Below are positions 1 through 64,000 of a stretch of 64,000 bases of DNA, in pieces; within the stretch, counting starts at the first letter, position 1; each line of letters begins with the position of its first letter. Below the pieces are notes generated by a model that was not told the DNA's origin, made no database searches, and worked only from the letters and a program-made list of their open reading frames with translations. Source of the DNA: Nitrososphaeraceae archaeon (GTDB lineage: Archaea > Thermoproteota > Nitrososphaeria > Nitrososphaerales > Nitrososphaeraceae); the NCBI GenBank assembly GCA_035297365.1, contig DATGZA010000011.1, forward strand, positions 87,609 to 151,608, in the 5' to 3' direction. A program made the position numbers and the translations under genes.

Positions 1-73
1 CATATGACGATATTATCGACAAGTTGTTAGATTTTTATGATAGTAAGAATAAACAACAACAACAACATCAGAA

Positions 74-334
74 ATGAAACTGAAGACTATAATCAATATG
101 GGTGACCCTACTGATATTCAGAATGGCGAGACCTGTCATGTATGTCAAAAAATATCTTTCTTCTTTGTAGAGTTATGGGAAGATAAAACATCAACTCCAA
201 GGACAAGGATATGCAGTGAATGTATTAAACACTTGAATTCAAAGTTTACAAAGACATTCGAGTCAAGAAAATTTCTACAAGAGATAACAAAGTCAGAAAC
301 ACTTCTAAAAGAATTTCTAAGGTCAAAACCATAA
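74..334 (+). CDS. small zinc-finger-like protein
   Basis: 86 aa ORF with two CxxC motifs (CHVC, CSEC). Confidence 0.55.
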   Translation: MKLKTIINMGDPTDIQNGETCHVCQKISFFFVELWEDKTSTPRTRICSECIKHLNSKFTKTFESRKFLQEITKSETLLKEFLRSKP

Positions 335-374
335 TGAACACTAAAAAATATTTATCCTAAACCTTCTCCTATTT

Positions 375-527
375 ATGATATCATTACATGTGGAACAAAA
401 AGTCAAATTAATTCAGTTAAATATAAAAAGTTTTGGAAGATTAAGAGAGTATAACAGATATTATAATAATTATGACTACAATGTTAGTTCTTTTGACGCT
501 ATTATTGGAAAACTAATAGATTTCTAG
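375..527 (+). CDS. small RHH/antitoxin-like protein, possibly with premature stop
   Basis: Hand translation MISLHVEQKVKLIQLNIKSFGRLREYNRYY...SFDAIIGKLIDF*; paralog of 1575-1751, where this TAG is TAC. Confidence 0.4.
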   Translation: MISLHVEQKVKLIQLNIKSFGRLREYNRYYNNYDYNVSSFDAIIGKLIDF

Positions 528-665
528 GAGAAACAAAATATTGTTGCTATAGAAGAAACAGATGGTACAGTAAACTGATACAGTTACAACAATGACAACG
601 ACGAGAAGAAAATGAAGATATTAGAGTTTTATGCAAAAAACATGAGAAAAGTTACTACCCATTAT

Positions 666-767
666 TTATTTGTCTAATCCAATTTGCTTCATGAATTCAG
701 CATTATCCCAAAATAGATGTTCTTCGGCAATCGGTCCATCTTCATTCCATCGCGCTATTGAAGCCAT
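666..767 (-). pseudogene. C-terminal fragment of SnoaL-like ester cyclase
   Basis: MASIARWNEDGPIAEEHLFWDNAEFMKQIGLDK*, typical C-terminus of the family; N-terminal part absent. Confidence 0.55.
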
Positions 768-941
768 AAATCTTATTCCTGAATAAGAATACTTCCAATT
801 CATCCTTTTTAAAAATTTATCTTCTATGATTGATAAAATTATTCATGAGTTTAATTGTTATTGATATTGCTAGAAATCAATTTTATTTATTTTACCTTAT
901 TATTTATTTATCAAAAATGTGTTATAACAACTAATTATGAA

Positions 942-1508
942 TCAATCTATCCACTTGAACGATTTTAACATTTTTTCAAAGTCTGGAACATATTTTTCAT
1001 ATAGATTTCCAGAAGCCGTGTATCCTATACGATATGGTTCTTTATTATGAATTACATAATATTGTAAGAACTTGAATCCTTCCTTCTCTCCAATTCCTTC
1101 TGCATATATCTGTCTTGAGGTTTCATTAGCCACTGTTACGTTTTTCTCTGAAATAACTTTCATTAAATTTTGTTCGTCTATCATATATTTTACATATGCA
1201 TCAAGAGGTGCATTTTTGATACCATAATAAGCATCTTGTTTAAAAGACGCTGCCGCGTAAGTTGTGTTTGACCCAAAATGTTCTGATGGCATTGCACCTA
1301 TTGAGTTAGACGGACCAAAACCCAGAAGTTCTGTAGCATAACCATCCGAAAAGACTTCATACCTCCAATTATCTGGAATTTCAACTTGAAAATATAAAGT
1401 TTTTTCTATTGTAGTATTACCATTTTGTGCATAAATATTAATAGTAATTACAGAAAAATTGAGGATAACAATAACAAGAATAACACCACTTAAAGTGATT
1501 ATTCTCAT
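942..1508 (-). CDS. secreted PsbP-like domain protein
   Basis: Signal peptide, FQVEIPDNW, C-terminal YEKYVPDFEKMLKSFK. Confidence 0.75.
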   Translation of the reverse strand: MRIITLSGVILVIVILNFSVITINIYAQNGNTTIEKTLYFQVEIPDNWRYEVFSDGYATELLGFGPSNSIGAMPSEHFGSNTTYAAASFKQDAYYGIKNAPLDAYVKYMIDEQNLMKVISEKNVTVANETSRQIYAEGIGEKEGFKFLQYYVIHNKEPYRIGYTASGNLYEKYVPDFEKMLKSFKWID

Positions 1509-1574
1509 TATTAATTTTTTAATATCTTGTCTTTTAAAGATATTGATTTTTGAATATAATACTCACAGAAATTA

Positions 1575-1751
1575 TCAGCTATTGTTTTCGTAGAAATCTA
1601 TTAGTATCACAATTATGTCATCAAAAGAAATTGTATTGTCATCATCATCATGATTATAATATCTGTTATGCTCTCTTAACCTTAGAAAAGTCTCTCTTTT
1701 TAATTGAATTAACTTGAATTGTGGTTCTATTTCTCTTTGTTGTTCAAACAA
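1575..1751 (-). CDS. small RHH/antitoxin-like protein (58 aa, TTG start)
   Basis: Hand translation ...FKLIQLKRETFLRLREHNRYYNHDDDDNTISFDDIIVILIDFYENNS*; inverted paralog of 375-527. Confidence 0.45.
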   Translation of the reverse strand: MFEQQREIEPQFKLIQLKRETFLRLREHNRYYNHDDDDNTISFDDIIVILIDFYENNS

Positions 1752-1837
1752 TTATAATTATAATAAAAGAAGGAAGATTTAGAATGAATATTTTTATTTA
1801 TTTACTAGATTGAAAATATTTCATATTGTGCTTGTAC

Positions 1838-1946
1838 ATCAAATGCGATTCTTCTTATAGTCATTAATTGAGAATGATAAAATATTACAAGATTCGATAA
1901 TGTTTCTTCTAACCATAGATATATTAAATTCGTATTTAAAAATGCA
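1838..1946 (+). promoter_or_regulatory. conserved leader/promoter repeat (motif C), copy 1
   Basis: ATTCTTCTTATAGTC...GATAATGTTTCTTCTAACCATAGATATATTAAATTCGTATT before ATG 1947; 5 further copies in window. Confidence 0.75.
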
Positions 1947-2572
1947 ATGAGCAATCAAAAGATAGTTAATGCGTCTATACTGGGAGCAATACTAGCGACA
2001 GGTCTACTGGCTCTAAACCCATCAATGCTTACAAACGCACAAGCACAGATGTACAATTATGATCATGGAAATGATACTATAAAGTATACTCCGATTCAAA
2101 ATCACCTGATGTAAACGTTCAGAAAATAAAATGTGTAAATAGCAACATCAATGTCAATGGTATAGATATAACCGAAATACCTCCAGATGGTACGACTGCA
2201 GCAGAAGCAGCAGAAAATGAAGGCGGAGCAGGAGCAAATAGCCAGAATGATAATGGTCTTGCAGACAAAATAAACTTCGACAAAAACCTAGTAAACGTAT
2301 GTGCAAATATAAATGATAACGAACAGACAAAAATCAGTTCTCCAAAAGAAGCAAATTTGCTTGTGACCAAAACTGTCACCTGTGAGGACTTTTCTGATGA
2401 GTCGGTTCCTTCGGTTCAACAGGGGGTAAATCCTTGTCCAGTACTTGAAGCCACAATAACCGAAGATCAATTTGATATTTCGGTATCAGGTAACAATCCA
2501 GTTCGACCTCAATTTCAAGGTTCAGAAGGAGGACATGAAACTCATAGGACACTTACTATCAAAATAATATAA
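1947..2572 (+). pseudogene. frameshifted secreted protein of the CxNxNxNVNG family
   Basis: MSNQKIVNASILGAILATGLLALNPSMLTNAQAQ, frameshift near 2090, then QKIKCVNSNINVNGIDITEIP...NFDKNLVNVCANINDNEQ; paralog of 48108-48887. Confidence 0.8.
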
Positions 2573-2802
2573 CCGATCATTTTTTTATTTTTTGTTTATT
2601 AATCTATTACTCTAGTGATATTAATTTATTTTATTAATATAGCCATGGTTACCTTAGTGATGAAATTACCTTTCACTTAATTTTGGAATGATGTTTTTCT
2701 ACTGCTTCTCTGTTGTGTGGTTTCAACAAACAGTAGCATAGATTCAAATCTCTATTAAAGAAAATGTTAAGGTTGGTATACGCATGCTAAATTCTAAGTT
2801 TA

Positions 2803-2872
2803 AAAAATGTTATTGAACCCTATTAATATACGGGCTCGGAGCGCTTCGAGTTTGACATTTAGTTGGGATCTG
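2803..2872 (+). repeat. att-like composite site L2-core-RB
   Basis: AAAATGTTATTGAACC arm; CGGGCTCGGAGCGCTTCGAGTTTGACATTTAGTTGGGATC at 2831. Confidence 0.85.
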
Positions 2873-2930
2873 TCTTTACAAATTTAAACTTTAACTTTTT
2901 AAAATCAATGTGACCATTTTAAAAAATCTT

Positions 2931-3650
2931 TTACCGTACAAAAATTTTAAAACTAGCCTCCCTCATGGGATCAAATCTTGGTGGTGGACCTTCGTTACCC
3001 TTAAGCAGATCAACAACTTTCAATTCTATGTCATGTTTTCCAGGAGACAGTTCATGCAACAATAAGAAATAACCAGTAGCTAGCGCCTTATATGTGCCAG
3101 GATTGATTGTTCCCCAAATGTCTATTGGGCGCTCGGGAATCGTAATATTAAAAAAGTCAGTTTTAATTAATGATCCAGCAAGATCCACGTTTTTACCATC
3201 TACAGTAACTTTCATGTTGTTAAGGGGAGTAAGAATATTATCAGCACATTCTACTATTTCTGCATCAGTCATCGGACCAGAAGTACCACTATCACAGAAA
3301 GTCGTTGTTATTGGAAGCATGACAGCTTTACCAAGTGGAACATTGCAATTATAGTTGATCTTGCCCTCACCTGGAATAACATCTGGTAAGAACCATACAG
3401 GACCACTTTGCATTACAGAACATCTTTCAGAATCAGAATAATCCTTTACTGGATGTTTGTCGATAGGAATACCTGCCCACCACGTCCACCATTTTGCCAC
3501 CCATTCTGAATAAGGACTGTCATATGGCGAAGAATCTATTGTAAATATGTCAAAATTTGAGCTGGCTATAGTAGTAGTAATTATTCCGTTCCAACTGAGA
3601 ATTATAATAAACAGAATAGGTATTATAATTCGAACAAATAGTGGGTTCAT
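2931..3650 (-). CDS. secreted hypothetical protein (WxxKWWxW / QSGPVWFL family)
   Basis: Signal peptide, conserved Trp-rich motif, paired Cys. Confidence 0.75.
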   Translation of the reverse strand: MNPLFVRIIIPILFIIILSWNGIITTTIASSNFDIFTIDSSPYDSPYSEWVAKWWTWWAGIPIDKHPVKDYSDSERCSVMQSGPVWFLPDVIPGEGKINYNCNVPLGKAVMLPITTTFCDSGTSGPMTDAEIVECADNILTPLNNMKVTVDGKNVDLAGSLIKTDFFNITIPERPIDIWGTINPGTYKALATGYFLLLHELSPGKHDIELKVVDLLKGNEGPPPRFDPMREASFKIFVR

Positions 3651-3761
3651 AGTGAAAAGTATGTCCCTGTTCTTTATTTCTTTTTATATATAGATGTTTA
3701 TCTTACCAACAGTATCTCTAATAAACATGTTTTAGATATTAATAAATAGTAAAGTCTGAGA

Positions 3762-5126
3762 TTGCACGAATCGAAGAAAATTCAATATATTTTTAGTTCA
3801 TCAGGTCTTATTATTGTAGTAGGATTTGTAATTGTTCTACTTCATATAGTTGACATGACCGCAGGCGACACTTGGGCTTTGAACATCAATGACCGTAATT
3901 CGTTTCAATATATAATAATATATTTTATAATCACGGTGACATCACTAGTTATCCAAGCTTTCCTTCTTATGATCTCTATAAAGATAGCATTTACAACCAA
4001 GAAAGCAACCTCGCATCTATCAATGATAACCAGATACCTTTATGTAGGATCACATATGGCAGTAATGGGTTCCATTGCATATTTATTGGCAGAACAAGTA
4101 GTAACATATAGATATCATACGGTATTACTCGAGTTAATAGTAGCACTAAGTTTTATACCATCAATTTTAATCTTCATTTCATTAGCATTCAGAAATCTAA
4201 AGTCATTTTCATCCACTAAAAGAAAAATCGTTATGGTATACGGTATAGCCATAATTGCGATTGCAGTACAATTGATCATTGCCTTTTGTTATATAGAGAT
4301 CAATCTCTATAGTAAACCTGAGATCATAACTCCTGATAGGAATCCATGGGCATCCTATTTCTATACAAGTATCCAAAGTAAAATGTCCGTAAGTTATGAG
4401 ATTAGTGAGGATATTTCCTTTATTATCATATGGATGGCTTCTATATTACTTACTAAACCATATGCACAAAAGATTGGGAAAATAAAATATTCGATAACAT
4501 TGAGTGTTCCAATAATATACTTCCTATTTCAGTATTCTCCACTATTGTTGGAACAAATGGGAACATTAAGTTTTCTTGTTATGGCAGAAGGATCATTATT
4601 TTTATATTTTTACAATTTTGTTTTAAATACAGTTAATATAGGAACGGGAATATTAATTGGAATCTCATTTTACATATTATCTAGATCTTTGGTCTATGAT
4701 GATTTAAAATATTACCTGATAATATGTGGCACAGGAATCATGATTATCTTCAGTAGTGGTGTTTCAACAATCTTAACCTTAGCTCCTTTTCCAGCATGGG
4801 CTATTGTTTCCCTTTCATTTATCTTGCCAGCATCATTCCTATTTTTAATTGGGCTCGATTCAGCAACATATTATATTGCAAGTGACACTTTGATACGTAG
4901 GTATCTGTATAGACATAGGGATCAATTTGGTCTATTCCAAGCTTTGGGTTATACAAAAGCTTCCGACATTGTTGAGCAAAAGGTACGTAAACAACTCGAT
5001 AATCTCAAAGATAAAACATTTTTTGAACCAGTATATGAATTAGAAGATACGAAACAGTATATCCAGAAGGTAATAACAGAAATGAAAGAATCTGATACAA
5101 AAATAGATAGTTCAAAATCGGATTAA
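3762..5126 (+). CDS. multi-pass membrane protein
   Basis: 454 aa with about 10 hydrophobic segments. Confidence 0.7.
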   Translation: MHESKKIQYIFSSSGLIIVVGFVIVLLHIVDMTAGDTWALNINDRNSFQYIIIYFIITVTSLVIQAFLLMISIKIAFTTKKATSHLSMITRYLYVGSHMAVMGSIAYLLAEQVVTYRYHTVLLELIVALSFIPSILIFISLAFRNLKSFSSTKRKIVMVYGIAIIAIAVQLIIAFCYIEINLYSKPEIITPDRNPWASYFYTSIQSKMSVSYEISEDISFIIIWMASILLTKPYAQKIGKIKYSITLSVPIIYFLFQYSPLLLEQMGTLSFLVMAEGSLFLYFYNFVLNTVNIGTGILIGISFYILSRSLVYDDLKYYLIICGTGIMIIFSSGVSTILTLAPFPAWAIVSLSFILPASFLFLIGLDSATYYIASDTLIRRYLYRHRDQFGLFQALGYTKASDIVEQKVRKQLDNLKDKTFFEPVYELEDTKQYIQKVITEMKESDTKIDSSKSD

Positions 5127-5223
5127 TTTTCGATTAAGTTAGGAATTAATTTATGTATATAAAAAGCAATAATCAATTGTATCTACTCTAAAAATAATAA
5201 GTTTTGATCGAGATATTAATTAG

Positions 5224-5293
5224 ATATTAATAAACTTATTAATGAGGGTGCAAACAGAGGATAGTCAACCGTTTTTCACATAATTTTGTAGTT
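5224..5293 (+). repeat. degenerate att-like site L5-RA
   Basis: ATATTAATAAACT...CAAACAGAGGATAGTCAACCGTTTTTCACATAATTTTGTAGTT; matches 35560-35630. Confidence 0.65.
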
Positions 5294-5434
5294 TGATAAT
5301 TTTTGTGATTACCTTATTCCTTCCTTATTTACAAAAGACTTTGATATTAATCAAAAGTTTTGTTATTCAATTCCTTAAACACATAAAATAAGAGTAAGAT
5401 GAGGAGATGCTTCTGTAAAAAAATTTTAGGTAAA

Positions 5435-5659
5435 TTAAAGTTCTTTACGTTCTACACCAAATGCTACTTTTATTGTAGTTTTATATTGAGTAATATTACC
5501 TGTATTAGGATCTACTGTACCAGTCTTACTTATGACTTCGAGTCCTGTAATTCCACGTATCGTCTTCGTTGCCTCATCTAGGGCAACTTTGACTGCCTCT
5601 TGCCATCCCTTATCTGAACTACCAACAAGTTCGGTTATTGTTGCAATATGATGAGTCAT
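5435..5659 (-). CDS. dodecin-family flavin-binding protein
   Basis: ITELVGSSDKGWQEAVKVALDEATKTIRGI...YKTTIKVAF. Confidence 0.85.
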   Translation of the reverse strand: MTHHIATITELVGSSDKGWQEAVKVALDEATKTIRGITGLEVISKTGTVDPNTGNITQYKTTIKVAFGVERKEL

Positions 5660-6173
5660 ATTTGTTATGAGTATTCATGCTTATTAATGGTTATCAATAA
5701 AAGAATCTAAGAATTATTATAAAAACATGCAAATTGACAGAATTATAAATTTGTTGTATGCAATCGACCGTCAAATGGAAATTAATTATTTTCAATATTT
5801 TTAATATATACTTTAATAGGTTTTAAATCACTATAACAAAACAAAAATTTGGTTATTTATTAACCAGTTTTTGATTTAATAGTCTGAATCCTTTGTTTCT
5901 CTGTATGATGATAGAATAAAAACTAATAACGATTTTTATTTAAAAGATGTGAATATTATCTTAAATTAACAGAACCCAATTTTCCCTATCAACGATAAGT
6001 CATATTCTAAGTCATCCAGATTGAACGCTTAAGTACACCTTTATTCGTGATTGAAAATAACTGTTGTAAAAAGGAAATTTCGATATTTAAAATTGATAGT
6101 AATGGTAGGATTATCATTAACTAAATGATTATTTTTATTTGTAGGTATAAAAGAATAAGAATCGCTACAAATA

Positions 6174-7292
6174 TTGTACAATATGAATTACATTGGCACC
6201 ATGCATGAGAATGAACTAAAAAATGGAGAACATAAAAAAGTAAAAGTTAAGGACAAAGAAATAATCATTTTTAAATTAAATGATAATATAACTGCCATTA
6301 GTAATACATGCCTTCACAAAGGAGGACCTTTATCTGAAGGAAAAGTGGAAAAAAAATATGGTGGTTACTATATTACTTGTCCATGGCATGGATGGGAATA
6401 TAATCTTGTTACGGGAAAGGCACCTCCAGGATATGAAGAACAACAAGCAATGTACGATGTAATTGTAAAAGATAATAAAATACACGTTTCAGAGAAGCCT
6501 ATTATATTACCTTTTAGGGGAACACATAAAGAAAATCCTTTACAAGACCTTATAGAGTTAAAATACGATACAAGTTCTACTTCTCTGAATATATTAGGAA
6601 TTTCAACTACAAATATGAATGAGAAATTACCTAGGATTTCAACATCAGAATTAGTATTGCAAGAAGCACTCGATTATGCTAGGAGAGAGTATCAAGCAAA
6701 TACAGTAATGATAAGACTTTCAGATATTGAATTTAGGCATTGCGAAGGATATTATAGTAGAAATGAAATGGCGTGTACTTGGCCTTGCTCGATATCCGAA
6801 ATGGATAGTAATGATGGAATGAATGATATATATCGAAAAATGATTCTATGGGCTGACATAGTAGTAGTTAGCACCCCTATTCGATGGGGTAATGCTTCAT
6901 CACTTTATTACAAAATGATTGAAAGGCTTAATTGTGTTCAAAATCAAATAACATTACATAATCGCGTTTTAGTAAACAACAAAGTTGCAAGTTTTATAAT
7001 CACAGGTGGCCAAGATAACATACAAAGTGTTGCTGGACAGATGATGATGTTTTTTAGTGAGTTAGGTTTTACATTACCCCCTTATTCATTTATGGGATGG
7101 AGTAGAGGTTGGATAGCTGAAGATATGGAACATAATGTACAACAATTCAAGAAATCAAGGTATATCAAGAGATCTTTAAGAGATCTAGTTGATAATGATA
7201 TAAAATTATTAAGACAATTGAAAGGAGATCCTTGTATCCATATTAATTTCCCTCAACCAAAAATTACTGATACTTCTTCTTATAATAAATAA
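6174..7292 (+). CDS. Rieske 2Fe-2S domain fused to flavodoxin-like (NADPH-dependent FMN reductase) domain
   Basis: CLHKGGPL...CPWHGW Rieske motif; CEGYYS...CTWPCS and STPIRWG in second domain. Confidence 0.85.
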   Translation: MYNMNYIGTMHENELKNGEHKKVKVKDKEIIIFKLNDNITAISNTCLHKGGPLSEGKVEKKYGGYYITCPWHGWEYNLVTGKAPPGYEEQQAMYDVIVKDNKIHVSEKPIILPFRGTHKENPLQDLIELKYDTSSTSLNILGISTTNMNEKLPRISTSELVLQEALDYARREYQANTVMIRLSDIEFRHCEGYYSRNEMACTWPCSISEMDSNDGMNDIYRKMILWADIVVVSTPIRWGNASSLYYKMIERLNCVQNQITLHNRVLVNNKVASFIITGGQDNIQSVAGQMMMFFSELGFTLPPYSFMGWSRGWIAEDMEHNVQQFKKSRYIKRSLRDLVDNDIKLLRQLKGDPCIHINFPQPKITDTSSYNK

Positions 7293-7312
7293 ACTTCTCA
7301 AAGGGATAGCAA

Positions 7313-8032
7313 ATGGATAGTGATGTTATTTCTTATAACAAAATTATACCTTTGAGAACTATTTGTAGGGTAATTGCTAAAATAAAGTCACAGCAAATAG
7401 AATCTTTACCCCACTTTGGTCATGAAGCATTATTTTTTCAGAATAATGCAGTAACAACCGGACTAATGAATAATACAAAAGAACTTAAGATAGATTTTTT
7501 TAGTGGCTTATTTTTATCTTACAAGAATGAAGATACTATACAAATCGATTTGACATCTAAAAATATTCAAGATATATATGACTTTTTTACTAATAATTTT
7601 GATCTTTCTATATCCCAAGAAATCACGAATCTGGATAGTCAAGAATTACAAAATCATTATTATTTTATGTCAAAGGCTAACCTTAGCTTAGAAATATTTA
7701 GAATGAGGTTGGGTGGAAAGTTTACGCTTGTGCATTTGTGGCCACATGGATTCGATCTTTCTGTAGAATATTTTACTGGAATACAGAATCAGCAAATTGG
7801 AATTGGAATATCACCTGGAGAAGAAAATATTTCCTTACCTTATCTCTATATCAATCCTTATCCTTTCAATCAAGAAATCAAAGAGGAAAAATTACCATTA
7901 GGGGAATGGTATGATAAATCATGGAAGGGAATAAAAGTCGAGTGGAATGAGATATCTTCTAAAAATGAAAAAGAAATTGCATCTTTCATCTCCCAATTGT
8001 TTAAAATATCATACAAAAATTTTATTAAATGA
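7313..8032 (+). CDS. hypothetical protein (DUF5996-like)
   Basis: HLWPHGFDLS and PYLYINPYP motifs; 20 bp after Rieske gene. Confidence 0.55.
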   Translation: MDSDVISYNKIIPLRTICRVIAKIKSQQIESLPHFGHEALFFQNNAVTTGLMNNTKELKIDFFSGLFLSYKNEDTIQIDLTSKNIQDIYDFFTNNFDLSISQEITNLDSQELQNHYYFMSKANLSLEIFRMRLGGKFTLVHLWPHGFDLSVEYFTGIQNQQIGIGISPGEENISLPYLYINPYPFNQEIKEEKLPLGEWYDKSWKGIKVEWNEISSKNEKEIASFISQLFKISYKNFIK

Positions 8033-8097
8033 TATTGTAAAACTCCTTTGTTAAATTAAGCAGTAAAAATTATAGGCAAAAATATCCCGTCTACTAT

Positions 8098-8310
8098 ATG
8101 AAAATTAAACTTAGAAATATAACATCTAGCTTTATTGTAATGTATTTTTCATATTTGTACTTGTTCTAAGTTTTAGAAAATATAGTTAAAATACTGCAAC
8201 CTTTTAAAGATCAAAAAAGAAGTTATGTTGCTGAATGGTATTGGATTCACCGATTTGGTTCATTGCAGATCTATAACAAGCATAGAAGTATTTCCGTATT
8301 CATAGTAGGT
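8098..8310 (+). mobile_element. IS6-family transposase N-terminal remnant
   Basis: Frameshifted RNITSSFIVMYFSYLY...LQPFKDQKRSYVA..WIHRFGSLQIY resembles thaumarchaeal IS6 transposase starts. Confidence 0.55.
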
Positions 8311-8354
8311 AAACATTTCTAAATTATTGTCTTTATAAAATACTTTGCAGAAAG

Positions 8355-8427
8355 TTGATGTAAAAGAGCCTTGATACTATATGGACTCGGAGGGTAGTAA
8401 ACTGTTTTTGACACAATTTTGAAGTTC
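8355..8427 (+). repeat. att-like site L1-core-RA
   Basis: TTGATGTAAAAGAGCCTTGATACTATATGGACTCGGAGGGTAGTAAACTGTTTTTGACACAATTTTGAAGTTC. Confidence 0.85.
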
Positions 8428-8603
8428 TATATCAAAAATATCCACAAATTGTTCTTACATTCTAACAAAAATACCATCGATATCTCACTTTTGATATGGG
8501 TGTAGAATGGATGAAAAACAATAGTAAATTAGAAAATTTTACATTACTCAACTACTTACCTATTAAAAATTTTTAACGTGATACCTATAATTCTATTTAA
8601 TTA

Positions 8604-9908
8604 ATGGATAGTATAAACAAACAAGTTCCACTTTATCCTCTATTATTAATTAATTTTATAGGAACTTTAGGTTTTAGTATTGTTTTACCTTTTTTGATAT
8701 TTTTAGTCATAGATTTTGGAGGGAATGCTATAGTCTATGGAATACTAGCTGCAGTATATCCTGCATTTCAACTAATAGGAGCTCCATTTCTAGGAAGATG
8801 GTCTGATATTTATGGGCGAAAAAAAGTTCTTCTTGTCAGTCATGGAGGAACATTAATTGGTTGGATATTTTTTCTTTTTGCATTATTTTTGCCTGTTGAA
8901 AATCTTTTTAGTATTAATTCTGCTCTTTTTGGAACTATTGTTATAACTCTTCCTTTACTTGTATTATTTTTTGCACGTTCTATTGATGGGATAACAGGTG
9001 GCAATATTTCTGTTGCCAATGCCTATCTTGCAGATATTTCATCAGATGAAAATAGAAGTAAAAACTTTGGTAAAATGGCAATATCTTCGAATCTTGGTTT
9101 TATTGTGGGTCCCGCATTAGCAGGAATTTTAGGTGCAACTATTTATCAAGAAATATTGCCTGTCTTGGCTGCTCTATTTCTCTCTCTAATTACCTTAATA
9201 GTCATAGGTTTCGCTTTAAAAGAATCAAAGTCTCAATCGGCTGTTACGAAACAAATTCCGGAAGAAGAAAGTGTTAGAAAAGTTTTTGCACATGAATGCA
9301 AAGAATGCTACCAGCCTGAAAATCCAAAGAAACTTAAATTCCAAGATGTTTTCAAGTTAGAAAATATTCCATTTCTAATTGTCTTATATTTTTTTATTTT
9401 CCTTGGATTTAACATATTTTATACATCTTTTCCAATTCATGCAGTAAATGATTTAAAATGGTCAGTAACCGAACTGGGAATATTTTATGCAGTATTAAGC
9501 GGAATCATGGTTTTGGTACAAGGTCCGATTTTGCATAAGTCTTTAAAAAAATTCTCTGAAGAAAAACTAGTTATAATTGGAAGTATCATTTTAGGTACAA
9601 ATTTTATTTTATTTGTATCAAATGATGATATCTTAATTTATGTTGCTGCAATTCTATTTGCAGTTGGGAATGGGCTGATGTGGCCATCTTTTATGTCAAT
9701 GCTTTCGAAGATTTCTGGTAATATATATCAAGGATTCATACAAGGAGTTGCAAGTAGTTTTGGAAGTTTAGCAAGTATTTTTGGACTAACAATAGGAGGA
9801 TTTCTGTACAATTTAATCGGAGGATTTACTTTTCTAATTAGTGCTGGAATCATATTTGCAATTTTTATTATGTCTTTTAGACTATTGAAAATGAAAGTGT
9901 TTAACTAA
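8604..9908 (+). CDS. MFS transporter (TetA/DHA1-like)
   Basis: GRWSDIYGRKKVLL motif A, GGNISVANAYLADIS, 12 TM. Confidence 0.9.
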   Translation: MDSINKQVPLYPLLLINFIGTLGFSIVLPFLIFLVIDFGGNAIVYGILAAVYPAFQLIGAPFLGRWSDIYGRKKVLLVSHGGTLIGWIFFLFALFLPVENLFSINSALFGTIVITLPLLVLFFARSIDGITGGNISVANAYLADISSDENRSKNFGKMAISSNLGFIVGPALAGILGATIYQEILPVLAALFLSLITLIVIGFALKESKSQSAVTKQIPEEESVRKVFAHECKECYQPENPKKLKFQDVFKLENIPFLIVLYFFIFLGFNIFYTSFPIHAVNDLKWSVTELGIFYAVLSGIMVLVQGPILHKSLKKFSEEKLVIIGSIILGTNFILFVSNDDILIYVAAILFAVGNGLMWPSFMSMLSKISGNIYQGFIQGVASSFGSLASIFGLTIGGFLYNLIGGFTFLISAGIIFAIFIMSFRLLKMKVFN

Positions 9909-10004
9909 CTAATTATAAAAAATAAAAAAGGTCTATCAAAATAGGATGTTATAGTTTAAATATAGTCTAAATTAAGCAATGTTTACCATTTTTTTTATTC
10001 TTTG

Positions 10005-10078
10005 AAAAATGTTATTGAACCATACTAATATAGGGGCTCGGAGGTTTGTAAAATGATTTTGACACAATTTTGTAGTTC
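10005..10078 (+). repeat. att-like site L2-core-RA
   Basis: AAAAATGTTATTGAACCATACTAATATAGGGGCTCGGAGG...ATTTTGACACAATTTTGTAGTTC. Confidence 0.85.
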
Positions 10079-10105
10079 TATAGTTAGAAAAAATAAATTA
10101 TATCT

Positions 10106-10414
10106 TCATTTTCCAATTTTATTATGCACATCATCATATCTTTTTAGACCTACAATTTTTACGGTATTAAATAAGCCTAGTCCTGCCTCAATGCATAGGC
10201 TCTCTATATCATGAGCACTTTCTGCTTCGAAAATTATCATCCATTCATGTTCAAGGACTGACATGTAGAATGCTTCAATATTTTTTACTCCATATTTTGA
10301 TTTATTTTGTTCTAGTTTATTTTTGATTTCAAGAAATACTTTTTTAGCCTCCACATTGTTCATAGGACAAGATTCTGGACTATGTATAGCAAATGCACCA
10401 AAGAGATTTACCAT
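10106..10414 (-). CDS. small ferredoxin-like fold protein (GYD/DUF3303-like)
   Basis: HSPESCP motif, HEWMIIFEAES. Confidence 0.6.
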   Translation of the reverse strand: MVNLFGAFAIHSPESCPMNNVEAKKVFLEIKNKLEQNKSKYGVKNIEAFYMSVLEHEWMIIFEAESAHDIESLCIEAGLGLFNTVKIVGLKRYDDVHNKIGK

Positions 10415-10557
10415 AATATTTTTTATAAAGAAATGAGGATATTAAGTTATACGATTTATAATTTAATATTTTTTAGTGAATTGCATCTTTTACAATATAT
10501 TGATTCTGTTACATCAATCGTTAGACTATTATTTAAAAAATTTTTAAATGTGCTAAA

Positions 10558-11610
10558 TTATAATTTTTGTGGAGTAGTAACTAATTTTCCAAATAATTGT
10601 GATTCCATCATTTTTATGTGACCCATTACCATATCTTCAAAAGGATAAACTGTATCTATTATTACTTTTATTTTTCCTTTGCTTATCCATTTAATAACTT
10701 CATCTAGTTCCGCACGACTTCCTTGGGTAGATCCAAGAATATTTAGGCCTCTAAAGAAGAGATATCTCAAATCTATTTCTGAATCATATCCTGTTGTTGC
10801 TCCTGTAGATACTAAAGTTCCACCCATATTTAAGAGGCTAACTTCTTTTGGAAATACAGATTTACCTATATGTTCAAAAATAATATCTACGCCTCCTTGA
10901 TTATTTGTTAAATTTCTAACTTTCTTGTACCAATCAGGTTCTCTATGGTTGACAACATGATCAGCACCTAATTCAAGACATTTATCCATTTTTTCCTGTG
11001 AACCAGCCGTTGCAATAACATCACAATTGAATAACTTTGCAATCTGAATACCTGCTATTCCCATACCACTTCCACCTCCCATAATCAAAACAGTTTGCCC
11101 TGGCTGAATATTAGTTCTAGTAACTAACATGTGCCAAGAAGTTACCCCCACCATAGAAATAGCTGCTGCATCTTCAAACGAAACATTATCAGGAACTTTT
11201 ATAACATTAACTTCTGGTAAATATGTATATTGCGCAAATCCCCCCCATAACGGACCTGTTTGAAAACCCCATACTTGTCTATGACGACAATCATATTCTT
11301 TTCCAGAAGTACATTCCTTACATATTCTACAGGTTAAAGTAGAATGTCCCACTATTCTATCTCCTATTTTAATATCTAAAACATTTTCTGCCACATCTAC
11401 TACTGTACCTGAAACATCACTTCCAGAAATGTGAGGAAGAGGAATTTTGATTGGTTCTCCCCATATTCCCCAAAGATCATCATAATTATAAGAAGCTGCT
11501 TCAACTTTTATAAGAACTTGGTTATGTTTAATTTTAGGAACTTCTATCTCTTCTATTTTTACAACTTTTCTTGGATCTTTGTTATGTTCATGATATACAG
11601 CTGCCTTCAT
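10558..11610 (-). CDS. zinc-binding dehydrogenase / quinone oxidoreductase (MDR family)
   Basis: PHISGSDVSG, CRICKECTSGKEYDC, GGGSGMG. Confidence 0.9.
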   Translation of the reverse strand: MKAAVYHEHNKDPRKVVKIEEIEVPKIKHNQVLIKVEAASYNYDDLWGIWGEPIKIPLPHISGSDVSGTVVDVAENVLDIKIGDRIVGHSTLTCRICKECTSGKEYDCRHRQVWGFQTGPLWGGFAQYTYLPEVNVIKVPDNVSFEDAAAISMVGVTSWHMLVTRTNIQPGQTVLIMGGGSGMGIAGIQIAKLFNCDVIATAGSQEKMDKCLELGADHVVNHREPDWYKKVRNLTNNQGGVDIIFEHIGKSVFPKEVSLLNMGGTLVSTGATTGYDSEIDLRYLFFRGLNILGSTQGSRAELDEVIKWISKGKIKVIIDTVYPFEDMVMGHIKMMESQLFGKLVTTPQKL

Positions 11611-11873
11611 TTCACTAAAAAGTATACTATAGGAAATTTAAAGAATAGGTTTACAAAGTATTAAAAAATAATTATTACAAGAGAAAAAAAACAATCTGCA
11701 ACGATAAATCTAAAGTAATTTAAAGCAAGAAGGAGATTGTAAAAAATCTTCCTGTTTGTAAATTAAGAGAGTTAAGTGGATATCATATCCTCGGTTATTA
11801 GTATTATATTAAAAAAATATATTTTGCATTTGAACTGAATTTAGTTATATATCAAAAACTTACAGCTGCAGAG

Positions 11874-11912
11874 AGACGATAATCAATTGATTTTGACACA
11901 ATTTTGTAGTTC
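11874..11912 (+). repeat. att-like site, RA arm (core degenerate)
   Basis: TCAATTGATTTTGACACAATTTTGTAGTTC. Confidence 0.75.
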
Positions 11913-12101
11913 ACAAAAAAGAAATGTTGTAAATTGATTAGTAATATTTGAATGCAAATTAACTAAAAATAAAGAGGCAGAACCTTACTAACTAGATGCA
12001 AAATTTCTTATACTGATCGCCCATGTAAGATGTGTTATAACCTTACTCTAAGTTTTGGTTATTGACTTGAAGATAGAAACAAAATAGAATTATACTGGAT
12101 A

Positions 12102-13028
12102 ATGTATGGCAATTTAATGGAAAGATTTTTTTGGACCCAAAAGGAGGACATCGGTGCTTCACCTAGAACGGATCATTCAATGTGCTATGACTCTGATAAA
12201 GAGAAAGTAGTGCTTTTTGGGGGTGTGGCTGCCGGTACTAATCGTCTAGGTGACACTTGGATATGGAATGGCAATGAATGGACTCAAGTATCTGATACCG
12301 GACCATCACCAAGATCCGGTTCGGATATGGTTTATGACTCTTTTAGAAAAAAGTCTGTTTTATTCGGCGGCTATGCCGGAGGTTTGCCAACTGACCACTT
12401 TAATGATACTTGGGAATGGGATGGCCATGAATGGACTCAAGTAGCTGATACCGGACCATCAGCACGTCGAAATCATGCTATGGCATATGATTCCACGAGG
12501 CAAAGAGTAGTATTATTTGGCGGAGCACCCTTTAATGGTCCGTTTTTTAATGATACTTGGGAATGGGATGGCAATGAATGGACTCAAGTAGCTGATACCG
12601 GACCATCAGGACGCCATGCACACACTATGACGTATGATGAGTCTGCACAGATCGTGTTATTATTTAGTGGATCAACATTAATCGGGAGCTCAGTGGGAGA
12701 GACATGGGGATGGGATGGCAATGAGTGGACACACTTGCAGCATCTAGGCCCTGGCCGTTTAGTCGGATCACCTATGGTATACACAGTTCACGGTACAATT
12801 CTTTTTGGAGGAAAAACTGTAAATGACGAAGTAAATGATAATACTTGGCTGTGGGACGGTCCATTTTGGACTCATACTCAAGATATAGGTCCTAGCGCTA
12901 GATACGGTCATGCCCTCGCTTATGATAGCAGAAGAGATAGAGTAGTACTATTTGGTGGAGGAGTAGTTGCTGCTGGAATGCCACCTCTTGGTGATACATG
13001 GGAACTCAAAATAGAACCAATCTCATAA
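12102..13028 (+). CDS. kelch-repeat beta-propeller protein
   Basis: Six repeats of GPSxRxxHxMxYD...VLFGG...DTWEWDGxEW. Confidence 0.9.
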   Translation: MYGNLMERFFWTQKEDIGASPRTDHSMCYDSDKEKVVLFGGVAAGTNRLGDTWIWNGNEWTQVSDTGPSPRSGSDMVYDSFRKKSVLFGGYAGGLPTDHFNDTWEWDGHEWTQVADTGPSARRNHAMAYDSTRQRVVLFGGAPFNGPFFNDTWEWDGNEWTQVADTGPSGRHAHTMTYDESAQIVLLFSGSTLIGSSVGETWGWDGNEWTHLQHLGPGRLVGSPMVYTVHGTILFGGKTVNDEVNDNTWLWDGPFWTHTQDIGPSARYGHALAYDSRRDRVVLFGGGVVAAGMPPLGDTWELKIEPIS

Positions 13029-13260
13029 ATATACATTATTTTTTTGTTCTACTTGATAATAATTTTATACAAGGATTATGTAAAAAATTTATGTCAAATC
13101 TGTTTCCTTTGACAACAACGTATTTAAAAACAATTTATAGACAAATTTTATTAAATAATCATAAAAGGTAACAAATGAGATTTTAACATTAGATTTTAAC
13201 ATTATTTATAAGGTTAAAATTTTTGACCTTAAAATTACGTTAGTTTAGATTTAAGAATAT

Positions 13261-13306
13261 TGGAGGGGCTTAGAGTATTACATGGATTTTGATCCGGTAA
13301 CATAAT
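13261..13306 (+). repeat. degenerate att-like site core-RB
   Basis: GGAGGGGCTTAGAGTATTACATGGATTTTGATCCGGTAACATAAT; tail shared with 18696. Confidence 0.55.
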
Positions 13307-13735
13307 ACTGGTTATAGCTCATTACCTAAAATGATCTATTTTTTTTATTTAGTATTACATATCGTCCCTTTATTAATTCATTTATATCTTTAAAAATCCA
13401 TCTTATTTATTCTAGAAAATTTTATATATTATTGATATTTGTTAATTTTAAAATGTGAATCAAATTTTTGTTAAATCTATTAGTATCTCCCCCTTATCAT
13501 CATAATACTATTAGTGTCATACATTGTACCTTGCATATTTGCACAAGATGAATCATCAGAGGTAATGTCTTCTATGAAATTTTAGGATTTAGATTGATAT
13601 AAATAGTAACATGTTTATATTTCAGTGAAGCGATTAAACTATTTGCGATAGCGATAGAATTTTGTGATACAAGTTATTTAAGAAAGATATTTAATTCTTG
13701 AATTTGTTTAAATATTGGTACTCTAATGTAGTCAT

Positions 13736-14137
13736 ATGTTAGGAGCAGAAATAGGTCATGAAGAGGGTCAGATTATTGGACGTAGAGTGTTGGAGGAAGT
13801 TCCCAAAATAGAAAATACGTTTAATGCGGAGGGTAGTTTTAGAGGAATAGATATCAACGATCTAGGAACTTATTGGACCACTGTAAGACCAGGAGGAGTA
13901 TTATATGGAGAGGGACAAGGAGTCTTAGTTAGTACAGATGGTCAAATGGCTACATGGACAGCACAGGGATTGGGTCGATATATATCTTCAAGAGTAATAA
14001 GATTTCGCGGTAGTTCATTTTATAGAACAGATTCAACAGGAAGTCTTGCTTTTCTCAACAATATGATGGCAGTTTTTGAATTTGAAATAGATGAACGAGG
14101 TAATACGTCCGCAAGAAATTGGGAATGGGAATTTTGA
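13736..14137 (+). CDS. conserved hypothetical protein
   Basis: 133 aa; GTYWTTVRPGGVLYGEGQG...LAFLNN. Confidence 0.75.
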   Translation: MLGAEIGHEEGQIIGRRVLEEVPKIENTFNAEGSFRGIDINDLGTYWTTVRPGGVLYGEGQGVLVSTDGQMATWTAQGLGRYISSRVIRFRGSSFYRTDSTGSLAFLNNMMAVFEFEIDERGNTSARNWEWEF

Positions 14138-14263
14138 CTAAAAATAACCAATATTGTTATTTTTACTTTTATTCTTTTGTCTCCCTTTTTATCAATTTAA
14201 TTTAGTTTAATTATAGTATCTATAAACACTATAATTATCTTTTCCAAAGAACTTATTTCATTT

Positions 14264-14320
14264 CAAATGGTTGACGGGCTCGCAGGTGTATCAACTGTTT
14301 TTGGCACAATTTTGTAGTTC
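14264..14320 (+). repeat. att-like site L3-core-RA
   Basis: CAAATGGTTGACGGGCTCGCAGGTGTATCAACTGTTTTTGGCACAATTTTGTAGTTC. Confidence 0.85.
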
Positions 14321-14374
14321 CCTTTAGAGATATTTATAAAAGATATTTTCTTACTAACATATAGATAAACAATA

Positions 14375-14686
14375 ATGGCATTATATATAGTGAGAGCAAA
14401 ACCAAAAAATGACCTGTCTGGTCTTAGGAAAGAATTGAATTCTGGAGAAATATCAAGACTTAGGCCATTTGGAAAAACACTACAATATGGGTTAGATAAC
14501 GCAAAATTTGATCCCAAAGATGGATATGCTTTATGGATAGAAACAGATTATTGTACTCCTCCATTAGCCATGGAAAGAGAAAGTGTCCTTGATAGATATT
14601 TTGAGGATATTAAGGTTCAACTTATTGCCTCAGAAAAAGAAGGATGGGATAGAATTGCCAATATTCCTGGACTTTGGACTAAATAG
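14375..14686 (+). CDS. conserved hypothetical protein
   Basis: RPFGKTL...WIETDYCTPPLAMERESVLDRYF. Confidence 0.75.
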   Translation: MALYIVRAKPKNDLSGLRKELNSGEISRLRPFGKTLQYGLDNAKFDPKDGYALWIETDYCTPPLAMERESVLDRYFEDIKVQLIASEKEGWDRIANIPGLWTK

Positions 14687-14722
14687 AAAAATGTATGACT
14701 AAGTGTTGCTTAATTATTTCAT

Positions 14723-16360
14723 ATGGTTGAAAGAAAAGGACAACTACACGAAGAAGAAAATATTCCAGCATCCGGTCTGAGTCCTTTTAGATCTAATCTG
14801 TATAGGACGTTGTGGATTTCTGCCCTCTTTTTATATATTGGTGCAGCTATGTACGATATAGGGGCATCATGGTTAATGACTTCACTTGCCCCAAATCCTT
14901 TATTCGTGTCCCTTATCACAACAGCGACTACTCTACCAATTTTTCTCTTTGCATTACCATCTGGAGCATTATCTGATATTTTTGACCGGCGTAATATACT
15001 CATTATTGCTTGTGCATACATGTTGACAATTTCTATGATACTAGGAATGCTCACTCTTGTTGGTGTGACTACTCCAGTGGTATTACTGATATTTACTTTT
15101 GCGTTAGGAGCAGGCATGACTATGATTAGGACTCCTATTATTCCCATCATGAGTGGACTAGTATCAAGTTCAGAACTACCTGCTGCTCTAACCCTTAGTG
15201 CTGTTGCTGGCAATTTAGGTCGTATCGTTGGCGCCGCAGTTGGTGGTTTTATTGTAGCAATAGTTGCACCCTGGGCTGTATTTTTTCTTAATTCAGCTTC
15301 ATTTATTGGTATGATTATTGTGCTAAGTAGATTACCAAAAAAGTCTGAGGTCAATCAACAAAGCTCCCTACCTCCAGAGAATATAATTCGAGCTATTCGA
15401 GCTCAGATACGATATATACGCTATTCTCAAGCAGCACATGTGTTAATTGTCCGTGCTGGTTTATTCACATTATGTAGTAGTGCATTATTATCTCTCTTGC
15501 CAATCTTAGCTAAACATGACTTGGGACTTGATTCGACAGGTTTTGGACTGCTATTAGGATCTTTTGGTACGGGTGCGATAATTGGTGGAATTGTAATTTT
15601 GCCAAAATTGCGATCTAAGGTTTCAGTAGAATCTCTTATTACAGGTTCCATAGGGTTACTGGCAATGGTAATATTAACAATGGGGTATTTACGAGATTTT
15701 GCCATTCTTTGTGTAATCATGGGGATAGGAGGGATAGCTTACATCACGATATTATCAAAATTTTATACCATTGGAATAAAATCTGCCCCAAAGTGGATTG
15801 GAGCCAGAGTATTGGCAGTTTATCTACTCATACTAAATGGTGGCTTGGCAGTTGGAAGTGTAATATGGGGTACAATGGCTAACACATTTGGCATCCAAAT
15901 TACCCTGTCAGTAGCTTCGCTAGCCTTAGGTGTAAGTATTCTTGCTAAGAAGCGTTATAACACTACTTTGTTGGATGATCTAGATTTTACACCAGCAAGT
16001 GATCACTGGTCACTTCCTGCCGAGCTCTTAATTGATCCCCCACAAAGTGACAATCAAGCCCTAATAACAATTGATTATAAGATTGATCCTAAATTATCTG
16101 ACGAGTTTGAGCAGAATGTTCGTGAGTTAGGACGTATTCTTAAGAGCGAAGGAATGGCCTATTGGGAATTATATCAAGACACAGCAGATATTGGCCACTA
16201 TATAGAAATCAGAATTGCAGACACTTGGACTGAACACATGCGTCAGCATGAACGCGTTACCAAGAACGTTCAGGCCATGGAAGATAAAATCCGCTTACTT
16301 CTCAAAGATGGTCCGAAACCAATAGTTGCTCATTATATAGGTAAATCTGCTCCCAAATAG
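14723..16360 (+). CDS. MFS transporter (MFS_3/DUF894 type with C-terminal soluble domain)
   Basis: LPSGALSDIFDRR; C-terminal WTEHMRQHERVT. Confidence 0.9.
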   Translation: MVERKGQLHEEENIPASGLSPFRSNLYRTLWISALFLYIGAAMYDIGASWLMTSLAPNPLFVSLITTATTLPIFLFALPSGALSDIFDRRNILIIACAYMLTISMILGMLTLVGVTTPVVLLIFTFALGAGMTMIRTPIIPIMSGLVSSSELPAALTLSAVAGNLGRIVGAAVGGFIVAIVAPWAVFFLNSASFIGMIIVLSRLPKKSEVNQQSSLPPENIIRAIRAQIRYIRYSQAAHVLIVRAGLFTLCSSALLSLLPILAKHDLGLDSTGFGLLLGSFGTGAIIGGIVILPKLRSKVSVESLITGSIGLLAMVILTMGYLRDFAILCVIMGIGGIAYITILSKFYTIGIKSAPKWIGARVLAVYLLILNGGLAVGSVIWGTMANTFGIQITLSVASLALGVSILAKKRYNTTLLDDLDFTPASDHWSLPAELLIDPPQSDNQALITIDYKIDPKLSDEFEQNVRELGRILKSEGMAYWELYQDTADIGHYIEIRIADTWTEHMRQHERVTKNVQAMEDKIRLLLKDGPKPIVAHYIGKSAPK

Positions 16361-17279
16361 TTTCTTCAACTCCAATGGTTCTCTTTTTTTATTCTCGAGA
16401 GTCCTGGATTTTTTTTGGATTTGCCACAATTCCATTATTGTTTCTTTCCAATCTCTTCATTCTCATGGATTTCAGGCCAGAACGATACAAGCAATTTATT
16501 ATCTGAATCTAAAAATCTTAGTCATTTTGTATTCAAAGTATTAGGGTAATTTTGGATTTCCAAGATTAATAATATGGTATATAGGAGAACTCAACAAATG
16601 TATATTTATGCTCAAGGATTGTAATCTAATCTTTACCTATTAAGAGACCGAAAGTATCTATTTAATATAAAGATGTTTAAAAGTAAAACAATTAAGGAAA
16701 TGATACCGCTCTAAAAGGAAGCTTAAATGGGATATCACCATTATTATTCTCCTGTTTTCCTAGGACAATTTGATTATAAAACGAGATCTCGCTACTTAGA
16801 AATAGAATACTTAGTAAAATATAAGATATATTATTTTCTTCAAAAACTCATATATTGTGTATATACAATTTCTAAATATATTAATATGAGGTAACATAGT
16901 TTATAGACTAATGTCATAGAGCCATATCTTTAAATTAGTTACATAATACTTAAAATCTTAAATCTGACCTCTCTATTCCCGAGATATAATAATTATTCAT
17001 TCGCAAAACAGAATAAAGAAAATTAATGAGTAATGAATTTTAAATATCTCTTAATGTAAATAATAATCCCTAGATGTATCATCCTTTTATATGATGAAAT
17101 TATTGTTTCTAATTTAGTCTATAAATTATGTGTTAAAATTTCGTAGTACCACAAAAATATCCTTATTCCCTTATTATTTTTGATATTATTTATTATTTGA
17201 TATATCAAATAATTTTAATCGAGGTACATATACATAACACAAAATATATTTAATATAAATGAACTATTTTTTATCAATC

Positions 17280-17368
17280 AATGAATTAAAGGTTAAAAGA
17301 TCAAACATGTTGTTGTGATAATAGGGACTGGGAGAAGACTTAGAGTACGACATGTACTTGGAATTGGT
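17280..17368 (+). repeat. degenerate att-like site L4-RB
   Basis: ATGAATTAAAGGTTAAAA arm (shared with 36185) then GACTTAGAGTACGACATGTACTTGGAATTGG. Confidence 0.65.
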
Positions 17369-17551
17369 TTGTGAAAAGTATTATATATTTATATCAAAGT
17401 AATTCACAGTAATTAAAAATTATTCCCTATATTATAGTAACATAGATATTCTTATAGGAAAATAATATTGTGATTCTGTGAAAGTATTGATTATAAAATA
17501 AGATTTCAAAATAAGTAAATTCATAACTACCTTTGAGCTGTTTTAGAATCT

Positions 17552-18601
17552 ATGATTCATGTTATGGGATATGCAGCTAAGGAAGCCAAAGCGTCTCTAA
17601 CACCTTTTTCTTTTGAAAGACGGGACCTCCGTGATCATGATGTAATGATTGATATTCAGTATTGTGGGATTTGTCATACAGATATTCACCAAGTAAATAA
17701 TGAATGGGGACGATCAATCTACCCTATGGTTCCAGGTCACGAGATAGTTGGAAATGTTTCACATGTAGGTTCACAAGTTACGCGATTCAAGGTTGGTGAT
17801 AAAGTAGGTGTAGGTTGTTTTGTTGATTCTTGCCGCAATTGTCATGCTTGCCGTCAAGGGATCGAACAATATTGTAGTAATGTTCTAACAACTTATAATG
17901 GAATAGAAAAAGATGGCAAAACTCCTACTCAAGGAGGATATTCTAAAAAAATTGTAGTAGATGAAAACTATATCCTTCGTATGCCTGACAACCTTGCTCC
18001 AGAACGTGCAGCTCCCCTTCTTTGCGCTGGTATAACTCTTTATTCACCTCTCATACATTGGAAAGCAGGACCAGGAAAAAAAGTTGCTATAATAGGTCTT
18101 GGTGGCTTGGGACATATAGGTGTAAAAATTGCACATGCACTCGGCGCAGAAATAACTGTGTTAAGCCATTCACTTAAAAAACAAGAAGATGCCAAGAAAA
18201 TGGGAGCTCATAAATTTTATGCTACATCAAATCCAAAAACTTTCGAAAAATTTGAAGGATATTTTGACATTATAGTCAATACAGTTTCAACTGATCTTAA
18301 CTTGAGCCAGTATTTGAATCTGCTTAAACTTGACGGAACAATGGTAATAGTTGGAGCTCCAGAAAAAGATGCTCGAGTAAGCGCACAATCTTTGATAAGT
18401 GCTCGTCGTAATCTCGCTGGTTCTCTAATTGGTGGAATTAATGAAACTCAAGAAATGCTCAATTTTTGTAGTAAACACGATATTGCATGTGACGTTGAAC
18501 TCATTCCAATTCAAAAGGTGAATGAAGCCTATGACCGTATCTTAGATAGCGATGTACGATATCGTTTTGTAATCGATTTAAATTCTCTTGGTAAAATGTA
18601 A
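17552..18601 (+). CDS. NAD(P)-dependent zinc alcohol dehydrogenase (cinnamyl-ADH/YahK-like)
   Basis: [28 protein letters not shown]. Confidence 0.92.
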
Positions 18602-18655
18602 CTATGAAGTTGAACTAATAATATCTGGTCAAAAGAATAGCATGTGTATTTTTAT

Positions 18656-18706
18656 CGGGCTCGGAGGACTTCGAATTTCTATTAAATCAGGGTTCGGTAA
18701 CATAAT
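18656..18706 (+). repeat. att-like site core-RB variant
   Basis: CGGGCTCGGAGGACTTCGAATTTCTATTAAATCAGGGTTCGGTAACATAAT; same variant at 36240. Confidence 0.8.
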
Positions 18707-19038
18707 ATTTAGGAGGATTTTCGTTATTTACTTATATTGAGGGATTAGAATCTGGAAGTGAAGATATAGAAAAAATTGAAAAGGCCTTAGAGATAAGCCA
18801 ATATTAATCTAATAATTAGATTAATCTAGTTTTATTGTTATGTTTGATAATTTGAATTACCAAATGGTTGAAAGGAATTCAAATTTATAAATGATATTTT
18901 AATAAAGTTTTAGTTGAATATAGTCAAGTGTTAAGCATTTTCTAGCATTTTCTATTATTTTTATTGTCCAAAATTTATATATTTTAGCAAGTCATAAAAA
19001 TTAAAATAAATAAAAATAAGGTAAAAAATCACTTATTA

Positions 19039-19674
19039 TTATTCTACTTTAATTTCTTTTCCTTTAGGCTTTGTCTGTTTCCTTCTATTAAATACGATTT
19101 CCAGAATTCCGTTATTATATGTAGATTTAACAGTTTCAATGTCTGCTTCTGTTGGTAAATCTATTACCTTATGGTATTTTCTTTGTGGATTATCACTTAT
19201 AATTTCTACCGAATTTTCGTAAGCATTTATCTTTATATTTTCTTTTTTGATACCTGGCATTTCTACTACAATTTTTACTTCCTTATCTGTAGCTGATATA
19301 TCAACTAAAGGTTCTCTTTCTGAAGAAATTGATGGTTGTTTGAAGAATCCTGCCCTGCCTGTAAAAGGAGATTTTACGTTACCAAATTCTCTTATATCTG
19401 GTTTTCCATCAGGTCCTATGGTCATAGAATAGCCATATATTATTGGACCTACTTCTCTAACTTTTCCACCTTCCGGTGTTTCGTATTCTTTAACTAAATC
19501 TTTTGGTACTCTGTTTTCAATATTTTTAAATGGTTCAGAAAACGTTCTTTCTATTTCGTTTCTCATTTCATCAAATTCTCTGAATAAATCGTTAAGGTTC
19601 CAGCTGCCAAAAGGACTTCGTCCACCAAAAAATCTTTTGTCCCAATCTCTTGGAATTATATCTCTATTACTCAT
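19039..19674 (-). CDS. hsp20: archaeal small heat-shock protein Hsp20
   Basis: YGYSMTIGPDGKPDIREFGNV, EREPLVD, YNNGILE. Confidence 0.92.
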   Translation of the reverse strand: MSNRDIIPRDWDKRFFGGRSPFGSWNLNDLFREFDEMRNEIERTFSEPFKNIENRVPKDLVKEYETPEGGKVREVGPIIYGYSMTIGPDGKPDIREFGNVKSPFTGRAGFFKQPSISSEREPLVDISATDKEVKIVVEMPGIKKENIKINAYENSVEIISDNPQRKYHKVIDLPTEADIETVKSTYNNGILEIVFNRRKQTKPKGKEIKVE

Positions 19675-19911
19675 TGTAAGATTTCACCATATGTTGTAAT
19701 ACACATTACATTATATAAACCTTATTACACAATTGAGTTCGTTTAAATGATTTATTATTGCGATGAATATTTTTATTTGATGACCTATATTATGAGAAGT
19801 TATCTCTACTACTTACCTTATTATTTGACACGAGGAATAACGGCTATAGAAAAGGAAATAAATATTCTTAATTATTAACACGTTAATGATTTTATTTTTT
19901 TTTATCAATAA

Positions 19912-20036
19912 TTTCTGATAGTTGGTGCTTGTATGTCTTGATTCCTGATATCTGTAATATTCTTGTATCAAATGCCTGTTGGCATTATTGCAATCTCATT
20001 TATTTTTTTCAGAACAGTTTCAAGTTTTTGGTGCAT
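19912..20036 (-). pseudogene. tyrosine-integrase N-terminal stub (copy A)
   Basis: MHQKLETVLKKINEI/(frameshift)NNANRHLIQEYYRYQESRHTSTNYQK, homologous to stubs at 49971 and 62164; ATG ~60 bp from core at 20097. Confidence 0.55.
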
Positions 20037-20096
20037 TTACAGGTCTCTCCTTCCTGTTTTATTACAATATTCATGTATATGAAACCAGATATAGTA

Positions 20097-20220
20097 CGGG
20101 CTAGTAGGACTTGGAATTTGGCTTGTAATTGGGATCGGCTTTCTGTTATTTTATCTTACATTTTTAATATGAAGAGTTGACTAATCACAAAATATTAATT
20201 CAGTTAATGGTACTCGAACC
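20097..20220 (+). repeat. degenerate att-like site core-RB with extended tail
   Basis: CGGGCTAGTAGGACTTGGAATTTGGCTTGTAATTGGGATCGGCTTTCTGTTATTT...ACTCGAACC. Confidence 0.7.
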
Positions 20221-20405
20221 GTTATTTATCAAATGAGGGTTCAGTATCAAGTATTGATATATTTATTCAAATAATTTTGAATGTACCAGACACAGTGGGG
20301 CTCTTCACAGTTCCAAGATTCTAATTTTCTACAATGCTGTCAATTATCATTATTTTTGCGATATGGGAAGAAACATTATAAAACAAGCCTTTACAGCTTC
20401 TATTT

Positions 20406-21035
20406 TCAATACTCTTTGTATCTGAAGCACTTTATCTCATGATCATTTACCATACCAACTGCCTGCATAAAGGCATAGCAGATGGTTGAGCCGACAAATT
20501 TGAAACCACGTTTAAGCAAGTCTTTGCTCATTATAACCGATTCCTTAGTGTTAATTGGAATATCTTTAATAGTTTTGATCTTGTGATTGATCGGCCTACC
20601 ATCTACAAACTGCCAGATATAGACATCAAAGGAACCGAATTCTTTTTGAATTTTCAAAAATGCATTAGCATTTTTGATTGTAGATTCAATCTTCAACCGA
20701 TTACGGATAATCCCAGAATCAGTAAGAAGTCGATCTATTTGTTCCTTCCCATAACGAGCTATTTTGTACGCATGGAAATCATCAAACGCCCTGCGGTAGT
20801 TATCACGCTTATTCAAAACGGTTTGCCAAGTAAGACCTGCTTGGGCACCCTCAAGAATTAGGAATTCAAAGAGTGTGCGGTCGTCATGTACTGGTACACC
20901 CCATTCCTTGTCATGATACTCAATCATAAGAGGATTTTTACATCCTACCCAACTACACCGTCTTTTGTTGTACATTCCACTTTCATTAGAGAAGGTATAG
21001 TTACTTGTGGATATAGCGTTCGACGATTTGTCCAT
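20406..21035 (-). CDS. tag: DNA-3-methyladenine glycosylase I
   Basis: RCSW...YHDKEWG, LEGAQAGLTW, IIRNRLKI, FMQAVGMVNDH. Confidence 0.95.
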   Translation of the reverse strand: MDKSSNAISTSNYTFSNESGMYNKRRCSWVGCKNPLMIEYHDKEWGVPVHDDRTLFEFLILEGAQAGLTWQTVLNKRDNYRRAFDDFHAYKIARYGKEQIDRLLTDSGIIRNRLKIESTIKNANAFLKIQKEFGSFDVYIWQFVDGRPINHKIKTIKDIPINTKESVIMSKDLLKRGFKFVGSTICYAFMQAVGMVNDHEIKCFRYKEY

Positions 21036-21167
21036 TTGCTTTAAAATAATATATCAATAATATTAAATTTATTATGTAACCTACAAGTATTATGTTAGCA
21101 CTATATTTCTAGGATGTAGTCAACTAGTTTGTTTGGATAATAAATTCATAATTTTGATTATCTTGAA

Positions 21168-21238
21168 GATGTATCAGAGCCTTGATGTTATACGGGCTCA
21201 GAGGATAGTGAACTGATTTTGACACAATTTTGTAGTTC
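21168..21238 (+). repeat. att-like site L1-core-RA
   Basis: GATGTATCAGAGCCTTGATGTTATACGGGCTCAGAGGATAGTGAACTGATTTTGACACAATTTTGTAGTTC. Confidence 0.88.
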
Positions 21239-22104
21239 AAAAATAATATAATAATAAAGTGACCAACTGATTTTCTCAAATAAAATTTTTCTGATAACTT
21301 CAGTGTCCGTAAGCTATAAAATATCTTGTATATTTACAAGTTTTCTAAATAATCTAAACCACAATACCTGAAGCAAAAATTATTTGTAATAAATAAATTT
21401 TCTCAATTATTATAATATAGTTCCACGATTAATATTATTTTTTAACTATACTGATCTGCGTCAAATTCAATTTTTCTTCGACCAATTTATCCTCCAACAA
21501 CAGATCGGGCACTCGAACCTCGAAGCAATAGTTCTACAGTATTATTCATCATTTACAGATTTCACAAATAAAATATCTGCATATTTCAGAACAAAATGAT
21601 TCAACTTGAATATGAGAAATTATTTGTTTGCCGAAATTGATAATTAGAAAAAAGAAGCTAGTTGATATATAAACAAATATCTATTAATTTCATATATCGT
21701 GTAAATATTTTCAATTCAACTATCTGTCAAAATCTTAAATAAAATCTAAACTACTCTCTGATCTATTATAATGTTCATTATATGTATTAATGAAGTGTTA
21801 CGAATGTAAGGTTGTTAGTCATTCTGGCAGGTATACTTTTGTTTTCTCTTATAGGTCTACTATCAGCTACAGCAATAACACAAACAAACAATAATTATAG
21901 TAGAACATCCATATGCACAAGTTGCTAATAACAATGAAAATCTCTCAATTTTATTTTCCTTGGAAGCAAAACCAGTTGGGAACAACCAAAATAATGTCAC
22001 CCAATTAATCAATCAACATAATAACTCTAAAATGAGAGATATAGAATCTGCATTCAACAATACACTAGTTTCTAAGAACCAATTTAAAAATGAAGCCAGC
22101 TTTT

Positions 22105-22153
22105 TATCTTCTAGTGATAATAAAAGATATCTTCTAGTGATAATAAAAGATAT
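22105..22153. repeat. 23-bp tandem duplication
   Basis: TATCTTCTAGTGATAATAAAAGA x2. Confidence 0.8.
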
Positions 22154-22240
22154 TTTGGTCTTCAGTTATTTATTTTTAATTATATAATATTTGGAACATA
22201 AACTAAACTTAGATTAGTTAATTTCTTTGTTGATATTCGG

Positions 22241-22576
22241 TTCTTCTCCAAGGTACAAAATACTGTATGCTTTATTATCTTGTATTGTAAAGATAAATAG
22301 ATTATTAATGAATAATGCATTGTTATCATTCTAATTCTCTTTATCATCCTCTTCATCTTTATCATCCTCTTCATCTTTATCAACGGCTTCATCTTTATCA
22401 TTAGATGAGAAAATAGAGGACAAATCAGGATTGTTTGCAGCAATAGGAGAAAGATTAGGATCTAATATTTCAAATGAATTAGCCATCATTTGAACATTAG
22501 GCAAATGTTTATCATAATCTTTTTCTTCTCCAAGGTACAAAATACTGTATGCTTTATTATCTTGTATTGTAAAGAT
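22241..22576. repeat. 54-bp exact direct repeat (22241-22294 and 22523-22576)
   Basis: TTCTTCTCCAAGGTACAAAATACTGTATGCTTTATTATCTTGTATTGTAAAGAT twice. Confidence 0.9.
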
Positions 22577-23758
22577 GTCGGATCCTTTTACTTTTGAATT
22601 ATCTGCAGTGTTCGTTCCATTATAAACTAGTTTGTAGGCTGATACTTTCTTGACTCCAAGAGTTGCAGTAGGATCATATTCCAAGATATTAAATTTAGTA
22701 TTCTTTGAATTAATTAATTCATTAATTTTTTGAAGCGAAAATTGTTCTAATGATCCTTTTATTTGTTGTGTTTCGCCATTTCCTGTTTGTTGTAATGAAG
22801 AGCTAACAGGTTGGACACTTACTAGAATATTAGCTTTTATCTTTTTGTCTGTTGCAAGACTTTGTAGTGGTGATGTTGTTATTCCGTCCTGCGATTCAGC
22901 TAAACTAAACATAACGGGTATACCACCTTTGTCATTTCCTGCTTTTGTCCAATTAGCAGGATATTGCATTTTAAAGCCCAATTCAGGATTTTCATATACT
23001 AACAAGTCAGATTGTTGAGCTGGAGGCGGACAGTTTGGATTATTTGGGTCACCTTCAGGTGGACAAGGTGCCGGTGGTAGGGGCGGTGGTGGTGGTGGTG
23101 GTGGCACGTCTGGGACGCATTTGTTTGTGGTAGTATCAACGTGTTGACCTGCTAGACATTCTACTGGCGGTGGTGGTAGACAGTTTCCATTTGTTGATTC
23201 ACCTTCTGGTGGACAAGGTTGTGGCGAAATATCAGTATCCGATTCGGGCGCATCCAGAACTGATGCTTGCATGTCGATATCATTACCAATGGCAGCAGAA
23301 ATATCGTCAGAAGGTTGTTGTAATGTTGGAGTAGTGGAAATGCTTTCTTTTATCCCTTCATCATTGATACTACTGCTACTCTCACTTATTCCTGTTTCTA
23401 CATTATCATTTGGATTTTCAGGTTCAAATGGGATAGAAAAACCAATTTCTGGTTGATTTGATGCCTCCTTATCATCATCTTCTTTCTCTTTATCTTCCTC
23501 CTCCTCTTGTTCTACTTCCTCTTGTTCTACTTCCTCTTGTTCTACTTCCTCTTCACCAAAATCATCTTCTTGTGAATAGGCTAATGATAAGAGGTTCCAG
23601 TTGACTATTGCCGAAAGTGACTCCAGATATGCGATAACATTTTTTGAACCATCCGGATTAAAATTTATTGATGCTACAGAACTTGTTACGGTAAATAATA
23701 TTGAAAGAATAAAAAATGTTATTGTTGTAAAATATTGTAAATTTTTAACATTCTTCAT
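22331..23758 (-). CDS. secreted PsbP-like protein with acidic and Pro/Cys-rich linker
   Basis: Signal peptide, EEVEQ repeats, poly-Pro, YENPELGFKMQYPANW PsbP-like domain. Confidence 0.8.
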   Translation of the reverse strand: MKNVKNLQYFTTITFFILSILFTVTSSVASINFNPDGSKNVIAYLESLSAIVNWNLLSLAYSQEDDFGEEEVEQEEVEQEEVEQEEEEDKEKEDDDKEASNQPEIGFSIPFEPENPNDNVETGISESSSSINDEGIKESISTTPTLQQPSDDISAAIGNDIDMQASVLDAPESDTDISPQPCPPEGESTNGNCLPPPPVECLAGQHVDTTTNKCVPDVPPPPPPPPLPPAPCPPEGDPNNPNCPPPAQQSDLLVYENPELGFKMQYPANWTKAGNDKGGIPVMFSLAESQDGITTSPLQSLATDKKIKANILVSVQPVSSSLQQTGNGETQQIKGSLEQFSLQKINELINSKNTKFNILEYDPTATLGVKKVSAYKLVYNGTNTADNSKVKGSDIFTIQDNKAYSILYLGEEKDYDKHLPNVQMMANSFEILDPNLSPIAANNPDLSSIFSSNDKDEAVDKDEEDDKDEEDDKEN

Positions 23759-24439
23759 TTACATTAAATAGTAATGACAATGACAAACTAAAATATATAG
23801 TTATTTCACATAATTTTTTATATATTATTCAATATATAAAAGATTTAACTAAAATATCATAACATTTAATAACTTTTTATAAAATTTCCATCTATAAGTT
23901 TCGCTACATCTAAATACACTATAATATTCTATTCTATCTCGTATTCAATAATTCAAATAGAAATCAGTCTAGTATTCCATAACGAAAAACCTAAATAAAA
24001 ATAATTAAAATTTGGACATAAATTATTATATGAAAAACAGAATATTATGATTATACAAGTTAAAAATATAAGATTTCTTTAGGCAGAAAATCTGAATATA
24101 GTTTACCACTTAATTCCAATTCATTTAAAAAAATTTTCGGCGCCGAAAAATTGTTATATTAGTAGTGTTATTAAAAAAATTTATTTAAATTTCATGCTAT
24201 ACTCATCTTTTACTAAAACAATGACAATTGTAAAATTCTATTTACATATTTACATGATATTATATTATAAAATTAGATATATTTATAAATGAAAGGACTC
24301 ATTCGATGAAATCATTTTAATAAGATTGTAATTTTATCTATTCAATGGAAACTAATATAATACATTTTTATTCTTATTTAATTGATATTTATTTTACAAA
24401 TATTGCTATTATCTTAAAGACTTATGGAAGTTTTCAAGA

Positions 24440-25630
24440 TTGAGTCGTTTTTCTCATAAAGGAATAAGATTTTCAGGTGACTCCATAAAAAGTTGTATCT
24501 GTTTTATTGACGTTATAGATTCAACAAAAAATACTTTGAAATTTAGTGATTTAAAAGATACAAGAAAATATTACTCGACATTTATTAACTCCATAAATGA
24601 AATAGTAAAAAAGTATAATGCAAAGATTATAAAAAATATTGGCGATTCATTACTATTTTATTTCCCTGATACTGCTGATACTATGAAGATTTCAAGGTTT
24701 GTAAAGGCATTAGAATGCGGTTTGGAAATTCTTGAAAATCGTCAAAATGTTAATGATAAAGTAGCAGCTGAAAACTTTCCGCCATTTAACTATAGGATAA
24801 GCATGGATTACGGAGTGGTTGAAATAGCCTTATCAGGCGAGTACAATCAATTAGATATTTTTGGATCCGCAGTAAACCTATGTGCCAAAATTAATATTCT
24901 ATCTAACCCAAATGAATTAGTAATAGGAGACAATTTGTACAGAATCCTAAAAGCTTATTCACCTATTGTCGAAAAGCATTACTTGTTTAATTTTTCTAAA
25001 GATTTTACTGTTTTAAATGGTTGTGCAACTTGCTCTCAAAAGGATGTATGCAAATTGTTTCGTGTATCAGGAGAGTATATGACTTTAGAGGATACTAAAT
25101 ACTCGTGCTATATTCTTAAAAGAAAATATCCAAAAAAATTATCCCATAAAAATCAATATATTTCCAAATTGAATAATACAAGAGGTCCTCAATTTTCTGT
25201 TCTTGCTGGTCAGAGAGATCAGGTTGAATATGAGAAAGAATATAGAGATTATAATAATATAAAAAAAATTATTCTGGTTGATGATGATCCTGAAGTTTTA
25301 TACACTTTCAAATCATTTTTGACTGAATTTAAGTACAATGTTAATTCCTTTACAGATTACGAACAGGCATTACAATACATGAGATCAAATCCATTCTATG
25401 ATAATCTTTTGATAATAACAGATATTGTATTAAAAAAACTGAATGGATTGCAGTTTTATCTACAGGCCAAAACTATTGATCCGACTATAAAATTTCTTTT
25501 TATTACGGCATATGATATTGTAGATGAGGTAATATCCGTAATCCCTGGACTGAATAAGAGTGATATAATTAGAAAACCTATAGAAAAAAATAGGTTTGTG
25601 AATAAGGTAAATTCACTACTACCTATTTAG
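24440..25630 (+). CDS. class III nucleotidyl cyclase-like domain fused to C-terminal receiver domain
   Basis: FIDVIDST, KNIGDSLL, DIFGSAVNLCAKI; IILVDDD...TDIV...FITAY...KP. Confidence 0.85.
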   Translation: MSRFSHKGIRFSGDSIKSCICFIDVIDSTKNTLKFSDLKDTRKYYSTFINSINEIVKKYNAKIIKNIGDSLLFYFPDTADTMKISRFVKALECGLEILENRQNVNDKVAAENFPPFNYRISMDYGVVEIALSGEYNQLDIFGSAVNLCAKINILSNPNELVIGDNLYRILKAYSPIVEKHYLFNFSKDFTVLNGCATCSQKDVCKLFRVSGEYMTLEDTKYSCYILKRKYPKKLSHKNQYISKLNNTRGPQFSVLAGQRDQVEYEKEYRDYNNIKKIILVDDDPEVLYTFKSFLTEFKYNVNSFTDYEQALQYMRSNPFYDNLLIITDIVLKKLNGLQFYLQAKTIDPTIKFLFITAYDIVDEVISVIPGLNKSDIIRKPIEKNRFVNKVNSLLPI

Positions 25631-26060
25631 TATTTTACATTTTGAGCACTAATTATGTGAGGGTAGGTCATAATTCAATAAACAAATATCGTTTCACTAA
25701 AAATAAAAAATTCTATGAGGTAATAGACAGAAAATTTTTGAAATTTTTTATCTACTGTAAGATGAAATAATTTTAAATCGGATAAGAAAATAAGATTCAT
25801 TTCATTAATATTTCAAGAAATTTTTAAAAATTACGTTATAAATATTCTATTTGAACATAAAATATTATCTGAAATCTCATAAATACCGTCATAGTTTTGA
25901 TAAATTCTTTCAACGTCATTTTTGGGGAATTACAGATGACGATAGAAAAAATACAATTCCAAATCTTATTTACAAAAAATATCCTGATTTATTTAGTAAT
26001 TGAGGTTATATTGATCGTTTGGAATTACAGTTGCAATTAATAATGACTTTATTATACAAA

Positions 26061-26104
26061 TGGGTTCTGAGGGCTTCGAGTATGACATGTAGTTGGGATC
26101 GGTT
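26061..26104 (+). repeat. att-like site core-RB
   Basis: TGGGTTCTGAGGGCTTCGAGTATGACATGTAGTTGGGATCGG. Confidence 0.85.
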
Positions 26105-26569
26105 AACTAGTATTTATTAATTTGGTAACTTATTTGAATATTTGCCAAACAATTTCTAATATATTAGAAAAATGAAAAAGGGAATCAATGGAATTTGAAC
26201 CCTTCGATAAAGTGGGACCATTATTATATTTCTAATAAACTGATTATACATATTTAATGAGTTAAACTACTAGTCAAATATTAAGTTTCGTTGTAATTTT
26301 TGAGCCTAATTTGAGTGTAAAAAGATAAAGGACAACACTAGTAAAAATTTGGGTCAATAAGATGATTGTTAATTTCTAATTATGGGCTATTGAATTAGGG
26401 TAAATGATAAGTAACTCAAGTTTATAAGAAAAGCTAAAATCATCATTCACTTAAAGGTTAGACACTTGCAATAGTTTCTCCATCAATGACATATTGAGTA
26501 TGGTAATATAAGTAGTCAGGTTGGATACTAAGATACAATGACGATAACGTTGCTCCCTTGTACCAGTCA

Positions 26570-27550
26570 CTACAGCTGACCTATCAAACGCATGAGTTGG
26601 GATTGCTCATTCTTCTCATCTACAACAGGCACCAAGCTTACCATAAGTTCATCCAAACCTGCATCCAGAAGTTTGGTCAACGATGTAGCTACTGTGTCTT
26701 CATTTCCAGAGATTATCATATTATTAACAAGATCATCAGTCACTTTCTTATCTGATGTTAGTGGGAAGCCTGCATCAGCAAACATTTTAACATAAAAAGG
26801 AAACATCGCGTACATATCAAACATTTTATGACCTTCGACCATTACAGAATCATGATCTTGGCTAAGTGCTACCGGAACATGTGCTACCAATGGAGGAGGG
26901 TATGAGCGTCCATTAGCAGTAGCTGCTTTACGTAATAACGGAATTCCAGTATGGAGTAAATATGGAACAGGACACATCCATGAAAGAGCTCCATCAGCAA
27001 TTTCCCCAGCCAATTGAAATGCCTTTTTTCCTAGTGTTGAAATTAACACTGGAGTTTGAGCTGTACGTGGAAATTCGATTACAATGTTAAAGAACTCTCC
27101 ATGATGGTCTACCTTGCCATCCCTGAGGATGGAATGCAGCACTTTTACATATTCGCGTAAATGAACCAAGGGTGTTGTCTGGGGTAAGCCGTACATATCT
27201 TCTACAATAGTACGATGACTAGGCCCAACTCCAAGGCGCAATCTACCTGGTGCAATATCATGAAGAGCAAGAACCTGTTGTGCTAGGACTACAGGATGCC
27301 GTGGATATGTTGGTACAATAGACGTTCCTAAGCGTACTATAGATGTTTTTATTGCTGCTGCTGCAAGTGTTGTCAGTACATCAGGGGACCAAGGAGTCTG
27401 GGCCATCCAGATTTGCTGGACACCGACAGTTTCGGCTGCAGCAATTGTTTTTATTGCTGCTGTTGCATTTGTCCCATTTACGATGAGTCCAACACATTCG
27501 GGTATTGGTCGTCGAATTGGAGAAACTTGTAAATCTGAATATTTTGTCAT
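26570..27550 (-). CDS. LLM-class (luciferase-like, probably F420-dependent) oxidoreductase
   Basis: RLGTSIVPTYPRHPVVLAQQ, GRLRLGVGPSH, LAGEIADG. Confidence 0.9.
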   Translation of the reverse strand: MTKYSDLQVSPIRRPIPECVGLIVNGTNATAAIKTIAAAETVGVQQIWMAQTPWSPDVLTTLAAAAIKTSIVRLGTSIVPTYPRHPVVLAQQVLALHDIAPGRLRLGVGPSHRTIVEDMYGLPQTTPLVHLREYVKVLHSILRDGKVDHHGEFFNIVIEFPRTAQTPVLISTLGKKAFQLAGEIADGALSWMCPVPYLLHTGIPLLRKAATANGRSYPPPLVAHVPVALSQDHDSVMVEGHKMFDMYAMFPFYVKMFADAGFPLTSDKKVTDDLVNNMIISGNEDTVATSLTKLLDAGLDELMVSLVPVVDEKNEQSQLMRLIGQL

Positions 27551-27872
27551 ATTTTAGTCTCCCATCTTATTTGCTTATCCATTTCTAGAAATCCCACATT
27601 GATAGAATATAGAACATGATACAGAATAAGTATTGCACTGTATGTGCTTCTACTAAATCGCTGTTATTAAAAGCATTTTTTAGGTAATTAATCATCATCA
27701 TCACTATTTTTTCATTAATAAGAATTATAAATCTGATATTGTTTTTTAAAAAGTTTTATTTCTATAAATTCTAAGTTATTATTTTTAGTAGCAAACACAG
27801 TAGCCGTAGGATTACTATTTCTATTTTTATTACTTCAGAATCAAAATTGTTATCTTAAATATAGAGGGTGTT

Positions 27873-27955
27873 ATCTGCTTGGCCCCATTGACTAAATGGG
27901 CTCAATAACTAAAACTTAAGCTTGGAATGCTTCGAGTTTGACATGTAATTGGAAT
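27873..27955 (+). repeat. att-like site L6(hairpin)-RB
   Basis: ATCTGCTTGGCCCCATTGACTAAATGGGCTCAAT...GCTTCGAGTTTGACATGTAATTGG; matches 32745. Confidence 0.75.
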
Positions 27956-28522
27956 ATGTTTTTTAAGATTTAAAATTTGACTTTTCGTATTCACCAATAA
28001 TGTGACCACTGTGAAACCTATTAGAAGAATCAAGGGTTTAAAGAGAAAAAGACTAGTTTTTGATATTGTAATTCAATTAGGAGGTAAAGTACAAAGTTCA
28101 CAAAGGGAAAAGAGATATCAAGACTGGTTTATTGGATTTACTTGTCTATTATGAAGCACCAGAAGGAAAGAGGGACAAAGTAAAGACAAGGTTTGAATTT
28201 ATTAAAAATAAATCCGGTAGGGTTATAATACAAAATCAGTAAGTAACTAATAACAATACTATACTATTGTTACTACTACAAATATTATATAGTAATATTT
28301 CAAATAGTACAAATACTATTAGTAACATGATAAAAAGTATACATGAATAACACCTGTTGTTACGGTTGCAATACTCCGATATACTGGAATATAGAGAAAG
28401 GAGAGTATTGGGAACTATTCCAATGTAAAAAACATATCTGTTCTTACCTGCAGAATAAACCAATAACACACTAACTAACTATCACTGCCATAGAAGCTAG
28501 ATCTATCTTTTTGTTAGTGGTT

Positions 28523-28640
28523 ATTACGGTGTTATTTACGAATTTAATATATCTGTGGTTAGAAGGAACATTATCTAATGTTCTAATGTTCTATCATTCT
28601 GAGTCATTAACTATAGTAAGGATAGCAATTGATCTTCAAG
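28523..28640 (-). promoter_or_regulatory. motif C leader, copy 2 (start codon decayed to ATA), abutting att-like site
   Basis: TACGAATTTAATATATCTGTGGTTAGAAGGAACATTATCTAAT...CATTCTGAGTCATTAACTATAG. Confidence 0.75.
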
Positions 28641-28642
28641 TT

Positions 28643-28698
28643 CAATTGGTTGACGGGCTCGGAGGATTGTCAACTGATTCTGACACAAATTTATAGTT
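28643..28698 (+). repeat. att-like site L3-core-RA
   Basis: CAATTGGTTGACGGGCTCGGAGGATTGTCAACTGATTCTGACACAAATTTATAGTT. Confidence 0.88.
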
Positions 28699-28876
28699 GA
28701 GATCATTTTTTCTATTATTAATTATAATACTTTTAAATGTAATAAAAAAATTACTAATTTTATATAATACTATAATATTAGTTCAAATAATTCTGTAGAA
28801 TAAGATAACTTCGAGGTTCATTTTATAATAATTATTAAAAATTTTGGGAATTAAAAAAGGAGAATTAATTAAGTTA

Positions 28877-29125
28877 TTAATTATTTTGACATATCTTATA
28901 TTTTTCACTCTCTTCGGGATCATCACACAACGCATCTTCATAAGCTGTTCGCTCATCGTCATCATCTATTTCACATTTATTTTTATCATCATTCCATTCT
29001 CCACTATAATTTGGACATAATTCTTTTGCCTTGTCTTCTGCATATATATAGTGTGTTTGAGTCATTGTAATAACTGCAATGATCAAGGTAACCATTGTTC
29101 CAAGTTTTAATACTGATAGTTTCAA
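28877..29125 (-). CDS. small secreted Cys-containing protein
   Basis: Signal peptide ending IYA, 4 Cys, acidic. Confidence 0.55.
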   Translation of the reverse strand: MKLSVLKLGTMVTLIIAVITMTQTHYIYAEDKAKELCPNYSGEWNDDKNKCEIDDDDERTAYEDALCDDPEESEKYKICQNN

Positions 29126-29293
29126 TTTATAATTAATAACCCCAACATATTATTTAACACTTTACAACCATCAATTAAATCATGTTATTATTTATTTGGT
29201 CCAATGAGGGGGCTTAAGGACTAGTACTGGGTCCATTATATTTCCAACCTCTATGAAATTTCTATGGTACATATGTTGGTGTTGCTATACAAA

Positions 29294-29423
29294 GATTTCA
29301 CTTTCTACCTTAATATCATTTTCTATTCTTCTTATAGTCAATAATTCAGAATGATAGGATAATACAATATAAGATAATGTTTCTTCTAACCTTCGATATA
29401 ATAAATTCGTATTCAAGAATGTA
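29294..29423 (+). promoter_or_regulatory. motif C leader, copy 3
   Basis: GATTTCACTTTCTACCTTAATATCATTTTCTATTCTTCTTATAGTC...ATATATAAATTCGTATT before ATG 29424. Confidence 0.8.
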
Positions 29424-29900
29424 ATGAGCAATAGTAATAACAACAGAATGATAGTATTTGCTTGCATACTGGGAGCAATACTAGCAACAAGTATACTGGC
29501 TCTAAACCCATCAACAATTACAAATGCACAAGCAATGCCATATGGCAGTGAAGATTATGACTATCGATATTCCTATGGTGATCAATATGGAGATGGTCGC
29601 AACTATTATCAAGACGAGAATAGATATAGTTATGATAATAACCATCAAAAAAAGAGTTCTCACACAGATACCCAGAATATAAAGTGTGTAAACAGTAACA
29701 TAAATGTAAATGGAATAGATATTGTAACTAATATCAAAATAGAAATAAATGCAAACCTATATCTAGAAAAATGTGCTGCATACTTTACAGAAGAAAATCA
29801 AAAATTTATGTATCAAAGAAAAATAATATATTCTCAAAGATTTTCAAATGAAATAATGTATGTTAGTTCTTTTATACTAGTAGTTAAAACTACAAATTAA
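29424..29900 (+). CDS. secreted CxNxNxNVNG-family protein, family homology ends after NVNGID (truncated or chimeric)
   Basis: N-terminus nearly identical to 48108-48887 up to KCVNSNINVNGID, then unrelated sequence. Confidence 0.65.
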   Translation: MSNSNNNRMIVFACILGAILATSILALNPSTITNAQAMPYGSEDYDYRYSYGDQYGDGRNYYQDENRYSYDNNHQKKSSHTDTQNIKCVNSNINVNGIDIVTNIKIEINANLYLEKCAAYFTEENQKFMYQRKIIYSQRFSNEIMYVSSFILVVKTTN

Positions 29901-30171
29901 GGATCAAGATAACCAAAACCATTTACGAGGTCCATAACGAGATTTAGTATGTCTATTTACATAAATTCGTGATATTGTGTTATATTATTGTCTACTTATA
30001 TTTATCTTTCATAATTTATTATTTATCTACCTAATCAGTAGTTAACCAATTAATTAATCGATCATTTCATACGGAACTTGTAGATGGTTTCCGATGTATT
30101 TCTTTTTCAATTTCTTTTTATTATGCTATCCTTCCAGTGCCTACAGAATAAAAGTGGAAAATTGATTTGTT

Positions 30172-30597
30172 TTATTTTCTGATGGCAGTTTTATTTTCTG
30201 CGGATGGTTCAAGTCCTATTTTATCGACTAAAGAACAATGATGTTCTGCCTCATATTTTCCATCTGAACTTGTTACATAGACATCACATTCACCGAATAC
30301 ACCAGATAGTTGTTTTTCCCATGTAGGACTCTCGGTATTAGGGATGGATATCTTTATCGTATACCAAATGTATTCAGTACCTGCTTCACAAGTCGAATTA
30401 AATTTAGCATCACAATGAGGTGGATCCACTGGAACTTCCATCCATAATTCTGCAGTATTATTACTCAAGTTATGCAATGTCATATGTGTGGATGCGGCAT
30501 AGATATTTTGAGTCAATACAAAAGTTGTTCCACTTATTGCAGCAATTAATATTAACATGAAGACTAAATTTTTCTTAATTAGAAATGGTTTCGTCAT
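30172..30597 (-). CDS. secreted hypothetical protein
   Basis: Signal peptide ending NIYA, 4 Cys. Confidence 0.6.
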   Translation of the reverse strand: MTKPFLIKKNLVFMLILIAAISGTTFVLTQNIYAASTHMTLHNLSNNTAELWMEVPVDPPHCDAKFNSTCEAGTEYIWYTIKISIPNTESPTWEKQLSGVFGECDVYVTSSDGKYEAEHHCSLVDKIGLEPSAENKTAIRK

Positions 30598-30603
30598 TTT
30601 CAG

Positions 30604-30846
30604 TTAATCTCTTTTGAATTTCTTTGATTCTTCTTCTGTTACTTTAAAAAAGACGGTATGACCATCAAAACTGTCTACTAAGTTTTTAGGAATATAAAAT
30701 TTGTCTTTGTCTACAGTGCCTTTTTGTGTTATTATATAGTCTGCACCAACGTCTTGAACTTCTCCAAGATTTGCATCACCTAACCCTCTTGCTTCTTTTT
30801 TAATGATATCTGCAGAATTATATCGAGTGTTTTTTTCACTTGACAT
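30604..30846 (-). CDS. small PRC-barrel/DUF2171-like protein
   Basis: IIKKEARG...LGEVQDVG..YIITQKG...FYIPK. Confidence 0.7.
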   Translation of the reverse strand: MSSEKNTRYNSADIIKKEARGLGDANLGEVQDVGADYIITQKGTVDKDKFYIPKNLVDSFDGHTVFFKVTEEESKKFKRD

Positions 30847-30984
30847 ATATTAATAAGTATTACATTTTATATAACTATTTTATTTTAAAATCTACAAATA
30901 TGCTACACAAAAGAAAATGTTGTAATTAACTAATATAATATTAAAAACTTTGTATCTTTACGTATATTAGGATTCCCTCCAAGA

Positions 30985-31245
30985 TTATGGTACGAGACAT
31001 CCTATATCAAGTTGGGTTATAGAAAGAACAAATACATGACATACTAGATTTAGAAAGGTAGTGCAATCCTTTCCAATCTGATATAAAGAGAAATAAGAAT
31101 CCAAAAAATTTGATAAAGATACATCATACAATAAATAGTGAGATAGTTGTGAAATTGTTACTACAAAAACAAGGTCATAGAAAAGCTCTAACCAAGTTGC
31201 ATGATGTTCTTCATTTTTATTTTTTTTATCTTGATTATTATCCAT
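30985..31245 (-). pseudogene. low temperature requirement protein A (LtrA) N-terminal fragment
   Basis: HATWLELFYDLVFVV signature; far shorter than full-length LtrA. Confidence 0.75.
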
Positions 31246-31310
31246 TTTATTTAAATAGTATTGTTCAAATTATTATTTTGATAATATTATGAAGAACTAT
31301 TATTTCTCAT

Positions 31311-31362
31311 GTAGTCCGGTACCGATAATCGCGATACGGCGTATTGGTTTAGTGAAAGACAT
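31311..31362 (-). pseudogene. start of Rossmann-fold (3-hydroxyacyl-CoA dehydrogenase-like) gene, truncated
   Basis: MSFTKPIRRIAIIGTG preceded by GAGGAG Shine-Dalgarno; breaks inside the GxGxxG motif. Confidence 0.5.
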
Positions 31363-32007
31363 AATTCGTTTCTCCTCTGCGTTATATGGTTATTGTTTTA
31401 TATCTTTCTTTATGGGTATTCATACTATCTCTGAAGGCAATTCAGTAGTATGAAGTTTGCCAGCAGGTTTCCCTGCACGATCAATAATAATATCTTATTA
31501 TCCGTTCAGTTGATCTTAACACAATAGATCGACCACTAAAGTCAATCACAAACATCCCACATTCATGTATTGGAGAATGATTCACAGTCTTATCAAAAGA
31601 AGGATCACTACGAACTGTGCAATACAGCATATGGTTATTAAGATAGAAATAGATAAGAAACATATGATATAATGAGCTAATTTTAAGAGCATAAACTTAT
31701 TGTATTAATTATTTTAGGTGGATATTGTTAAAAGTTTATTGAATTTATTTTTATAATAAAATAGAGTTATGTAATGATTTATTTTAATATTTTACCTTTT
31801 ATAGGTTTTAAATCCATATTGCGTTCAAGAAATGAAAAGTAAAGCAAGCCTTTTGTATTTATGAATATGATCAATACATTCAATGAGTGAATAAATTTAA
31901 CAATCCAAAGACATTTAACAAACTATATAATACTTGTTACTGCATTAGCCCAAAACTATGTAAGATGATTTATCAATTTTATATACGATGTTGTCTTAGA
32001 AAAGTAT

Positions 32008-32478
32008 ATGTCAAATAACACTAACAATAGTACTTCAGATGCCGAAATAGCATCATCTTCTAGTAAGGAAGAAATAATAAAAGGATTAAATGAAGACTTG
32101 GCAAGAGAATATAAAGCAATTATCCAGTATGTGGTATTCAGTTCTACATTGAAAGGCGCCGAATATGGGGAAATTGCCCAACAGTTGAAAGAACATGCAT
32201 CACAGGAACTAGAACATGCCCTAGAGGTAGCTAAACAGATCGACTATCTAGGTGGAGACCCGACAATGAAAGGTGAAGATGCTGAGTATTCCCAGGATTC
32301 AAAGACAATGCTTGAGATAGACCTAAGAGCTGAACAAGAAACCATCAAGAATTATAGAGAGAGAATCCGTCAGGCTGAACGTGCTGGTGAATTTGCTTTA
32401 TCTGAGACATTAAGAGAAATTATTCAACAAGAGCAGGATCACGAAATAGATTTGAAAGATGCTCTAGGATTAAGATAA
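32008..32478 (+). CDS. ferritin-like (bacterioferritin/Dps-like) protein
   Basis: LAREYKAIIQY, ELEHA, EQETI, EQDH ferroxidase-type ligands. Confidence 0.85.
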   Translation: MSNNTNNSTSDAEIASSSSKEEIIKGLNEDLAREYKAIIQYVVFSSTLKGAEYGEIAQQLKEHASQELEHALEVAKQIDYLGGDPTMKGEDAEYSQDSKTMLEIDLRAEQETIKNYRERIRQAERAGEFALSETLREIIQQEQDHEIDLKDALGLR

Positions 32479-32744
32479 TAAATTAATTTCCTAAATATCA
32501 ATAATTATTATTTATTTTTACTCTAAAATTAGTAGTTAAATCTATTAAAATATGTAGATCCAAATGAATAAAATGTGAAACTAATAATATTGTTTTTCTC
32601 AAACACTAGCACAAAAGATTTGGCATATTGAAATAAGTTTTTTGATAATTAAAATTTTTAATGGAAAAACAAACTGACAGATTATTTTTCTATTCTAAAT
32701 GAAGTTTTGAAAAACTTTATTACATAAAATGAAGTAGGATTCAT

Positions 32745-32910
32745 ATCTGCTTGGTCCCATTTACTAAATGGGTTCAATTGTAAAAATACCAGGCTTCGAG
32801 GGCTTCGAGTATGACATGTAGTTGGGAGCGGTTGTCTGTTATTTAATTTTATTTTTTAACATCAAGAATAGTCTACACAAAATGTTAGGTCGAGGAGTGG
32901 CATTAGAATA
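32745..32910 (+). repeat. att-like site L6(hairpin)-core-RB with extended tail
   Basis: ATCTGCTTGGTCCCATTTACTAAATGGGTTCAAT...GAGGGCTTCGAGTATGACATGTAGTTGGGAGCGGTTGTCTGTTATTTAATTTT. Confidence 0.85.
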
Positions 32911-33240
32911 CTTATTCATCGAATATGGGTGGTTTCTATTATTAAGTATAAATATTTAACATTAAAATATTATTTTTCGTATTTCACCAAAAGATATTCT
33001 AGATTAAAATCACTTGTATTATTTACATCGTTGTAAGCAGAACCAAAGAGAGTTTTCAATCATGGTACTTTTAAAGTCTTGGTATACTAGTAAATTTTTT
33101 TAAATCCATATCTGATTATTTTTAATATCGATATTCACATAAATTATTTTAAATATTGATTTGATATCAAATTAATGGCAAAAATCAGAACAAATTATAA
33201 AAAAATATCTGTTATAATAATTTTATTATTATCTTTATTT

Positions 33241-35241
33241 TTATCCAACTACCATGTTGAACAAAGATGATATTCCATCATTGTCACTCAGGTCAATAAA
33301 GGGGTTGAATGTCAGGCCGTTGTTGTTACTTGCTCTAAAGAAGATATCTGTATCAACACCATTACTGTTATCTCTCCAAGCAACATAGACATTGTTGCCA
33401 GCGACTATCATCTGTTGTAAATCCGATATTCCATCATTGTCACTCAGGTCAATAAAGGGGTTGAATGTCAGGCCGTTGTTGTTACTTGCTCTAAAGAAGA
33501 CATCATCGTCTCCACCATTACTGTTATCATTCCATACAACATATACATTTTTTCCAGAAGAAAGTATTTGCTTGTCGTCAAATTCTTTAGAGTTCCCATC
33601 ATTGTCACTCAGGTCAATAAAGGGGTTGAATGTCAGGCCGTTGTTGTTACTTGCTCTAAAGAAGATATCTCGATCACCACCATTACTTTGGTCATTCCAT
33701 ATAATGTATACATCATTGCTAGACACAAGCATTTTGGGTCTAAATGAATTTCCATCATTGTCACTGAGATCAATGACAGAATTGAATGTGAGGCCTATGT
33801 TATTACTTGCTCTAAAAAAGACATCAGTATCTCCTCCATTAATTTGATCCCATACAACATAGACATTGTTTCCAGAGGCAAGCATCTGTATGATTGATGC
33901 ATCACCCATAACGTTAAGATCAATAAATGGGTTGAATGTCAAGCCATTGTTGTTACTTGCTCTGAAGAGTAAATTACCACCGTTGGGAATATCTTGATGC
34001 CACACGACATAGACATTGTTGCCAGCAGTAACAATCTGTGGTCTACCAGTCGCTGGTTCAGGGGGACTGCTGAGTTCTATAACAGAATTGAATGTCAGGC
34101 CGTTGTTGTTACTTGCTCTGAAGAGGAAATCATCACCATTGCTTTCGTCACTCCACAAAACATAGACATTATTGCTAGAGACAAGCATTTGTGGACTAAA
34201 GGAGTCCCCATCATTATCACTAAGGTTAATAACAGCGTTGAAATTCTGTCCGTTGTTGTTACTTGCTCTAAAAAAGACATCTATATCGCCACCATTAGAT
34301 CTATCATTCCACAAAACATATACATTATTGCCAGAGACACGCATTTGCTGATCAGATGGTGATCCATCACTATCACTTATATCAATAAAAGCGTTGAAAT
34401 TCTGTCCGTTGTTGTTACTTGCTCTAAAGAGAATATCGTTAGCGCCACTACTGTGATCTACCCATGAGACATAGATATTATTGCCAGAGACGAGCATTTG
34501 AGGATTACCAGAGTTTCCATCATTGTCACTCAGGTCAATAACAGGGTTGAATGTCAGGCCGTTGTTGTTACTGACTCGAAAGAAGATATCTACATCACCG
34601 CCGTTACTCGTATCTTCCCAGACAACATAGACATTGTTGCCAGAGACGAGCATTTGCGGTAAGAAACCCGAATCTCCATCATTGTCACTCAGGTTAATAA
34701 CAGGGTTGAATGTCAGGCCGTTGTTGTTACTTGCTCTAAAGAAGATGTCAAAATCGCCACCGTTAGTGTTATCTCTCCAAGCAACATAGACATTATCATC
34801 TTCTGGTTGTTGTTCTACTACTATGCGTTGATTATTCAAATTCAAATTTGCACAGATGTTTACAAGATTTTTATTTGTAACGATATTATTATTATCATCG
34901 TTATGTTTATGATCTTTTAAATTATTATTGTTAGTATCAGCAGAGAAAGTATCTATATCAGACTCTACTCCATTTACATTCAGGTTATCGTTGCTACAGT
35001 CAATAATTTGTTGATTGTTATTTCTTGTGGTTGGAATAGTAAAGGTAGGATAATAAGCATCTTCTTTTTCACTATAGTTATCCTCAACTGCTATAGCATC
35101 ATTCAAAACTCCAAGAGTGGATAAATATGAAATAGGAGATACTGAAAATATATTTCCAATTGTACTAAGAGACAAAATTGTTGTTAGAAATATTATATGG
35201 ATTTTCCGGTGTTTGCAACTACTATTACGATACATATACAA
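33241..35241 (-). CDS. secreted protein with CxNxNxNVNG-type domain and 10 BNR/Asp-box-like repeats (sialidase-like propeller)
   Basis: IDCSNDNLNVNG...KNLVNICAN; 10x NVYVxW...FFRASNNNGLTFN. Confidence 0.85.
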   Translation of the reverse strand: MYMYRNSSCKHRKIHIIFLTTILSLSTIGNIFSVSPISYLSTLGVLNDAIAVEDNYSEKEDAYYPTFTIPTTRNNNQQIIDCSNDNLNVNGVESDIDTFSADTNNNNLKDHKHNDDNNNIVTNKNLVNICANLNLNNQRIVVEQQPEDDNVYVAWRDNTNGGDFDIFFRASNNNGLTFNPVINLSDNDGDSGFLPQMLVSGNNVYVVWEDTSNGGDVDIFFRVSNNNGLTFNPVIDLSDNDGNSGNPQMLVSGNNIYVSWVDHSSGANDILFRASNNNGQNFNAFIDISDSDGSPSDQQMRVSGNNVYVLWNDRSNGGDIDVFFRASNNNGQNFNAVINLSDNDGDSFSPQMLVSSNNVYVLWSDESNGDDFLFRASNNNGLTFNSVIELSSPPEPATGRPQIVTAGNNVYVVWHQDIPNGGNLLFRASNNNGLTFNPFIDLNVMGDASIIQMLASGNNVYVVWDQINGGDTDVFFRASNNIGLTFNSVIDLSDNDGNSFRPKMLVSSNDVYIIWNDQSNGGDRDIFFRASNNNGLTFNPFIDLSDNDGNSKEFDDKQILSSGKNVYVVWNDNSNGGDDDVFFRASNNNGLTFNPFIDLSDNDGISDLQQMIVAGNNVYVAWRDNSNGVDTDIFFRASNNNGLTFNPFIDLSDNDGISSLFNMVVG

Positions 35242-35559
35242 AACATTGCAAAAACATTTGTATATTATTATTTTGAAAAATTTCTAGGGGTTAATTTAAT
35301 TTAATAGCTCATAATTAAAAATAATACTACAAAATAACAAGTGATGATGTATCTAATATGATTATGTTAATATCAACTAGTATAATATTACATAATTAGA
35401 ATTAATTTTTAATATTTAAAATGAAGCCACAAACCCCTGGTTAAAAGCGATCTTGATTTTCATCAAGTTACATCTCGTCGTCATATGACTCTCAATTTCA
35501 GTCGTTGGCAATTACAACAATTGCATCTACTTTAAAACAATATCTTCGGCATTAATAGC

Positions 35560-35630
35560 ATATTAATAAACTAATACGTAGGCGCTCAAACGGAGGTGTG
35601 TAAACTGTTTTTGACACAATTTTGTAGTTC
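35560..35630 (+). repeat. att-like site L5-RA
   Basis: ATATTAATAAACT...CAAACGGAGGTGTGTAAACTGTTTTTGACACAATTTTGTAGTTC. Confidence 0.8.
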
Positions 35631-35703
35631 AGAATAAGTATTTTTTTAAAGCGTAATAATATTTTGATCGAACTTATAATATTGTATATAACTTATAATA
35701 CTA

Positions 35704-36138
35704 ATGGCAGGAATGACTAAAGATGAAATCCGAAATTTTCTTTTAAAAGGCACTTTTACAGGAAAACTCGGAACAATTAACAAAAATGGAACACCGCATG
35801 TAGTTCCTATTTGGTATACATTAGATGACGAGGATAATATTTTATTTAATACAGATAATAATTCAGTAAAAGCAAAAAATATTAAACGTGACAATCGAGT
35901 CCGCTTATGTGTAGATGATCAGACTCCTCTTTTCTCATTTGTTACTATTGACGGTGTAGCAGAAATAATTAGTAAAGAGCCAAAAGAAGTTTTCAAATGG
36001 GCTAAAATTATTGCTGCAAGGTATATGGGTGATGATAAAGCCGAAGAGTATGGTAGGAGAAATAGTTCAGAAGGTGAACTATTAATAAAAATAAAACCAA
36101 CCAAGGTTATTGGTCAAAAGGATACAGCAGGATGGTAA
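35704..36138 (+). CDS. PPOX-class F420-dependent oxidoreductase, copy 1
   Basis: GTINKNGTPHVVPIWY, KAKNIKRDNRVRLCVDD. Confidence 0.9.
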   Translation: MAGMTKDEIRNFLLKGTFTGKLGTINKNGTPHVVPIWYTLDDEDNILFNTDNNSVKAKNIKRDNRVRLCVDDQTPLFSFVTIDGVAEIISKEPKEVFKWAKIIAARYMGDDKAEEYGRRNSSEGELLIKIKPTKVIGQKDTAGW

Positions 36139-36184
36139 ATAATCAATTCAACTTTTCATAAATGAATTATTTATTTTATAAATT

Positions 36185-36272
36185 AATGAATTAAAGGTTA
36201 AAAATTATACGGGTCGTTGGTATTATAGAGGGTTCTGAGGGCTTCGAGTTCTCATTATAACAGGGTTCGACT
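36185..36272 (+). repeat. att-like site L4-core-RB variant
   Basis: ATGAATTAAAGGTTAAAA...GGGTTCTGAGGGCTTCGAGTTCTCATTATAACAGGGTTCG. Confidence 0.75.
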
Positions 36273-36820
36273 ACCGTGTATTTAGCTTTTTCTCATGATA
36301 ACTTAAAAGAATATTTATCTTTACTAATACACAAACTTCCATTGAAAATTTTCTGTAATTCAAAAAAAATTAGAGTTCTACAGCAACCATAATTATTTTC
36401 TAACAAAATTTTTATCTAAATAGTGATAACGTGGTAATACTTTAACATATATCAGAGTATAGCTAGCAATATATGCCTGAAAACGCAAATAAACAGCGAC
36501 AACAGGACAACAAACAAGAGAAAAAGGTTGTTAATCATAAAAAGAGAAAATTTAAAAGTACGTAGTTCTTTAGGATTTTTATCCTGATAAATTTATTTTG
36601 CATTATTTATTGGTAGAGTCGCATTCTCTATCTAGTTATATTTTTCTCTAAAAATTCACTAATCTATTAACTTCAGCATTTTTCACTAATACAACAATAT
36701 TTTAGTATTACGAACAGAATTTCCAGCAACTTTAATTTGTATCTATTTTTTTAGGTCTTATTGATTTAGATATATACCTAAAAAACTCTTTCATTAATGA
36801 CTTATATCCATAATTAAATA

Positions 36821-37628
36821 TTATTTTAATGAAATCAAATTACTATTTTTATCATTTTCGTCATCATCACAATCACAACTATTACAACTTTTTGATTTAA
36901 CATTCACTTTTTTATTTGCTTCAATGAATACTACTGTTAAGGCTCCTACTAATAATGCTAGTGGAATTGCCAGAACAATAGAATAATTATAGAAGACTAT
37001 TCCAATAGTTTCAGCAGTTAATATACAAGCGCTTTCTGCAGTAATTAAAATAACCAGACTAGTTTTTAATATATAGTTTAAGTTTGGCTCTTTGTTTAGA
37101 TATGATATTTTCTTTATGCCTTTTATAAAATATCCAAATGTTAGAAACATGTTTGAAAGAAATCCTTTATTTGATTGCTGCTCTAGCACTGAACAACAAC
37201 TTTCAATCTTTCCCTCGGTTCCAGTATATCGCCCTAATATTGTCATAAAAGTAGTAAAACCAGCAAGAGCATATCCTATAATGTATGCTAATGTAATTCC
37301 TATTAAATTGAAACCAAATGTATACTCCAATATTCTCACCTATTTCTGCTGCCATTATGCAAAGGATTTCTATCCCTAGTGCAGTGGGATACATATTTTT
37401 TGTAATGTTTAAAAATAATTTACTCTTTGATTTTAGAGATAAATCTGGTAGATATAAATCTGGAGATAAAGATTTTTTTCTCAATATATTAGTATGAATA
37501 GTAATACAACAGCAAATCTCCTTAATACAATTTTTACATCGTATACCATTATTTATAATATTATTATTGTTATAATTACAATTTTCAATAGAACATTTGC
37601 ATTCAGAACAGACAATATACTTTCCCAA
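36821..37628 (-). pseudogene. frameshifted Cys-rich membrane protein (one gene split into two ORFs)
   Basis: ...AAEIGENIGVYI continues as FGFNLIGITLAY in another frame near 37318; Cys clusters at both ends and middle; could be a sequencing indel. Confidence 0.65.
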
Positions 37629-37716
37629 TATTGTATTATTTCTAATTACAAGATATTAGGTTTTACTTCTTTTTCGTCTTATAATAGTGACAATTAAAAA
37701 ATCAATTATTTACTGA

Positions 37717-37930
37717 ATCAACTAGAACTGATGTGGATTCTTTTGGAGCTACATAAGCAATAAAAAATATGTATACTGCTATTATTATACTTCCAATTGA
37801 ATCCATATTGGTATCTCAAAATACCCTGCTAGAACGCTTCCCAATCCAACAATTGAAGCAGAACCATCCATCCTTTATAGAATTTTTTGCATCCAAATTC
37901 AAAGTTCATCAGTTTATTTTTTTTGAAATT
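37717..37930 (-). pseudogene. cation diffusion facilitator (CDF) transporter fragment
   Basis: Frameshifted LDAKNSIKDG..SASIVGLGSVLAGYF..MDSIGSIIIAVYIFFIAYVA..ESTSVLVD. Confidence 0.55.
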
Positions 37931-37980
37931 TATGGAAAATTGCAATTTAGATATTGATTAAACATTATAACCTAAAAGAG

Positions 37981-38017
37981 CGCCCGGGCCAGGATTTGTA
38001 TGTTCACTTCTAATCCG
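37981..38017 (+). repeat. tRNA 3'-end remnant (Asp-like att) plus GTTCACTTCTA motif
   Basis: Reverse complement CAAAT-CCTGG-CCCGGGC-G fits T-loop/T-stem/acceptor/discriminator; TGTTCACTTCTA also at 50114 upstream of integrase stub. Confidence 0.6.
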
Positions 38018-38505
38018 ATATTTTGGATTCATATAATAATGTTACACAAAGGTAGAAATAAATTTTTCTTTTATTAATTGATTAAATGATTATCATAAGT
38101 ATATTTTATATTTCTCAAGTGGTACAACAACATTAAAAATAAATTAATATGATAGAACAAGTTAGATTTTAACTTGCTATATATGGAAATTTACATCATT
38201 TGTATTTAGCTTTTTATTATGAAATCAGATACCCCCTAGAACGGATGAATACATTAGGTAAGAGGATTCGGGCGCATTATTTTTGATTGTAATTATATAG
38301 TTAAAGTCTGAATTATCAACAAGCTATTTACATACGGCTAAAACAATATAGATTATATAGATTTTAAACTATCTTCAGTTTTCAATAAATTCAAAATAAA
38401 ATTTATCATTTTTATCTAGTTCATATAAAAGAATTGTTAGATATCTTTAAATTATTGTTCACTGAAGCAAAATCGACAAAATCAAGGAATGAATTTGAGT
38501 AAATA

Positions 38506-40155
38506 TTGGAACAACTGATAGAACTTTTAGTTCTATTGGGAGGAACGTTAGTTCTAGCAACTTTTTTTGGAATGTATTTAGCTAGAATGATTTCCTATGA
38601 AAATAGACCGATAGAAAAGACACTTGCAATAGTGGAAAGCAGATTTTATCGACTAATTGGAATAGATGTAAATAAACAAATGACTTGGAAAGAGTACTTT
38701 TTTGCTCTTTTCATAACTAACATGGTAGTTGTGGTTATAGTAGTTTTGATACTTACGTTTCAAAATTATTTACCATCAACAACGCCAGTGCCAGGTCTAT
38801 CAATTGATTTAGCTGTTAATACAGCAATATCATTTATCACTGATACTAACTTACAGCATCTTGCAGGTGACCAACAACTATCCAATTTATCACAAATGAT
38901 AGCTATCACCTTTACCATGTTCGTTGCACCAGCTTCTGGTATTGCTGCTGCTTTTGCTTTTATACGTTCTTTTATAAGAAAAAATTTTGGATTAGGTAAT
39001 TTTTACATGGATTTTATAAGAATTATTTTAACCTTATTGTTGCCTGTATCATTCCTTTCAGCTTTAATCTTGATGGTGTTAGGAGTTCCACAGACACTTG
39101 ATTCATCAATAACAATTACTCCATTAGAATCTACAATTAATAACGGTAATAATATAACAACAACATTAACAGAACAGACAACAACGATAGGACCTGTTGC
39201 GTCTTTAGAATCAATTAAGCTATTGGGAAGTAACGGAGGTGGTTTTTTTGTATCAAATTCAGGACATCCTTATGAAAATCCTACTGGTTTTTCCAATCTA
39301 TATGAAATGTTTCTAATGTTAATAATTCCACTATCATTTCCCATATCATATGCTAAATTAATGGGCTTGGGCAGGGGGTTATCGATTCTTACTACAATGT
39401 TAATTGGATTTGGTGTACTATTGACATTTTCATTATCAACTCAAAACGGCCCTAATTTATTAGAAACAAGATTTGGTAGTTTTGGTAGCGCATTATTTGA
39501 TACTTCATCTTTAGCAACAAATACAGGAGCAGCTAATTCTTCGTTAGCTGGAATGTCTTCAAATTCTATCACAGCCTTTTTCCTAGCAATGTTTGTTCAG
39601 GCAATACCTGGTGCCGTAGGTACTGGAATGATGATGATGATAGTATACGTACTTTTGACACTTTTTATTGTAGGTCTAATGGTAGGAAAAACTCCAGAAT
39701 TTATGAGTATGAAAATTAGTCCAAGGGATATCAAATTAGCAATGTTCATTTTCCTCATACATCCAGCTCTTATCCTGATACCAACTGTCATTTCATTTAC
39801 ATCAGGAAATGCGCAGACCATAGTGGGAGAAAAAGTAACTGCAATGGGATTTACTCAAACATTATATGAATATACTTCATCCGCAGCAAACAATGGTTCA
39901 GACTATTTTGGAACGTCGGCTGATACTCCGTTCTGGAACTGGTCTACTGCTATTGTAATGTTTCTTGGAAGATATGTACCATTAGGATTGATGCTAGGTA
40001 TAGCTGGTTCGTTTACGATAAAGGATAGAAAAGAAGTTATAGAACCAATCAAAACACAGGGACCTTTGTTTATTTCTGTATTGATTGTTATGACATTTCT
40101 GTTAACAGCACTTTCATTCTTCCCCTTTCTTGTAATGGGGCCAATTTCTATTTAA
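38506..40155 (+). CDS. kdpA: potassium-transporting ATPase subunit A
   Basis: SFITDTNLQH, LGSNGGGFF, GLMVGKTPEF, SSAANNGS. Confidence 0.95.
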   Translation: MEQLIELLVLLGGTLVLATFFGMYLARMISYENRPIEKTLAIVESRFYRLIGIDVNKQMTWKEYFFALFITNMVVVVIVVLILTFQNYLPSTTPVPGLSIDLAVNTAISFITDTNLQHLAGDQQLSNLSQMIAITFTMFVAPASGIAAAFAFIRSFIRKNFGLGNFYMDFIRIILTLLLPVSFLSALILMVLGVPQTLDSSITITPLESTINNGNNITTTLTEQTTTIGPVASLESIKLLGSNGGGFFVSNSGHPYENPTGFSNLYEMFLMLIIPLSFPISYAKLMGLGRGLSILTTMLIGFGVLLTFSLSTQNGPNLLETRFGSFGSALFDTSSLATNTGAANSSLAGMSSNSITAFFLAMFVQAIPGAVGTGMMMMIVYVLLTLFIVGLMVGKTPEFMSMKISPRDIKLAMFIFLIHPALILIPTVISFTSGNAQTIVGEKVTAMGFTQTLYEYTSSAANNGSDYFGTSADTPFWNWSTAIVMFLGRYVPLGLMLGIAGSFTIKDRKEVIEPIKTQGPLFISVLIVMTFLLTALSFFPFLVMGPISI

Positions 40156-40235
40156 CAAGGTGACAAATTATTAACAGAGAAGATAATAAAACTAATCAAT
40201 ACAAGAATAACAATAAAAAAAATACATCTGGTAGA

Positions 40236-42437
40236 ATGTTGTTTTATAATTTGACTAATAATATAAACAGAGATATTTTAGTAGATTCTACAAAGAAACT
40301 TAATCCTAAATACCTTGCAAAAAACAATCCCGTAATGTTTACTGTAGAATTAGGCTTTTTTATAGTATTATTTATTGCAATATTTCCTAACATTTCAGAA
40401 ACATTTGTTAGTCAACATCAAATATTGTATATTGAAACTTCAATGATACTGATACTTACTGTATGGTTTGCAACATTTTCTGAATCTTTATCAGAATCTC
40501 AAGCAAAAGCAAGAGTTGATTCTCTTAGAGGATTGGAGAAAGAAGTAACTGCCCACAAATTAGTACATGGAAAAGAGAGTAGCATTACATCATCAAGTTT
40601 AAAACCAGGTGATGAAGTGCGAGTATATGCTGGCGAAATTATACCTAGAGACGGATTAGTTATTGAAGGTAAAACGTTTGTTGACGAGTCAATGATGACA
40701 GGAGAGACCAATCCAATATTCAAAGAAAAAGATGACCATGTAATAGGCGGAACAAGAGTTACAACAGACAGTATAATAGTTGAAATAACTGCTGAAGTTG
40801 GAAAAAGCTATCTTGACGAGATGGTAGGCATGGTAAAAAATGCAACAAGACCAAAGACTCAAAATGAGATTGCTTTAACAATACTGTTAGCAGGATTATC
40901 ACTTATCTTCATAACAATAATAGGGACATTACTATTTGTAGGTCATTTTCTTGGATACAAAACAGATATTGCATCTTTAGTTGCACTTTTAGTTGCTCTA
41001 ATGCCTACTACCATTGGAGGACTTCTACCTGCTATTGGCGTTGCTGGTATTACAAGAATAGGAAAAGATAACATCATAGCTAAATCAGGAAAGGGAATTG
41101 AAGCTGCTGGTGATTGTGATGTACTGATACTTGACAAAACGGGTACAATTACAGAAGGCAGTAGAAGTGCCATATCCTTTATACCTACACATGGATATAC
41201 AGAAGAAGATGTAGGGCAGGTAGCATTCGCAGCATCTATCCATGATACAACTCACGAAGGAAAATCAATAGTGGATTTGGCTGAAGAAAAAAAATATCTG
41301 CCCCCTTTGCTGGAGCAAATAATAACTGCAAAACCAATAGATTTTTCAGCTGAAACAAGAGTAAGTGGACTTGAATTTATTACACATAAAAAAAGAATTA
41401 ATTTGAATAAAGAACAAGAAGAAGAATTTAGAGACATAGCAAAAACAATACAAGATAAAACTCGTATAGATGATTCCTTACCAATAGATACGATAGAAAA
41501 AGCTATTGATGAATCAAGCAAAAGCAAAGTTCACAATATGTTATTGCAATTAGAACATTCGGATAAACCTATAAAAATCCTAAAAGGAGCAGTTGATGTT
41601 ATATTAGAAGCAGCTAATCCACAAACCAACAAAGCGGAAATCAAGTGGAATGCTCAGGAAATATCTCAAGAAGGTGGTACACCTATAGCTGTATCTATCA
41701 ATAATCATATAATTGGTCTTATAGTTCTAAAAGATAATCTAAAAGAAAACATCAGAGAAAAACTTGCAGAAGTTCATGCGACAGGTATAACTACAATTAT
41801 GATTACAGGTGACAACAAACTAACAGCTGAAGTAATTGCTAAAGAAGCTAATGTTAATGAGGTAATGGCAGAAGCAAAACCTACTGATAAATTAACGAGA
41901 GTGATAGAAGAGCAACAAAAAGGACACATCATAGGTATGGTAGGTGATGGAACAAATGACGCACCTGCGCTTGCAAAAGCAGATATTGGATTGGCAATGA
42001 ATAGTGGAACTGCTGCTGCCAAAGAAGCAGCCAACATGGTTGATTTGGATTCTGACCCATCAAAGATACTAAAAGTTGTAAAACTTGGAAAGCAATTGCT
42101 CATGACCAGAGGAGCTATAACTACATTTAGTATAGCCAATGATGCTGCTAAATATTTTGCAATATTACCAGCAATGTTTATGGAAAACAATCCTACAATA
42201 GCAGCACTCAATATAATGCAATTACATAGTCCTCAAACTGCAATACTATCTACTTTAATCTTTAATGCATTAATAATACCAGCACTTATTCCTATTTCGT
42301 TAAAAGGAATCAAATTCAAAGCAGAATCACTAGAAAAAATATTTGTAAAGAATATCGTTGTATATGGAATAGGTGGAGCAGTATTGCCTTTTGTTGGAAT
42401 CAAGGTAATCGATGTTCTGCTATCTATTTTTATGTAA
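40236..42437 (+). CDS. kdpB: potassium-transporting ATPase subunit B (P-type ATPase)
   Basis: NPVMF, PTTIGGLL, DKTGTIT, GDGTNDAPALA, TFSIANDAAKYFAILP. Confidence 0.96.
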   Translation: MLFYNLTNNINRDILVDSTKKLNPKYLAKNNPVMFTVELGFFIVLFIAIFPNISETFVSQHQILYIETSMILILTVWFATFSESLSESQAKARVDSLRGLEKEVTAHKLVHGKESSITSSSLKPGDEVRVYAGEIIPRDGLVIEGKTFVDESMMTGETNPIFKEKDDHVIGGTRVTTDSIIVEITAEVGKSYLDEMVGMVKNATRPKTQNEIALTILLAGLSLIFITIIGTLLFVGHFLGYKTDIASLVALLVALMPTTIGGLLPAIGVAGITRIGKDNIIAKSGKGIEAAGDCDVLILDKTGTITEGSRSAISFIPTHGYTEEDVGQVAFAASIHDTTHEGKSIVDLAEEKKYLPPLLEQIITAKPIDFSAETRVSGLEFITHKKRINLNKEQEEEFRDIAKTIQDKTRIDDSLPIDTIEKAIDESSKSKVHNMLLQLEHSDKPIKILKGAVDVILEAANPQTNKAEIKWNAQEISQEGGTPIAVSINNHIIGLIVLKDNLKENIREKLAEVHATGITTIMITGDNKLTAEVIAKEANVNEVMAEAKPTDKLTRVIEEQQKGHIIGMVGDGTNDAPALAKADIGLAMNSGTAAAKEAANMVDLDSDPSKILKVVKLGKQLLMTRGAITTFSIANDAAKYFAILPAMFMENNPTIAALNIMQLHSPQTAILSTLIFNALIIPALIPISLKGIKFKAESLEKIFVKNIVVYGIGGAVLPFVGIKVIDVLLSIFM

Positions 42438-42452
42438 TGAGGATAGAACCGA

Positions 42453-42983
42453 GTGAAAAAAATAATGAACAACAACAATAAACAAAGAATAAAAAACTTT
42501 CTTTCTGATAATTTAGTCTCATCAATTAGAATAGTAATAGTGATGATGATTTTAACAGGAATTGGTTATCCCGTTTCACTTGTAATTATTGGACAAGTGA
42601 CTTTACCCTATCAATCTCAAGGAAGTCAAATCATTTGGAATGACAAAGTTATTGGTTCTGAACTTATAGCTCAGGAATTTACATCTTCGAAATTTTTTCA
42701 CAGTAGACCAGCAACTGATTCAGCTTCTACAGTAGACCCTCATATAACACCTGAATATGCATATCAACAAATATCAAATGTAAGTAAAGCAACACAAATT
42801 CCAGAAAATGCATTGAAAACTTTAATTGACCTTAATATAGAAAGAAATAAGGTAAGTAATTTGATTGTATTTGCTCCAAAATATGTCAATGTATTTGAAG
42901 TAAATTTAGAATTGGTAAAACAATATCCTGAAATATATTCTGTACCCACAACGGAATTAGGTAAAAAAACGGATATATCATAG
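42453..42983 (+). CDS. kdpC: potassium-transporting ATPase subunit C
   Basis: LTGIGYP, GSELIAQEF...FHSRP, DPHITP, VNVFEVNLEL. Confidence 0.92.
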   Translation: MKKIMNNNNKQRIKNFLSDNLVSSIRIVIVMMILTGIGYPVSLVIIGQVTLPYQSQGSQIIWNDKVIGSELIAQEFTSSKFFHSRPATDSASTVDPHITPEYAYQQISNVSKATQIPENALKTLIDLNIERNKVSNLIVFAPKYVNVFEVNLELVKQYPEIYSVPTTELGKKTDIS

Positions 42984-42999
42984 GAGGTGATATGAGTAG

Positions 43000-43086
43000 T
43001 TGGAACTTATTGTTTATGCTTTTATTACATTTCTTTTTGTATCTTCAATTTTCTTATCTTACTCCTTGATTAAAGCAGAAAAATAA
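43000..43086 (+). CDS. kdpF: KdpF-like small membrane peptide (28 aa, TTG start)
   Basis: Hand translation MELIVYAFITFLFVSSIFLSYSLIKAEK*; AGGAGGTGA ribosome-binding site at 42982-42990. Confidence 0.6.
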   Translation: MELIVYAFITFLFVSSIFLSYSLIKAEK

Positions 43087-43351
43087 ATAGAGCTAGTTGG
43101 CTCGATATGGGGAGTTTAGATAGGTGCAGTTATATGATATTTCTTTGGTTCTAAACCTGTAATTCAAGAGTGGGACTCGAACCTTGAAGCCATATTTCGG
43201 GGTATATACGCTACATAGTTGATAAAATGTTAATGTGGAAATGAATTACGAAAAATGAAAAAATAAAGTTTAGATAAAAAGTTGATTTTTAAATTATCTA
43301 GTACTGAAAAATCAAATATATTATTAGTGAATATAGGTCTATAGACTTAGG

Positions 43352-44704
43352 TTGGATAAGGATAGAAAAAAGATTAGGTCATATTCAACTCAGGCAAAGT
43401 TATCTTTACAAGCAATCCTAAAATCTATTGGTCCAAGTATAATTACAGGAGCAGCAGATAACGACCCATCAGCCATAACAACTTATTCTCAGGCAGGAGC
43501 AAAATTTGGATTTGGTCTTCTTTGGCTAGTTATATTTCTCTATCCATTCATTACAGTAATAGTCGGTATCTGTGCAAGAATTGGTATAGTAACAGGAAGT
43601 GGTTTGACATCAATTATATCCAGAAAATATTCAAAAAAGATTGCCCTTCCAATAGTATCTCTTCTTCTTATTGCTAATATAATAAATATAGGTGCAGATT
43701 TAGGAGCCATTAGCGGTTCTTTCGAACTTTTATTTCCTCAAATTCCCATCATTATTATTTCAATAATTTTTTCAGCCGTTATCTTACTAGCAGAAATTTT
43801 CATTTCCTATAATAAATACTCAAGAATACTAAGGTATCTCACATTAACTTTACTTGTCTATTTTATTACAGCACTTATTGTAGGGGGAAACTGGAATGAA
43901 ATATTATCATCCTCTTTACTACCTCATATAGAACTATCATCAGAATTTTTGATGATGATTGTGGCCATTTTTGGTTCTGCTTTGTCTCCATATCTGTTAT
44001 TTTGGCAGACTTCTGAGGAAGCAGAAGAAGATGTTGCCAAAAATAAATTAAAGGAAATAAGAGGAGGAAGATTTGAAAAGCTGAAGATATCCAATAGAGA
44101 AATCAAATTAGTAAAAGTTGATGTGGCAATAGGGATGGCATTTGCAGTATTTATTATGTGGTCAATTATGGTAACAACTGCAGGAAGCCTTCATGCTAAT
44201 GAAATATATGAAATACAGACTGCAAAACAGGCTGCACAAGCACTAGAACCCCTAGTTAAAAAATTTCCTTATTCAGGTGAGACATCAGAAATAATTTTTG
44301 CAATAGGCATAATCGGAACAGGACTCCTTGCGATACCTGTTTTAGCAGGAACCTGTGGATATGCATTGTCTGATTTATTAGGATGGAAGGAAGGCTTAAG
44401 CAAAAAATTTAGTCAAGCAATACCATTTTATCTTGTAATACTTATCTCAACATTTATTGGGTTAATAATCAACTATGTGACTGCAATAAATCCAATTCAG
44501 ATGTTATTATATGCTGCAACTATTAATGGCATTATTTTAGTTCCAATATTAGTATTAATAATGAGAATTGCTATTGACAAGGACATACTTGGTAATAGAA
44601 TTAATGGATTATTTTCTAATGTTGTTGGCTGGTCTACTGTTATAATATTAAGTGTATCAGTACTAGCCTTTATGTTTTTAAATTTCTTTAAACTTTTATT
44701 TTGA
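43352..44704 (+). CDS. NRAMP/MntH-family divalent metal transporter
   Basis: GPSIITGAADNDPSAITTYSQAGA, SPYLLFWQTSEE. Confidence 0.9.
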   Translation: MDKDRKKIRSYSTQAKLSLQAILKSIGPSIITGAADNDPSAITTYSQAGAKFGFGLLWLVIFLYPFITVIVGICARIGIVTGSGLTSIISRKYSKKIALPIVSLLLIANIINIGADLGAISGSFELLFPQIPIIIISIIFSAVILLAEIFISYNKYSRILRYLTLTLLVYFITALIVGGNWNEILSSSLLPHIELSSEFLMMIVAIFGSALSPYLLFWQTSEEAEEDVAKNKLKEIRGGRFEKLKISNREIKLVKVDVAIGMAFAVFIMWSIMVTTAGSLHANEIYEIQTAKQAAQALEPLVKKFPYSGETSEIIFAIGIIGTGLLAIPVLAGTCGYALSDLLGWKEGLSKKFSQAIPFYLVILISTFIGLIINYVTAINPIQMLLYAATINGIILVPILVLIMRIAIDKDILGNRINGLFSNVVGWSTVIILSVSVLAFMFLNFFKLLF

Positions 44705-44844
44705 TATAAATAATATATTCCAGGCCAGGATTCGAACATCAAAAACGCATTCCGCTAGATTGAAATCTAGCAAAAATAAGTGACAGAACATACAAAGACA
44801 TAAAATAAAATTACAAGTTGCTTGTAACAATACACCGGCATACC

Positions 44845-45237
44845 ATGAAATGTTTGTCATTAAAACAGCCTTTTGCAGACCTTTTAGCTCATGGTGAAAA
44901 GACAATAGAGCTAAGAAAATGGAATACTTCATTCCGAGGAGAATTTCTAATTCATGCTTCAAAAACTATCGATATAGAATCCTCTGAAAGACTAGATATG
45001 AATAGCAACAAGTTTACAATAGGAGCAATAATAGGTTCTGCTTTTCTATATGATGTTAAAGAATATAGTAATCGAGAAGAATTCGAAAAGGATAGACACA
45101 AACACTTTTCTGTGATTACCAAGTATTTTGAAGGTTATAGATATGGTTTCTTGATTAGAGATGCAAAGTTGTTAAAAAATCCAATCCCTTATCCAGGCAA
45201 GTTAAGATTCTTTGAAGTTGATGAAAATATAATTTGA
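44845..45237 (+). CDS. ASCH domain protein
   Basis: MKCLSLKQPFA...GEKTIELRKWNT.FRGEFLIHAS; likely start at ATG 44845. Confidence 0.88.
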   Translation: MKCLSLKQPFADLLAHGEKTIELRKWNTSFRGEFLIHASKTIDIESSERLDMNSNKFTIGAIIGSAFLYDVKEYSNREEFEKDRHKHFSVITKYFEGYRYGFLIRDAKLLKNPIPYPGKLRFFEVDENII

Positions 45238-45463
45238 AAATAATATACAACAGTGTCATATCTTCTGCAACATCCAATAGCTAAATCTAATTGTTAAAAT
45301 TACTTAAAGTTATAATACCTATTATAATTTTAAATCATAAAAATTAGGTTGCTAATATTATAAAAATTTATACTTGAAGATACTATTACTTATTCTGTTG
45401 TTTCACCAAAATAATCGTGGTCTGATTTCTTTACCGAAATAATTAATGATAGTTTTCATTCGT

Positions 45464-45718
45464 TTATGACTCCTCTTCTCCTACGGGTTCTCTAATTGCT
45501 TGAATCTGTCCGCTTTTGAACTGAGTGTCGATAGAGACCCAGAGAGGTTTTTCATATCTTAATATATTTATAATATCATTAAACCTATCTATATTATAAA
45601 AAATATCAAATGTTCCATCTTGGTTTATGATATTCTTAGGAAGAGGTGACTCGTCTACAAATCTAAGTGTGCCGATACTGTTGTTGTCCTTATCGGAGAG
45701 GTGTATATATGCACTCAT
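45464..45718 (-). CDS. hypothetical protein, probably 5'-truncated by RA site
   Basis: RFNDIINILRYEKPL...EPVGEEES; the ORF-track N-terminus MQNCVKIS is just the RA repeat read on the minus strand. Confidence 0.5.
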   Translation of the reverse strand: MSAYIHLSDKDNNSIGTLRFVDESPLPKNIINQDGTFDIFYNIDRFNDIINILRYEKPLWVSIDTQFKSGQIQAIREPVGEEES

Positions 45719-45732
45719 TCTAGGCACTGGCT

Positions 45733-45769
45733 GATGATTATCACTGATTTTGACACAATTTTGCATTTC
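45733..45769 (+). repeat. att-like site, RA arm (core lost)
   Basis: GATGATTATCACTGATTTTGACACAATTTTGCATTTC. Confidence 0.7.
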
Positions 45770-46048
45770 AGAAAGTATTGTTACTATTAATTCAAAATAT
45801 AAAAATCAATGCAGACTTTTTGGATAGTTGGGATGAGTTGTAGGTCTTTTTAATAATCTAAAATTGAGGAATAAACTTAATTACCGTAAAGTTATTTTGC
45901 GCTTAAATCTTTCTCAATACTTGAAAACTCTTTCAATCATAACTAGGCCGGCTCTAAAAATAGAGAAGCAACCCCTGCCAACATATTTTGTTAATTTAAT
46001 TTCAGTAATTAAATGAATAAAATTAGGATGATTGATAACTAATGATCT

Positions 46049-47059
46049 ATGTTCATGTACTTACTGGTTCTACTCCTTGCGGTCAGTTTTACAGTATCAC
46101 TCATCCCCCAAACCCTAGTCGCACAAGTCGAACCAGGATTAACTCCTGCAGTGATTATAAAATCCATGATGCAAGAATTCTCAGTCCCATCAGGCTCCCA
46201 ACCTCACGATGTAGCACCTGCAAAGAATGGTTCGATTTGGTATACCGCCCAGGGTTCAGGAGAATTGGGAATATTAGATCCAACTACAGGCAAGACTCAT
46301 CACATCTCATTAGGCCAGGGATCTGCGCCTCATGGTGTTGTCGTAGGACCAGATGGCGCCCCATGGATTACGGATGGAGGTCTAAATGCCATTGTACGCG
46401 TTGATCCAGAAACTGAAGATCTTAAAATATTTTCACTGCCTGGGGATACTGGTTATGCGAATTTGAATACCGCTACATTTGATCGTAATGGAGTTCTGTG
46501 GTTTACAGGTCAAAGCGGGATCTACGGGCGCTTGGATCCATCACAGGGTAAAGTCGAGCTCTTTAAAGCACCCGGCGGAATAGGGCCTTATGGTATCTCG
46601 ACAACCCCAGAAGGGTCAGTTTACTTTGCGTCGTTGGCCGGTGGATACATTGCTCGTATCAATTTAGAAACGGGAAATGTTACTGTGCTGCAGCCTCCTA
46701 CGCAGGATCAAGGAGCGCGACGGATTTGGTCTGATTCTCAAGATCGAGTTTGGTTCACCGAATGGAACGTAGGAAAATTGGGTCTATACAATCCTTTTAC
46801 CTCTACATGGAAAGAATGGAAACTTCCGGGAAATGATCCGCAACCATATGCTATATTTGTCGACAACAAGGATATTGTATGGTTGAGCGATTTTGGTTCA
46901 AATGCTCTAGTTCGGTTTGATCCGTCGCAAGAAAAGTTTGAACTTTTCTCCTTGCCAACTCCTGGAGCCGATGTGCGTCAACTACTTGGCCGGAGCGGTG
47001 AAGTATGGGGAGCAGAATCTGGAGCTGATAAACTGATAGTACTTCGATCCAGTAATTAA
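46049..47059 (+). CDS. Vgb-family (virginiamycin B lyase-like) beta-propeller
   Basis: PHDVAP..GSIWYTAQGSG, PHGVVVGPDGAPWITDGG, ARRIWSDS. Confidence 0.88.
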   Translation: MFMYLLVLLLAVSFTVSLIPQTLVAQVEPGLTPAVIIKSMMQEFSVPSGSQPHDVAPAKNGSIWYTAQGSGELGILDPTTGKTHHISLGQGSAPHGVVVGPDGAPWITDGGLNAIVRVDPETEDLKIFSLPGDTGYANLNTATFDRNGVLWFTGQSGIYGRLDPSQGKVELFKAPGGIGPYGISTTPEGSVYFASLAGGYIARINLETGNVTVLQPPTQDQGARRIWSDSQDRVWFTEWNVGKLGLYNPFTSTWKEWKLPGNDPQPYAIFVDNKDIVWLSDFGSNALVRFDPSQEKFELFSLPTPGADVRQLLGRSGEVWGAESGADKLIVLRSSN

Positions 47060-47101
47060 GCGATATATTATAACGATATTATTTCACTTGCAACTACAAT
47101 A

Positions 47102-47144
47102 CGGGCTCGGAGGGCTTCGAGTTTGACATGTAGTTGGGATCGGT
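47102..47144 (+). repeat. att-like site core-RB (consensus copy)
   Basis: CGGGCTCGGAGGGCTTCGAGTTTGACATGTAGTTGGGATCGGT. Confidence 0.9.
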
Positions 47145-47162
47145 AATCTTGTTTTTATATTT

Positions 47163-47396
47163 TTAGTAACTTATTAAAATATTACTAAAATAATGTTTAC
47201 TAGACCCTTTTTGTAACCATTCGTTTCGTATAAGTTTTTCCCATTTAGCAAGATTATCATAAGTATTGAACCTAAATATAATCATATATTCTGATTTAGA
47301 TTTAATACTGGCATTAGAAGTTGGTCTAATTATATCAATACCCATACTTCCCTCTTGTCTAGAGACTTCCTTGGATTCCTGAAAGCCATTCTTCAA
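47163..47396 (-). pseudogene. antibiotic-biosynthesis-monooxygenase-like fragment
   Basis: GIDIIRP...EYMIIFRFNTYDNLAKWE; both ends appear missing. Confidence 0.5.
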
Positions 47397-48107
47397 ATTC
47401 TTTAATTCTTACAAAAATATTTTATTTTTCTTTATTAGTAGTATCTATATTTACTATATATGAAAAATCAATTCCCTACAGCAATGGTGAAACTAAATTA
47501 TCTATGATCCTCTATCTTTTATTCAATGATATATTTAGCTTTTTTATTCAACCTTTTGTATAACCTAGTAGAATAAGGTGCAAAAATAAGAGTCTGTTGT
47601 AGAAATACTATTATATTGTATTTAGCTTTTATTGTTAGAAACTTATTTAATATTAAATCAAATCAGTATATAATAATAGGCTCATTTTCATACGGGTTCG
47701 GTGGACTGATGTAGAATTTTAAATACAGTGCTATCATTTATTTTTTTTAAAAAGCCATAACCTTCCCTGAAGCCAAGGATGCATATAGAAGGCTATGGTA
47801 TGCCACAAGTTCTTTGGACGACTTTTTTGGTTGAAATGTAAATAAATCTTTGTTAGCTATAATATTTAACGATTTGAGATAAATTAATTGTCATAGCCTG
47901 AACTGCTAGAAGATAATCTCCCTGATGATTCAGATTCTGACGATTTGCCTATCTATCTGTCTATCTGGGAGAAGATTGGATAGAGTATATTGTAATAATT
48001 ATAGAAAAAAATAATATTTATCAGTTTTACAAATTCTCTTTTATTTTCTGAAATTAATACTTATAATAAATGTCTGTTATTATGATAAAAAGTAAAAAAA
48101 ATAGGGT

Positions 48108-48887
48108 TTAAGGTCTCAATGGTGGATTGTCAAAACATTCTACATCGGGAGTGACGAAACCATTTCCACTATTTATTCCAAATACTGTAATATTCCATCC
48201 AGTATGAGTAGCCAACGGTTCACTTGATATTAGTAGAGGTATTGCGGGAAGTAAACCTGGTTCGGGGATGCCAATTTGCCCAACTTCAAAACTTCCACTT
48301 AATGCTGTGTCGCCTGGGTCACAATTCGCTACTGCACTACCAAAATCACGAGTAAAAATCCTGTCGTTAGTTTCACCTACATTAGTATAGACGTTAGTAG
48401 GGTTTATTGTGCTAGGACCTTGTGGAAGCTCATCCTTTAACTGTTCGTTGTCATTAGCATTTACACAAACATTTACTAGATTTCTGTCAAAGTTTATTCT
48501 ATCTGCAAGTCCGTTACCATTCTCTGTATTTGCTGCTTCTGGACCTCCTTCATTTGCTGCTCCTAAGGCAGTATTGTCGTGAGGTATCTCGGTAACATCT
48601 ACACCATTTACGTTGACGTTACTATTTCTACAATTTATTTTCTGGATATCTCCATAACTTTTTGAATCTTTTTTATCGTAACTATACCTATTGTCGTCTT
48701 GATAATAGTAGTTGCTATCATCTCCATATTGATCACCATAGGAATGTCGATCATCATAATCTCCACTGCCATATGGCACTGCTTGTGCATTTGTAATTGT
48801 TGACGGGTTCAGAGCCAATATACTTGTCGCTAGTATTGCTCCCAGTACAGAAGCAAAAACTATCATTCTATTGTTACTATCGGTCAT
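48108..48887 (-). CDS. secreted CxNxNxNVNG-family protein with C-terminal A.C..GD.ALSG domain
   Basis: Signal peptide, Y/D-rich segment, QKINCRNSNVNVNG...DRNLVNVCVN, C-terminal CFDNPPLRP. Confidence 0.85.
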   Translation of the reverse strand: MTDSNNRMIVFASVLGAILATSILALNPSTITNAQAVPYGSGDYDDRHSYGDQYGDDSNYYYQDDNRYSYDKKDSKSYGDIQKINCRNSNVNVNGVDVTEIPHDNTALGAANEGGPEAANTENGNGLADRINFDRNLVNVCVNANDNEQLKDELPQGPSTINPTNVYTNVGETNDRIFTRDFGSAVANCDPGDTALSGSFEVGQIGIPEPGLLPAIPLLISSEPLATHTGWNITVFGINSGNGFVTPDVECFDNPPLRP

Positions 48888-49023
48888 TACACTATTAAAT
48901 ACGAATTTAATATATCTGTGGTTGGAAGGAACATTATCTAATCTTGTAATATTTTATCATGCTGAATTATTGACTATAAGAAGAATAGAAAATGATGTTA
49001 AGGTGGAAAGTGAAATCCTAGCA
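48888..49023 (-). promoter_or_regulatory. motif C leader, copy 4
   Basis: Aligns with copies 1-3, 5, 6; directly upstream of ATG 48887. Confidence 0.8.
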
Positions 49024-49087
49024 TTACAGCAACCAATACAGGTCCACGAAAGACCCAAGATAAGAAATAATATCAGCATGACTAGCA

Positions 49088-49109
49088 TGGAGGGGATGGG
49101 ATTTGAACC
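49088..49109 (+). repeat. tRNA 3'-end-like remnant
   Basis: Reverse complement GGTTCAAAT-CCCAT-CCCCTCC-A. Confidence 0.5.
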
Positions 49110-49186
49110 AGTTACGTGCATTCACTGGTTTGTGCAGTTCATACTAAAGAAACAGATAGAAACTAAAATTGAAGAATTATAGATAT

Positions 49187-49363
49187 TTAATCTTCAAAGA
49201 AAGGTCTATGTTGAACATCGAAACCTGGAGATATATTTGCAAATTGCATTATTGTGATCATTTTGCATATTTTGTCCTGTAACTCTGAATGTTCAATGAA
49301 TTTCTTTTTACAAATAGGACATTTAGTTTCTTTTCCTACATTCATAATGATACTATCGCTCAT
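49187..49363 (-). CDS. small zinc-finger-like protein (58 aa) behind motif C
   Basis: Hand translation MSDSIIMNVGKETKCPICKKKFIEHSELQDKICKMITIMQFANISPGFDVQHRPFFED*. Confidence 0.5.
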   Translation of the reverse strand: MSDSIIMNVGKETKCPICKKKFIEHSELQDKICKMITIMQFANISPGFDVQHRPFFED

Positions 49364-49499
49364 TACATTGTTAAATACGAATTTAATTTATCTAAGGTTA
49401 GAAGGAACATTATCTGATCTTGTATTATTTCAACATTCTGAATTATTGACTATAAGAAGAATAGAAAATTATGTTAAGGTAGAAAGTACAACCCTAGCA
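49364..49499 (-). promoter_or_regulatory. motif C leader, copy 5
   Basis: TACATTGTTAAATACGAATTTAATTTATCTAAGGTTAGAAGGAACATTATCT...GTTAAGGTAGAAAGT. Confidence 0.8.
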
Positions 49500-49970
49500 C
49501 TGCTCCACCCAACCTGGTAAGTTCCCACGAAGAAAGAATATGGCTAGAATAATAAATTAATTAATGTATAATTCTAAAAAAGGAATAAGAATAAAATTTT
49601 ATCAAAGAATCTATAACTAATGTTTTTATTAATACATATATATGATGAAATCAGCGATTAAAAAGTTGTCCACCTGAAAGAGTTGTCCTGATACATAAGA
49701 TGAAAAAGTTTTGCAGGAAAAATACCGGAGTTATTTATACTGGTATTATAGTTATTCAATTTGATCTAAATTGTTACTCATTTTATGTCATCTTTAATTG
49801 ATCAAATAATATTTTTATAATTCAAACTTATTGATTGTTATCATGTTAAAGAATCTTTATCGTATTAGTATAATGTAATATTGGATATAAAAAGAATAAT
49901 GATAATCTTGACCATATATTAAAGATATATTATTCTATTATAAAAAATCGTTTCCAACATACATAAAAAT

Positions 49971-50098
49971 ATCGTTTTGATACCTTTCAGAAGTTCGCTG
50001 AGATACTAATATTCATAAAATTCAATGAGCAAAGTAGCATTATTCCTGTTTGCAAGTGCATCTACTTTTTTCAGAATATTTGCTAACTTTGTTGGCAT
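49971..50098 (-). pseudogene. tyrosine-integrase N-terminal stub (copy B)
   Basis: MPTKLANILKKVDALANRNNATLLIEFYEY..(frameshift)..RTSERYQND; resembles thaumarchaeal integrase N-termini (recalled, not searched); ATG 59 bp from core at 50157. Confidence 0.65.
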
Positions 50099-50145
50099 CT
50101 TCCTGATGACTCCTGTTCACTTCTAGTATCTATAGTATATGAGCC

Positions 50146-50202
50146 CAATTGGTTGACGGGCTCGGAGGATTGTCAACTGTTTTTGACACAATTTTGTAGT
50201 TC
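50146..50202 (+). repeat. att-like site L3-core-RA (consensus copy)
   Basis: CAATTGGTTGACGGGCTCGGAGGATTGTCAACTGTTTTTGACACAATTTTGTAGTTC. Confidence 0.9.
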
Positions 50203-50280
50203 AGAATAAGTATATACTTCAAAGAAGAATGAATGATTTTTAATATGGTTTATAATAATTTCATCTTACTAATAATGCTA

Positions 50281-50715
50281 ATGGTAGAAATGACCAAAGA
50301 TGAAATCCAAAATTTTCTTTTAAAAGACACTTTTACAGGGAAACTCGGGACAATTAACAAGAATGGAACACCTCATGTCGTCACTATTTGGTATACTTTA
50401 GATGAGGAAGATAATATTTTATTTAATACCGATTATAATTCAGTAAAAGCAAAAAATATTCAACGTGACAATCGAGTTCGTTTATGTGTAGACGATCAGA
50501 CTCCTCTTTTCTCATTTGTTACTATAGACGGTATAGCAGAAATAATTAGTAAAGAACCAAGAGAAGTTTACAAATGGGCTAAAATTATTGCGGCAAGGTA
50601 TATGGGAAATGATAAGGCAGAAGAGTATGGTAGGAGAAATAGTTCAGAAGGTGAACTATTGATAAAAATAACACCAACCAAAGTTATCGGTCAAAAAGAT
50701 ATAGCAGGATGGTAA
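50281..50715 (+). CDS. PPOX-class F420-dependent oxidoreductase, copy 2
   Basis: Close paralog of 35704-36138; start taken at ATG 50281 by alignment. Confidence 0.9.
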   Translation: MVEMTKDEIQNFLLKDTFTGKLGTINKNGTPHVVTIWYTLDEEDNILFNTDYNSVKAKNIQRDNRVRLCVDDQTPLFSFVTIDGIAEIISKEPREVYKWAKIIAARYMGNDKAEEYGRRNSSEGELLIKITPTKVIGQKDIAGW

Positions 50716-50785
50716 ATTAATTCATTTTTTCATAGTTGGATTTATTTATAATTTTTAAATTACATATTTAAAAATCGGTACACCA

Positions 50786-51122
50786 GTTGTTGATGTTATA
50801 TTGGTTCTGAGGTCTTGGAGTATGTCATGTAATTGGGATCGGTTTTCTGTTATTTTATTTTACTTTGTAATATCAAGATCAGTGTGAAGACAATATGTTA
50901 ACTCGGGCAGTTGAATTCGAACTCCTAAGGAGTAGAACTGGATTTGTATCAATTAAATAGATGATATATTTGCTTCTAGATCTAACTATTTTTAGGATCA
51001 GACATTACATCAATATACCTGTAAATATTCTCTATTATAAATAAAGATAAACCACTTTGTTGTAATTATAATTGCGATTACATCCTCATGCGGCACCGTG
51101 TGTTTCCGGAACGAAGAAAGTG
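50786..51122 (+). repeat. att-like site L4-RB plus ~280-bp non-coding tail
   Basis: GGTTCTGAGGTCTTGGAGTATGTCATGTAATTGGGATCGGTTTTCTGTTATTT...ATGTTAACTCGGG...TTCGAAC...TCTATTATAAATAAAGATAAAC...TCCGGAACGAAGAAAGTG; matches 55770-56069. Confidence 0.8.
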
Positions 51123-51213
51123 GACATTTGTCGACCACTTTCTACTCCGGAATTACTGATAATTCTTGATATTAAATTCTTGATATCGCTAGAATAACGA
51201 TAGATTAATTAAT

Positions 51214-51414
51214 TTAGATAAGGTCTTGGACTATACGACCACAATCATGACACTGTAACCAGTCATAACAGTCATGTGGTAGTTCTCCATTGATTAATTC
51301 CTCTTTTTTGTATAGCCGTGGAATTAATTGAACATAAATTCCCACTTCCAGACATCGAGGACACCAGCTCGTATTAGGAATATCTACTGGACTTGGTTTA
51401 TCTAACATTGACAA
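51214..51414 (-). CDS. small zinc-ribbon protein
   Basis: WCPRC...LQCHDCG. Confidence 0.6.
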   Translation of the reverse strand: MSMLDKPSPVDIPNTSWCPRCLEVGIYVQLIPRLYKKEELINGELPHDCYDWLQCHDCGRIVQDLI

Positions 51415-51627
51415 GGGATACCACTAAACTAATAAAATTATATATGTATAATGATACAATATTTCAAAATTATTTTATATTTGGGTTGCAAGAAAGATGT
51501 GAATGTTGTCTTAAATTAACATCCATCCATGAAAATCTACATGTATGGTGGTTATCTTTTGTATCCTTTTTAGCCCCCATTTTGTTATGTCTTTCTATCT
51601 ATTAAGCATTGGAGACAAGAACCTCCG

Positions 51628-51900
51628 CTATGTAGAATCTTTGTTTATAACAAGCATCTCTTTTGTTGTTGCTACTATTACTTTGCCATGTGCTTTTCTC
51701 CGTTTGATTCTTTCATAAAATGTTCTCATGTGATGGTCATATCTTCCTGCGGATAATGAACACTGTACTAGTATCCATCTCAGCAAACGAGAACCATGTT
51801 TGGCGATTCTATCTGTTTTTGTTTTTCCAGATGATTCTCTTGTTGATGGTGCAAGTCCTGCATAACTAACAAGTTTCCAGGGTGTTGCAAATAATACCAG
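51628..51900 (-). mobile_element. IS110-family transposase C-terminal remnant
   Basis: KLVSYAGLAPSTRESSGK...KHGSRLLRWILVQ...FYERIK...KVIVA. Confidence 0.85.
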
Positions 51901-52152
51901 GCTATTGAGTACATGGATTCTAAAAATGATCAATTAATTTTAGTATTATTTTTCAATCTGAAGACATTGATTTGTTAAAATAAATCTTTTAAAATTAAAT
52001 AATTCATTAAAAAATATTCAATATATAGTCATTACTTCAGTTAACAACAAATATTCAATATTTTTTAAAAAAATTTTAACTGCCAAAATATAACATCATA
52101 TGAAATAATCATTACAATATAGTTAAGTGATAAAGATAGAACTACTATTTGA

Positions 52153-53568
52153 TCATATATCATCTATTCGCATAAGTAATAACTGACCTCCTTCGTATAG
52201 GGTATGTGCTTGAGTATCTAGTAACCATGTTCCAGGACCAAAAATATCGGATGTTTCAATTATACCACTTGATTCCCATTGACCACCTAGAGATGAATTT
52301 GTTAAACTATCAGATTGATCAACTATAGCTACAGCGGTTAAAGTATTGCTGTTAAGGTCATATTTCAATATCCTTGCATTGACTCCGCCGTCAAATTTGT
52401 TGTAATCATTTAAGTCTTCTTGTATCATTAAGCTTTTATCACTAGTGGCTATGTTGTCTGGATTCCTTATATCGTCACCTACTTCATCGCCATCCAAGAT
52501 TATAGAAAAAGTTGTATTAAAGCTATCATTTGTATTTCCATTTTGATATGTAATGAGCTTTGACACATCAAACTTGTATATTCTGCCATTTTGATATTTA
52601 TCACCATCTACTTCTTCAATACCACCAGTATCAGCCAGATATATTATCAGCTTGTTATTTTTATCATAATCGATATCTTCCAACCTAATAAAATTTAGTG
52701 CATTTAATTCTTGAACCTCGTTTTCAAGATCAGTAGAATTTTGTTTTTTCCAATCCCAATTTACCGGCTCAAAATGACCTTGGTATTGATATCCTTTTTG
52801 AAGATCTCTGAAACTTGAAATATTATTATCTCCAACAAGGACATATAACTGGCCCTGTCCTCTTAGAAAATTATCAGTGGTATTGGATATAAATGCATAC
52901 AATTGAGATTTATCATAATCGCCATCTTCTGTAGCTACTATTACTGTTTTATTGTATCTATTTGGAACAACTATAGTATTTTCATGTGAATAAAGTCCAA
53001 GCCAAGGCATCTCTGTTTTAGCCCCACTTACTATGTCATAAGCAACTACAAGTCCATTATCATGTTCTTCATTCGTTAGGAATATAGGATTTTTAAATCC
53101 TTCCTCTTTTACTAATGTTGCCGAACAAAAATTTTCATATTTTCCAGATCCATCTTCAACTAATTTTCCTGAGAAAACTTTACCATTTTCAGTTGTAGAT
53201 ATTTTAGAAATTTTTGCATATTCATTCACTTCATCTAGCATTAACTCATGATTTACAAAAATATCTATCAAGCCAGTGTTATCATTTTCAGTTACTCCAA
53301 TTCCATCTGGTATGCGTGGAAATGTGAAACCAGATGGAAGTATATCCCCGGAGGTTATAATAGGTTTTATAAAACTATTTCCTGGAGATATAACTTGAAT
53401 ATGAGGTTTTTCTTTTGTAGAAAATAGATTGGTCATATTTACTAAATTTGTAGAATTATCATTTTGCTGTGCATAAATATCTGATATAAATACTATCGAT
53501 ATTAAACTAACTATACCAATTGATATCAAAATATAGGTTGTACAAAAAGCAATGTATGTCTTAATCAT
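52153..53568 (-). CDS. PhoX-family (DUF839) alkaline phosphatase-like secreted protein
   Basis: PDGIG, VNHE, FCSA, SHEN, RLEDI, NPDNI, IQED, WESSGII. Confidence 0.8.
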   Translation of the reverse strand: MIKTYIAFCTTYILISIGIVSLISIVFISDIYAQQNDNSTNLVNMTNLFSTKEKPHIQVISPGNSFIKPIITSGDILPSGFTFPRIPDGIGVTENDNTGLIDIFVNHELMLDEVNEYAKISKISTTENGKVFSGKLVEDGSGKYENFCSATLVKEEGFKNPIFLTNEEHDNGLVVAYDIVSGAKTEMPWLGLYSHENTIVVPNRYNKTVIVATEDGDYDKSQLYAFISNTTDNFLRGQGQLYVLVGDNNISSFRDLQKGYQYQGHFEPVNWDWKKQNSTDLENEVQELNALNFIRLEDIDYDKNNKLIIYLADTGGIEEVDGDKYQNGRIYKFDVSKLITYQNGNTNDSFNTTFSIILDGDEVGDDIRNPDNIATSDKSLMIQEDLNDYNKFDGGVNARILKYDLNSNTLTAVAIVDQSDSLTNSSLGGQWESSGIIETSDIFGPGTWLLDTQAHTLYEGGQLLLMRIDDI

Positions 53569-54057
53569 TGGATTCGTGTATATATAGATAAATTAATAAA
53601 TTGCGTAAATTATCTATGTTGTCTATCTACTTCTATTTAGAGAGCTATATAATTTTTCAAATGGCTTGGGTAGACAATAGACATAAAAAGTATATATATG
53701 TTTGAATTATTGGAACAAATTAGATAGTCTATATTCCTACGTGTATTATAAAAAAATACTCAGATCTAACGTATAACAATGTTAATTGATTTCTAAAATC
53801 ATTATCTAGATTCATGTACAATCTTTATAAAAATATGCAAAACTGGTTCAACAACAATACCAGCAAGGTTAATACAATATAATATTGGATATTTTCTATC
53901 CTTCATCCATTGATCCGATTTAGAGAATATTTTATATAATTTGTTTCGTTCTAAATTTAAGGTTGAAATCAATATCATAACTGGTTAATAAAACTTATTT
54001 TCAAGATTACAAAAAAATGGCAAAAAAATAACATTACACAACGAATTTTTAAATTCA

Positions 54058-54599
54058 TTCCAATACATCCCAAAGGCCATGTTCTTTACCAAAGGTAAGT
54101 GAATTCATATAGATTACTTAAATAGTTTCGAGCTTACCTTACGTGATGCAAGGATCTCAGAACTCAATATTGTAACTGCTTCTGGTATCTAATCTCCAAA
54201 ATGTAAAATCATAACTATTTCAGAAAGAAGAAAATATCCTATCCCTAGACAATTTACTTTCGCTGTCATTGCAAGATCATCTACCAATGAATCTAATAGA
54301 TTAATTGCTGCCTCAATTGGACTAGCAAATCGTAAAGAAGAGGAAAATACGGATATTTATCAGAACGTCATGCTACAAGAGAAACAGCTCCGAAAGCTGG
54401 AAATTATGCTGAAGATATGGCAGCAGAAATGTTAGCTACAACTATGGGTCTTCCACGATCCTTCTTTAAAATGGGATGATAAATATATCAATGGAGGTAT
54501 CAGGTAAAACTTACAAGGGCAAAATTATATCTAACCTGCCGAAGGTATATGGATGGATCGTGGTCCACAGTTCTAAGTGCAGCAGTTTTCATCCTTTGA
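54058..54599 (+). pseudogene. pdaD: pyruvoyl-dependent arginine decarboxylase pseudogene
   Basis: YIPKAMFFTKGK*IHIDYLNSFELTLRDA...NRLIAASIGLA...[15 protein letters not shown]...WSTVLSAAVFIL; several stops and frameshifts. Confidence 0.85.
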
Positions 54600-54809
54600 T
54601 GAGTAAATAATGTATGTGTTTTTGATTACAAATCTTGTTTAATTAATAAAAAAATGGAGGAAAACTCTATCTTCGATTTCTAAAATTGGCAGTAGTATTA
54701 TTGTTTACAGGAGAATAATTTTGGGTAGCTCTTTATATAAAAATTGTGAGAAAAGATTGTTGTAACTTAGGATCAATTTAATATCATTCAAAATGTAAAA
54801 ATTATAATA

Positions 54810-55286
54810 ATGGTCATAATAGAATTCGTTACTGAAAACGAAATAAAATTTCTAATTGGAATAGGTATTTCTCTATTTGCTGGATTTGTTATCGGAATCG
54901 AACGAGAAGCAAAAAAGAAACCTACCGGGATAGGTACTATTACATTAGTAGTAGCAGGTGCAATGATATTCACTAATCTTTCAAATATTGTGGATCCAAA
55001 TTCTACCTCTCGTATAGCTGCTCAAATAGTTACAGGTATAGGATTTTTAGGAGCAGGAATTATTATTAAAGGACCTGAAACCACTAAGGTAAAAAATGTT
55101 ACCACTGCAGCCACGGTATGGTTTGCTGCTGCAATAGGAATGGTAATTGGTTATGGTTTTTATCTAATAGCAATAGTCTTAGTAATTTTTGCTGCAACGG
55201 TACCCAGAATACCCAATATTACTGATCTAAATTTCTATAAAAATAAAAAGACAATGTCAAACAACATACAGGATGATGATATTTAA
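54810..55286 (+). CDS. MgtC/SapB family membrane protein
   Basis: IGIERE..KKPTGIGT, SRIAAQIVTGIGFLGAGII, TTAATVW. Confidence 0.92.
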   Translation: MVIIEFVTENEIKFLIGIGISLFAGFVIGIEREAKKKPTGIGTITLVVAGAMIFTNLSNIVDPNSTSRIAAQIVTGIGFLGAGIIIKGPETTKVKNVTTAATVWFAAAIGMVIGYGFYLIAIVLVIFAATVPRIPNITDLNFYKNKKTMSNNIQDDDI

Positions 55287-55372
55287 TGCAATTTTTAATG
55301 CGTTTAAAATTTTGTCGTTATACAATTCCTTTCCTTCCTTTCTATAATTGCTGATCTATCTTCCTGATGCTG

Positions 55373-55586
55373 TTAAGTTAAGACTATTTCACCTCCAATT
55401 TTGGATACAATTTTGTTTCTTATTTTTGCGTTATACAGATAAACAAATAATTTGATCCAATTGTATACATGCTTTACATCACATTTTATACTATTCTTGG
55501 TACATGGATAGTAGCCATCAAAACATTCTGTTCTATCCTTGAAATACTGCATCATCCTTTCAATCAGACTTTTCTCAAATGGTGAG
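55373..55586 (-). mobile_element. IS6-family transposase C-terminal remnant
   Basis: SPFEKSLIERMMQYFKDRTECFDGYYPC...HVYNWIKLF. Confidence 0.75.
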
Positions 55587-55742
55587 TTTGATTTTACATA
55601 CTTATGAGTATCGTTATTTCTTTTGGATCTTCAAGTTATCTGCTAACTTATGATAAACTTATAAAAATGTTATTTTTGATCAAAAGAAATATATATTTAT
55701 CTCTGAATTGTTGTATTTTCTATAAAATATATTGCAAATCAT

Positions 55743-56069
55743 TTGATGTAGCAGAGCCTTGATATAATACGGGCTCGGAGGGCTTCGAGTATGACATGTA
55801 GTTGGGATCGGTTTTCTGTTATTTAATTTTATTTTTTATTATCAAGAATAGTGTAAACACCAAATGTTAACTCGGGGGCTATGATTCGAACCCTACCCAA
55901 AATCTCAGGGGTTAATATCAAAAGTATCAATACGTAATTCAGTTATTTAGATCAATATAACTACACATATTTTCTATTATAAATAAAGATAAACTACTTT
56001 TATCGTAATTGCTTATACAATAACCTTCTTATCGACTACTCGGCTTGTATATCCGGAACGAAGAAAGTG
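55743..56069 (+). repeat. att-like site L1-core-RB plus non-coding tail
   Basis: TTGATGTAGCAGAGCCTTGATATAATACGGGCTCGGAGGGCTTCGAGTATGACATGTAGTTGGGATCGG; tail homologous to 50841-51122. Confidence 0.88.
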
Positions 56070-56155
56070 ATTTTTTCTAATAACTTTAAGAAAAAAGTAC
56101 AGTTTAAATTCAAGAATTAAAGTAAAATCCTAAATTTTAATAATGGATACACACT

Positions 56156-56605
56156 CTAACTTAATTTCTTGATTTTCCCTCTGATTTTTCCATTTGGTTT
56201 ATCCACTGTTAAAATATTTACATAGGCTTTTCCATCCTCTATTTTTCTGACTAATTCTTCAGTATCTTTTCCTTCTAACGGACCTTTAAGATCATGTGAA
56301 CTTATATCCCCTTCACATAATTTGCCCGTAACTTTATCTGATGGAATTTCCGATTTATACAACTCTGCAACTATTTCTTCTCCTTCAGAGGATTTTCCTA
56401 CATCAATATTGACTTGCTTTATCTTGCTCATTTCTGTAATCTTGACAGAGAATTTCAGATCACTATTATCTTGGGATTGAAATGTCGCTAAGGCAGTATC
56501 TAAGGTATAAACTAGTGGAACTTGTTCTCTACCAGTAAGTATTGCGAAATAATCAACATATTCAATAGCGTCATTATTCCTTTCATTATTATTAGAAAAA
56601 TTCAT
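56156..56605 (-). CDS. CHRD domain protein
   Basis: LTGREQVP, DLKGPLEG, AYVNILT..PNGKIRGKI. Confidence 0.8.
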   Translation of the reverse strand: MNFSNNNERNNDAIEYVDYFAILTGREQVPLVYTLDTALATFQSQDNSDLKFSVKITEMSKIKQVNIDVGKSSEGEEIVAELYKSEIPSDKVTGKLCEGDISSHDLKGPLEGKDTEELVRKIEDGKAYVNILTVDKPNGKIRGKIKKLS

Positions 56606-57257
56606 GTGTTGATGACCATACCATTTTATATAATAGTTTCAGTACAACTTTATAGTAATTATTAATCTAATTAAATTATAGTCTCATTATAATTAATTAT
56701 CTTTTACAAAGTTTTTATATCATGATTCGTTTCTGGCAAAGACAGATTTTTTCTTAACTATTTGCCTGCTCTGACCTCCAACACCAAAACAGCCTTTCTG
56801 TTATTGTAGCAAAAAAAGAAATCCTTTATTTTATTAGTTACTACTATTATCTTTATTAAATCAGGCTTTTTTTATGCGTTATTCATGAATTTGAGAAAAT
56901 CATTGGTTTAGCAAAATTGTCATTCCTCATTTTTATTTCAATCTATATTGGATGGTTAGTATATTTTATTAGATATTGCAAAATATTAAAAGTCTCTAAA
57001 TGATTTGAAGGTTAAGTCTAATATATCACAATTATCATAATTCAATAGTTGTATCACATGGCTTTTATATAGTGATATCATACAAAGTTGGTTGAACAAT
57101 ATTCAGTATATTGGTAAGGTAAAAATAAATAAAAAAAACATTTTAAATTTTTATATAATAAAACTTTTTGAAAGAGATATTTCTTTCAAAATGTGTAAAT
57201 TTTTTTCGATATTTAATCAATTTAATATCTACGTACTTTTAGAAAAATGAGTATAAA

Positions 57258-58928
57258 ATGAAATACATTTTCTGGGTATTTTTTCTTCCCGCAATATTCT
57301 CAGGATTGACAATAAATTTTAATCACATTTTATATGCTCAAGATTCATCTTTTAATAATACAATTAACAAAATTAATGAAGAACAATATTCTCAATCTCA
57401 ATATATTAATCTTAGTTACAAATCATATCCGTTTCTAATATTAAATGGAACCGACTTTATAGATATTTCTAATAATGATACACTTTCTCTTCATCATTTT
57501 TCTATTGGAGTATGGGTTAATACCAATCAATCTACTTTATTAGAACCTGCTCATATTGTAAATAAGGGCGGATTTAATACCGATACAAAAGGTGAGAATA
57601 TGAATTATGGCCTTTGGTTCTCTATAGGTGGAACAATTTCTGGAGGATTTGAAACGGAATCTGGAATAGATTTTGAGGTAAAGTCAACTGCAAAATATGA
57701 TGATGGAAAATGGCATTATGTTTTGTTATCTTATGATGGATCTTTATTAAGGCTTTATGTAGATGGAAAACAAGTATCTGATAAACTTACCAAAGGAGCA
57801 ATACCTGATACTACCGGAGACCAACCATTAAGAATTGGAGCAAATTCACTAGACGAAAGTAAATTTTTTACTGGTTATCTAGATGAAGTTAGAATTTGGA
57901 ATAGAGGATTAACAGATTCTGAAATATCAAAAATATACTCTAATAATACTTTTAGTACAATAGGACAGATCATATTTCAAGATTTTAAGGGTATTGTTAT
58001 TGATAGAAAGATAGAACCTCTAGATACTAGTAAAACAACAATACCAATAACAGATAACACTTTTAATATCGCAGTTGCTTCAGATTGGGGATGTGGTAAG
58101 CATGCTAGAGAAACTGCAAAAAATATCCAAAGTATGAATCCAGAAATTGTTATTGCAGTAGGTGATCTAAGTTATGAAGAATCTTCTGATTGTTGGTTTG
58201 AAATAATACAACCATTTATGTCAAAGATGACGATATCGATGGGAGATCATGAATATAGTGACACTCCTGGTGGTATAACAGGTATAAGTAATCAATACCT
58301 GAAGCCTTTAAATTTAACAAAAACATATTATTCTTTTGATATAAATAAAGTACACGTTACTGTCATAGATCCACATATTGCTTATAACTCTACTTCTGAT
58401 CAATATCAGTTCCTTGAAGAAGATTTACGTAATGCTTCTTCCAATCCAACAATAGACTGGATATTTGTTGTAGAACATACACCGATGTACACTTCACCTT
58501 CAAAACATCATGGCTATGCTACAATCAGAGATGTTTTTCATCCTTTGTTTGACAAATTTGATGTCGATTTAGTGCTTACTGCCGATAACCATAATTATCA
58601 GAGAACTTTTCCACTACAATATAATAACACTGGTAATAGTTCCAATCCCGTCATAGTAGATAGAAATAAAACTAGTTACAATGATTACTTAGGACAAATT
58701 TATCTAATAACCGGGACTGCAGGAAAATCTCATTATGATATTCAACAACAAGCACCTTTTGTTGCTAACCAGAATGATGATCAACATGGTTTTCTAAATA
58801 TTGATATTAATACTAACAACACATCACTGACTGGAACTTTCATTTCTAATGGAAATAATGATACTTTAGCAAGTAATAATATAAAAAATGAAATATTAGA
58901 TCAATTTACAATTTCGAAAACGAATTAA
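57258..58928 (+). CDS. secreted LamG domain plus metallophosphoesterase (purple acid phosphatase-like)
   Basis: DGKWHYV...LDEVRIWNRGL; ASDWG, GDLSY, GDHE, HTPMY, DNHNYQR. Confidence 0.88.
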   Translation: MKYIFWVFFLPAIFSGLTINFNHILYAQDSSFNNTINKINEEQYSQSQYINLSYKSYPFLILNGTDFIDISNNDTLSLHHFSIGVWVNTNQSTLLEPAHIVNKGGFNTDTKGENMNYGLWFSIGGTISGGFETESGIDFEVKSTAKYDDGKWHYVLLSYDGSLLRLYVDGKQVSDKLTKGAIPDTTGDQPLRIGANSLDESKFFTGYLDEVRIWNRGLTDSEISKIYSNNTFSTIGQIIFQDFKGIVIDRKIEPLDTSKTTIPITDNTFNIAVASDWGCGKHARETAKNIQSMNPEIVIAVGDLSYEESSDCWFEIIQPFMSKMTISMGDHEYSDTPGGITGISNQYLKPLNLTKTYYSFDINKVHVTVIDPHIAYNSTSDQYQFLEEDLRNASSNPTIDWIFVVEHTPMYTSPSKHHGYATIRDVFHPLFDKFDVDLVLTADNHNYQRTFPLQYNNTGNSSNPVIVDRNKTSYNDYLGQIYLITGTAGKSHYDIQQQAPFVANQNDDQHGFLNIDINTNNTSLTGTFISNGNNDTLASNNIKNEILDQFTISKTN

Positions 58929-59160
58929 TCAACTACTAACCAGTTTTTAGCAATATCTTTTTTTATTGTATAATTGTTGATAGCTTAATATCCTTGTCTA
59001 ACTATTCCAAGCTATAAAGGATGTCGATTGGTATATCAAATTATTCAACTTGATTGTATATTACGAAGTACCTGAAGGTAAGAGAACGAAGTTAAGACAA
59101 CAAATAACAGCATAAAAAACGAGCTCTTCATATACTAATAAGACTAATATAGAGTAAATA

Positions 59161-59418
59161 ATGACGACAGAATTCAGTTATCATTATTTGCCATATTGTT
59201 TTTCTGTTTTCTTTCTCTTTTTCTCTATGTTTTTATTGTCAGTCCATGGGGAAATTGAACAAGAAGAAGACTTTTCAAACATGGATATATATGGAAACAT
59301 ATTTTACAACAATATCGAGGACGAAATCTTGGACACTGAACCTCCCGTTCCAATGAATACCACAGAACTGATAGAAATAGGAAAGAACCTTACAATTACC
59401 GACAACAATACAACCTAA
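59161..59418 (+). CDS. small hypothetical protein with N-terminal hydrophobic segment
   Basis: 85 aa ORF. Confidence 0.4.
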   Translation: MTTEFSYHYLPYCFSVFFLFFSMFLLSVHGEIEQEEDFSNMDIYGNIFYNNIEDEILDTEPPVPMNTTELIEIGKNLTITDNNTT

Positions 59419-59569
59419 TAAGTGGGAACGGAAAAAAACTGCATTTTTAGGGACTCAGAATACGGGTAAGTATTGGTACAACAACAAAAATATAATATTT
59501 TTCTTATATTGTAGAAGAAGGCAATCAAAATAATTATACTAAAATACTTGAAAAACATATCTTATATCC

Positions 59570-61084
59570 ATGACAAAACAGACTACTGCAACATTTATTA
59601 TTTTAGTATCCTCAATTATCACAGCAATTTTTGCAGTAAATACTTTTTTCCTTCTTCCATTCCAAAACGCATTTGCACACCATATACTAAAAGAAATTGC
59701 TGTAACGGAAAGACCTATGAAAATTTCTTTAGAAGAACCGTTATTGTTTGTATCAAATTTAGGCAAACCAGTAATATCTATTATTAGTACAGTTTCTGAT
59801 AATGTAGTAGGAACTATTAACACCACAAATGGTGTAATGGATGTTGAAGGTATTATTGATAAAAATAAAGTTTATGTTGCTACATTTCAGACTGGAGAAA
59901 TAGAAGTATATGATCTTACGACAAAAGAGTTGATAAAAAAAATTCCTCTTCCTGGTTCTACTATACAATTTCCAACGAGATTAGCAGATACTGTATTGGT
60001 AACTTCAACAGTGATTACTGGAGGATCATCCCTTGACTATAACCCTAATAATGAGCTATTATATATTGCAAACTATAACACTGATGAGATAATAGTAATA
60101 GATACTAAAAATAATGATACAATAGTAAAAACAATAGATGTTTCTCCACATCCCATGGATCTAAAGGTAGACCCTGTTACCAATCAGGTCTTGGTAACAA
60201 GTTTTGCATCCACAAAGTTGACGTTTATTTCAGGAGATGCAAATGAGATAACAGGAACAGTAGATACGGGTATTTCTCCTTGGGGTATTGGTATAGATAA
60301 TCGTGAACATCTTGCATATATTGCTCATCATAATAGTCCCTATATTGCTGTAGTAGATATTTTAAACAAAAAAGTAATTAAGCAAATACCTATTGGTTTT
60401 GAGGCTCAATCAGTAGTGGTAGATACCAATGAACACAAGGTATATGTATCATTTCATGATATTGATAAAATTGTAAAAATTAACGGAAATAACAACGAAA
60501 TTGAGACAGTGATACAACTAGATGGTAGAATACCAAATGATATAGCTGTTGACCCAACTTCCCACAAGTTATATGCTTCTATAAAATATTCTAATAATCT
60601 TTGGGTTATGGGGCCAGAAGCATATTCTGTTAATATTCCTGTAGTAACAAAAGAACCTCCAATTTTGTATGTGGATAATATTATAGTAGATGGTCAAGAT
60701 GTTCGAGTATTAAGTCCCTTATCCATGGATACTGTTGCTGCTGCTGTTGCCACCTCTGCTGGGGAAAATAATATCGTTTCTCCATATTTAACATCATTTG
60801 CTATTTTAGACAGTGAAAATAAAAGCTTAACAATGTATGTAACATCCCCAGATGGCGGAAATTTACAAATAAAAATGCCAAAAACAATTTTAGATTCTAT
60901 GATTGAAACAGAAGAAGAAGGAAAAGGAAATGTAACAGGTTCTAAATTCACGGTCTTAATAGATGGAGTAAAAACAAAATTTGAAGAAATAAAACAACAA
61001 CAAAAAGATACAACAAAAGAAATCTCAGTATTTATTCCAAAAGGGGATAAAAAAGTAGAAATTATAGGAAAAGATATTTCCTAA
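59570..61084 (+). CDS. secreted YncE/YVTN beta-propeller with C-terminal thaumarchaeal PEFG-associated-like domain
   Basis: Repeated P.xI.VD...K.YV blades; FTVLIDG...IPKGDKKVEIIG. Confidence 0.8.
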   Translation: MTKQTTATFIILVSSIITAIFAVNTFFLLPFQNAFAHHILKEIAVTERPMKISLEEPLLFVSNLGKPVISIISTVSDNVVGTINTTNGVMDVEGIIDKNKVYVATFQTGEIEVYDLTTKELIKKIPLPGSTIQFPTRLADTVLVTSTVITGGSSLDYNPNNELLYIANYNTDEIIVIDTKNNDTIVKTIDVSPHPMDLKVDPVTNQVLVTSFASTKLTFISGDANEITGTVDTGISPWGIGIDNREHLAYIAHHNSPYIAVVDILNKKVIKQIPIGFEAQSVVVDTNEHKVYVSFHDIDKIVKINGNNNEIETVIQLDGRIPNDIAVDPTSHKLYASIKYSNNLWVMGPEAYSVNIPVVTKEPPILYVDNIIVDGQDVRVLSPLSMDTVAAAVATSAGENNIVSPYLTSFAILDSENKSLTMYVTSPDGGNLQIKMPKTILDSMIETEEEGKGNVTGSKFTVLIDGVKTKFEEIKQQQKDTTKEISVFIPKGDKKVEIIGKDIS

Positions 61085-61478
61085 ATTTTTTATTTTGTGC
61101 TATAAAAAACACAAAAATTAGAATAATGATAAAGGTTTAGTGATCGGCTTTTGCTTTCCTAGCATGTTCTTTAAAAAAATGAAAAGAAGGAAGGAATAAA
61201 GTTATGGCAATAACCTCATTTTTTTCAGTTTATGTATTTTACTTTCATAATGTAAATAGACAAATAAAAGAAAAAGAAAAGGATCAAATTTCCTTAATTA
61301 ACCTGTCAGAATGAATATTCAAGGTTCTAATGCTAGCACTGGGTTGTATTAGTTAAGTAATTGTAGAAGGTATTTATGTTTGAAGACTAAAGTAGATGAT
61401 ATTTTATAATGGTTCAAATTTATATTGAGTTACTATCCCTGTGATACAAGCCAGAACTAGCTGTATTTTATTGCTCAT

Positions 61479-61613
61479 TACATTGTTAAATACGAGTTTC
61501 ATATATCTGAGGTTGGAAAAAAATATTATCTAATGTTCTAATATTTCAAGATTCTGAATTCTTGACAATAAGAACAATAGAAATCATGTTAAGGTAGAAA
61601 GTGAATCCTAGCA
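61479..61613 (-). promoter_or_regulatory. motif C leader, copy 6 (downstream gene decayed)
   Basis: TACATTGTTAAATACGAGTTTCATATATCTGAGGTTGG...ATTCTGAATTCTTGACAATAAGAACAATAG...GTTAAGGTAGAAAGTGAATCCTAGCA. Confidence 0.75.
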
Positions 61614-61655
61614 GCGCAGCAAGCAACTAAAAAGATTTATTTCAAAAATGAAAAA

Positions 61656-62120
61656 TTATTTTCTCATCTTAACATACATCAATAACATCGACAATGGTAT
61701 TACAAATGCCTGTTGACTTATTTTTGTTACAGCATCTTTCCAGTTAACAGTATTATCAATAATCCAGTTATCAAATCCATCTGGTATCCATATACCGGTT
61801 GTCTTTGATATGTAATAAATAACGGCAATAACTACTGTTGTAAATAAGATTATGTAATAAGGTAATGTACGATTTCTATAACGTACTACAAAAAACGTAG
61901 ATATTGCATATATAATTGCAATGCCTGCAAACAATACAAACTCTGCTCTTTGTTCCGCTGATTTTTCTATTAATCCTTCTGTCTTTGATTCTTCTGATTC
62001 TTGATATTCATGAATGGCATTATATGCATAAACTACTATATTTGGAACCATTAATACGATAAAGAGAACTAGTAGAATATTGGAAAGTTTTTCCTTTTGT
62101 ATTTTTATATCTTCTTTCAT
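61656..62120 (-). CDS. membrane protein
   Basis: 154 aa, about 4 TM segments. Confidence 0.65.
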   Translation of the reverse strand: MKEDIKIQKEKLSNILLVLFIVLMVPNIVVYAYNAIHEYQESEESKTEGLIEKSAEQRAEFVLFAGIAIIYAISTFFVVRYRNRTLPYYIILFTTVVIAVIYYISKTTGIWIPDGFDNWIIDNTVNWKDAVTKISQQAFVIPLSMLLMYVKMRK

Positions 62121-62163
62121 TGTAAATATGTTGGATAATTAATCATATAAAAATTGGGTTATC

Positions 62164-62292
62164 ATCGTTTTGATACCTCTCAGAAGTTCGTACGGATTTC
62201 AAATATTCATGAAATTCAAACAGCAAATTTGCATTATTTCTGTTAGCAAGTGCATGTACTTTTTTAAGAATATTTGCTAACTTTGTTGGCAT
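62164..62292 (-). pseudogene. tyrosine-integrase N-terminal stub (copy C)
   Basis: MPTKLANILKKVHALANRNNANLLFEFHEYLKSVRTSERYQND; homology to copy B ends at the same base. Confidence 0.65.
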
Positions 62293-62300
62293 CTTCCTGA

Positions 62301-62600
62301 GGACGAACCCGCGACAGTCTCCGTGCGTGGGGCGGCGTGACTCGAACTGACAAGGACATGCGTAGTCGAAGTTGCAATTGCTGAACTCGGTTCCTTCGAT
62401 GTACCAGTCAACCTGTGTCATGGTGCCCTCCGTCAGAACTACCTCCCGACGACATGATGATGCTCGCGTGCTGCACTAAGACGATGACGAGGATGACGAG
62501 AAGCGGAATGCTGGTGATGTTCATGGCTGCCTCCGCTGATTGAGTGGCTGGAATATCGATTTTGTCCTGATTGCCAAGCGTATTGCGTCAATCATGGTCA
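62301..62600 (-). other. high-GC bacterial-type fragment containing 5' end of a DUF1326-like gene
   Basis: Abrupt GC rise; MTQVDWYIEGTEFSNCNFDYACPCQFESRRPTHGDCRG; GGAGG SD before two ATGs. Confidence 0.75.
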
Positions 62601-62722
62601 TATTTTATCTTACGAAAAGGTTTGCTTATAATCTTTGATGAAATTGTCATTCTTGGTTTATCTACTCGCAAAATTTTAACATCACCCTAATTCAACACAC
62701 CATGACCCGAATTCAGCAGACA

Positions 62723-63067
62723 CTAGGTTTTCACCAGATTTTTCACCAGTGTCGTATTGATTTTTACACTCTCTAGTAATGTATTGATTTGACCCAGAAT
62801 TTCTTTATAGGCTTCTTCAGCAGAACGAAATTTATTTTCATTGTATACATATTTTTTCTCATTATGAGAATAATAGATATCAAATTTTATTGCAGTTATT
62901 CCTCCTATAGTACCAAAGCCTGGTAACCCAAATTTCAACCTGTAACAAAAAGTTTTTCTGTTTGGTTCGCTTGTATCAAGTTTTTTTCCTACCACGTAAT
63001 TATCAATTTCAACACCAAGGATTTTATCTACTGGGAAATCTGAAACATATTGTGACCTAAGTTCCAC
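62723..63067 (-). CDS. hypothetical protein
   Basis: 114 aa ORF. Confidence 0.45.
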   Translation of the reverse strand: MELRSQYVSDFPVDKILGVEIDNYVVGKKLDTSEPNRKTFCYRLKFGLPGFGTIGGITAIKFDIYYSHNEKKYVYNENKFRSAEEAYKEILGQINTLLESVKINTTLVKNLVKT

Positions 63068-63081
63068 GGCTTCTTTTTCTG

Positions 63082-63690
63082 TTATTTTCCTTTTTCCAAA
63101 GAGTTCCTTATTTTTATCATAGTAGAATTAACTTTTCTAATCAATAGTTTCCTTTTTCTATTCTGTAATTCATATTGTTCCTCCTCATCAAATATTAATT
63201 TTGAATCTTTTTTCATGTCTTTGGGGATAGTATTATCATAGAGAAACCAGAAGAAAAGATCAAGGTCTACAAAATCGTTGACACCAAATACAGATAATTC
63301 ATCTTTTATTGTTTTTAAATAATCTTTACCTTGAGAATATTCTTTACCTGTTAAGAAATTATATTTAAAGAGCCTCTCTGGCAGATTCTGTCTTAAATAC
63401 AAATAATCTAAAACAAGTTTTGCTTTGTTATTCCATAAACAATTCTTTTCGGGATAAATCATATTCAAGATTTCTGAAATCGCAGAAATTCCGAATCCCT
63501 TGATTTTTTCTCTGAAATATTCATATATTTTTTCAAATGATTCAGTCTCATAAAGCAATTGATAGAAATGATTTTTTAGATTGTTAAGACCGTTTTTGTC
63601 TACTATTTAGTTAATATTCCAGTCCTTATTTTTCCAAAAGTTGCTTACCCATAAATTTTTATATATTTCAACAAAATCTGATTTTGTTAT
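63082..63690 (-). pseudogene. fragment resembling restriction-system-associated N-terminal domain
   Basis: IKGFGISAISEILNMIYPEKNCLWNNKA...DLDLFFW; upstream frame continues through a stop (LWVSNFWKNKDW). Confidence 0.4.
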
Positions 63691-63992
63691 TTTAGAAAGA
63701 TTTTCTGAGTACAATTTTGATTTGAATTAATTTGATTGGTTTCGATGGTCTTGCAATTCTTTTTTTCCACTTTCAAAATCAAGTCACCAAGAGACGGAAA
63801 AATATCATTGATATTATTTAATGTATTGTTAGCATTGAAAATTAAAAACATGCTTTTTTCTGCTTTTAAAAATACATGTCTGTCTTTTTCTTCTGAAACA
63901 AGATCCAATCCCAAAATATCGATATAAAAATCCTTCATTTGTTTTAGATTGGAAGAATATATACTGGTTTCAATAATTTTTGTAAATTTCAT
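63687..63992 (-). pseudogene. VOC/glyoxalase-family protein, C-terminally truncated
   Basis: IIETSIYSSNLKQMKDFYIDILGL...RHVFLK; second half of fold missing. Confidence 0.65.
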
Positions 63993-64000
63993 GATATGTT

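Follow-up and report, generated by a model that had tools for sequence, protein, structure and literature searches.

The DNA analysed here, a stretch of 64,000 nt that we call the window, comes from a soil ammonia-oxidising archaeon with about thirty small groups of accessory genes standing head to tail over more than 100 kb, separated by copies of a 12-nt core (CGGGCTCGGAGG). Each core copy was part of a composite site with the architecture left (L) arm, core and right (R) arm. All 22 composite sites of the initial annotation were found when each listed position was examined, every one on the + strand, and no additional site was found in the window. The ten sites described as having right arm RA were all recovered by a profile search of the whole genome (E 5e-5 to 2e-17), as were nine of the 12 described as having right arm RB (E 2e-9 to 4e-18); the remaining three (13261, 18656 and 36185) had, after a core or decayed core, a right arm of a third type, RC, which contains AGGGTTCGGTAACATAATA. 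The core with at most one mismatch was matched nine times in the window (0.00 expected, 100 shuffles), and the RA 22-mer with at most three mismatches was also matched nine times (0.00 expected from shuffles).

The RA sites were located at 5224-5294 (L6 arm, decayed core at 5249-5260, E 4e-11), 8355-8427 (L1, core 8382-8393), 10005-10078 (L2, core 10033-10044), 11867-11912 (decayed core, E 3.5e-8), 14264-14320 (L3-like, core 14275-14286), 21168-21238 (L1, core 21193-21204), 28643-28699 (L3-like, exact core 28654-28665, also found by the core search), 35560-35630 (L6, decayed core), 45724-45769 (RA arm only, core lost, E 5e-5) and 50146-50202 (L3, exact core 50157-50168). The RB sites were at 2803-2887 (L2, core 2831-2842, E 1.3e-14), 17280-17382 (L5, decayed core, E 1.9e-9), 20097-20153 (L7 and core), 26061-26117 (core), 27873-27973 (L4, decayed core), 32745-32846 (L4 and core), 47102-47158 (exact core, also found by the core search, 43 nt 3' of the stop codon of a Vgb-lyase-like gene), 50786-50857 (core variant) and 55743-55826 (L1, exact core 55770-55781, E 3.9e-18), the last being the last detectable site of the contig. 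The RC motif and the core search identified the site at 18656-18707 (exact core); the decayed site at 13261-13307 had an RC-like arm with four mismatches to the motif and was missed by the RA and RB profiles, and the one at 36185-36280 (L5 arm, core-like sequence, RC-like arm) reached only E 0.42 with the profile.

The R arms were near-identical across unrelated units, and both RA and RB were found paired with each of L1, L2 and L7, showing free recombination of the arm types. On the left side, 140 of 266 flanks matched none of the seven L-arm types defined, which counts against the explanation favoured below. Single-stranded folding of eight sites gave z values from +0.72 to -2.30, with two of the eight at -1.9 or below; at the other six folding was no better than in shuffled sequences, and an end-to-end hairpin was absent. 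The sites had no match to Rfam families at the gathering score. TATA-like runs were present in the L1 and L2 arms, and RA contained a short hairpin followed by T's.

The sites divided the window into 21 units of 0.64-9.5 kb (median about 1.85 kb). The gene calls made from the sequence at the outset (MFS, ADH, kelch, Hsp20, Tag, LLM, PNPOx and Vgb) were borne out by Pfam; several units held 2-5 genes, and the largest, the 9.5-kb unit opened by the 36185 site, contained kdpABC/Nramp/ASCH. Both strands were used, 22 of the 36 ORFs of at least 100 aa being on the + strand, and the orientation of the sites, which were intergenic and often 50-100 nt past a stop codon, was constant regardless of the direction of the flanking genes. 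The MFS cassette (8394-10044, +) consisted of an RA arm, a 434-aa MFS gene (8604-9908), an L2 arm and a core, and had the 8355 site as its left boundary. No tRNA gene was found in the window. An intact integrase had been reported as absent from every unit, and indeed none of the 21 had one, PF00589 matches being absent from the whole contig (C11). Two N-terminal integrase remnants were present on the - strand, one at 50006-50098, directly left of the L3 arm (90% identical to the cognate integrase over residues 1-31, and 93% over residues 1-30 in a second comparison), and the other at 62146-62292 (residues 1-49, 78% identical), where a GC-rich 293-bp insert stands in the place that the L3 arm and core would occupy.

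The profile search of the whole 2.52-Mb genome (G000), counting sites at E<0.01, gave 34 matches, 29 of them on C11, all on the + strand and within 4% of the genome, so that the clustering and co-orientation anticipated by the initial annotation were observed; the other five were on contigs C6 (two), C26 (two) and C60 (one). The array had been described as starting at 2803, which is only the share of the window: it begins 47 kb further left, at C11:40402, and reaches window position 55.8 kb, 8 kb before the contig ends at window position 64000. The island measures no less than 103 kb here; in the relative G017 its length is about 221 kb. Site scores increased toward the window (rho 0.40, p 0.03, n=29). 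The C11:40-85 kb segment was largely collinear with G017 (91-95% identity), the distal sites being decayed and syntenic between species, while the window matched G017 only in scattered pieces; the part far from the tRNA is conserved and decayed, and the window part variable.

The anchor of the array could be identified in relatives. Read as its reverse complement, the core matches the final 12 nt of tRNA-Arg(TCG) without a mismatch, and the RB arm extends the match by 7 nt, in agreement with the proposal that the sites carry a duplicated tRNA 3' end; the exact match was seen in G017, G010, G006, G022 and G003. As also proposed, arrays of relatives ended at an intact tRNA gene; a tyrosine integrase lay alongside it. 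In G017 this gene is at G017:C10:1147352-1147426, and in both G017 and G010 the order was tRNA, L3 arm and, about 60 nt further, the start of the integrase. The L3 arm adjoining the G017 tRNA is that of the 50146 site of the window, where the integrase remnant also lies. When the search started from the tRNA, an integrase adjoined it at three (G017, G010 and G003) of the eight loci whose flank was 240 nt or longer, and was absent at the other five. The tRNA end of the array is not assembled in our genome, from which tRNA-Arg(TCG) is missing; the tRNA gene that the initial annotation expected to the right of the window would lie past the end of the contig. Counting from the tRNA of G017, the first four sites point away from it, the next 27 are inverted and the last two are correct again; the 27 would fit a single inversion, assumed to be of about 185 kb.

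The G017 gene past arm L3 encodes a 436-aa tyrosine integrase of the P0001 family. Five of six family members scored 26-28 bits with PF00589, the family matched PHROG_1 'integrase' (E 4.5e-14), and R180, K208, R298, W320 and Y330 were invariant in the alignment; no match at E<=1 was detectable with solved structures, IntI included. Genes of this type in relatives (at least 74% identical) always had a core 60-70 nt upstream, and were also found inside arrays adjoining ordinary sites. The integrase units carried cargo only, with no replication or virion genes seen, and many integrase copies in relatives were frameshifted. In our 97%-complete genome no intact cognate integrase was found, and PF00589 had no match on C6 either. 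Integrase-like matches were found in 13 of 72 metagenome contigs, adjoining L3 or L7 arms, and none of the 13 was full length; no remnant was found in units with L1, L2, L4, L5 or L6 arms. The remnants of the L3 and L7 units imply that at least some units were once autonomous; the initially proposed integration of integrase-less cassettes in trans is putative. The lack of an intact integrase here, together with that of any full-length copy in the metagenomes, makes present-day integrase activity in this genome doubtful.

The same cassettes were found in other species in changed order. The MFS cassette was 95% identical in G014, where its neighbours on both sides were different; homology stopped at the last base of the core, and the neighbouring arms differed (L1 vs L3 on the left, RA vs RB on the right). 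Between G000 and G014, 14 of 52 ends of homology blocks lay within 60 nt of a core, compared with 1.95 expected (maximum 7 in 2000 draws), and in the 72 metagenome contigs a core centre was no more than 40 nt away from 37 of the 93 internal ends of homology, compared with 5.4 expected (maximum 14 in 1000 draws). The breakpoints of synteny and homology thus coincided with the sites far above chance, which places unit boundaries and breaks of homology at the core. In G017 two RA sites precisely enclose a 3260-bp unit at a place where G000 has only one site, and one gene between two RB sites had opposite orientations in G014 and G000. C6 carried a 1.3-kb unit that was 99.2% identical to its G017 counterpart, compared with 91 to 96% for the collinear C11 blocks, and the two differed in their tRNA-side neighbour (RB vs RC arm). 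Since 38 of the 52 and 56 of the 93 homology ends were away from sites, and several G000/G017 indels had no site within hundreds of bases, the island is also reshaped by other processes. No excised circles or empty sites were seen in assembled contigs of public runs, in which such joints are confounded by paralogous sites. With clustering, co-orientation and breakpoints at the sites, the initial annotation stands against the observations that it had named as contrary to it, namely sites scattered in both orientations or breakpoints elsewhere.

The RA arm was multi-copy in 24 further genomes of the genus, where the sites were clustered and co-oriented; judging from these genomes, this kind of array is present in all 24 sampled species. 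Co-orientation was also seen in 41 of 45 independent multi-site metagenome contigs, in which the median distance between sites was about 1.4 kb. A density of one site per 1.4-3 kb is unusual.

The locus is probably best read as a hypervariable island anchored at tRNA-Arg(TCG), formed by repeated tandem site-specific integration, whose units are now mostly without integrase. A P0001 tyrosine integrase would recombine the attP core (L arm, core and R arm) of a circular element with the same 12 nt at the tRNA end, or with one of the core copies that the array already holds. With every insertion the tRNA would stay intact and one core copy would be added, giving co-oriented junctions made up of the L arm of one unit, the core and the R arm of the next. 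Loss or decay of the integrase genes would then reduce the units to 1-3 accessory genes with their arms retained, and later recombination between cores would delete, insert or reorder units. We infer that a P0001-type integrase is the catalyst and that circular intermediates exist. That units without integrase are still mobile in trans is plausible, at slightly less than even chances. Against the favoured reading speak the unassembled tRNA end, the lack of an intact integrase, the homology ends away from sites, the left flanks outside the seven types, the inversion to be assumed in G017, the inverted gene in G014 and the absence of excised circles and empty sites from the contigs. An unlikely alternative is that every unit arrived autonomous and lost its integrase by deletion, the units now being fixed relics that never move and the differences in order between species reflecting independent acquisitions and deletions. 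The remnants beside L3 and L7 arms in the window and the metagenomes, the frameshifted copies in relatives, the decayed and syntenic distal sites and the lack of an intact cognate integrase here would all be expected from it. However, the boundaries of the MFS cassette are identical in G000 and G014 between different neighbours, and parallel identical deletions are unlikely; the C6 unit exceeds the collinear blocks in identity and has changed its tRNA-side neighbour, R arms are near-identical in unrelated units, and units with L1, L2, L4, L5 and L6 arms have no remnant.

These same cross-species cassettes with changed neighbours, as well as the arm shuffling and the co-oriented sites at intervals of 1.4-3 kb and the 1-3 cargo genes of each unit, could be taken for a true functional analogue of an integron, with integrase and tRNA as a dedicated capture platform and the units as purpose-built cassettes, exchanged between species, whose arms of about 100 nt would be the equivalent of attC. 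The integrase adjoining the tRNA in G017, G010 and G003, and the integrase units with cargo only, also agree with it. We consider this quite improbable, because the integrase is not fixed to the platform (absent at five of the eight tRNA loci, found inside arrays near ordinary sites), the remnants show units decaying from autonomous elements, and the genes lie in both orientations, which leaves no common promoter logic. The intergenic position of the sites, often shortly after a stop codon, the TATA-like runs and the RA hairpin would suit regulatory or RNA elements (promoters, terminators or small RNAs) or transposed MITE/REP-like repeats that are not recombination sites. This is extremely improbable, since the core is a tRNA end with an integrase alongside, homology breaks on it, the sites keep one orientation irrespective of how the flanking genes point and 29 of 34 copies are confined to 4% of the genome, unlike dispersed MITEs or REPs; the lack of an Rfam match and the folding also argue against it.

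Integron attC sites are imperfect palindromes that form a single-strand hairpin and have RYYYAAC/GTTRRRY ends. The GTTGACG and AGTCAAC motifs seen by eye do not fit this consensus. Of the integron-like character initially proposed, the co-oriented sites between small cassettes stood; an IntI fixed at the head of the array was not found (no PF00589 on C11 or C6, integrase adjoining the anchor at only three of eight tRNA junctions), nor was an attC fold, and with 22 of 36 ORFs on the + strand and several units of 2-5 genes the cassettes are not, as in integrons, mostly single ORFs that run in the direction of the array. For lack of IntI and of an attC-like fold, and with genes in both orientations, the array is not an integron. 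As described for chromosomal integrons and attC clusters, archaeal ones included (PMC9668308), relatives have their cassettes in shuffled order and the sites of one lineage resemble each other more closely, but here a tRNA-end core lies in the middle of a two-armed site and the integrase itself belongs to a mobile unit. In the main text of that study Nitrososphaeria and Thaumarchaeota have no occurrence.

The features of accretion islands were found instead: a repeat that is a tRNA 3' end, a recombinase beside the att site (in relatives) and units without recombinase. CIMEs are att-flanked units without recombination genes that are placed in tandem by site-specific recombination and can be moved by the integrase of a neighbour; in Streptococcus, CIME arrays consist of a few units beside a conjugative element. 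Our units share the flanking att sites, the missing recombination genes and the tandem stacking, but they number in the dozens, conjugation genes were not observed and any mobilisation is putative. Such accretion beside ICESt1-type elements of Streptococcus is cited in the account of the Dehalococcoides ssrA islands (PMC3146451). These tandem islands are the closest precedent, and since islands without integrase are already described as accreting in tandem at such genes (tRNA or tmRNA), the array cannot be called a new system, as had first been suggested. According to that account, islands are stacked downstream of ssrA within about 100 kb, bounded by short direct repeats of the 3' end of the gene, with a syntenic, apparently fixed far end and niche-adaptive cargo; many lack the integration module, which has six genes and a serine recombinase and targets the tmRNA, and are proposed to be cis-mobilizable (PMC3146451). 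Stacking at one small-RNA gene, 3'-end repeats, integrase-less units, a syntenic far end and niche-adaptive cargo are common to both. In contrast to the 28 direct repeats reported there across the available genomes (40 alignment positions including ssrA copies), a single genome has about 30-35 repeats here, and the units, with a median of 1.4-1.9 kb, are much smaller. The recombinase here is a tyrosine recombinase, the target tRNA-Arg and the host an archaeon instead of a bacterium. Cryptic integrated elements of Thaumarchaeota are described as having tyrosine recombinases, tRNA gene targets and att sites of 8-26 bp, with tandem site reuse and post-integration loss of integrase noted (PMC6563490; review PMC8371274). 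All these traits, including the very short att, are shared by our array, but the tandem cases noted there are pairs, and an array of tens of 1-3-gene units is not known from them.

Relative to known accretion islands, the array stands out by its density, and it occurs in every sampled species of the genus (24). It is possible, although rather unlikely, that the whole genus maintains a locus dedicated to gene capture, making up 4-6% of the genome, which would work like a chromosomal integron but have an independent evolutionary origin and use the classical combination of a tRNA att site and a tyrosine integrase. Units of 1-3 genes would keep conserved two-armed sites of about 100 nt, and integrases carried by only part of the cells would act in trans to excise and reshuffle these units and to exchange them between species.

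The composite site was found on the + strand at all 22 positions named by the initial annotation. Read 5' to 3', it consisted of a variable left arm (types L1 to L7), the core CGGGCTCGGAGG, intact or decayed, and a conserved right arm. The right arm RA has the sequence ATAGTCAACTGTTTTTGACACAATTTTGTAGTTC and RB the sequence GCTTCGAGTATGACATGTAGTTGGGATCGGTTTTCTGTTATTT; the class described as "RB or its variant" had to be divided, as three of its members (13261, 18656 and 36185) carry instead a third arm, RC, which includes AGGGTTCGGTAACATAATA. The core and the RA 22-mer were each matched nine times, against 0.00 expected from shuffles of the window. No Rfam family was found in the window at gathering score. 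The genome (2.52 Mb in 110 contigs, 31% GC) encodes an archaeal AmoA, and the window is the final 64 kb of its contig C11. When the whole genome was scanned with profiles derived from the sites, 34 matches were obtained at E<0.01, and they were clustered and co-oriented as anticipated: 29 of them, without exception on the + strand, were located at C11:40402-143434. As the C11 sites run from 40402, the array starts 47 kb to the left of the window. No recombinase was found directly before this start (C11:33-44 kb), where GAF-HTH, NHL, glyoxalase and MBL genes are located.

The remaining profile matches were on C6 (two), C26 (two) and C60 (one). The sites of C26 (39510 and 52696) and those of C60 (49116 and 49708) form pairs, and a DUF4760 gene precedes a C26 site, as it does the site at 1,176,668 of G017, a 10-contig genome of the same genus; C26 and C60 may be unjoined pieces of the C11 island. 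The L2 arm (ATGTTAyTGAACCCT, for example at window 10005-10032) is the inverted complement of the RC motif AGGGTTCGGTAACAT (for example at 18689-18707), so that an L2-core-RC site would have a 15-nt inverted repeat around the core, which could represent candidate paired arm-type binding sites.

The cargo initially named was borne out by Pfam, which added more families. Genes for a Rieske/FMN reductase, DUF5996, two MFS transporters, two ADHs, a kelch protein, Hsp20, a methyladenine glycosylase, a PsbP-like protein, a cyclase-receiver protein, LLM, ferritin, BNR, two PNPOx proteins, a Vgb-lyase-like protein, PhoX, MgtC and CHRD were located in the window, and array genes were found on both strands. 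Besides genes for an Nramp transporter and an ASCH-domain protein, the biggest unit (9.5 kb, window 36230-45736) holds the complete kdpABC operon; an entire potassium-uptake system is thus contained in one unit.

Comparison with G014, a relative of the same genus, indicated that the sites are recombination junctions. Many units were present in G014 arrays with 84-95% identity and in a different order, and 14 of the 52 block ends between the two genomes were at most 60 nt from a core, against 1.95 expected (maximum 7 in 2000 draws), in agreement with the earlier criterion that breakpoints should coincide with the sites. The MFS unit (window 8394-10044), which comprises an RA arm, the MFS gene, an L2 arm and a core, was 95% identical in G014. 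The homology extended exactly to the final core base, and the unit's neighbours in our genome and in G014 were L1 versus L3 on the left and RA versus RB on the right. No core was found within 330 nt of the MFS homologues (84-90% identical) of ten further genomes, so that among the twelve loci examined the compact MFS cassette was common to these two genomes only. A 3260-bp unit of G017 was located exactly between two RA sites where our genome has a single site; the other indels between these two genomes were away from sites. In both our genome (window 26570-27550) and G014 (locus L045, 7631-8654), two RB sites enclose the LLM gene, but its orientation relative to them is reversed from one genome to the other; the homology ends 330-490 nt from the sites, and recombination at the core does not account for the reversal.

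Metagenome contigs picked solely by an exact core-RA match (72 contigs, 287 kb, 165 sites) showed co-oriented sites in 41 of the 45 that had several, with a median spacing of about 1.4 kb. Internal homology ends, which are not mutually independent, were at most 40 nt from the core centre in 37 of 93 cases, against 5.4 expected (maximum 14 in 1000 draws), and many of these were within the core itself. The arm types combined variously, L1, L2 and L7 each being seen with RA and with RB.

With at most 3 mismatches, the RA arm was detected in all 24 other genomes of the genus, in multiple copies in 22 of them and as a single match in G012 and G018, and in none of 16 genomes that represent 16 other families of the order. 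With at most 2 mismatches, in a draw of 150 genomes of the family, it was detected in 20 of the 21 belonging to the genus and in 6 of 129 from 17 other genera, the latter with just 1-2 copies. Related loci were found in MAGs of uncultured soil Nitrososphaerales or Nitrososphaeraceae, and viral contigs gave no match to the RA pattern.

Read as its reverse complement, the core together with the initial bases of RB matched the 3' ends of tRNA-Arg genes, and the exact match to the core was tRNA-Arg(TCG). In the intact G017 copy (C10:1147352-1147426), the last 12 nt exactly complement the core and the adjoining bases continue as RB. ARAGORN found no tRNA gene in the window, and tRNA-Arg(TCG) was not assembled in our genome. 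The tRNA-Arg(TCT) on C79 and the tRNA-Arg(CCT) on C14 were rejected as its anchor, as each matches the core with one mismatch and has no adjoining sites. Of the 25 genomes of the genus, nine yielded tRNA-Arg(TCG) in a tRNA-first search, one copy being decayed, and in three of the nine loci a contig ended within about 700 nt of the tRNA's 3' side. These contig ends are probably caused by repeats that break short-read assemblies, and the island would thus explain why the gene was found in so few assemblies of the genus. In G020 (L030, C59), the same 12-nt core forms the end of an intact tRNA-Arg(CCT) that contains an intron and is followed by an L7-type arm and an integrase with 61% identity to P0001, the 436-aa integrase of G017, which implies that a second tRNA-Arg gene can be the anchor in some species. 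In the nearly site-free G012 (L076, C17:109190-109265), a decayed sequence resembling tRNA-Arg(TCG), not called by ARAGORN, is followed by an L7-like arm and may be an eroded or mostly emptied anchor.

In G017, the reverse complement of arm L3 is located immediately 3' of tRNA-Arg(TCG) and the P0001 ORF starts about 60 nt beyond. P0001 matched PF00589 at 26-28 bits, as did five of six aligned relatives, and the PHROG_1 "integrase" at E 4.5e-14; R180, K208, R298, W320 and Y330 were invariant in the alignment, and the C-terminus carries a CxxC...CxxC ribbon. In the family alignment (A1) this zinc ribbon is conserved at residues 360-385 and precedes a long helix, a combination for which no description was found in the available portion of an archaeal recombinase review. 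The structure predicted from a six-sequence alignment had a mean pLDDT of 55, falling below 50 over the catalytic region, and sequence and profile searches against solved structures gave weak zinc-ribbon matches only.

The earlier statement that no intact integrase is present was borne out: there was no PF00589 on C11 or C6, and the genome had no intact member of the P0001 family. At window 50006-50168, the same L3 arm as in G017 follows a remnant with 90% identity to integrase residues 1-31; further remnants were found at window 62146-62292 and to the left of the L3 site at C11:60521. Integrases at least 74% identical to P0001 always had a core 60-70 nt upstream, either that of the tRNA itself (G017 and G010) or that of an internal core-RA site (loci L041 and L032), and those with 58-63% identity were mostly without a nearby core. 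Among the eight tRNA-Arg(TCG) loci whose 3' flank spans at least 240 nt, which were searched tRNA-first and are hence unbiased, an integrase adjoined the tRNA in three (G017, G010 and G003) and in none of the other five. No accessory gene was conserved with the integrase, save a 67-aa ORF common to two loci, and integrase-bearing units had no replication or virion genes; that of G017 encodes a SIR2-like protein and unknowns besides the integrase. As the integrase was present at three of eight anchors in otherwise unlike units, it belongs to a mobile unit and does not form a fixed platform.

After the second window remnant, a 293-bp segment (62293-62585) with 54.6% GC, against about 30% in its flanks, occupies the exact place of the expected L3 arm and core. 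It is unique in the genome, and a minus-strand ORF (62143-62421) places the start of a DUF1326-like protein in frame with the integrase N-terminus. Either capture of foreign DNA at the att site or a chimera of the assembly could account for the segment.

The array also showed polarity. Its tRNA-distal part (C11:31.7-50.6 kb) was collinear in G014 and C11:1-85 kb was largely collinear in G017, while the window matched scattered pieces only of the 350 kb of G017 compared. Site scores increased from the distal end to the window (rho 0.40, p 0.03, n=29), which fits new units entering close to the tRNA and sites decaying at a distance. The G017 array extends from the tRNA to about 1,368,700 (roughly 221 kb, 33 sites); counted from the tRNA, the first four sites and the last two have the expected orientation and the 27 between them are inverted, which fits one inversion of about 185 kb within the array (about 1,170,000-1,361,000). 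Along C10 (L020-L065) the sites switch to the plus strand near 1.17-1.18 Mb and return to the minus strand near 1.36 Mb. No recombinase was found at the left flip point (1.170-1.177 Mb), where LLM, PNPOx, patatin, ADH, aldehyde dehydrogenase and DUF4760 genes are located.

Whether the units still move was judged from several observations. A 1.3-kb unit of our genome (L004, C6:194-1509) shared 99.2% identity with C10:1152037-1153351 of G017, which is the second unit counted from the tRNA there, against 91-96% for collinear C11 DNA, and its tRNA-side neighbour was unlike that in G017; from sequence comparison, it may be a recent transfer between species. It carries a 185-aa ORF of no known family. 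Its identity with a changed neighbour, together with the compact MFS cassette, would argue for present mobility. The missing intact integrase, the incomplete integrase matches of the metagenome and the ambiguous joints of the soil runs argue against it. None of 13 integrase-like matches in metagenome contigs was full length, most being N-terminal stubs. The comparison with four soil runs used contigs, which cannot reveal circles; it gave a joint from 11913 to 14321, RA arm to RA arm, in one X5 contig, and loose ends beginning at 26064, within the core (X6 and X9), and at 10006 and 10014. Since several other joints and loose ends were paralogous sites of our own genome, the joints and loose ends in soil contigs are only a weak hint.

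The description "integron-like" given initially holds for the outcome but not for the machinery, because integrons have IntI and an attC fold, whereas this array has no IntI, its sites have no attC-like fold and, unlike in integrons, its genes are in both orientations. Archaeal integrons, as far as the main text of PMC9668308 goes, have canonical attC sites and IntI, and that text does not mention the lineage of our genome. The closest precedent found, within the portion of the source available, was the tandem ssrA islands of Dehalococcoides, with 20-bp repeats of the tmRNA 3' end within 100 kb and 15 islands that have no integration module and were proposed to be cis-mobilizable (PMC3146451). 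For Thaumarchaeota, integration at tRNA genes, short att sites, elements paired in tandem and loss of the integrase are described in PMC6563490 and PMC8371274, in the available portions of which no array like the present one was found. Full-text searches on archaeal mobile elements with Nitrosocosmicus, on the genus and on genomic islands of AOA likewise gave no description of such an array.

The array is a real, large, genus-wide accretion island anchored at tRNA-Arg. Ammonia-oxidising archaea drive soil nitrification and, to our knowledge, little is known of how they acquire accessory genes. Here, one locus brings together, in exchangeable units, genes for transporters (MFS, Kdp, Nramp and MgtC), redox enzymes, stress proteins and DNA repair, and it differs strongly between species while the remainder of the contig is collinear. 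Its conserved core and arms could act as PCR handles for surveying the cassette pool of soils. The array is an archaeal counterpart of bacterial accretion islands and integrons, and a concrete, testable route of niche adaptation for an uncultured genus.

Follow-up and report, generated by a model that had tools for sequence, protein, structure and literature searches.

The locus analysed here, a window of 64,000 nt on one contig (C11, DATGZA010000011.1) of a soil ammonia-oxidising archaeon of the Nitrososphaeraceae, carries an intergenic repeat of approximately 85 nt in 19 clear and 2 weak copies, all on the + strand. These copies raise the question of how the same left arm comes to stand before different right arms. 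In our reading, which we consider likely, the window is the variable part of an additive island of more than 100 kb, into which small elements, or cassettes, were integrated site-specifically one after another, with the 3' end of a tRNA-Arg(TCG) gene as the target.

Profile searches (nhmmer) of the 2.52-Mb genome find 33 sites at E<1e-3, of which 28 are on C11 and 5 elsewhere; the 28 C11 sites share the + strand without exception, and 19 of them are within the window. Exact matches to the core GRCTCGGAG number 8, on the + strand only, against an expected 0.06, which excludes a chance origin of the core repeats, and the aligned sites reveal that many cores along the array are degenerate. The genes of the array are found on both strands. 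The junction spacing leaves mostly cassettes of one to three genes between repeats, and the majority of the units are 0.6-5 kb in length and integrase-less. Upstream of the first site are ORFs for a GAF regulator, an NHL protein, glyoxalases and an MBL-fold protein.

The left arms fall into at least five families, whereas the right arms are mainly of two types, RA and RB, with RC as a third. The first-pass annotation had proposed that left and right arms are shuffled across the core, and most of the pairings that it listed are read again in the sequence (junctions in brackets, all + strand, with the nhmmer E-value for the right arm named). L1 (GATGTA..AGAGCCTTGAT) is joined to RA at 8355 (8366..8432, E=6.9e-16) and 21168 (21177..21243, E=1.2e-17) and to RB at 55743 (55750..55817, E=3.1e-19), the last through a perfect core with 19/19 nt identity to the tRNA. 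L2 (AAAATGTTATTGAACC) is joined to RB at 2803 (2811..2876, att-type, E=9.9e-16) and to RA at 10005 (10017..10082, E=3.9e-16). L3 (CAATTGGTTGA) occurs with RA three times, at 14264 (14261..14323, L3-like, E=2.4e-15), 28643 (28638..28703, L3-like, E=4e-16) and 50146 (50140..50208, integrase-proximal and with a perfect core, E=3.7e-20). L5 occurs with RA twice, at 5276 (5233..5298, degenerate core, E=1.5e-10) and 35612 (35569..35635, CAAACGGAGG core, E=2.7e-14), and L6 with RB twice, at 17348 (17305..17370, degenerate core, E=7.3e-11) and 50823 (50780..50847, GGTTCTGAGG, E=7.6e-13). For L4, three pairings with RB-type arms had been claimed, but two L4 arms are found, at 27884 (27900..27963, E=8.6e-12) and 32756 (32775..32837, E=5.2e-15), both with RB and a degenerate core.

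The remaining junctions of the window extend these combinations. L7, an integrase-proximal type with one RA join and one RB join in its family, precedes a core and RB at 20078..20144 (E=1.3e-13). Unclassified left arms are joined to RA at 11856..11916 (degenerate core, E=1.2e-12) and 45709..45774 (core lost, E=2.4e-11), and to RB at 26041..26107 (E=2.8e-15) and 47085..47148 (E=5.4e-18), where the perfect core has 19/19 nt identity to the tRNA by blastn. The RC arm (..CTTCGAATTTCTATTAAATCAGGGTTCGGTAACATAATAT) is present at 18641..18720 (RB profile, E=0.0046), and sequence comparison identifies an RC-type right arm in a weak junction with an L6-like arm and GGTTCTGAGG at 36214..36290 (RB profile, E=0.047).

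When 40-nt arms are compared with the same-contig background (threshold at the 99.9th percentile, score 13), 25/528 left-arm pairs and 268/528 right-arm pairs score above the threshold. The similarities on the two sides are uncorrelated (Mantel r = -0.053, with 87% of permutations at least as high). L1 is joined to RA four times and to RB once, and L2 to RA four times and to RB twice. Tabulation of the aligned sites shows no coupling between the right-arm type with which a cassette starts and the left-arm type with which it ends. Homology among copies begins or ends at the core: on the left it stops at 55781, and on the right it begins at 35591/50163, 101899 and 123199. The shuffling of arms across the core, as first suggested, is borne out.

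Read in reverse complement, the core, CGGGCTCGGAGG(GCTTCGA), corresponds to the end of the tRNA-Arg(TCG) gene, covering its last 12 bases in RA junctions (positions 64-75, 12/12 nt) and its last 19 in RB junctions (positions 57-75, 19/19 nt). This tRNA is intact in a sister genome, G017 (aragorn), and a degenerate copy is present at the syntenic locus of another relative, G012. No tRNA is found within the window and no intact tRNA-Arg(TCG) in the assembly of the present genome, so the tRNA anchor of the array is deduced from the relatives. In G017 the sites are on the - strand from 1147441 to 1169988, on the + strand from 1176660 to 1359042 and on the - strand at 1361906. Because this large array runs in the opposite orientation with respect to the tRNA, an inversion of approximately 190 kb has to be assumed there; no tRNA is found at the right end of the G017 array. 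Additionally, a fragment at 49078..49115 (+ strand, GGAGGGGATGGGATTTGAACC), recognised by eye, looks like the 3' end of a different tRNA in reverse complement and probably remains from an att site that served a separate integrase subfamily.

A tyrosine integrase family adjoins the left arm, with its start codon 44-71 nt away; it is intact in relatives (44-70 nt) and present as remnants on C11. The family is specific to the Nitrososphaeraceae, is 436-468 aa in length and has a C-terminal zinc ribbon. All full-length copies (8/8) retain catalytic-type residues (R, K, R-H and Y), and the protein matches the PHROG_1 integrase at 4.5e-14. All 16 integrase 5' regions printed (12 genomes) show TATGA(A/G)CCC, 11-13 nt and an acceptor-stem-like GGG..., and two of them run on into RA arms. 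In G017, 44 nt separate an intact 436-aa integrase from an L3 arm with its core, which run directly into the intact tRNA. This integrase belongs to a 4.6-kb element flanked by a 20-nt direct repeat, one copy of which is the end of the intact tRNA, and the order is repeat, RC arm, SIR2-like gene, 154-aa ORF, integrase, L3 arm and repeat/tRNA. The RC arm at 18641..18720 of the window is the P' arm of this element by sequence comparison. The integrated integrase ORF is full-length and intact, with the att site 44 nt upstream of its start codon; with attP thus outside the gene, an integrase of the suicidal SSV type is rejected.

Within the window, the integrase is represented by N-terminal remnants alone, all on the - strand. 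One at 49965..50098 (tblastn E=3.7e-12; 93% identity over aa 1-30, with aa 31-45 in a different frame) begins 69 nt to the left of the core at 50167, and a weak L042-type remnant of aa 1-46 at 19900..20036 (E=0.003, two pieces) is placed likewise, with its start 71 nt to the left of the 20107 core. A third remnant, of aa 1-49 at 78% identity (62146..62292, E=1.6e-15), has a 300-nt GC-rich patch upstream where the att site would be expected. Along C11, - strand remnants start 69-71 nt left of the cores at C11:60533, 107715 and 137775, and only three or four of the 28 junctions have a remnant. Neither a PF00589 match on C11 nor an intact integrase of the linked family in the present genome is found, and the fragments all contain stops; the system in this genome is probably inactive now, since fragments are all that is left of the integrase.

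Differences in cassette context, presence and order are seen at three levels. First, a one-gene cassette, here called the E-cassette, exists in three contexts with three different left arms upstream and three different sequences past its own right end. Copy 1 (35591..36269, + strand; self-blast, PF01243) consists of an RA arm, a PNPOx-like ORF (35704-36138) and an L6-like arm, with the junction 35569..35635 as its left boundary. Copy 2 (50163..50841, + strand; self-blast, Pfam) has the junction 50140..50208 as its left boundary and a PNPOx-like ORF at 50233-50715, and the two copies are 84% identical (self-blast). Second, a 3.3-kb cassette of G017 (1241904-1245164) is absent from the present genome in an exact presence/absence pattern, and the junction at its site combines the left arm of the left G017 junction with the right arm of the right one. 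Third, the cassettes of the window recur in G017 in a changed order, with C11:40-85 kb collinear at 92-94% identity, and the island of G012, which adjoins this syntenic tRNA locus on its downstream side, has cassettes in common with window positions 2917-5131. The RA arm is nearly invariant in 23 of the 24 other species genomes of the genus, and is found in 0/5 genomes of other genera of the family and in 0/16 of other families. Assembled metagenome contigs were matched at 90% likeness. In 4/4 runs there are contigs that change at 50156/50158 to other left arms, and runs X6 and X7 each contribute a single contig that bridges the 5-kb cassette 50811-55780; the sides of these joints are short (≤30 nt).

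These observations fit a mechanism in which an incoming circle would carry an attP whose core, 12-19 nt copied from the tRNA 3' end, stands between a left (P) and a right (P') arm, and an integrase of the Nitrososphaeraceae-specific family would recombine this attP with a resident core. Each interior junction would then be a hybrid in which the left element supplies the P arm before the core and the right element the P' arm after it, and the arm families would assort independently and homology switch at the core because of this hybrid nature. The crossover presumably occurs inside the core, new elements may enter at the tRNA-proximal end, and the integrase-less majority of cassettes would have been moved in trans or carried along by a neighbour. 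The first-pass annotation had likewise viewed the repeats as hybrid att junctions between consecutive elements, a reading that gains support from the tRNA-end core, the adjacent integrase, the G017 element, the re-joined cassette and the cassette indel. It is refined here in that the arms are the attP-type P and P' arms of cassettes, most of which are integrase-less. The cassettes are joined by tRNA-end copies, the scars of integrase action, and the shuffled arms are therefore real; the array shows how the lineage gathers and reshuffles accessory genes.

The alternative that survives best, although it is unlikely, is that homologous recombination alone between arms of 40-90 nt shuffled the repeats, which would be former att sites or dispersed sequences. 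Both the length and the similarity of the arms would allow this, and the present genome is without an intact integrase. In addition, two of the three G000/G017 indels inspected (G000 being the present genome) end away from any core, and the overlap of the clean indel (C11:46255-46283) is within the RA arm, so its crossover cannot be placed in the core. However, the switches among copies fall at the 11-13-nt core and not at varying positions in the arms, the metagenome contigs break at 50156/50158, and the same arms adjoin intact integrases in relatives. Homologous recombination alone also leaves unexplained why non-homologous cargo is framed by the same arms, and we retain homologous recombination between arms as a possible contributor to the shuffling.

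We consider it very improbable that the repeat represents a structured non-coding RNA, serves as a promoter/terminator module or spread through the region as a MITE. Inverted repeats are present in the left arm plus core (GAGCC..GGCTC) and in RA (GTCAA..TTGAC), and a + strand ORF follows RA in 8/10 cases and a - strand ORF follows RB in 7/8 (Fisher p = 0.015); because the right-arm type tracks the strand of the downstream ORF, the arms may also carry expression signals. The repeat nevertheless matches no Rfam family and has no consistent stable fold, and changes in its GA(A/G)CC motif are not matched by compensating ones in the core. The copies keep to one strand and one region regardless of the direction of neighbouring genes, and the core is a tRNA end with a linked integrase. 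A MITE or other dispersed repeat is rejected, as 28/33 sites are on one contig and one strand without terminal inverted repeats (site alignments) or target duplications. An integron-type array, with IntI acting on folded single-stranded attC sites or as an integrase-less attC cluster (CALIN), can practically be dismissed: integrons are reported in archaeal MAGs (PMC9668308), and the unidirectional array of short repeats and mostly 1-3-gene cassettes recalls them, but attC hairpins, IntI and a PF00589 match on C11 are absent, one of six sites folds better than shuffled controls (z = -2.70; others -1.22 to +0.96), neither R''/L''-L'/R' symmetry nor a GTTRRRY box or GTTRRRY/RYYYAAC pair is visible by eye in the aligned sites, the core is a tRNA end, genes are on both strands, and the recombinase is inside elements beside the left arm rather than at a fixed attI.

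A further interpretation of the tRNA-anchored island, which we put forward tentatively and regard as somewhat less than an even prospect, is that it represents a new kind of integron-like gene-capture platform, in which recombinase-less cassettes are excised, captured and reordered in trans. The tyrosine integrases riding on a minority of cassettes would act in trans, on recombinase-less single-gene cassettes whose P' arms (RA/RB/RC) and P arms (L1, L2 and others) would stay strongly conserved. If so, an exchangeable pool of accessory genes would be common to a whole genus of soil ammonia oxidisers.

Integrons and CALINs resemble the island in having unidirectional arrays of short sites around small cassettes, in existing without an integrase and in carrying accessory genes (PMC9668308). 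They differ in that the island has no attC hairpin, IntI or attI/Pc platform, and its double-strand-type att junctions derive from a tRNA end, with the integrase riding on some cassettes. In streptococcal ICE accretion, recombinase-less, att-flanked CIMEs and IMEs persist in tandem with integrase-bearing elements and could be moved in cis or trans. The island has the same tandem arrangement, whereas its units are far smaller and far more numerous and no conjugation genes are seen.

Among known systems, the island comes closest to integrative elements that target tRNA genes in tandem and to the islands built by tycheposons. Elements that target tRNA genes (Islander; PMC4383910) also have an att core that copies the tRNA 3' end, an integrase adjoining one att site and direct repeats flanking each element, and tyrosine-recombinase elements build arrays through re-use of the same site (PMC6563490). 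Unlike these, most units here are 0.6-5 kb and integrase-less with well-kept P and P' arms, and the RA arm hardly varies across the genus. At least 28 junctions are present over more than 100 kb of one contig, whereas other tRNA-site arrays, to our knowledge, have two to four. Three features look new: the extent of the array, the conservation of its arms throughout the genus and the large number of single-gene cassettes without an integrase. The tycheposon islands of Prochlorococcus are similarly seeded at tRNAs, contain partial tRNA copies and scattered integrase fragments, have newer elements that displace older ones from the tRNA, and feature nutrient/stress cargo and an element-associated chromosomal inversion (10.1101/2020.12.28.424599). 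The present island differs in its archaeal host and integrase family, and the intact G017 element, the only one examined, has a cargo of SIR2_2 and a 154-aa ORF of no family, without a replication module (primase, helicase, polymerase). Its junctions, unlike those of tycheposon islands, keep long conserved arms on both sides, and the island therefore reads as a regular cassette array.

The window corresponds to G000:C11:87609-151608, G000 being the source genome. The core GRCTCGGAG of the ~85-nt repeat occurs eight times in it, always on the plus strand, against an expectation of 0.06. A fuzzy motif search for the right arms finds 10 RA-type and 9 RB-type arms on the plus strand, and a single match on the minus strand (RA with four mismatches), which is at chance level. 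With profiles built from the window copies, 33 sites are detected in the whole genome at E<1e-3; 28 of these lie on the contig that contains the window (C11), spanning 40.4-143.4 kb, all on the plus strand and 19 of them inside the window, and the others are located on contigs C6 (two), C26 (two, weak) and C60 (one). Two weaker sites of the window, at 18641 (E = 0.0046) and 36214 (E = 0.047), have a right arm of a third type, RC. The sites are intergenic, with genes on either strand, and successive sites in the window are 644 to 10,140 bp apart.

The first-pass annotation had proposed that the left and right arms are shuffled across the core, which would make the sites hybrid att junctions. 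The joins that it cited are present in the sequence, except that the L4 arm is found in two copies rather than three. Comparison of 40-nt arms, with the 99.9th percentile of the same-contig background as the threshold, places 25 of 528 left-arm pairs and 268 of 528 right-arm pairs above it and yields five multi-member families of left arms and two of right arms. Left and right similarities are uncorrelated (Mantel r = -0.053; the fraction of permutations at least as high is 0.87). Because the arm similarities exceed the same-contig background and the two sides vary independently, the shuffling is genuine and cannot be put down to AT-richness.

RA and RB have the motifs TGACA and TGTAGTT in common, RA contains GTCAA-N6-TTGAC, and GTTGAC forms the end of L3; judged from the sequence, these are candidate protein-binding motifs of attP-type arms. 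The ORF following the site lies on the plus strand in 8 of 10 cases after RA and on the minus strand in 7 of 8 cases after RB (Fisher p = 0.015), so that RB and RC cassettes resemble the integrase-bearing layout, in which the cargo is co-oriented with the integrase, and RA cassettes form a second class. A 26-nt RA pattern (up to three mismatches) is present in same-strand clusters in 23 of the other 24 species in the genus, with many copies perfect or one mismatch away; it is found in none of five genomes from three other genera of the family and in none of 16 genomes of other families.

Several observations indicate that the units between successive sites are cassettes bounded at the core. 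A one-gene cassette of 0.65 kb, consisting of an RA arm, a PNPOx-like ORF and an L6 arm, is present at 35591 and 50163 in the window and at 1316128 in the sister genome G017, preceded by three different left arms and followed, after its own GGTTCTGAG end, by three different sequences. A 3.26-kb cassette of G017 (1241904-1245164) is absent from the source genome, where the counterpart junction combines the left arm of the left G017 junction with the right arm of the right one. Along its first 40 kb and through the start of the array (40-85 kb), C11 aligns collinearly with G017 (86-96% identity), and the window cassettes are present there in another order: C11 positions 93021, 96194, 98166, 101899, 102280, 123199, 141565 and 143253 match G017 positions 1309840, 1365857, 1320654, 1309368, 1313997, 1316134, 1340916 and 1312166, respectively. 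Several of these C11/G017 alignments begin exactly at the core, and when an RA site is compared with an RB site within C11, the homology of their L1 arms stops at 55781, the last core base. Against these boundaries, two of the three G000/G017 indels inspected end elsewhere than at cores. An MFS gene considered as a transferred cassette was set aside, its G017 homologue (84% identity) having no flanking sites.

Contigs from soil metagenomes weakly support the same boundaries. In all four runs, from four studies, matches to core plus RA break at 50156/50158 into other L2- or L7-like arms, and the 5-kb cassette at 50811-55780 is bridged by one contig in each of two runs (X6 and X7; short sides, 90% likeness). 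Depth over 51476-55213 is zero in both runs, which is not taken alone as evidence. Most of the metagenome joints have sides under 30 nt and were rejected as junctions, being probably repeat artefacts. Homologous recombination between the arms may have contributed to the rearrangements, but acting alone it leaves unexplained both the constant switch point and the fact that the same arms frame unrelated cargo.

Site-specific integration at a tRNA gene is the reading to which the core itself points. A search for recombinases in G017, a near-complete genome of 3.5 Mb in 10 contigs, reveals a tyrosine recombinase of 436 aa, its start codon 44 nt away from a site. Upstream of this integrase is an L3-type arm followed by CGGGCTCGGAGGGCTTCGATCCCACG..., which reads on the opposite strand as a complete tRNA-Arg(TCG) gene (G017:C10:1147352-1147426, aragorn). 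The last 19 nt of this tRNA are identical in the RB-type sites of the window (19/19) and the last 12 nt in the RA-type sites (12/12). The same 20-nt repeat is present at the far end of the 4.6-kb G017 element, between the L2 arm of the neighbouring element and the element's own RC arm, and the integrase lies between the two repeats together with a SIR2-like gene and a 154-aa ORF. Integrative elements that target tRNA genes classically have this layout. An intron-containing tRNA-Arg(TCT) at G000:C79:7124-7216 has a 3' end with one mismatch to the array core and is a possible secondary target. No tRNA gene is found in the window by tRNA scan. A reverse-complemented piece resembling the 3' end of a different tRNA (…GGGATTTGAACC…) lies at 49078-49115, ~190 nt upstream of the start of a secreted-protein gene, and may represent a nested att remnant, left within the array by a different integrase subfamily.

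An integron-type array would also join cassettes at repeated sites, but the sites here do not fold (one of six with z < -2), both IntI and attI are absent, and the core is a tRNA end. Dispersal of a non-coding RNA or MITE is contradicted by the lack of any Rfam family at gathering score in the window, by the absence of a fold and by the confinement of the copies to one strand and one region. Folding likewise gives no support to a hairpin or pseudoknot of GAGCC/GGCTC with the start of RA.

The integrase of the tRNA-targeting element matches PF00589 weakly (26-28 bits) and the PHROG_1 integrase at 4.5e-14; a PDB sequence search returns no solved relatives, only chance matches (E about 0.9). The motifs R (ARPHE), KTG, LRHS and RYIK, common to eight full-length copies, are putative catalytic residues, and the same eight copies have a C-terminal CxxC...CSKC zinc ribbon. 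In the G017 integrase (locus L016:4485-5795) and its homologues, a coiled-coil-like tail follows this ribbon-like segment. At E<=1e-10 the family has matches in 21 of the 24 other species genomes of the genus, many of them N-terminal fragments, and 20 of 81 genomes in the order sample match, the source genome included; a second genus of the family has near-full-length copies at 56-61% identity. All 16 of the integrase 5' regions inspected contain TATGA(A/G)CCC, 11-13 nt and then acceptor-stem-like sequence. By eye, several continue into other complete tRNA genes, and the subfamilies therefore target different tRNAs; two continue into the RA arms of a neighbouring cassette.

The source genome has only fragments of this integrase. 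On C11, minus-strand remnants begin 69-71 nt to the left of cores at C11:60533, C11:107715 (weak, E = 0.003) and C11:137775, and another at 62146-62292 of the window has a GC-rich patch in place of the expected site; this 300-nt patch (62300-62600) begins at the 5' end of the remnant, with 52-57% GC versus 30% for the genome. None of the four PF00589 matches in the genome is on C11, and no recombinase is encoded among the ORFs upstream of the first site. A 468-aa integrase on contig C12 shares only 23% identity with the array integrase and adjoins a tRNA-Thr, and was therefore not assigned to the array.

The tRNA also appears to anchor the island. Another relative, G012, shows synteny with G017 and with contig C93 of the source genome on the left flank of the tRNA locus; beyond a degenerate copy of the tRNA it has weak sites, oriented as expected, and cassettes with homology to 2917-5131 of the window. 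The tRNA-Arg(TCG) gene itself is not found in the source assembly. In G017, the sites beside the tRNA (1147441-1169988) have the expected orientation, the main array (1176660-1359042) is inverted, and the site at 1361906 is back in the original orientation. Site orientation thus flips twice (-/+/-) along G017:C10:1147441-1361906 (loci L016, L047-L049, L009-L015, L050), from which we infer one internal inversion of ~190 kb. Undoing it would bring the variable, window-homologous part closest to the tRNA and leave the conserved part at the greatest distance, as entry of new elements at the tRNA would predict.

The cargo includes transport genes (MFS transporters, KdpA/KdpB, Nramp, MgtC), phosphatases (PhoX-like, purple-acid-type), oxidoreductases (zinc alcohol dehydrogenases, a luciferase-like monooxygenase, Rieske/FMN reductase), repeat proteins (Vgb-lyase-like propeller, Kelch, BNR) and a cyclase-receiver protein, HSP20 and a methyladenine glycosylase; stress genes are among its classes. 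The largest cassette (35595-45735, 10.1 kb) encodes KdpA, a KdpB-type P-type ATPase and an Nramp transporter. Secreted-looking paralogous proteins with a signal-peptide-like N-terminus and a Tyr/Asp/Gly-rich region (73% identity over 97 aa) are encoded at 48108-48887 (-) and 29424-29900 (+), with DNA copies at 1814-2334 and 61432-61626 and at C11:39611, 67270 and 71941; the family occurs in many cassettes, in both orientations, and in G017, has no Pfam family, and yields only a tentative lead in the Atlas. Repeats at 28457-28646, 48840-49073, 49339-49541 and 61432-61626, considered as integrase remnants, instead comprise the 5' ends of these genes along with the sequence upstream of them (73% identity over 97 aa). 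About ten tandem units of 150-165 nt (33203-34816) lie within a 666-aa ORF (33241-35241, -) with weak BNR/Asp-box matches, and 18-nt tandem repeats at 22302-22413 and 23451-23544 encode acidic runs in a 475-aa PsbP-like protein (22331-23758, -).

The source genome (2.52 Mb, 110 contigs, 30.5% GC) encodes TBP and archaeal AmoA, and the host is therefore an ammonia-oxidising archaeon; rRNA searches find no assembled rRNA genes. The metagenome runs containing the window are mostly labelled as soil. Nitrification in soil is driven by ammonia-oxidising archaea, whose acquisition of accessory genes is, to our knowledge, poorly described. The locus presents a concrete route, with dozens of cassettes piled up at one tRNA-anchored site; as a system the array is kept across the genus, and its content differs between species.

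Literature searches of main article text find no published description of such an array in Nitrososphaeraceae. The mechanism is ordinary: the available text of PMC6563490, in which "Nitrosocosmicus" does not occur, describes arrays of tyrosine-recombinase elements that arise through re-use of one att site. The array is out of the ordinary in its scale, in the regular form of its cassettes and in the arms, conserved throughout the genus, on integrase-less single-gene units. The tycheposons of Prochlorococcus, as outlined in the consulted part of 10.1101/2020.12.28.424599, likewise give islands that are seeded by a tRNA and contain scattered partial tRNAs and integrase fragments. The archaeal integrons in the available portion of PMC9668308 have canonical attC sites. 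If integrase-less cassettes can be mobilised in trans, the array would be the functional equivalent of an integron in archaea, made from ordinary tRNA-type att sites.

Follow-up and report, generated by a model that had tools for sequence, protein, structure and literature searches.

CIMEs, described in Streptococcus, are cis-mobilisable elements that derive from integrative elements, lack an integrase and have an att site on either side. Integrons are reportedly present in Archaea. Thaumarchaeal integrated elements carry short att repeats, and re-use of one integration site gives arrays, according to passages of Krupovic et al. 2019 (PMC6563490). The locus described here resembles genomic islands and the cryptic integrated elements treated in those passages in that a tyrosine recombinase uses the 3′ portion of a tRNA gene for integration (PMC6563490). 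The att repeats are of comparable length (median 17 bp in thaumarchaea versus 12–19 nt here), and in both cases the cargo comprises metabolic, transport and stress genes. The array described here is larger, a single contig carrying at least 20 junctions with a core along ~100 kb, and nearly all of its cassettes have lost the integrase gene (int). The tandem cases mentioned in the same passages are two casposons and two proviruses, in contrast with the long array seen here (PMC6563490). The cassette array is itself of greater interest than the int stubs that it contains.

The window, a 64,000-nt stretch of contig C11 from a Nitrososphaeraceae archaeon, belongs to an array of more than 100 kb made up of cargo cassettes with att sites at their bounds. 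Its core is the last 12 nt of tRNA-Arg(TCG), the gene from which the cores originate. Contig C11 contains 11 core copies with at most one mismatch, all on the minus strand, and a backwards-read control pattern of the core gave 0 matches. The core-bearing junctions of C11 lie between 40.4 kb and 143.4 kb, and the blocks that the contig has in common with a relative, G014, terminate at cores. An exact copy of the 12-nt core lies upstream of stub B (50157..50168, minus strand), with 58 nt between core and ATG. The core upstream of stub A (20097..20108, minus strand; repeat families D4 and D11) is a degenerate tRNA-Arg(TCG) 3′ end with two mismatches, 60 nt from the ATG. Cassette A is closed by a core at 18656..18667 (minus strand; C11:106275), up to which its match in G014 extends. 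Cassette B is closed by a core at 47102..47113 (minus strand), and an equivalent P arm and core lie downstream of the homologous flank in G010:C327. Stub C has no upstream core, its int homology beginning at −12.

ARAGORN found no tRNA in the window. Applied to nine int loci, it placed a tRNA directly upstream in five: tRNA-Arg(TCG) in three, tRNA-Ile in one and tRNA-Met in one. In the congener loci L002, L005 and L011, an intact int of 436–479 codons starts ~58 nt downstream of tRNA-Arg(TCG). As the tRNA-Arg(TCG) gene was not found in the organism's own 110-contig assembly, congeners are the basis for inferring what anchors the array. The congener G017 carries tRNA-Arg(TCG), then int, then two further cores 1275 nt apart; on contig C6 of the organism's own genome, two cores are separated by 1276 nt. 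The units are delimited by direct repeats of the 3′ end of a tRNA that all point the same way, as in a tRNA-anchored tandem array. The original prediction had likened the ~60 bp spacing of stubs A and B from a core to the int–att geometry of both tRNA islands and integrons; the tRNA-Arg loci of congeners bear out the former likeness, and the latter does not hold.

Integrons and the present array both consist of short cargo cassettes in one orientation with recombination sites between them, in an order that varies among relatives. Unlike integrons, the array shows no IntI-type integrase beside an attI site, and no intact integrase was found in the window. The separators are copies of a tRNA 3′ end with P-arm sequences rather than folded attC sites, and an Rfam scan of the window returned 0 families above the gathering score. 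Furthermore, the cassettes measure 0.5–15 kb and have their own promoter-like upstream regions. Similarly to CIMEs, the cassettes are att-bounded, have lost their recombination module, probably by deletion, and share a single site with related elements in a tandem arrangement; unlike CIMEs, they reside in an archaeal host, are far more numerous and are only putatively mobilised.

The three stubs on the minus strand are remnants of the first ~42–44 codons of tyrosine integrase genes. Stub A (19912..20036), a member of the MPQKLETVL subfamily with parents L104 and L108, extends from the start codon of int to +125; its homology to L104 spans −81 to +125. Stub B (49965..50098) runs from the start codon to +134 and belongs to the MPTKLANIL subfamily, with 92% DNA identity to its parent L002. 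Stub C (62163..62304) is of the same subfamily and parent and covers int from −12 to +130. All three lie where the original prediction had placed them, at 19912-20036, 49971-50098 and 62164-62292. The stop after ~42 codons that it had read in them is only the end of homology, and not of the reading frame, because stub A is frameshifted (its own ORF ends after 22 codons and TSTNYQK lies in a different frame), stub B carries an in-frame TAG at codon 31 plus a 1-nt deletion, and stub C is open. The frame of stub C runs on through a fusion into 42 codons from the start of a GC-rich DUF1326 gene (Pfam), giving an ORF of 92 aa (62143-62421). A fourth int fragment, D (31264..31316, minus strand), had been missed; it covers +85 to ~+140 and represents a third subfamily.

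Over 141 nt, stubs B and C share 87% identity; they diverge from one another after ...CAAAACGAT, and a 24-nt end motif occurs twice in the window versus 0 times expected from 100 shuffles. The loss of homology at one base that had been claimed for B and C stands for the two compared with each other. Against their closest full-length parents, by contrast, the ends lie up to 9 nt apart: stub A loses homology at +125, stub C at +130 and stub B at +134.

The assignment of the stubs to integrases initially rested on resemblance to thaumarchaeal tyrosine integrase N-termini and is now backed by searches, which recovered full-length parents with the R...YxxR...Y pattern. A congener parent of 436 aa is 86% identical across the stub, further ORFs of 479 and 448 aa were found, and the homologues range overall from 427 to 479 aa. 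Stub matches at E ≤ 0.01 occur in 28 of 61 related genomes, 21 of them within the genus, where 24 other genomes were searched; none of 24 genomes from the other 19 families of the order matched. The match to Pfam Phage_integrase (PF00589) is weak: the parents reach 26.3 and 28.1 bits where the cut-off is 27.1, and five of 12 family members match at E ≤ 0.01. NCBIfam XerA, XerD and XerC matched as well (E 1e-6 to 2e-3, with XerA_Arch at 1.2e-6), all far under their curated cut-offs, and a sequence-profile search of the PDB found no recombinase. In an alignment of 48 full-length proteins, R180, K208, Y295-x-x-R298, W320 and Y330 are invariant or at least 90% conserved, Y295 being invariant and R298 at least 90% conserved; a catalytic role for each of R180, K208, Y295/R298, W320 and Y330 may be assigned by position. 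An AlphaFold model of the integrase (pLDDT 81.7) gave 55 Foldseek matches in the PDB at E ≤ 0.001, all of those among the matches listed being tyrosine recombinases. The best was XerA (5hxy, E 3e-6), and XerA, lambda Int, XerH, Cre, IntI and Tn1549 Int each matched with probability 1.00, with low TM-scores of 0.23–0.41. The model has the two-domain fold of a helical core-binding domain and a catalytic domain, and the C-terminus adds a four-cysteine zinc-ribbon-like motif and a long helical tail. The full-length homologues are tyrosine recombinases, and the stubs are integrase N-termini.

SSV1 int(N) is of similar size to the stubs, and SSV-type suicidal integrases likewise leave a short N-terminal piece of int at the border of the element. 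Unlike in SSV-type elements, where att lies in the ORF and int(N) and int(C) stand at the element ends, att here lies outside the ORF, no int(C) was found in the organism's own assembly and the breaks show no tRNA or core identity. The stub family has the YxxR pattern rather than the KxxR of SSV-type enzymes as given in passages of PMC8371274, and its joints look illegitimate rather than site-specific. Moreover, Pfam Phage_integr_3 (PF16795) matched none of 12 family members at E ≤ 0.01. The YxxR pattern, the lack of any int(C) partner found in the assembly and the position of att therefore argue against an SSV-type split, in agreement with the original prediction, which had drawn this distinction from the lack of tRNA-like sequence at the breaks. 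The pNOB8-type (classical, type II) archaeal integrases have the same R...YxxR...Y consensus, an att site outside the ORF and a gene left whole after integration in the sections of PMC8371274 that describe them, and likewise in L002, L005 and L011 beside tRNA-Arg. Unlike pNOB8-type integrases generally, the stub family appears specific to Nitrososphaeraceae, bears the four-cysteine motif and long helical tail, and is active by prediction only.

The DNA adjoining the stubs differs from copy to copy. The cargo of cassette A is an HSP20 small heat-shock protein (19039..19674, minus strand; Pfam). Remnants of int in orthologous congener cassettes vary: G014 carries cassette A at 91% identity with int to +36 only (36 nt), and in G017 a long int pseudogene (profile positions 128–354) lies upstream of hsp20. 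The original partner at junction A was not found, the 45 nt after the break having no match in the relatives searched. At junction B, the flank from the break onward is 85% identical to G010:C327:4049-4357, a site ~3.2 kb downstream of a full int C-terminus with 90% identity to L002; the partners have GAT and then a T run in common at the join. The cargo after stub C is a 154-aa ORF (61656..62120, minus strand; no Pfam match at E ≤ 1e-4) whose own upstream region begins at the break. This flank has counterparts in G017 (98% identity) and G014 (95%), with matches that begin at the break; the DNA before it in both is unrelated, and the partners have TG in common at the join. Stubs B and C thus abut native upstream DNA of cargo genes with microhomology of 2–7 nt, and these ordinary upstream regions contain no core-like sequence. 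To judge from the aligned partners, junctions B and C look like microhomology-mediated (illegitimate) deletions.

On the other side of stub C, a secondary rearrangement has attached int position −12 to a GC-rich piece (62305..62567, minus strand), which comprises the DUF1326 gene start and the end of the preceding gene. The DUF1326 gene continues intact at that point in G017 and G001, and contigs of runs X5, X6 and X8 show unrearranged forms of the region. A 2409-nt contig of the independent run X8 covers 61600-62304 and continues into a normal int 5′ leader, as in stub B. Fragment D lies 18 nt upstream of the start of an LtrA-like ORF, and a 16-codon ORF whose N-terminus is Rossmann-like immediately precedes it; fragment D together with the ltrA start is matched at five congener loci, in four of which the same two junctions were seen.

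The stubs are very probably decayed int genes of elements in the tRNA-Arg(TCG) array, reduced by ordinary gene decay and not by a new recombination site. Small integrative elements would have inserted successively into the 3′ end of the tRNA-Arg(TCG) gene of an ammonia oxidiser from soil, an archaeon of the family Nitrososphaeraceae. With every insertion, a classical (pNOB8-type) tyrosine integrase would duplicate a 12–19-nt piece of the tRNA end as a core and set int ~60 nt downstream, reading away from it, and repeated insertions would build the array of more than 100 kb. Later illegitimate, microhomology-mediated deletions may have removed most of each int and fused the remainder to the promoter region of a cargo gene, until most junctions were left without any int DNA. 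Because short remnants are a smaller target for the next deletion, they would outlast long ones and pile up just above the shortest recognisable length.

Truncated int copies were examined at 93 loci in relatives, and 85 were usable; for copies without a near parent, the break position carries an uncertainty of some tens of nt. Their ends range over the whole gene length, from before the start codon to +1382: five before the ATG, eight at 0–124, 12 at 125–150, 14 at 150–175, three at 175–200, six at 200–250, four at 250–300, eight at 300–350, six at 350–425, eight at 425–600, five at 600–1000 and six near full length. These counts overstate the number of independent events, because the genomes are kin and junctions are common to L077/L082, L033/L035 and L039/L042. 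A 1/x² model fits the 66 ends between 125 and 1200 (χ² 5.4, p 0.25), whereas a uniform model is rejected (p 2e-31). The original prediction, which had proposed a second specific breakpoint inside int, had itself set random truncation points in other copies as a ground for refutation; the ends are indeed largely scattered, and this proposal is supported neither by them nor by the microhomology-like junctions of B and C.

Two alternatives would make the break functional. In one, the first ~130 bp of int act as an attP arm, the break marks its outer edge and integrase-less cassettes are mobilised in trans. Ends are enriched just above +125 (26/85 at +125..+175 versus 8/85 at 0..+124), a TRTCA-like motif recurs in the P arm (GTGTCAAAAAC) and in int +117..+126 (GTATCAAAAC), and cassettes are shuffled between two species, which implies that something moves them. 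However, few ends below +125 are to be expected, because a 43-aa query was used to find the copies, and the motif is explained by coding, since it coincides with conserved Y/H-Q-N/K codons. Shuffled cassettes common to G014 at 91–95% identity (window 27929-28481 and 13683-14204) carry no int DNA, the end precedes the ATG in 17 of the 20 junctions of C11 that bear a core, and cassette A in G014 keeps its 36 nt only. Synonymous-site codon identity is 0.35–0.53 in codons 1–43 versus 0.36–0.58 elsewhere in the gene, and third-position information in these codons is not raised. The alignment of the N-terminal domain to the core-binding domain of XerA begins at residue 27, and a separate arm-binding domain was not seen. 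The cis-required arm sites of the original prediction are therefore unlikely, although the excess at +125 to +175 could reflect a function beyond the reach of these tests. In the other alternative, a second programmed recombination site in int swaps the enzyme body for cargo, either by an SSV-like suicidal split or by recombination that the integrase catalyses at a pseudo-core. The joints of B, C, L024 and the L022 duplication all fall within +125..+134, and int before the break is, by eye, weakly core-like (CTTCTGAG versus CCTCCGAG). Against this, the search for int(C) partners proposed at the outset found none: tblastn of the 436-aa parent against the organism's own assembly (97% complete) gave nine segments, none beginning near codon 44, and matches in relatives that begin at codons 59–65 were contiguous with N-termini in the three cases compared. 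The YxxR pattern (KxxR in SSV-type enzymes, in passages of PMC8371274), the lack of Phage_integr_3 matches, the ordinary junction partners and the spacing of the breaks point the same way, and this reading is largely refuted and very improbable.

It is scarcely credible that the stubs encode a functional small protein, an integrase N-terminal peptide serving as regulator or inhibitor. The open frame of stub C is compatible with such a role, as are ~30 of ~115 matches in relatives that lie, by eye, within open frames of ~45–62 aa. Stubs A and B, by contrast, are disrupted, the sequences past the break differ from copy to copy, and the frame of stub C arose by chance when a DUF1326 piece was joined to it, a fusion not found in contigs of runs X5, X6 and X8. 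In the structural model, the break lies inside a helix (H38–54) of the N-terminal domain and not at a domain border; as the helix is cut, no folded domain would be left.

Within the preferred reading of ordinary int decay, the ends in C11 are unusual in their clustering, albeit singled out after the fact: four of six int fragments end between +125 and ~+140. Under the 1/x² model, four of six ends within 16 nt have a probability of 0.015–0.07, and three of six within 10 nt a probability of 0.07–0.19. In the int of L002, hairpins with a stem of at least 6 bp and a loop of 3–8 nt occur at just two places, the strongest being a palindrome at +120..+136 with a 7-bp stem and a 3-nt loop. The subfamilies of stub A and fragment D lack this palindrome, so the hairpin cannot explain their ends; for B and C, it is likely to be the fragile spot behind the near-coincidence of their breaks. 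Its left arm and loop remain in stub C (62164..62173, minus strand), where the break falls in the loop, and in stub B (49970..49979, minus strand); both breaks are in the loop or at most five bases from it. Two further members of this subfamily have joints nearby: the break of L024 is at +125, and a tandem duplication in L022 has its joint at +125/126.

Three minus-strand N-terminal remnants of a tyrosine integrase gene (int) are found by sequence inspection where they had been predicted, at 19912–20036 (stub A), 49971–50098 (stub B) and 62164–62292 (stub C), and an additional 53-nt int fragment (fragment D) occupies 31264–31316. Stub A is frameshifted, leaving an ORF of 22 codons with TSTNYQK in a different frame, and stub B carries a TAG at codon 31 and a 1-nt deletion. 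Stub C is open and is fused in frame to the start of a DUF1326 gene, giving an ORF at 62143–62421. Stubs B and C are 87% identical over 141 nt, and the 24-nt motif at their ends occurs twice in the window versus not at all in 100 shuffles. An LtrA-like ORF starts 18 nt downstream of fragment D, and the region 31264–31400 holds a 16-codon ORF with a Rossmann-like N-terminus (MSFTKPIRRIAIIGTG) joined to the fragment. Fragment D and the ltrA start match together at five congener loci; in the four that were read, the upstream neighbour is not that of the present genome.

The 43-residue stub sequence, searched against 61 related genomes, matched 28 of them, including 21 of the genus's 24 other genomes, and gave no match in 24 genomes across the other 19 families of the order. 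Database record titles likewise place the family in Nitrososphaeraceae. The best match (86% identical) lies within a 436-residue congener ORF, L002, which is the parent closest to stubs B and C; further full-length parents have 479 and 448 residues. Two parents score 26.3 and 28.1 bits against Pfam Phage_integrase, straddling its cut-off of 27.1, and 5 of 12 members match. NCBIfam XerA_Arch aligns from residue 27 with an E-value of 1.2e-6, far below its curated cut-off. Arg180, Lys208, Tyr295-x-x-Arg298, Trp320 and Tyr330 are conserved in an alignment of 48 full-length proteins. An AlphaFold model built from this alignment (pLDDT 81.7) has 55 PDB matches at E ≤ 0.001, every listed one a tyrosine recombinase, including XerA, lambda Int, XerH, Cre, IntI and Tn1549 Int. 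It replaced a 12-sequence model (pLDDT 57.5) in which the catalytic domain was unresolved. PDB sequence searches with a single parent or a 12-sequence profile did not return a recombinase; the hits were limited to zinc-ribbon ribosomal proteins at E > 0.2. YxxR is described as the classical pNOB8-type pattern and KxxR as the SSV-type one (PMC8371274), and the aligned family has the pNOB8-type YxxR. Homologues, conserved residues and modelled fold thus bear out the integrase assignment, which originally relied on resemblance to thaumarchaeal tyrosine integrase N-termini.

Within the source assembly, tblastn found only degraded copies of the stub subfamily (C11:60114–60464, C63:534–920 and C78:10463–10636) and no intact parent, which may reflect an assembly gap. 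A distant integrase-like gene at C12:33265–34702 is 23% identical to L002 over residues 98–431. As it lies approximately 400 nt downstream of tRNA-Thr(CGT), it may mark a second tRNA-linked integration site.

Stubs A and B begin 60 and 58 nt, respectively, downstream of a 12-nt core repeat, whereas stub C has no core and its int homology begins at −12 relative to the int ATG. The tRNA-island geometry proposed for int and its att site is borne out in congeners, where intact int starts approximately 58 nt past the tRNA-Arg(TCG) gene in L002, L005 and L011. A tRNA occupies that place in five of nine int loci scanned, other subfamilies following tRNA-Ile or tRNA-Met. The window core equals the last 12 nt of tRNA-Arg(TCG), and one repeat family shares 19 nt with it. 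Contig C11, which holds the window, contains 11 core copies, each on the minus strand and with no more than one mismatch, and a backwards-read control pattern gave no matches. Its 20 core-bearing junctions lie between 40.4 and 143.4 kb, and the cargo between cores includes MFS transporters, alcohol dehydrogenases, Kdp, Nramp, MgtC, ferritin and HSP20, among others. As the cores derive from the tRNA-Arg end, lie on one strand and enclose cargo, the window belongs to a tandem array of integrated elements, anchored, judging from congeners, at a tRNA-Arg gene. Integrated elements of Thaumarchaeota that use short att sites in tRNA genes have been described (PMC6563490); among the papers listed in literature searches, titles and abstract openings describe no tandem or integron-like arrays in ammonia-oxidising archaea.

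The tRNA-Arg(TCG) gene itself was not found in the 110-contig source assembly. Two plus-strand cores lie 1276 nt apart on its contig C6 (200–213 and 1476–1489), a spacing matched in the congener G017, where tRNA-Arg(TCG) and int are followed by two cores 1275 nt apart. Contig C6 may carry the tRNA-proximal portion of the array, separated by an assembly gap. In repeat family D5 (for example 50146–50225), the P arm to the left of the core has an inverted repeat TGTCAA ... TTGACA. GTCAAC follows the core, and the acceptor-stem copy, GAGCCC, has a pairing partner, GGGCTC, 11 nt downstream. All of these are candidate integrase-binding sites.

Compared with the closest parents, int homology ends at +125 in stub A, +130 in stub C and +134 in stub B, such that the breaks lie close together, yet not at the single base originally proposed. 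The flank of junction B is 85% identical to a site in congener G010 (C327:4049–4357). An int C-terminus with 90% identity to L002 lies approximately 3.2 kb upstream of that site, and a P arm and core follow farther downstream. Stub B thus represents such an element from which ~4.4 kb has been deleted internally; the junction partners share GAT and then a run of T at the join. The flank of junction C is 98% identical in G017 and 95% identical in another congener, G014, the match starting at the break. Unrelated sequence precedes it in both, and TG is common to the partners at the join. In G017, the 1.5 kb upstream of this cargo contains neither int nor core, so stub C need not have arisen by a deletion inside a single element.

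On its other side, the DUF1326 piece upstream of stub C has a 90% identical counterpart on the same G017 contig, at a distance of ~1 Mb, and the DUF1326 gene is intact and runs on at the corresponding point in G017 and G001. The segment 62305–62567, which comprises the end of a gene together with DUF1326 codons 1–42, has ~52% GC versus ~30% in its surroundings, and no further copy was found in the source assembly. All sequencing runs were compared as contigs. In runs X5, X6 and X8, stub C is preceded by a normal int leader; the X8 contig has the same 3′ joint and covers 61600–62304 before continuing into the leader. One contig of X4, a run from the source's study, bridges the DUF1326–int joint; X5 and X6 pieces across 62163/62164 have 15 letters on one side and were not counted as bridging. 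The fusion to DUF1326 thus arose later, by a local rearrangement.

The original prediction offered two explanations for the short stubs. One, that the first ~130 bp of int hold arm sites required in cis, is not supported. Synonymous-site codon identity is 0.35–0.53 in codons 1–43 versus 0.36–0.58 elsewhere, and third-position information is not raised. Furthermore, 17 of the 20 core-bearing C11 junctions end before the ATG, and cassettes shared with G014 at 91–95% identity lack int DNA. The N-terminal domain aligns with the core-binding domain of XerA, so an extra arm-binding domain is not seen. The other explanation, a second programmed site inside int, or an SSV-like split, is similarly not supported. 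No int(C) was found in the source assembly, the joints lack core or tRNA identity, and the three breaks fall at different positions. The stubs do differ from SSV-type int(N)/int(C) pairs, as had been argued, given their YxxR pattern, the missing int(C) and the failure of PF16795 to match any of 12 members; in the whole window, breaks included, no tRNA and no Rfam family was found. An apparent clustering of int(C)-like starts at codons 59–65 was rejected, since each of three G010 matches compared is contiguous with its N-terminus across a variable stretch. That the stubs encode a functional peptide is unlikely, as the frames of A and B are broken and the break would cut helix H38–54 of the model.

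Orthologous cassettes retain different lengths of int, which fits erosion and argues against a fixed site: the same hsp20 cassette as that of stub A (91% identity) keeps int only to +36 in G014, and G017 has an int pseudogene (profile positions 128–354) upstream of its hsp20. Correspondingly, truncation points in relatives are spread from before the ATG to near full length. Homology ends of 93 truncated or degraded copies were mapped to the closest of 46 parents, and 85 were usable. Five end before the ATG, 8 at 0–124, 12 at 125–150, 14 at 150–175, 3 at 175–200, 6 at 200–250, 4 at 250–300, 8 at 300–350, 6 at 350–425, 8 at 425–600, 5 at 600–1000 and 6 near full length; the genomes are related to one another, some joints go back to a single shared event, and positions are good only to some tens of nucleotides where the closest parent is distant. 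Few ends fall below +125 because copies were found with the 43-residue query. A uniform model is rejected (p 2e-31), whereas a 1/x² form fits (chi² 5.4, 4 df, p 0.25). By our derivation, this form would arise if each remnant were recut at a rate proportional to its own length. The stubs are thus ordinary integrase-gene relics in a decaying tandem array.

Four of the six int fragments in C11, fragment D included, end at +125 to about +140. Under the 1/x² model, the probability of three of six remnants within 10 nt is 0.07–0.19, and that of four of six within 16 nt is 0.015–0.07, making the coincidence unusual but not compelling. AT-richness was rejected as a sufficient cause of the hot zone, as the GC content of codons 41–55 (0.28–0.32) does not differ from that of other low-GC stretches of the gene. 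Short palindromes attract end points of deletions and duplications. In L002 int, hairpins with a stem of at least 6 bp and a loop of 3–8 nt occur at only two places, the strongest (7-bp stem, 3-nt loop) spanning +120 to +136 with its loop at +127–129. The C joint falls in or beside this loop; the B joint is placed either within it or just inside the 3′ arm. Two other members of the subfamily have joints nearby: L024 ends at +125, and L022, at first scored as broken at codon 43, has a ~30-nt tandem duplication with its joint at +125/126 and continues to about codon 55. A fragile palindrome is therefore a plausible cause of the B/C coincidence. A family-wide palindrome was rejected: stems of at least 6 bp in codons 37–50 occur in 1 of 48 parents (L002), and 8 others have 5-bp stems only. 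Its absence from other subfamilies means that it explains the B/C subfamily, not A or D.

The more interesting feature of the region, which does not depend on the stubs, is cassette reordering. Comparison of the window and C11:40.4–143.4 kb with G014 loci L231–L234 revealed array blocks recurring at 89–95% identity, in the same orientation but in different order, with ends at cores. Window blocks 28481–27929, 14204–13683 and 19847–18659, for example, lie side by side on G014 contig C36. Such reordering calls either for integrase-less cassettes that move, in a shuffling like that of integrons or CIMEs, or for recombination between cores. It is conceivable, though improbable, that the array is an archaeal, tRNA-anchored functional analogue of an integron. 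In that case, pNOB8-type integrases brought in by new elements would act in trans, excising and reinserting cassettes that lack int and are bounded by tRNA-Arg 3′-end copies. The stubs would then represent cassettes midway from autonomous element to passive cassette, and the palindrome at +120 to +136 a built-in weak point speeding loss of the enzyme gene.

As ordinary pseudogene relics, the stubs are valuable mainly as markers. They mark the dispersed window cores as att sites made from the tRNA-Arg end, and many int-less cargo cassettes as descendants of autonomous integrative elements. They also point to a route of enzyme-gene loss, probably by microhomology deletions, with short remnants surviving longest. 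The array offers soil ammonia oxidisers a route for gathering accessory genes (transporters, dehydrogenases, Kdp, ferritin and a heat-shock protein) at one locus, and the 43-residue N-terminus and the core together form a cheap query for finding such arrays in other genomes.

Other features of the window include a multi-copy family present on ~17 contigs of the genome at 66–91% identity, with copies at 1836–2265, 28478–28636, 29294–29723, 48502–49036, 49339–49512 and 61432–61626. It comprises a ~150-nt upstream region and the ~100 N-terminal codons of ORFs lacking a Pfam match (29424–29900, plus strand; 48108–48887, minus strand), and represents either a mobile element or a set of paralogous genes whose leader is conserved. 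A minus-strand ORF of 666 residues (33241–35241) with weak BNR/Asp-box matches has about ten ~156-nt repeats in tandem at 33203–34816. Another truncated mobile-element gene within the array, a 101-residue ORF at 51628–51933, matches the IS110-family transposase domain (Transposase_20) over that domain's C-terminal part only.

What the first reader, a model, noticed from the sequence alone, without database searches (positions are those of the whole stretch)
47102..47120. The site core is an exact tRNA 3' end read backwards
Seen: the reverse complement of CGGGCTCGGAGGGCTTCGA is TCGAAG-CCCTC-CGAGCCC-G. This parses as T-loop (minus its first base), 5-nt T-stem strand, 7-nt acceptor strand and G discriminator. 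Established: a 5' GGGC(T/C)CG acceptor with G discriminator is typical of archaeal tRNA-Lys/Arg. RB sites keep 19 nt of the match, while RA sites keep only ~12 nt (CGGGCTCGGAGG). Inference: two element families use the same tRNA target, possibly with different crossover points.
Basis: partly seen in the sequence, partly recalled or inferred. Interest (0 to 1): 0.75.

Follow-up and report, generated by a model that had tools for sequence, protein, structure and literature searches.

The report
tRNA-Arg attachment-site array in a soil archaeon
The 19-base motif really is the end of an arginine tRNA gene read backwards, and its many copies are docking-site scars of mobile DNA that inserted again and again at that gene, building a large island of one- and two-gene cassettes in a soil ammonia-oxidising-type archaeon; the mechanism is a known one, the scale is unusual.

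Summary
Observation confirmed. CGGGCTCGGAGGGCTTCGA is exact at window 47102 and 55770. Five more copies carry 1-3 mismatches, all on the + strand, against 0 expected by chance. Its reverse complement equals the last 19 nt of tRNA-Arg(TCG) in a same-genus genome, G017. There a tyrosine-integrase gene starts 58 nt after the tRNA, and further copies of the site follow it. This assembly has no tRNA-Arg(TCG) gene; its best match is tRNA-Arg(TCT) on contig C79, 18 of 19. The window holds 21 sites bounding 20 units, median 2.1 kb; 16 of the 20 hold one or two ORFs. The whole contig has 31 sites over about 100 kb, all in one orientation. Each site is a junction. One side is an integrase-side arm (four types). 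The middle is the tRNA-derived core. The other side is a distal arm, RA (12-nt core) or RB (19-nt core). Arm types combine freely. Four N-terminal integrase stubs lie next to sites, in the expected orientation. Verdict: a tandem accretion island of tRNA-targeting integrative elements and integrase-less cassettes. This is a known kind (CIME accretion, tycheposon-like islands), here at unusual scale in Nitrososphaerales. Different crossover points for RA and RB are not shown.

The parts
47102..47146 (-). The reported site: RB-type att junction. Core 47102-47120 is 19/19 with the tRNA-Arg(TCG) 3' end (tRNA sense on the - strand); RB distal arm 47121-47146.
55770..55814 (-). RB site, core 19/19; integrase-side arm of type T2 to its left
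2831..2875 (-). RB site, core 18/19; T3 arm to its left
5249..5298 (-). RA arm with unrecognisable core (6/12)
8382..8431 (-). RA site, core 10/12; T2 arm to its left
10033..10082 (-). RA site, core 11/12; T3 arm to its left
11867..11916 (-). RA arm with unrecognisable core (4/12)
14275..14324 (-). RA site, core 11/12; partial T1 arm to its left
17326..17370 (-). Weak RB-like site (nhmmer E 0.025; core 8/19)
18656..18700 (-). Core 18/19 with a third distal-arm variant (...CAGGGTTCGGTAAC), the same kind as the attR of the G017 integrase element
20097..20141 (-). Decayed RB site (15/19); integrase stub to its left
21193..21242 (-). RA site, core 11/12; T2 arm to its left
26061..26105 (-). RB site with variant core GGGTTCTGAGG (16/19)
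27917..27961 (-). Decayed RB site (13/19); T4 arm to its left
28654..28703 (-). RA site, core 12/12; T1 arm to its left
32790..32834 (-). RB site (16/19); T4 arm to its left
35585..35634 (-). RA arm with altered core (7/12); left end of PNPOx cassette copy A
36229..36273 (-). Variant core (16/19) with the third arm variant; right end of PNPOx cassette copy A
45725..45774 (-). RA arm with unrecognisable core (5/12)
50157..50206 (-). RA site, core 12/12; T1 arm and integrase stub to its left; left end of PNPOx cassette copy B
50801..50845 (-). Decayed RB site (13/19); right end of PNPOx cassette copy B
49965..50098 (-). Integrase N-terminal stub (about 45 codons, 92% identical over 36 aa to the G017 integrase). 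Its ATG lies 58 nt from the core at 50157, the same spacing as between tRNA and integrase gene in G017.
19912..19989 (-). 26-codon integrase stub (65% identical to the G003-type integrase), left of the site at 20097
62146..62292 (-). Integrase N-terminal stub (77% over 57 aa). A GC-rich segment lies where its att site is expected.

Best explanation
The 19-mer is the core of an attachment (att) site copied from the 3' end of the tRNA-Arg(TCG) gene. Mobile elements with a Nitrososphaeraceae-type tyrosine integrase carry an attP made of an integrase-side arm (P'), the core, and a distal arm (P, of type RA or RB). Recombination with the end of the tRNA gene inserts the element and duplicates the core. 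Repeated insertions at the same gene, or at core copies already in the island, stack units head to tail. Every internal site is then a P-core-P' hybrid whose two arms come from different neighbours. Most units have since lost their integrase, or never had one. They now hold one or two accessory genes: transporters, dehydrogenases, Kdp, Nramp, MgtC, PhoX-like and others. Shown: the identity of core and tRNA end; the tRNA-integrase-att layout in congeners; one orientation throughout the contig; free combination of arms; integrase stubs at fixed spacing. Inferred: that the integrase makes these junctions; where the crossover lies; whether any unit still moves.
For: Core and tRNA. The core is 19/19 with the end of tRNA-Arg(TCG) in G017.
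Layout in congeners. A 436-aa ORF starts 58 nt after that tRNA. It hits PF00589 at E 7e-6 and archaeal XerA NF040815 at E 1.2e-6. It has 1687 homologues at E<=1e-5, many named integrase or XerD by their sources. All Foldseek top hits are tyrosine recombinases. The same tRNA-integrase pair occurs in G003 and G010, so in 3 of the 5 congener tRNA loci examined. A core copy closes the element in G017 and G003.
The array. nhmmer finds 31 sites on C11:40400-143421, 31 of 31 on the + strand and 26 with E<1e-3. Outside C11 and C6 only 2 hits have E<1e-3.
Junction structure. Four P' arm types combine with the RA and RB arms in six combinations.
Integrase remains. Four N-terminal stubs lie on C11, all on the - strand, each next to a site or an expected site. 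None keeps the catalytic part.
Site placement. All 21 window sites are intergenic.
Comparison with G017. G017 has one extra 3.3-kb unit between two RA sites where this genome has a single site. Ends of G000-G017 homology blocks fall in site zones 6 of 38 times, against 1.15 expected; the maximum in 2000 random draws was 7. The far part of the island is collinear with G017 at 92-96% identity, while the window part shares only shuffled, cassette-sized pieces.
Independent samples. In contigs of four metagenome runs from four studies, homology to the RA site breaks at 50156-50158 and at 50199-50203, and most of the preceding sequences resemble the T3 arm (table 7).
Against: This assembly has no tRNA-Arg(TCG) gene, and neither end of the array reaches a tRNA. 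Anchoring therefore rests on congeners.
In G017 the homologous large array points away from the tRNA. Site orientation flips at both borders of a roughly 185-kb block (1170-1176 kb and 1359-1362 kb). That fits an inversion inside the island, but this is inferred.
Only 4 of about 30 units keep any integrase trace.
32 of 38 homology-block ends are not at sites, so ordinary recombination and deletion also shape the island.
Six RA-arm sites have cores that do not resemble the tRNA end.
The integrase score in Pfam is at the threshold: 26.3 bits against a cut-off of 27.1, and 28.1 bits. The structure model is mediocre, with pLDDT 69.8 and TM-scores 0.18-0.37.
Confidence: 0.85

Rival explanations
1. 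An active cassette platform that works like an integron. The integrase-less one-gene units are not wrecks. They are genuine cassettes, each able to excise as a circle that rebuilds a full P'-core-P site, and they are moved in trans by the single integrase beside the tRNA.
For: Units are compact: 9 of 20 hold one ORF and 7 of 20 hold two, with median size 2.1 kb and sites always intergenic. T2 and T3 arms are only about 20-30 nt long and never carry an integrase remnant. A 644-nt PNPOx cassette occurs twice, with homology starting in the left core and ending just after the right core. Cassette order differs between this genome and G017. Exact cores persist beside integrase-less units.
Against: Many cores are decayed or replaced: 12 of the 21 window sites have 3 or more mismatches. 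No circular or empty-site forms were seen. The joints have sides of only 25-50 nt and can be cross-matches between repeat copies. Most homology breakpoints are not at sites. No intact integrase of this family was found in this assembly.
Confidence: 0.3
2. The target is the assembled tRNA-Arg(TCT) on contig C79, and the single A/G difference is drift.
For: It is the only tRNA in this assembly with a near match, 18 of 19.
Against: No core copy and no RA or RB arm lies downstream of it on C79. The CGGGCCC form occurs about once per genome across the genus, while the CGGGCTC form is the multicopy one. tRNA-Arg(TCG) is 19 of 19 and is the tRNA next to the integrase in congeners.
Confidence: 0.04
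3. A dispersed intergenic repeat (of the MITE or REP kind, or a regulatory module) that resembles a tRNA end by chance or by tRNA-derived origin, with no part in integration.
For: The sites are short, intergenic and numerous. The RA arm holds a small palindrome.
Against: 33 of the 35 hits with E<1e-3 lie in one island (C11 plus C6), and all 31 C11 sites share one orientation. Integrase genes or stubs sit at a fixed 58-nt spacing. An intact tRNA carries the same end at the head of the array in G017.
Confidence: 0.03

Closest known systems
Integrated mobile elements of Thaumarchaeota at tRNA genes (Krupovic et al. 2019, PMC6563490; section 7 and passages read)
   Same: Tyrosine-recombinase elements recombine with the 3'-distal part of tRNA genes. 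The att sites are short (median 17 bp in that survey). Most elements are 'cryptic integrated elements' carrying accessory genes. The paper notes that such elements can form arrays by re-using one site.
   Different: In the passages I read, that survey reports single or few elements per tRNA. Here there are 31 core copies over about 100 kb, and about 215 kb in G017, mostly integrase-less units of one or two genes. Its Table S2 (targets per element) is a supplement I could not open, so I cannot say whether tRNA-Arg(TCG) was among the targets.
CIMEs and site-specific accretion with ICEs/IMEs (ICESt1/ICESt3 paradigm; review PMC5704250, passages read)
   Same: Elements that lost their integration genes but kept attL and attR stay in tandem with an integrase-bearing element at the 3' end of a target gene. 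New arrivals integrate into an existing att site.
   Different: Those are bacterial, conjugation-linked, and usually two or three elements long. No conjugation or replication module was seen here, and the units are far smaller and more numerous.
Tycheposon islands of Prochlorococcus (preprint 10.1101/2020.12.28.424599, passages read)
   Same: Incoming elements at an island tRNA push older ones further in. Islands hold fragmented integrases and scattered partial tRNAs. Cargo is nutrient- and stress-related.
   Different: A different domain of life. Tycheposon integrases are described as one clade, and membership was not tested here. Here the partial-tRNA copies are much denser.
Integrons (IntI, attI, attC cassettes)
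   Same: A one-orientation array of mostly single-gene, recombinase-less cassettes separated by recombination sites. One Foldseek hit is IntI (2a3v).
   Different: No attC-type folded site: single-strand folds give z-scores from +0.4 to -3.2 and show only short local inverted repeats. The core is a tRNA end. Cassette genes face both ways. No attI or Pc arrangement was seen.

Membership tests
tRNA-gene-targeting tyrosine-integrase integrative elements (tDNA islands) | Direct repeats identical to the 3' end of a tRNA gene | tested here: met
   19/19 with tRNA-Arg(TCG) of G017, G003 and G010. In this assembly only 18/19, with tRNA-Arg(TCT).
tRNA-gene-targeting tyrosine-integrase integrative elements (tDNA islands) | An intact target tRNA gene at the head of the array | tested here: inconclusive
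   Met in G017: the tRNA at 1147352-1147426 is followed by same-sense sites at 1152037, 1153312, 1157948 and 1169949. In this genome tRNA-Arg(TCG) is absent from the assembly.
tRNA-gene-targeting tyrosine-integrase integrative elements (tDNA islands) | Integrase gene next to the tRNA-side att | tested here: met
   Seen in G017, G003 and G010, 3 of 5 congener tRNA loci. This contig has only N-terminal stubs, at the same 58-nt spacing.
tRNA-gene-targeting tyrosine-integrase integrative elements (tDNA islands) | The recombinase belongs to the tyrosine recombinase superfamily | tested here: met
   PF00589 at 26.3 and 28.1 bits against a 27.1 cut-off. NF040815 at E 1.2e-6. Source names 'integrase/XerD'. 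Foldseek top hits are XerA, lambda Int, IntI and Cre at E from 2.6e-3 upward, with low TM-scores. Invariant R180, K208, R298, H299, W320 and Y330 in 40 sequences; assigning them to the catalytic positions rests on recall.
tRNA-gene-targeting tyrosine-integrase integrative elements (tDNA islands) | Demonstrated excision or integration | not testable with these tools
   Only contigs were available, and the joints are ambiguous.
CIME / accretion arrays | att-flanked units without integration genes, in tandem with an integrase-bearing element at the same target | tested here: met
   for this contig; for G017.
CIME / accretion arrays | Cis-mobilisation together with a functional element | not testable with these tools
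   Needs an experiment.
Tycheposons | Integrase inside the tycheposon tyrosine-recombinase clade | not tested
   No phylogeny was run; the resemblance is in island architecture only.
Integrons | attC sites that fold as imperfect hairpins, with IntI and attI at one end | tested here: not met
   Folds of three full sites on both strands show no site-spanning hairpin. No IntI-like gene at either end of the contig.

The most novel reading that the evidence does not exclude
Soil Nitrososphaeraceae carry an archaeal counterpart of the integron. It would be a 100-200 kb platform at tRNA-Arg(TCG) in which integrase-less single-gene cassettes, each bounded by a roughly 30-nt P' arm and a roughly 40-nt P arm around a tRNA-mimic core, are excised, shuffled and re-inserted in trans by one tRNA-adjacent tyrosine integrase. 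The platform would serve as the main store of accessory transport and stress genes.
Probability: 0.25. Interest if true: 0.8.

Novelty: new member of a known kind. Interest (0 to 1): 0.5.

Why it matters
The result explains the repeat array in this window and assigns it a target gene and an enzyme family. It also shows that a flexible island, about 100 kb here and about 215 kb in a better-assembled congener, is built from att-bounded cassettes of one or two genes in a genus of soil Nitrososphaerales, an order that includes ammonia oxidisers of agronomic importance. If some units still move, the island would be a route by which these archaea trade transporters and stress genes, and a natural site-specific integration system for a group without genetic tools. 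The same repeats probably break short-read assemblies. That would explain why the target tRNA is missing here and lies close to a contig end in several congeners.

Tried and rejected
1. Structure of the integrase. The second, from 40 sequences, reached pLDDT 69.8 with a weak catalytic domain, so its Foldseek hits are only weak support. Profile searches of PDB sequences found no recombinase.
2. Empty-site comparator. A 6-kb flank searched in five congeners gave scattered hits on many contigs and no usable synteny.
3. Crossover point from the duplicated PNPOx cassette. The left boundary suggests a crossover at or before core position 7. The shared variant T at position 8 of the right core argues the other way. 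I draw no conclusion.
4. Metagenome contigs. Joints between site coordinates have short sides (25-50 nt) at 90% likeness and may be cross-matches between repeat copies. Stretches without cover (for example 51-55 kb in three runs) are not evidence of absence.
5. attC-like folding was not found.
6. SSV-type 'suicidal' integrase, with the att site inside the int gene, is rejected. The intact gene in G017 begins 58 nt beyond the core, and the stubs start at the initiator Met.
7. Earlier scan notes by place and by sequence returned nothing.
8. One search failed on a wrong reference and was repeated correctly.

Full report
OBSERVATION. The motif CGGGCTCGGAGGGCTTCGA lies at window 47102-47120. With up to 3 mismatches it occurs 7 times in the window, always on the + strand, and none of 100 shuffles gave a match. 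The first 12 nt, with up to 2 mismatches, occur 12 times, all +, against 0.21 expected. The window itself holds no tRNA (ARAGORN; Rfam).

THE tRNA. The window is G000:C11:87609-151608, the last 64 kb of a contig in a 2.52-Mb, 110-contig assembly of about 31% G+C. ARAGORN with introns allowed lists 35 tRNA calls. The nearest match to the reverse-complemented motif is an intron-bearing tRNA-Arg(TCT) at C79:7124-7216, ending TCGAAGCCCTCCGGGCCCG, 18 of 19 (Rfam 42 bits). No RA or RB site follows it.

Across 41 relatives, 31 hold the motif with up to 2 mismatches, 23 of 24 in the same genus. The CGGGCCC form appears about once per genome; the CGGGCTC form is multicopy.

In congener G017 (10 contigs) an intron-less tRNA-Arg(TCG) at C10:1147352-1147426 ends with exactly the 19 nt (Rfam 54 bits). 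Identity stops at the first T-loop base. It was not found in G000. I read that as an assembly gap caused by the repeats, but this is inference.

THE ENZYME. In G017 a 436-aa ORF starts 58 nt after the tRNA.
- It matches PF00589 (E 7e-6; 26.3 bits and 28.1 bits, against a cut-off of 27.1).
- It matches archaeal XerA NF040815 at E 1.2e-6.
- It has 1687 homologues at E<=1e-5. Many are named integrase or XerD by their sources, including Nitrososphaeraceae and Nitrosocosmicus records.
- A 40-sequence alignment has invariant R180, K208, R298, H299, W320 and Y330, plus a C-terminal four-cysteine motif. Mapping these to catalytic roles is from recall.
- The AlphaFold model is mediocre (pLDDT 69.8). 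All listed Foldseek hits except one are tyrosine recombinases (XerA, lambda Int, IntI, Cre), with E from 2.6e-3 upward and TM-scores of 0.18-0.37.

The same tRNA-integrase pair occurs in G003 (58% identity) and G010 (74%), but not at the tRNA of G015 or G016. A second core copy closes the element about 4.6 kb downstream in G017 and about 21 kb downstream in G003. Record titles of the loci found with the integrase name Nitrososphaerales and Nitrososphaeraceae archaea.

THE ARRAY. Profiles of the two site families found 31 sites on C11 between 40400 and 143421, all on the + strand, 26 of them with E<1e-3. Two more lie on C6. Outside C11 and C6 only two solitary hits have E<1e-3. The window holds 21 of these sites.

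Each site reads, on the + strand, [P' arm][core][P arm]. The P arm is one of three kinds.
- RA: CGGGCTCGGAGG followed by ATTGTCAACTGTTTTTGACACAATTTTGTAGTTC.
- RB: the full 19-mer followed by GTATGACATGTAGTTGGGATCGG.
- A third variant, at 18656 and 36229, is shared with the G017 attR.

The P' arm falls into four types, T1 to T4. T1 (...GAGCCCAATTGGTTGA) is the reverse complement of the sequence that follows the tRNA and precedes the integrase gene in G017. Arm types combine freely: T1+RA, T2+RA, T2+RB, T3+RA, T3+RB and T4+RB. That is what tandem integration predicts for internal junctions.

Four integrase N-terminal stubs lie on C11, at 60165-60518, 107520-107597, 137573-137760 and 149754-149927. 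All are on the - strand and each lies just left of a site or an expected site. None retains the catalytic part. At window 50098 the ATG sits 58 nt from the core, as in G017.

No PF00589 match lies on C11. The genome's other integrase genes are on C12 (beside tRNA-Thr), C18 and C26, with a pseudogene on C9.

UNITS AND CARGO. The 20 units in the window span 644-9496 bp, with a median of 2132 bp. Nine hold one ORF of at least 90 aa, seven hold two, two hold three, one holds six and one holds none. No substantial ORF crosses a site. Cargo includes MFS transporters, zinc dehydrogenases, a Kelch protein, HSP20, methyladenine glycosylase, a luciferase-like oxidoreductase, KdpA and KdpB, Nramp, a Vgb-lyase-like propeller, a PNPOx-like protein, a PhoX-like protein, MgtC and a metallophosphatase. 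Genes lie on both strands.

COMPARISON WITH G017. C11:5501-85179 is collinear with G017 1207685-1274056 at 92-96% identity. The window part shares only cassette-sized pieces in a different order. G017 has an extra 3.3-kb unit between two RA sites where G000 has one site. Ends of homology blocks hit site zones 6 of 38 times, against 1.15 expected, so 32 of 38 do not. C6:194-1509 equals the G017 segment just after its integrase element at 99% identity.

In G017, sites read in tRNA sense from the tRNA to 1169949. They read in the opposite sense from 1176672 to 1358999 (22 sites), and in tRNA sense again at 1361847. A single inversion inside a roughly 215-kb island would explain this. It would also place the variable, window-like part originally nearest the tRNA, as expected if new units enter at the tRNA end. 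This is inference.

A 644-nt PNPOx cassette occurs twice in the window. Homology begins inside the left core and ends just after the right core.

INDEPENDENT SAMPLES. Twenty runs from 12 studies hold part of window 45000-54999. Four runs of one study hold 84-97% and may be the source. Contigs of four other studies were laid at 90% likeness. They show homology to the RA site breaking at 50156-50158 and at 50199-50203, and most of the sequences in front resemble the T3 arm (table 7). The joints between site coordinates have short sides and prove nothing on their own.

MECHANISM AND RIVALS. The best reading is serial site-specific integration at tRNA-Arg(TCG), followed by loss of integrase genes (confidence 0.85). 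Whether the small units are fossils or still movable in trans is open; I put about 0.25-0.3 on active cassettes. RA sites share 12 nt with the tRNA and RB sites 19 nt, so any RA crossover must lie in CCTCCGAGCCCG. Nothing shows that RB uses a different point. Related integrases in four loci sit beside another core (...CTCCCGACGGGCCCG) with the same GGGTTCATATAC arm motif, so the integrase family has retargeted.

WHAT IS KNOWN. The following points come from the papers as read.
- Integration of thaumarchaeal elements into tRNA 3' regions, with short att sites, and array formation by site re-use are described in PMC6563490 (section 7 and passages).
- CIMEs and accretion are defined in PMC5704250 (passages).
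- Islands in which new elements push older ones inward, leaving fragmented integrases and partial tRNAs, are described in the tycheposon preprint 10.1101/2020.12.28.424599 (passages).
- Tandem integration in archaea is noted in PMC8371274 (passages).

My searches found no paper that describes this array in Nitrososphaerales. They were: Thaumarchaeota with integrated elements, tRNA and integrase (20 papers, 10 listed); Nitrososphaera with genomic island, tRNA, integrase and tandem (4 papers); tycheposon (28 papers, 10 listed). I read only listings and the passages named. Earlier notes of this scan report similar integrase-less cassette rows at tRNA-Arg genes in several other phyla; I did not check them.

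VERDICT. The site is a new member of a known kind. It is notable mainly for its scale and its cassette-like compactness.

Noticed in passing
window 62300-62590: A roughly 290-nt segment of 49-58% G+C in a roughly 30% G+C contig, unique in the genome. It starts right after the first codons of an integrase stub, where an att site is expected. The ORF across it gives a short DUF1326 hit. It could be a foreign insertion or an assembly chimera near the contig end.
   Followed up: partly
L029 2868-2942; L023 1081-1155; L026 4604-4678; L025 983-1057: tRNA-Arg(TCG) of four congeners has GTGGG opposite CCCTC in the T-stem (a U50-U64 mismatch). G015, which has no integrase beside the tRNA, has a perfectly paired AAGGG/CCCTT stem and a GGGCCCG/CGGGCCC acceptor. 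The 3' part of the tRNA may have been replaced by element-borne sequence.
   Followed up: partly
window 26061, 36229, 50801: A recurring variant core GGGTTCTGAGG(G/T)CTT(C/G)GA, exact twice on C11. It matches no tRNA in this assembly and may mark a separate attP lineage.
   Followed up: partly
window 5249, 11867, 35585, 45725 (and C11:46244): RA arms joined to sequences unlike the tRNA core; some share ...CAAAC.GAGG. At 5249 and 35585 the left flanks are homologous to each other. Their origin is unexplained.
   Followed up: no
window 50141-50163 and other T1/T3 junctions; L032, L033, L035, L036 upstream of int: The core's GAGCCC is mirrored by GGGCTC or GGGTTC in the P' arm at a constant spacing of about 11 nt. 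The motif GGG(C/T)TCATATAC is kept even next to a different core. It may be an integrase binding site.
   Followed up: partly
window 47089-47139: At the reported site itself the left flank CAACTACA is an inverted copy of TGTAGTTG in the RB arm, so an 8-bp inverted repeat brackets the core (single-strand fold z -3.2).
   Followed up: no
window 28506-28673, 48869-49036, 49345-49512, 61469-61584: Another repeat family of about 110-170 nt (families D11, D17 and D18), unrelated to the att sites, inside several units. Metagenome contig depth peaks at 48.7-49.6 kb.
   Followed up: no
window 33203-34816: The 666-aa BNR/Asp-box protein gene is built of about 10 tandem units of about 155 nt.
   Followed up: no
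G000 C78:10340-10640 and C63:380-920: Further stubs of the same integrase family outside the island. Each follows a different core-like sequence and a GGG(T/C)T(C/T)A arm motif; C78 also has an RA-like arm.
   Followed up: no
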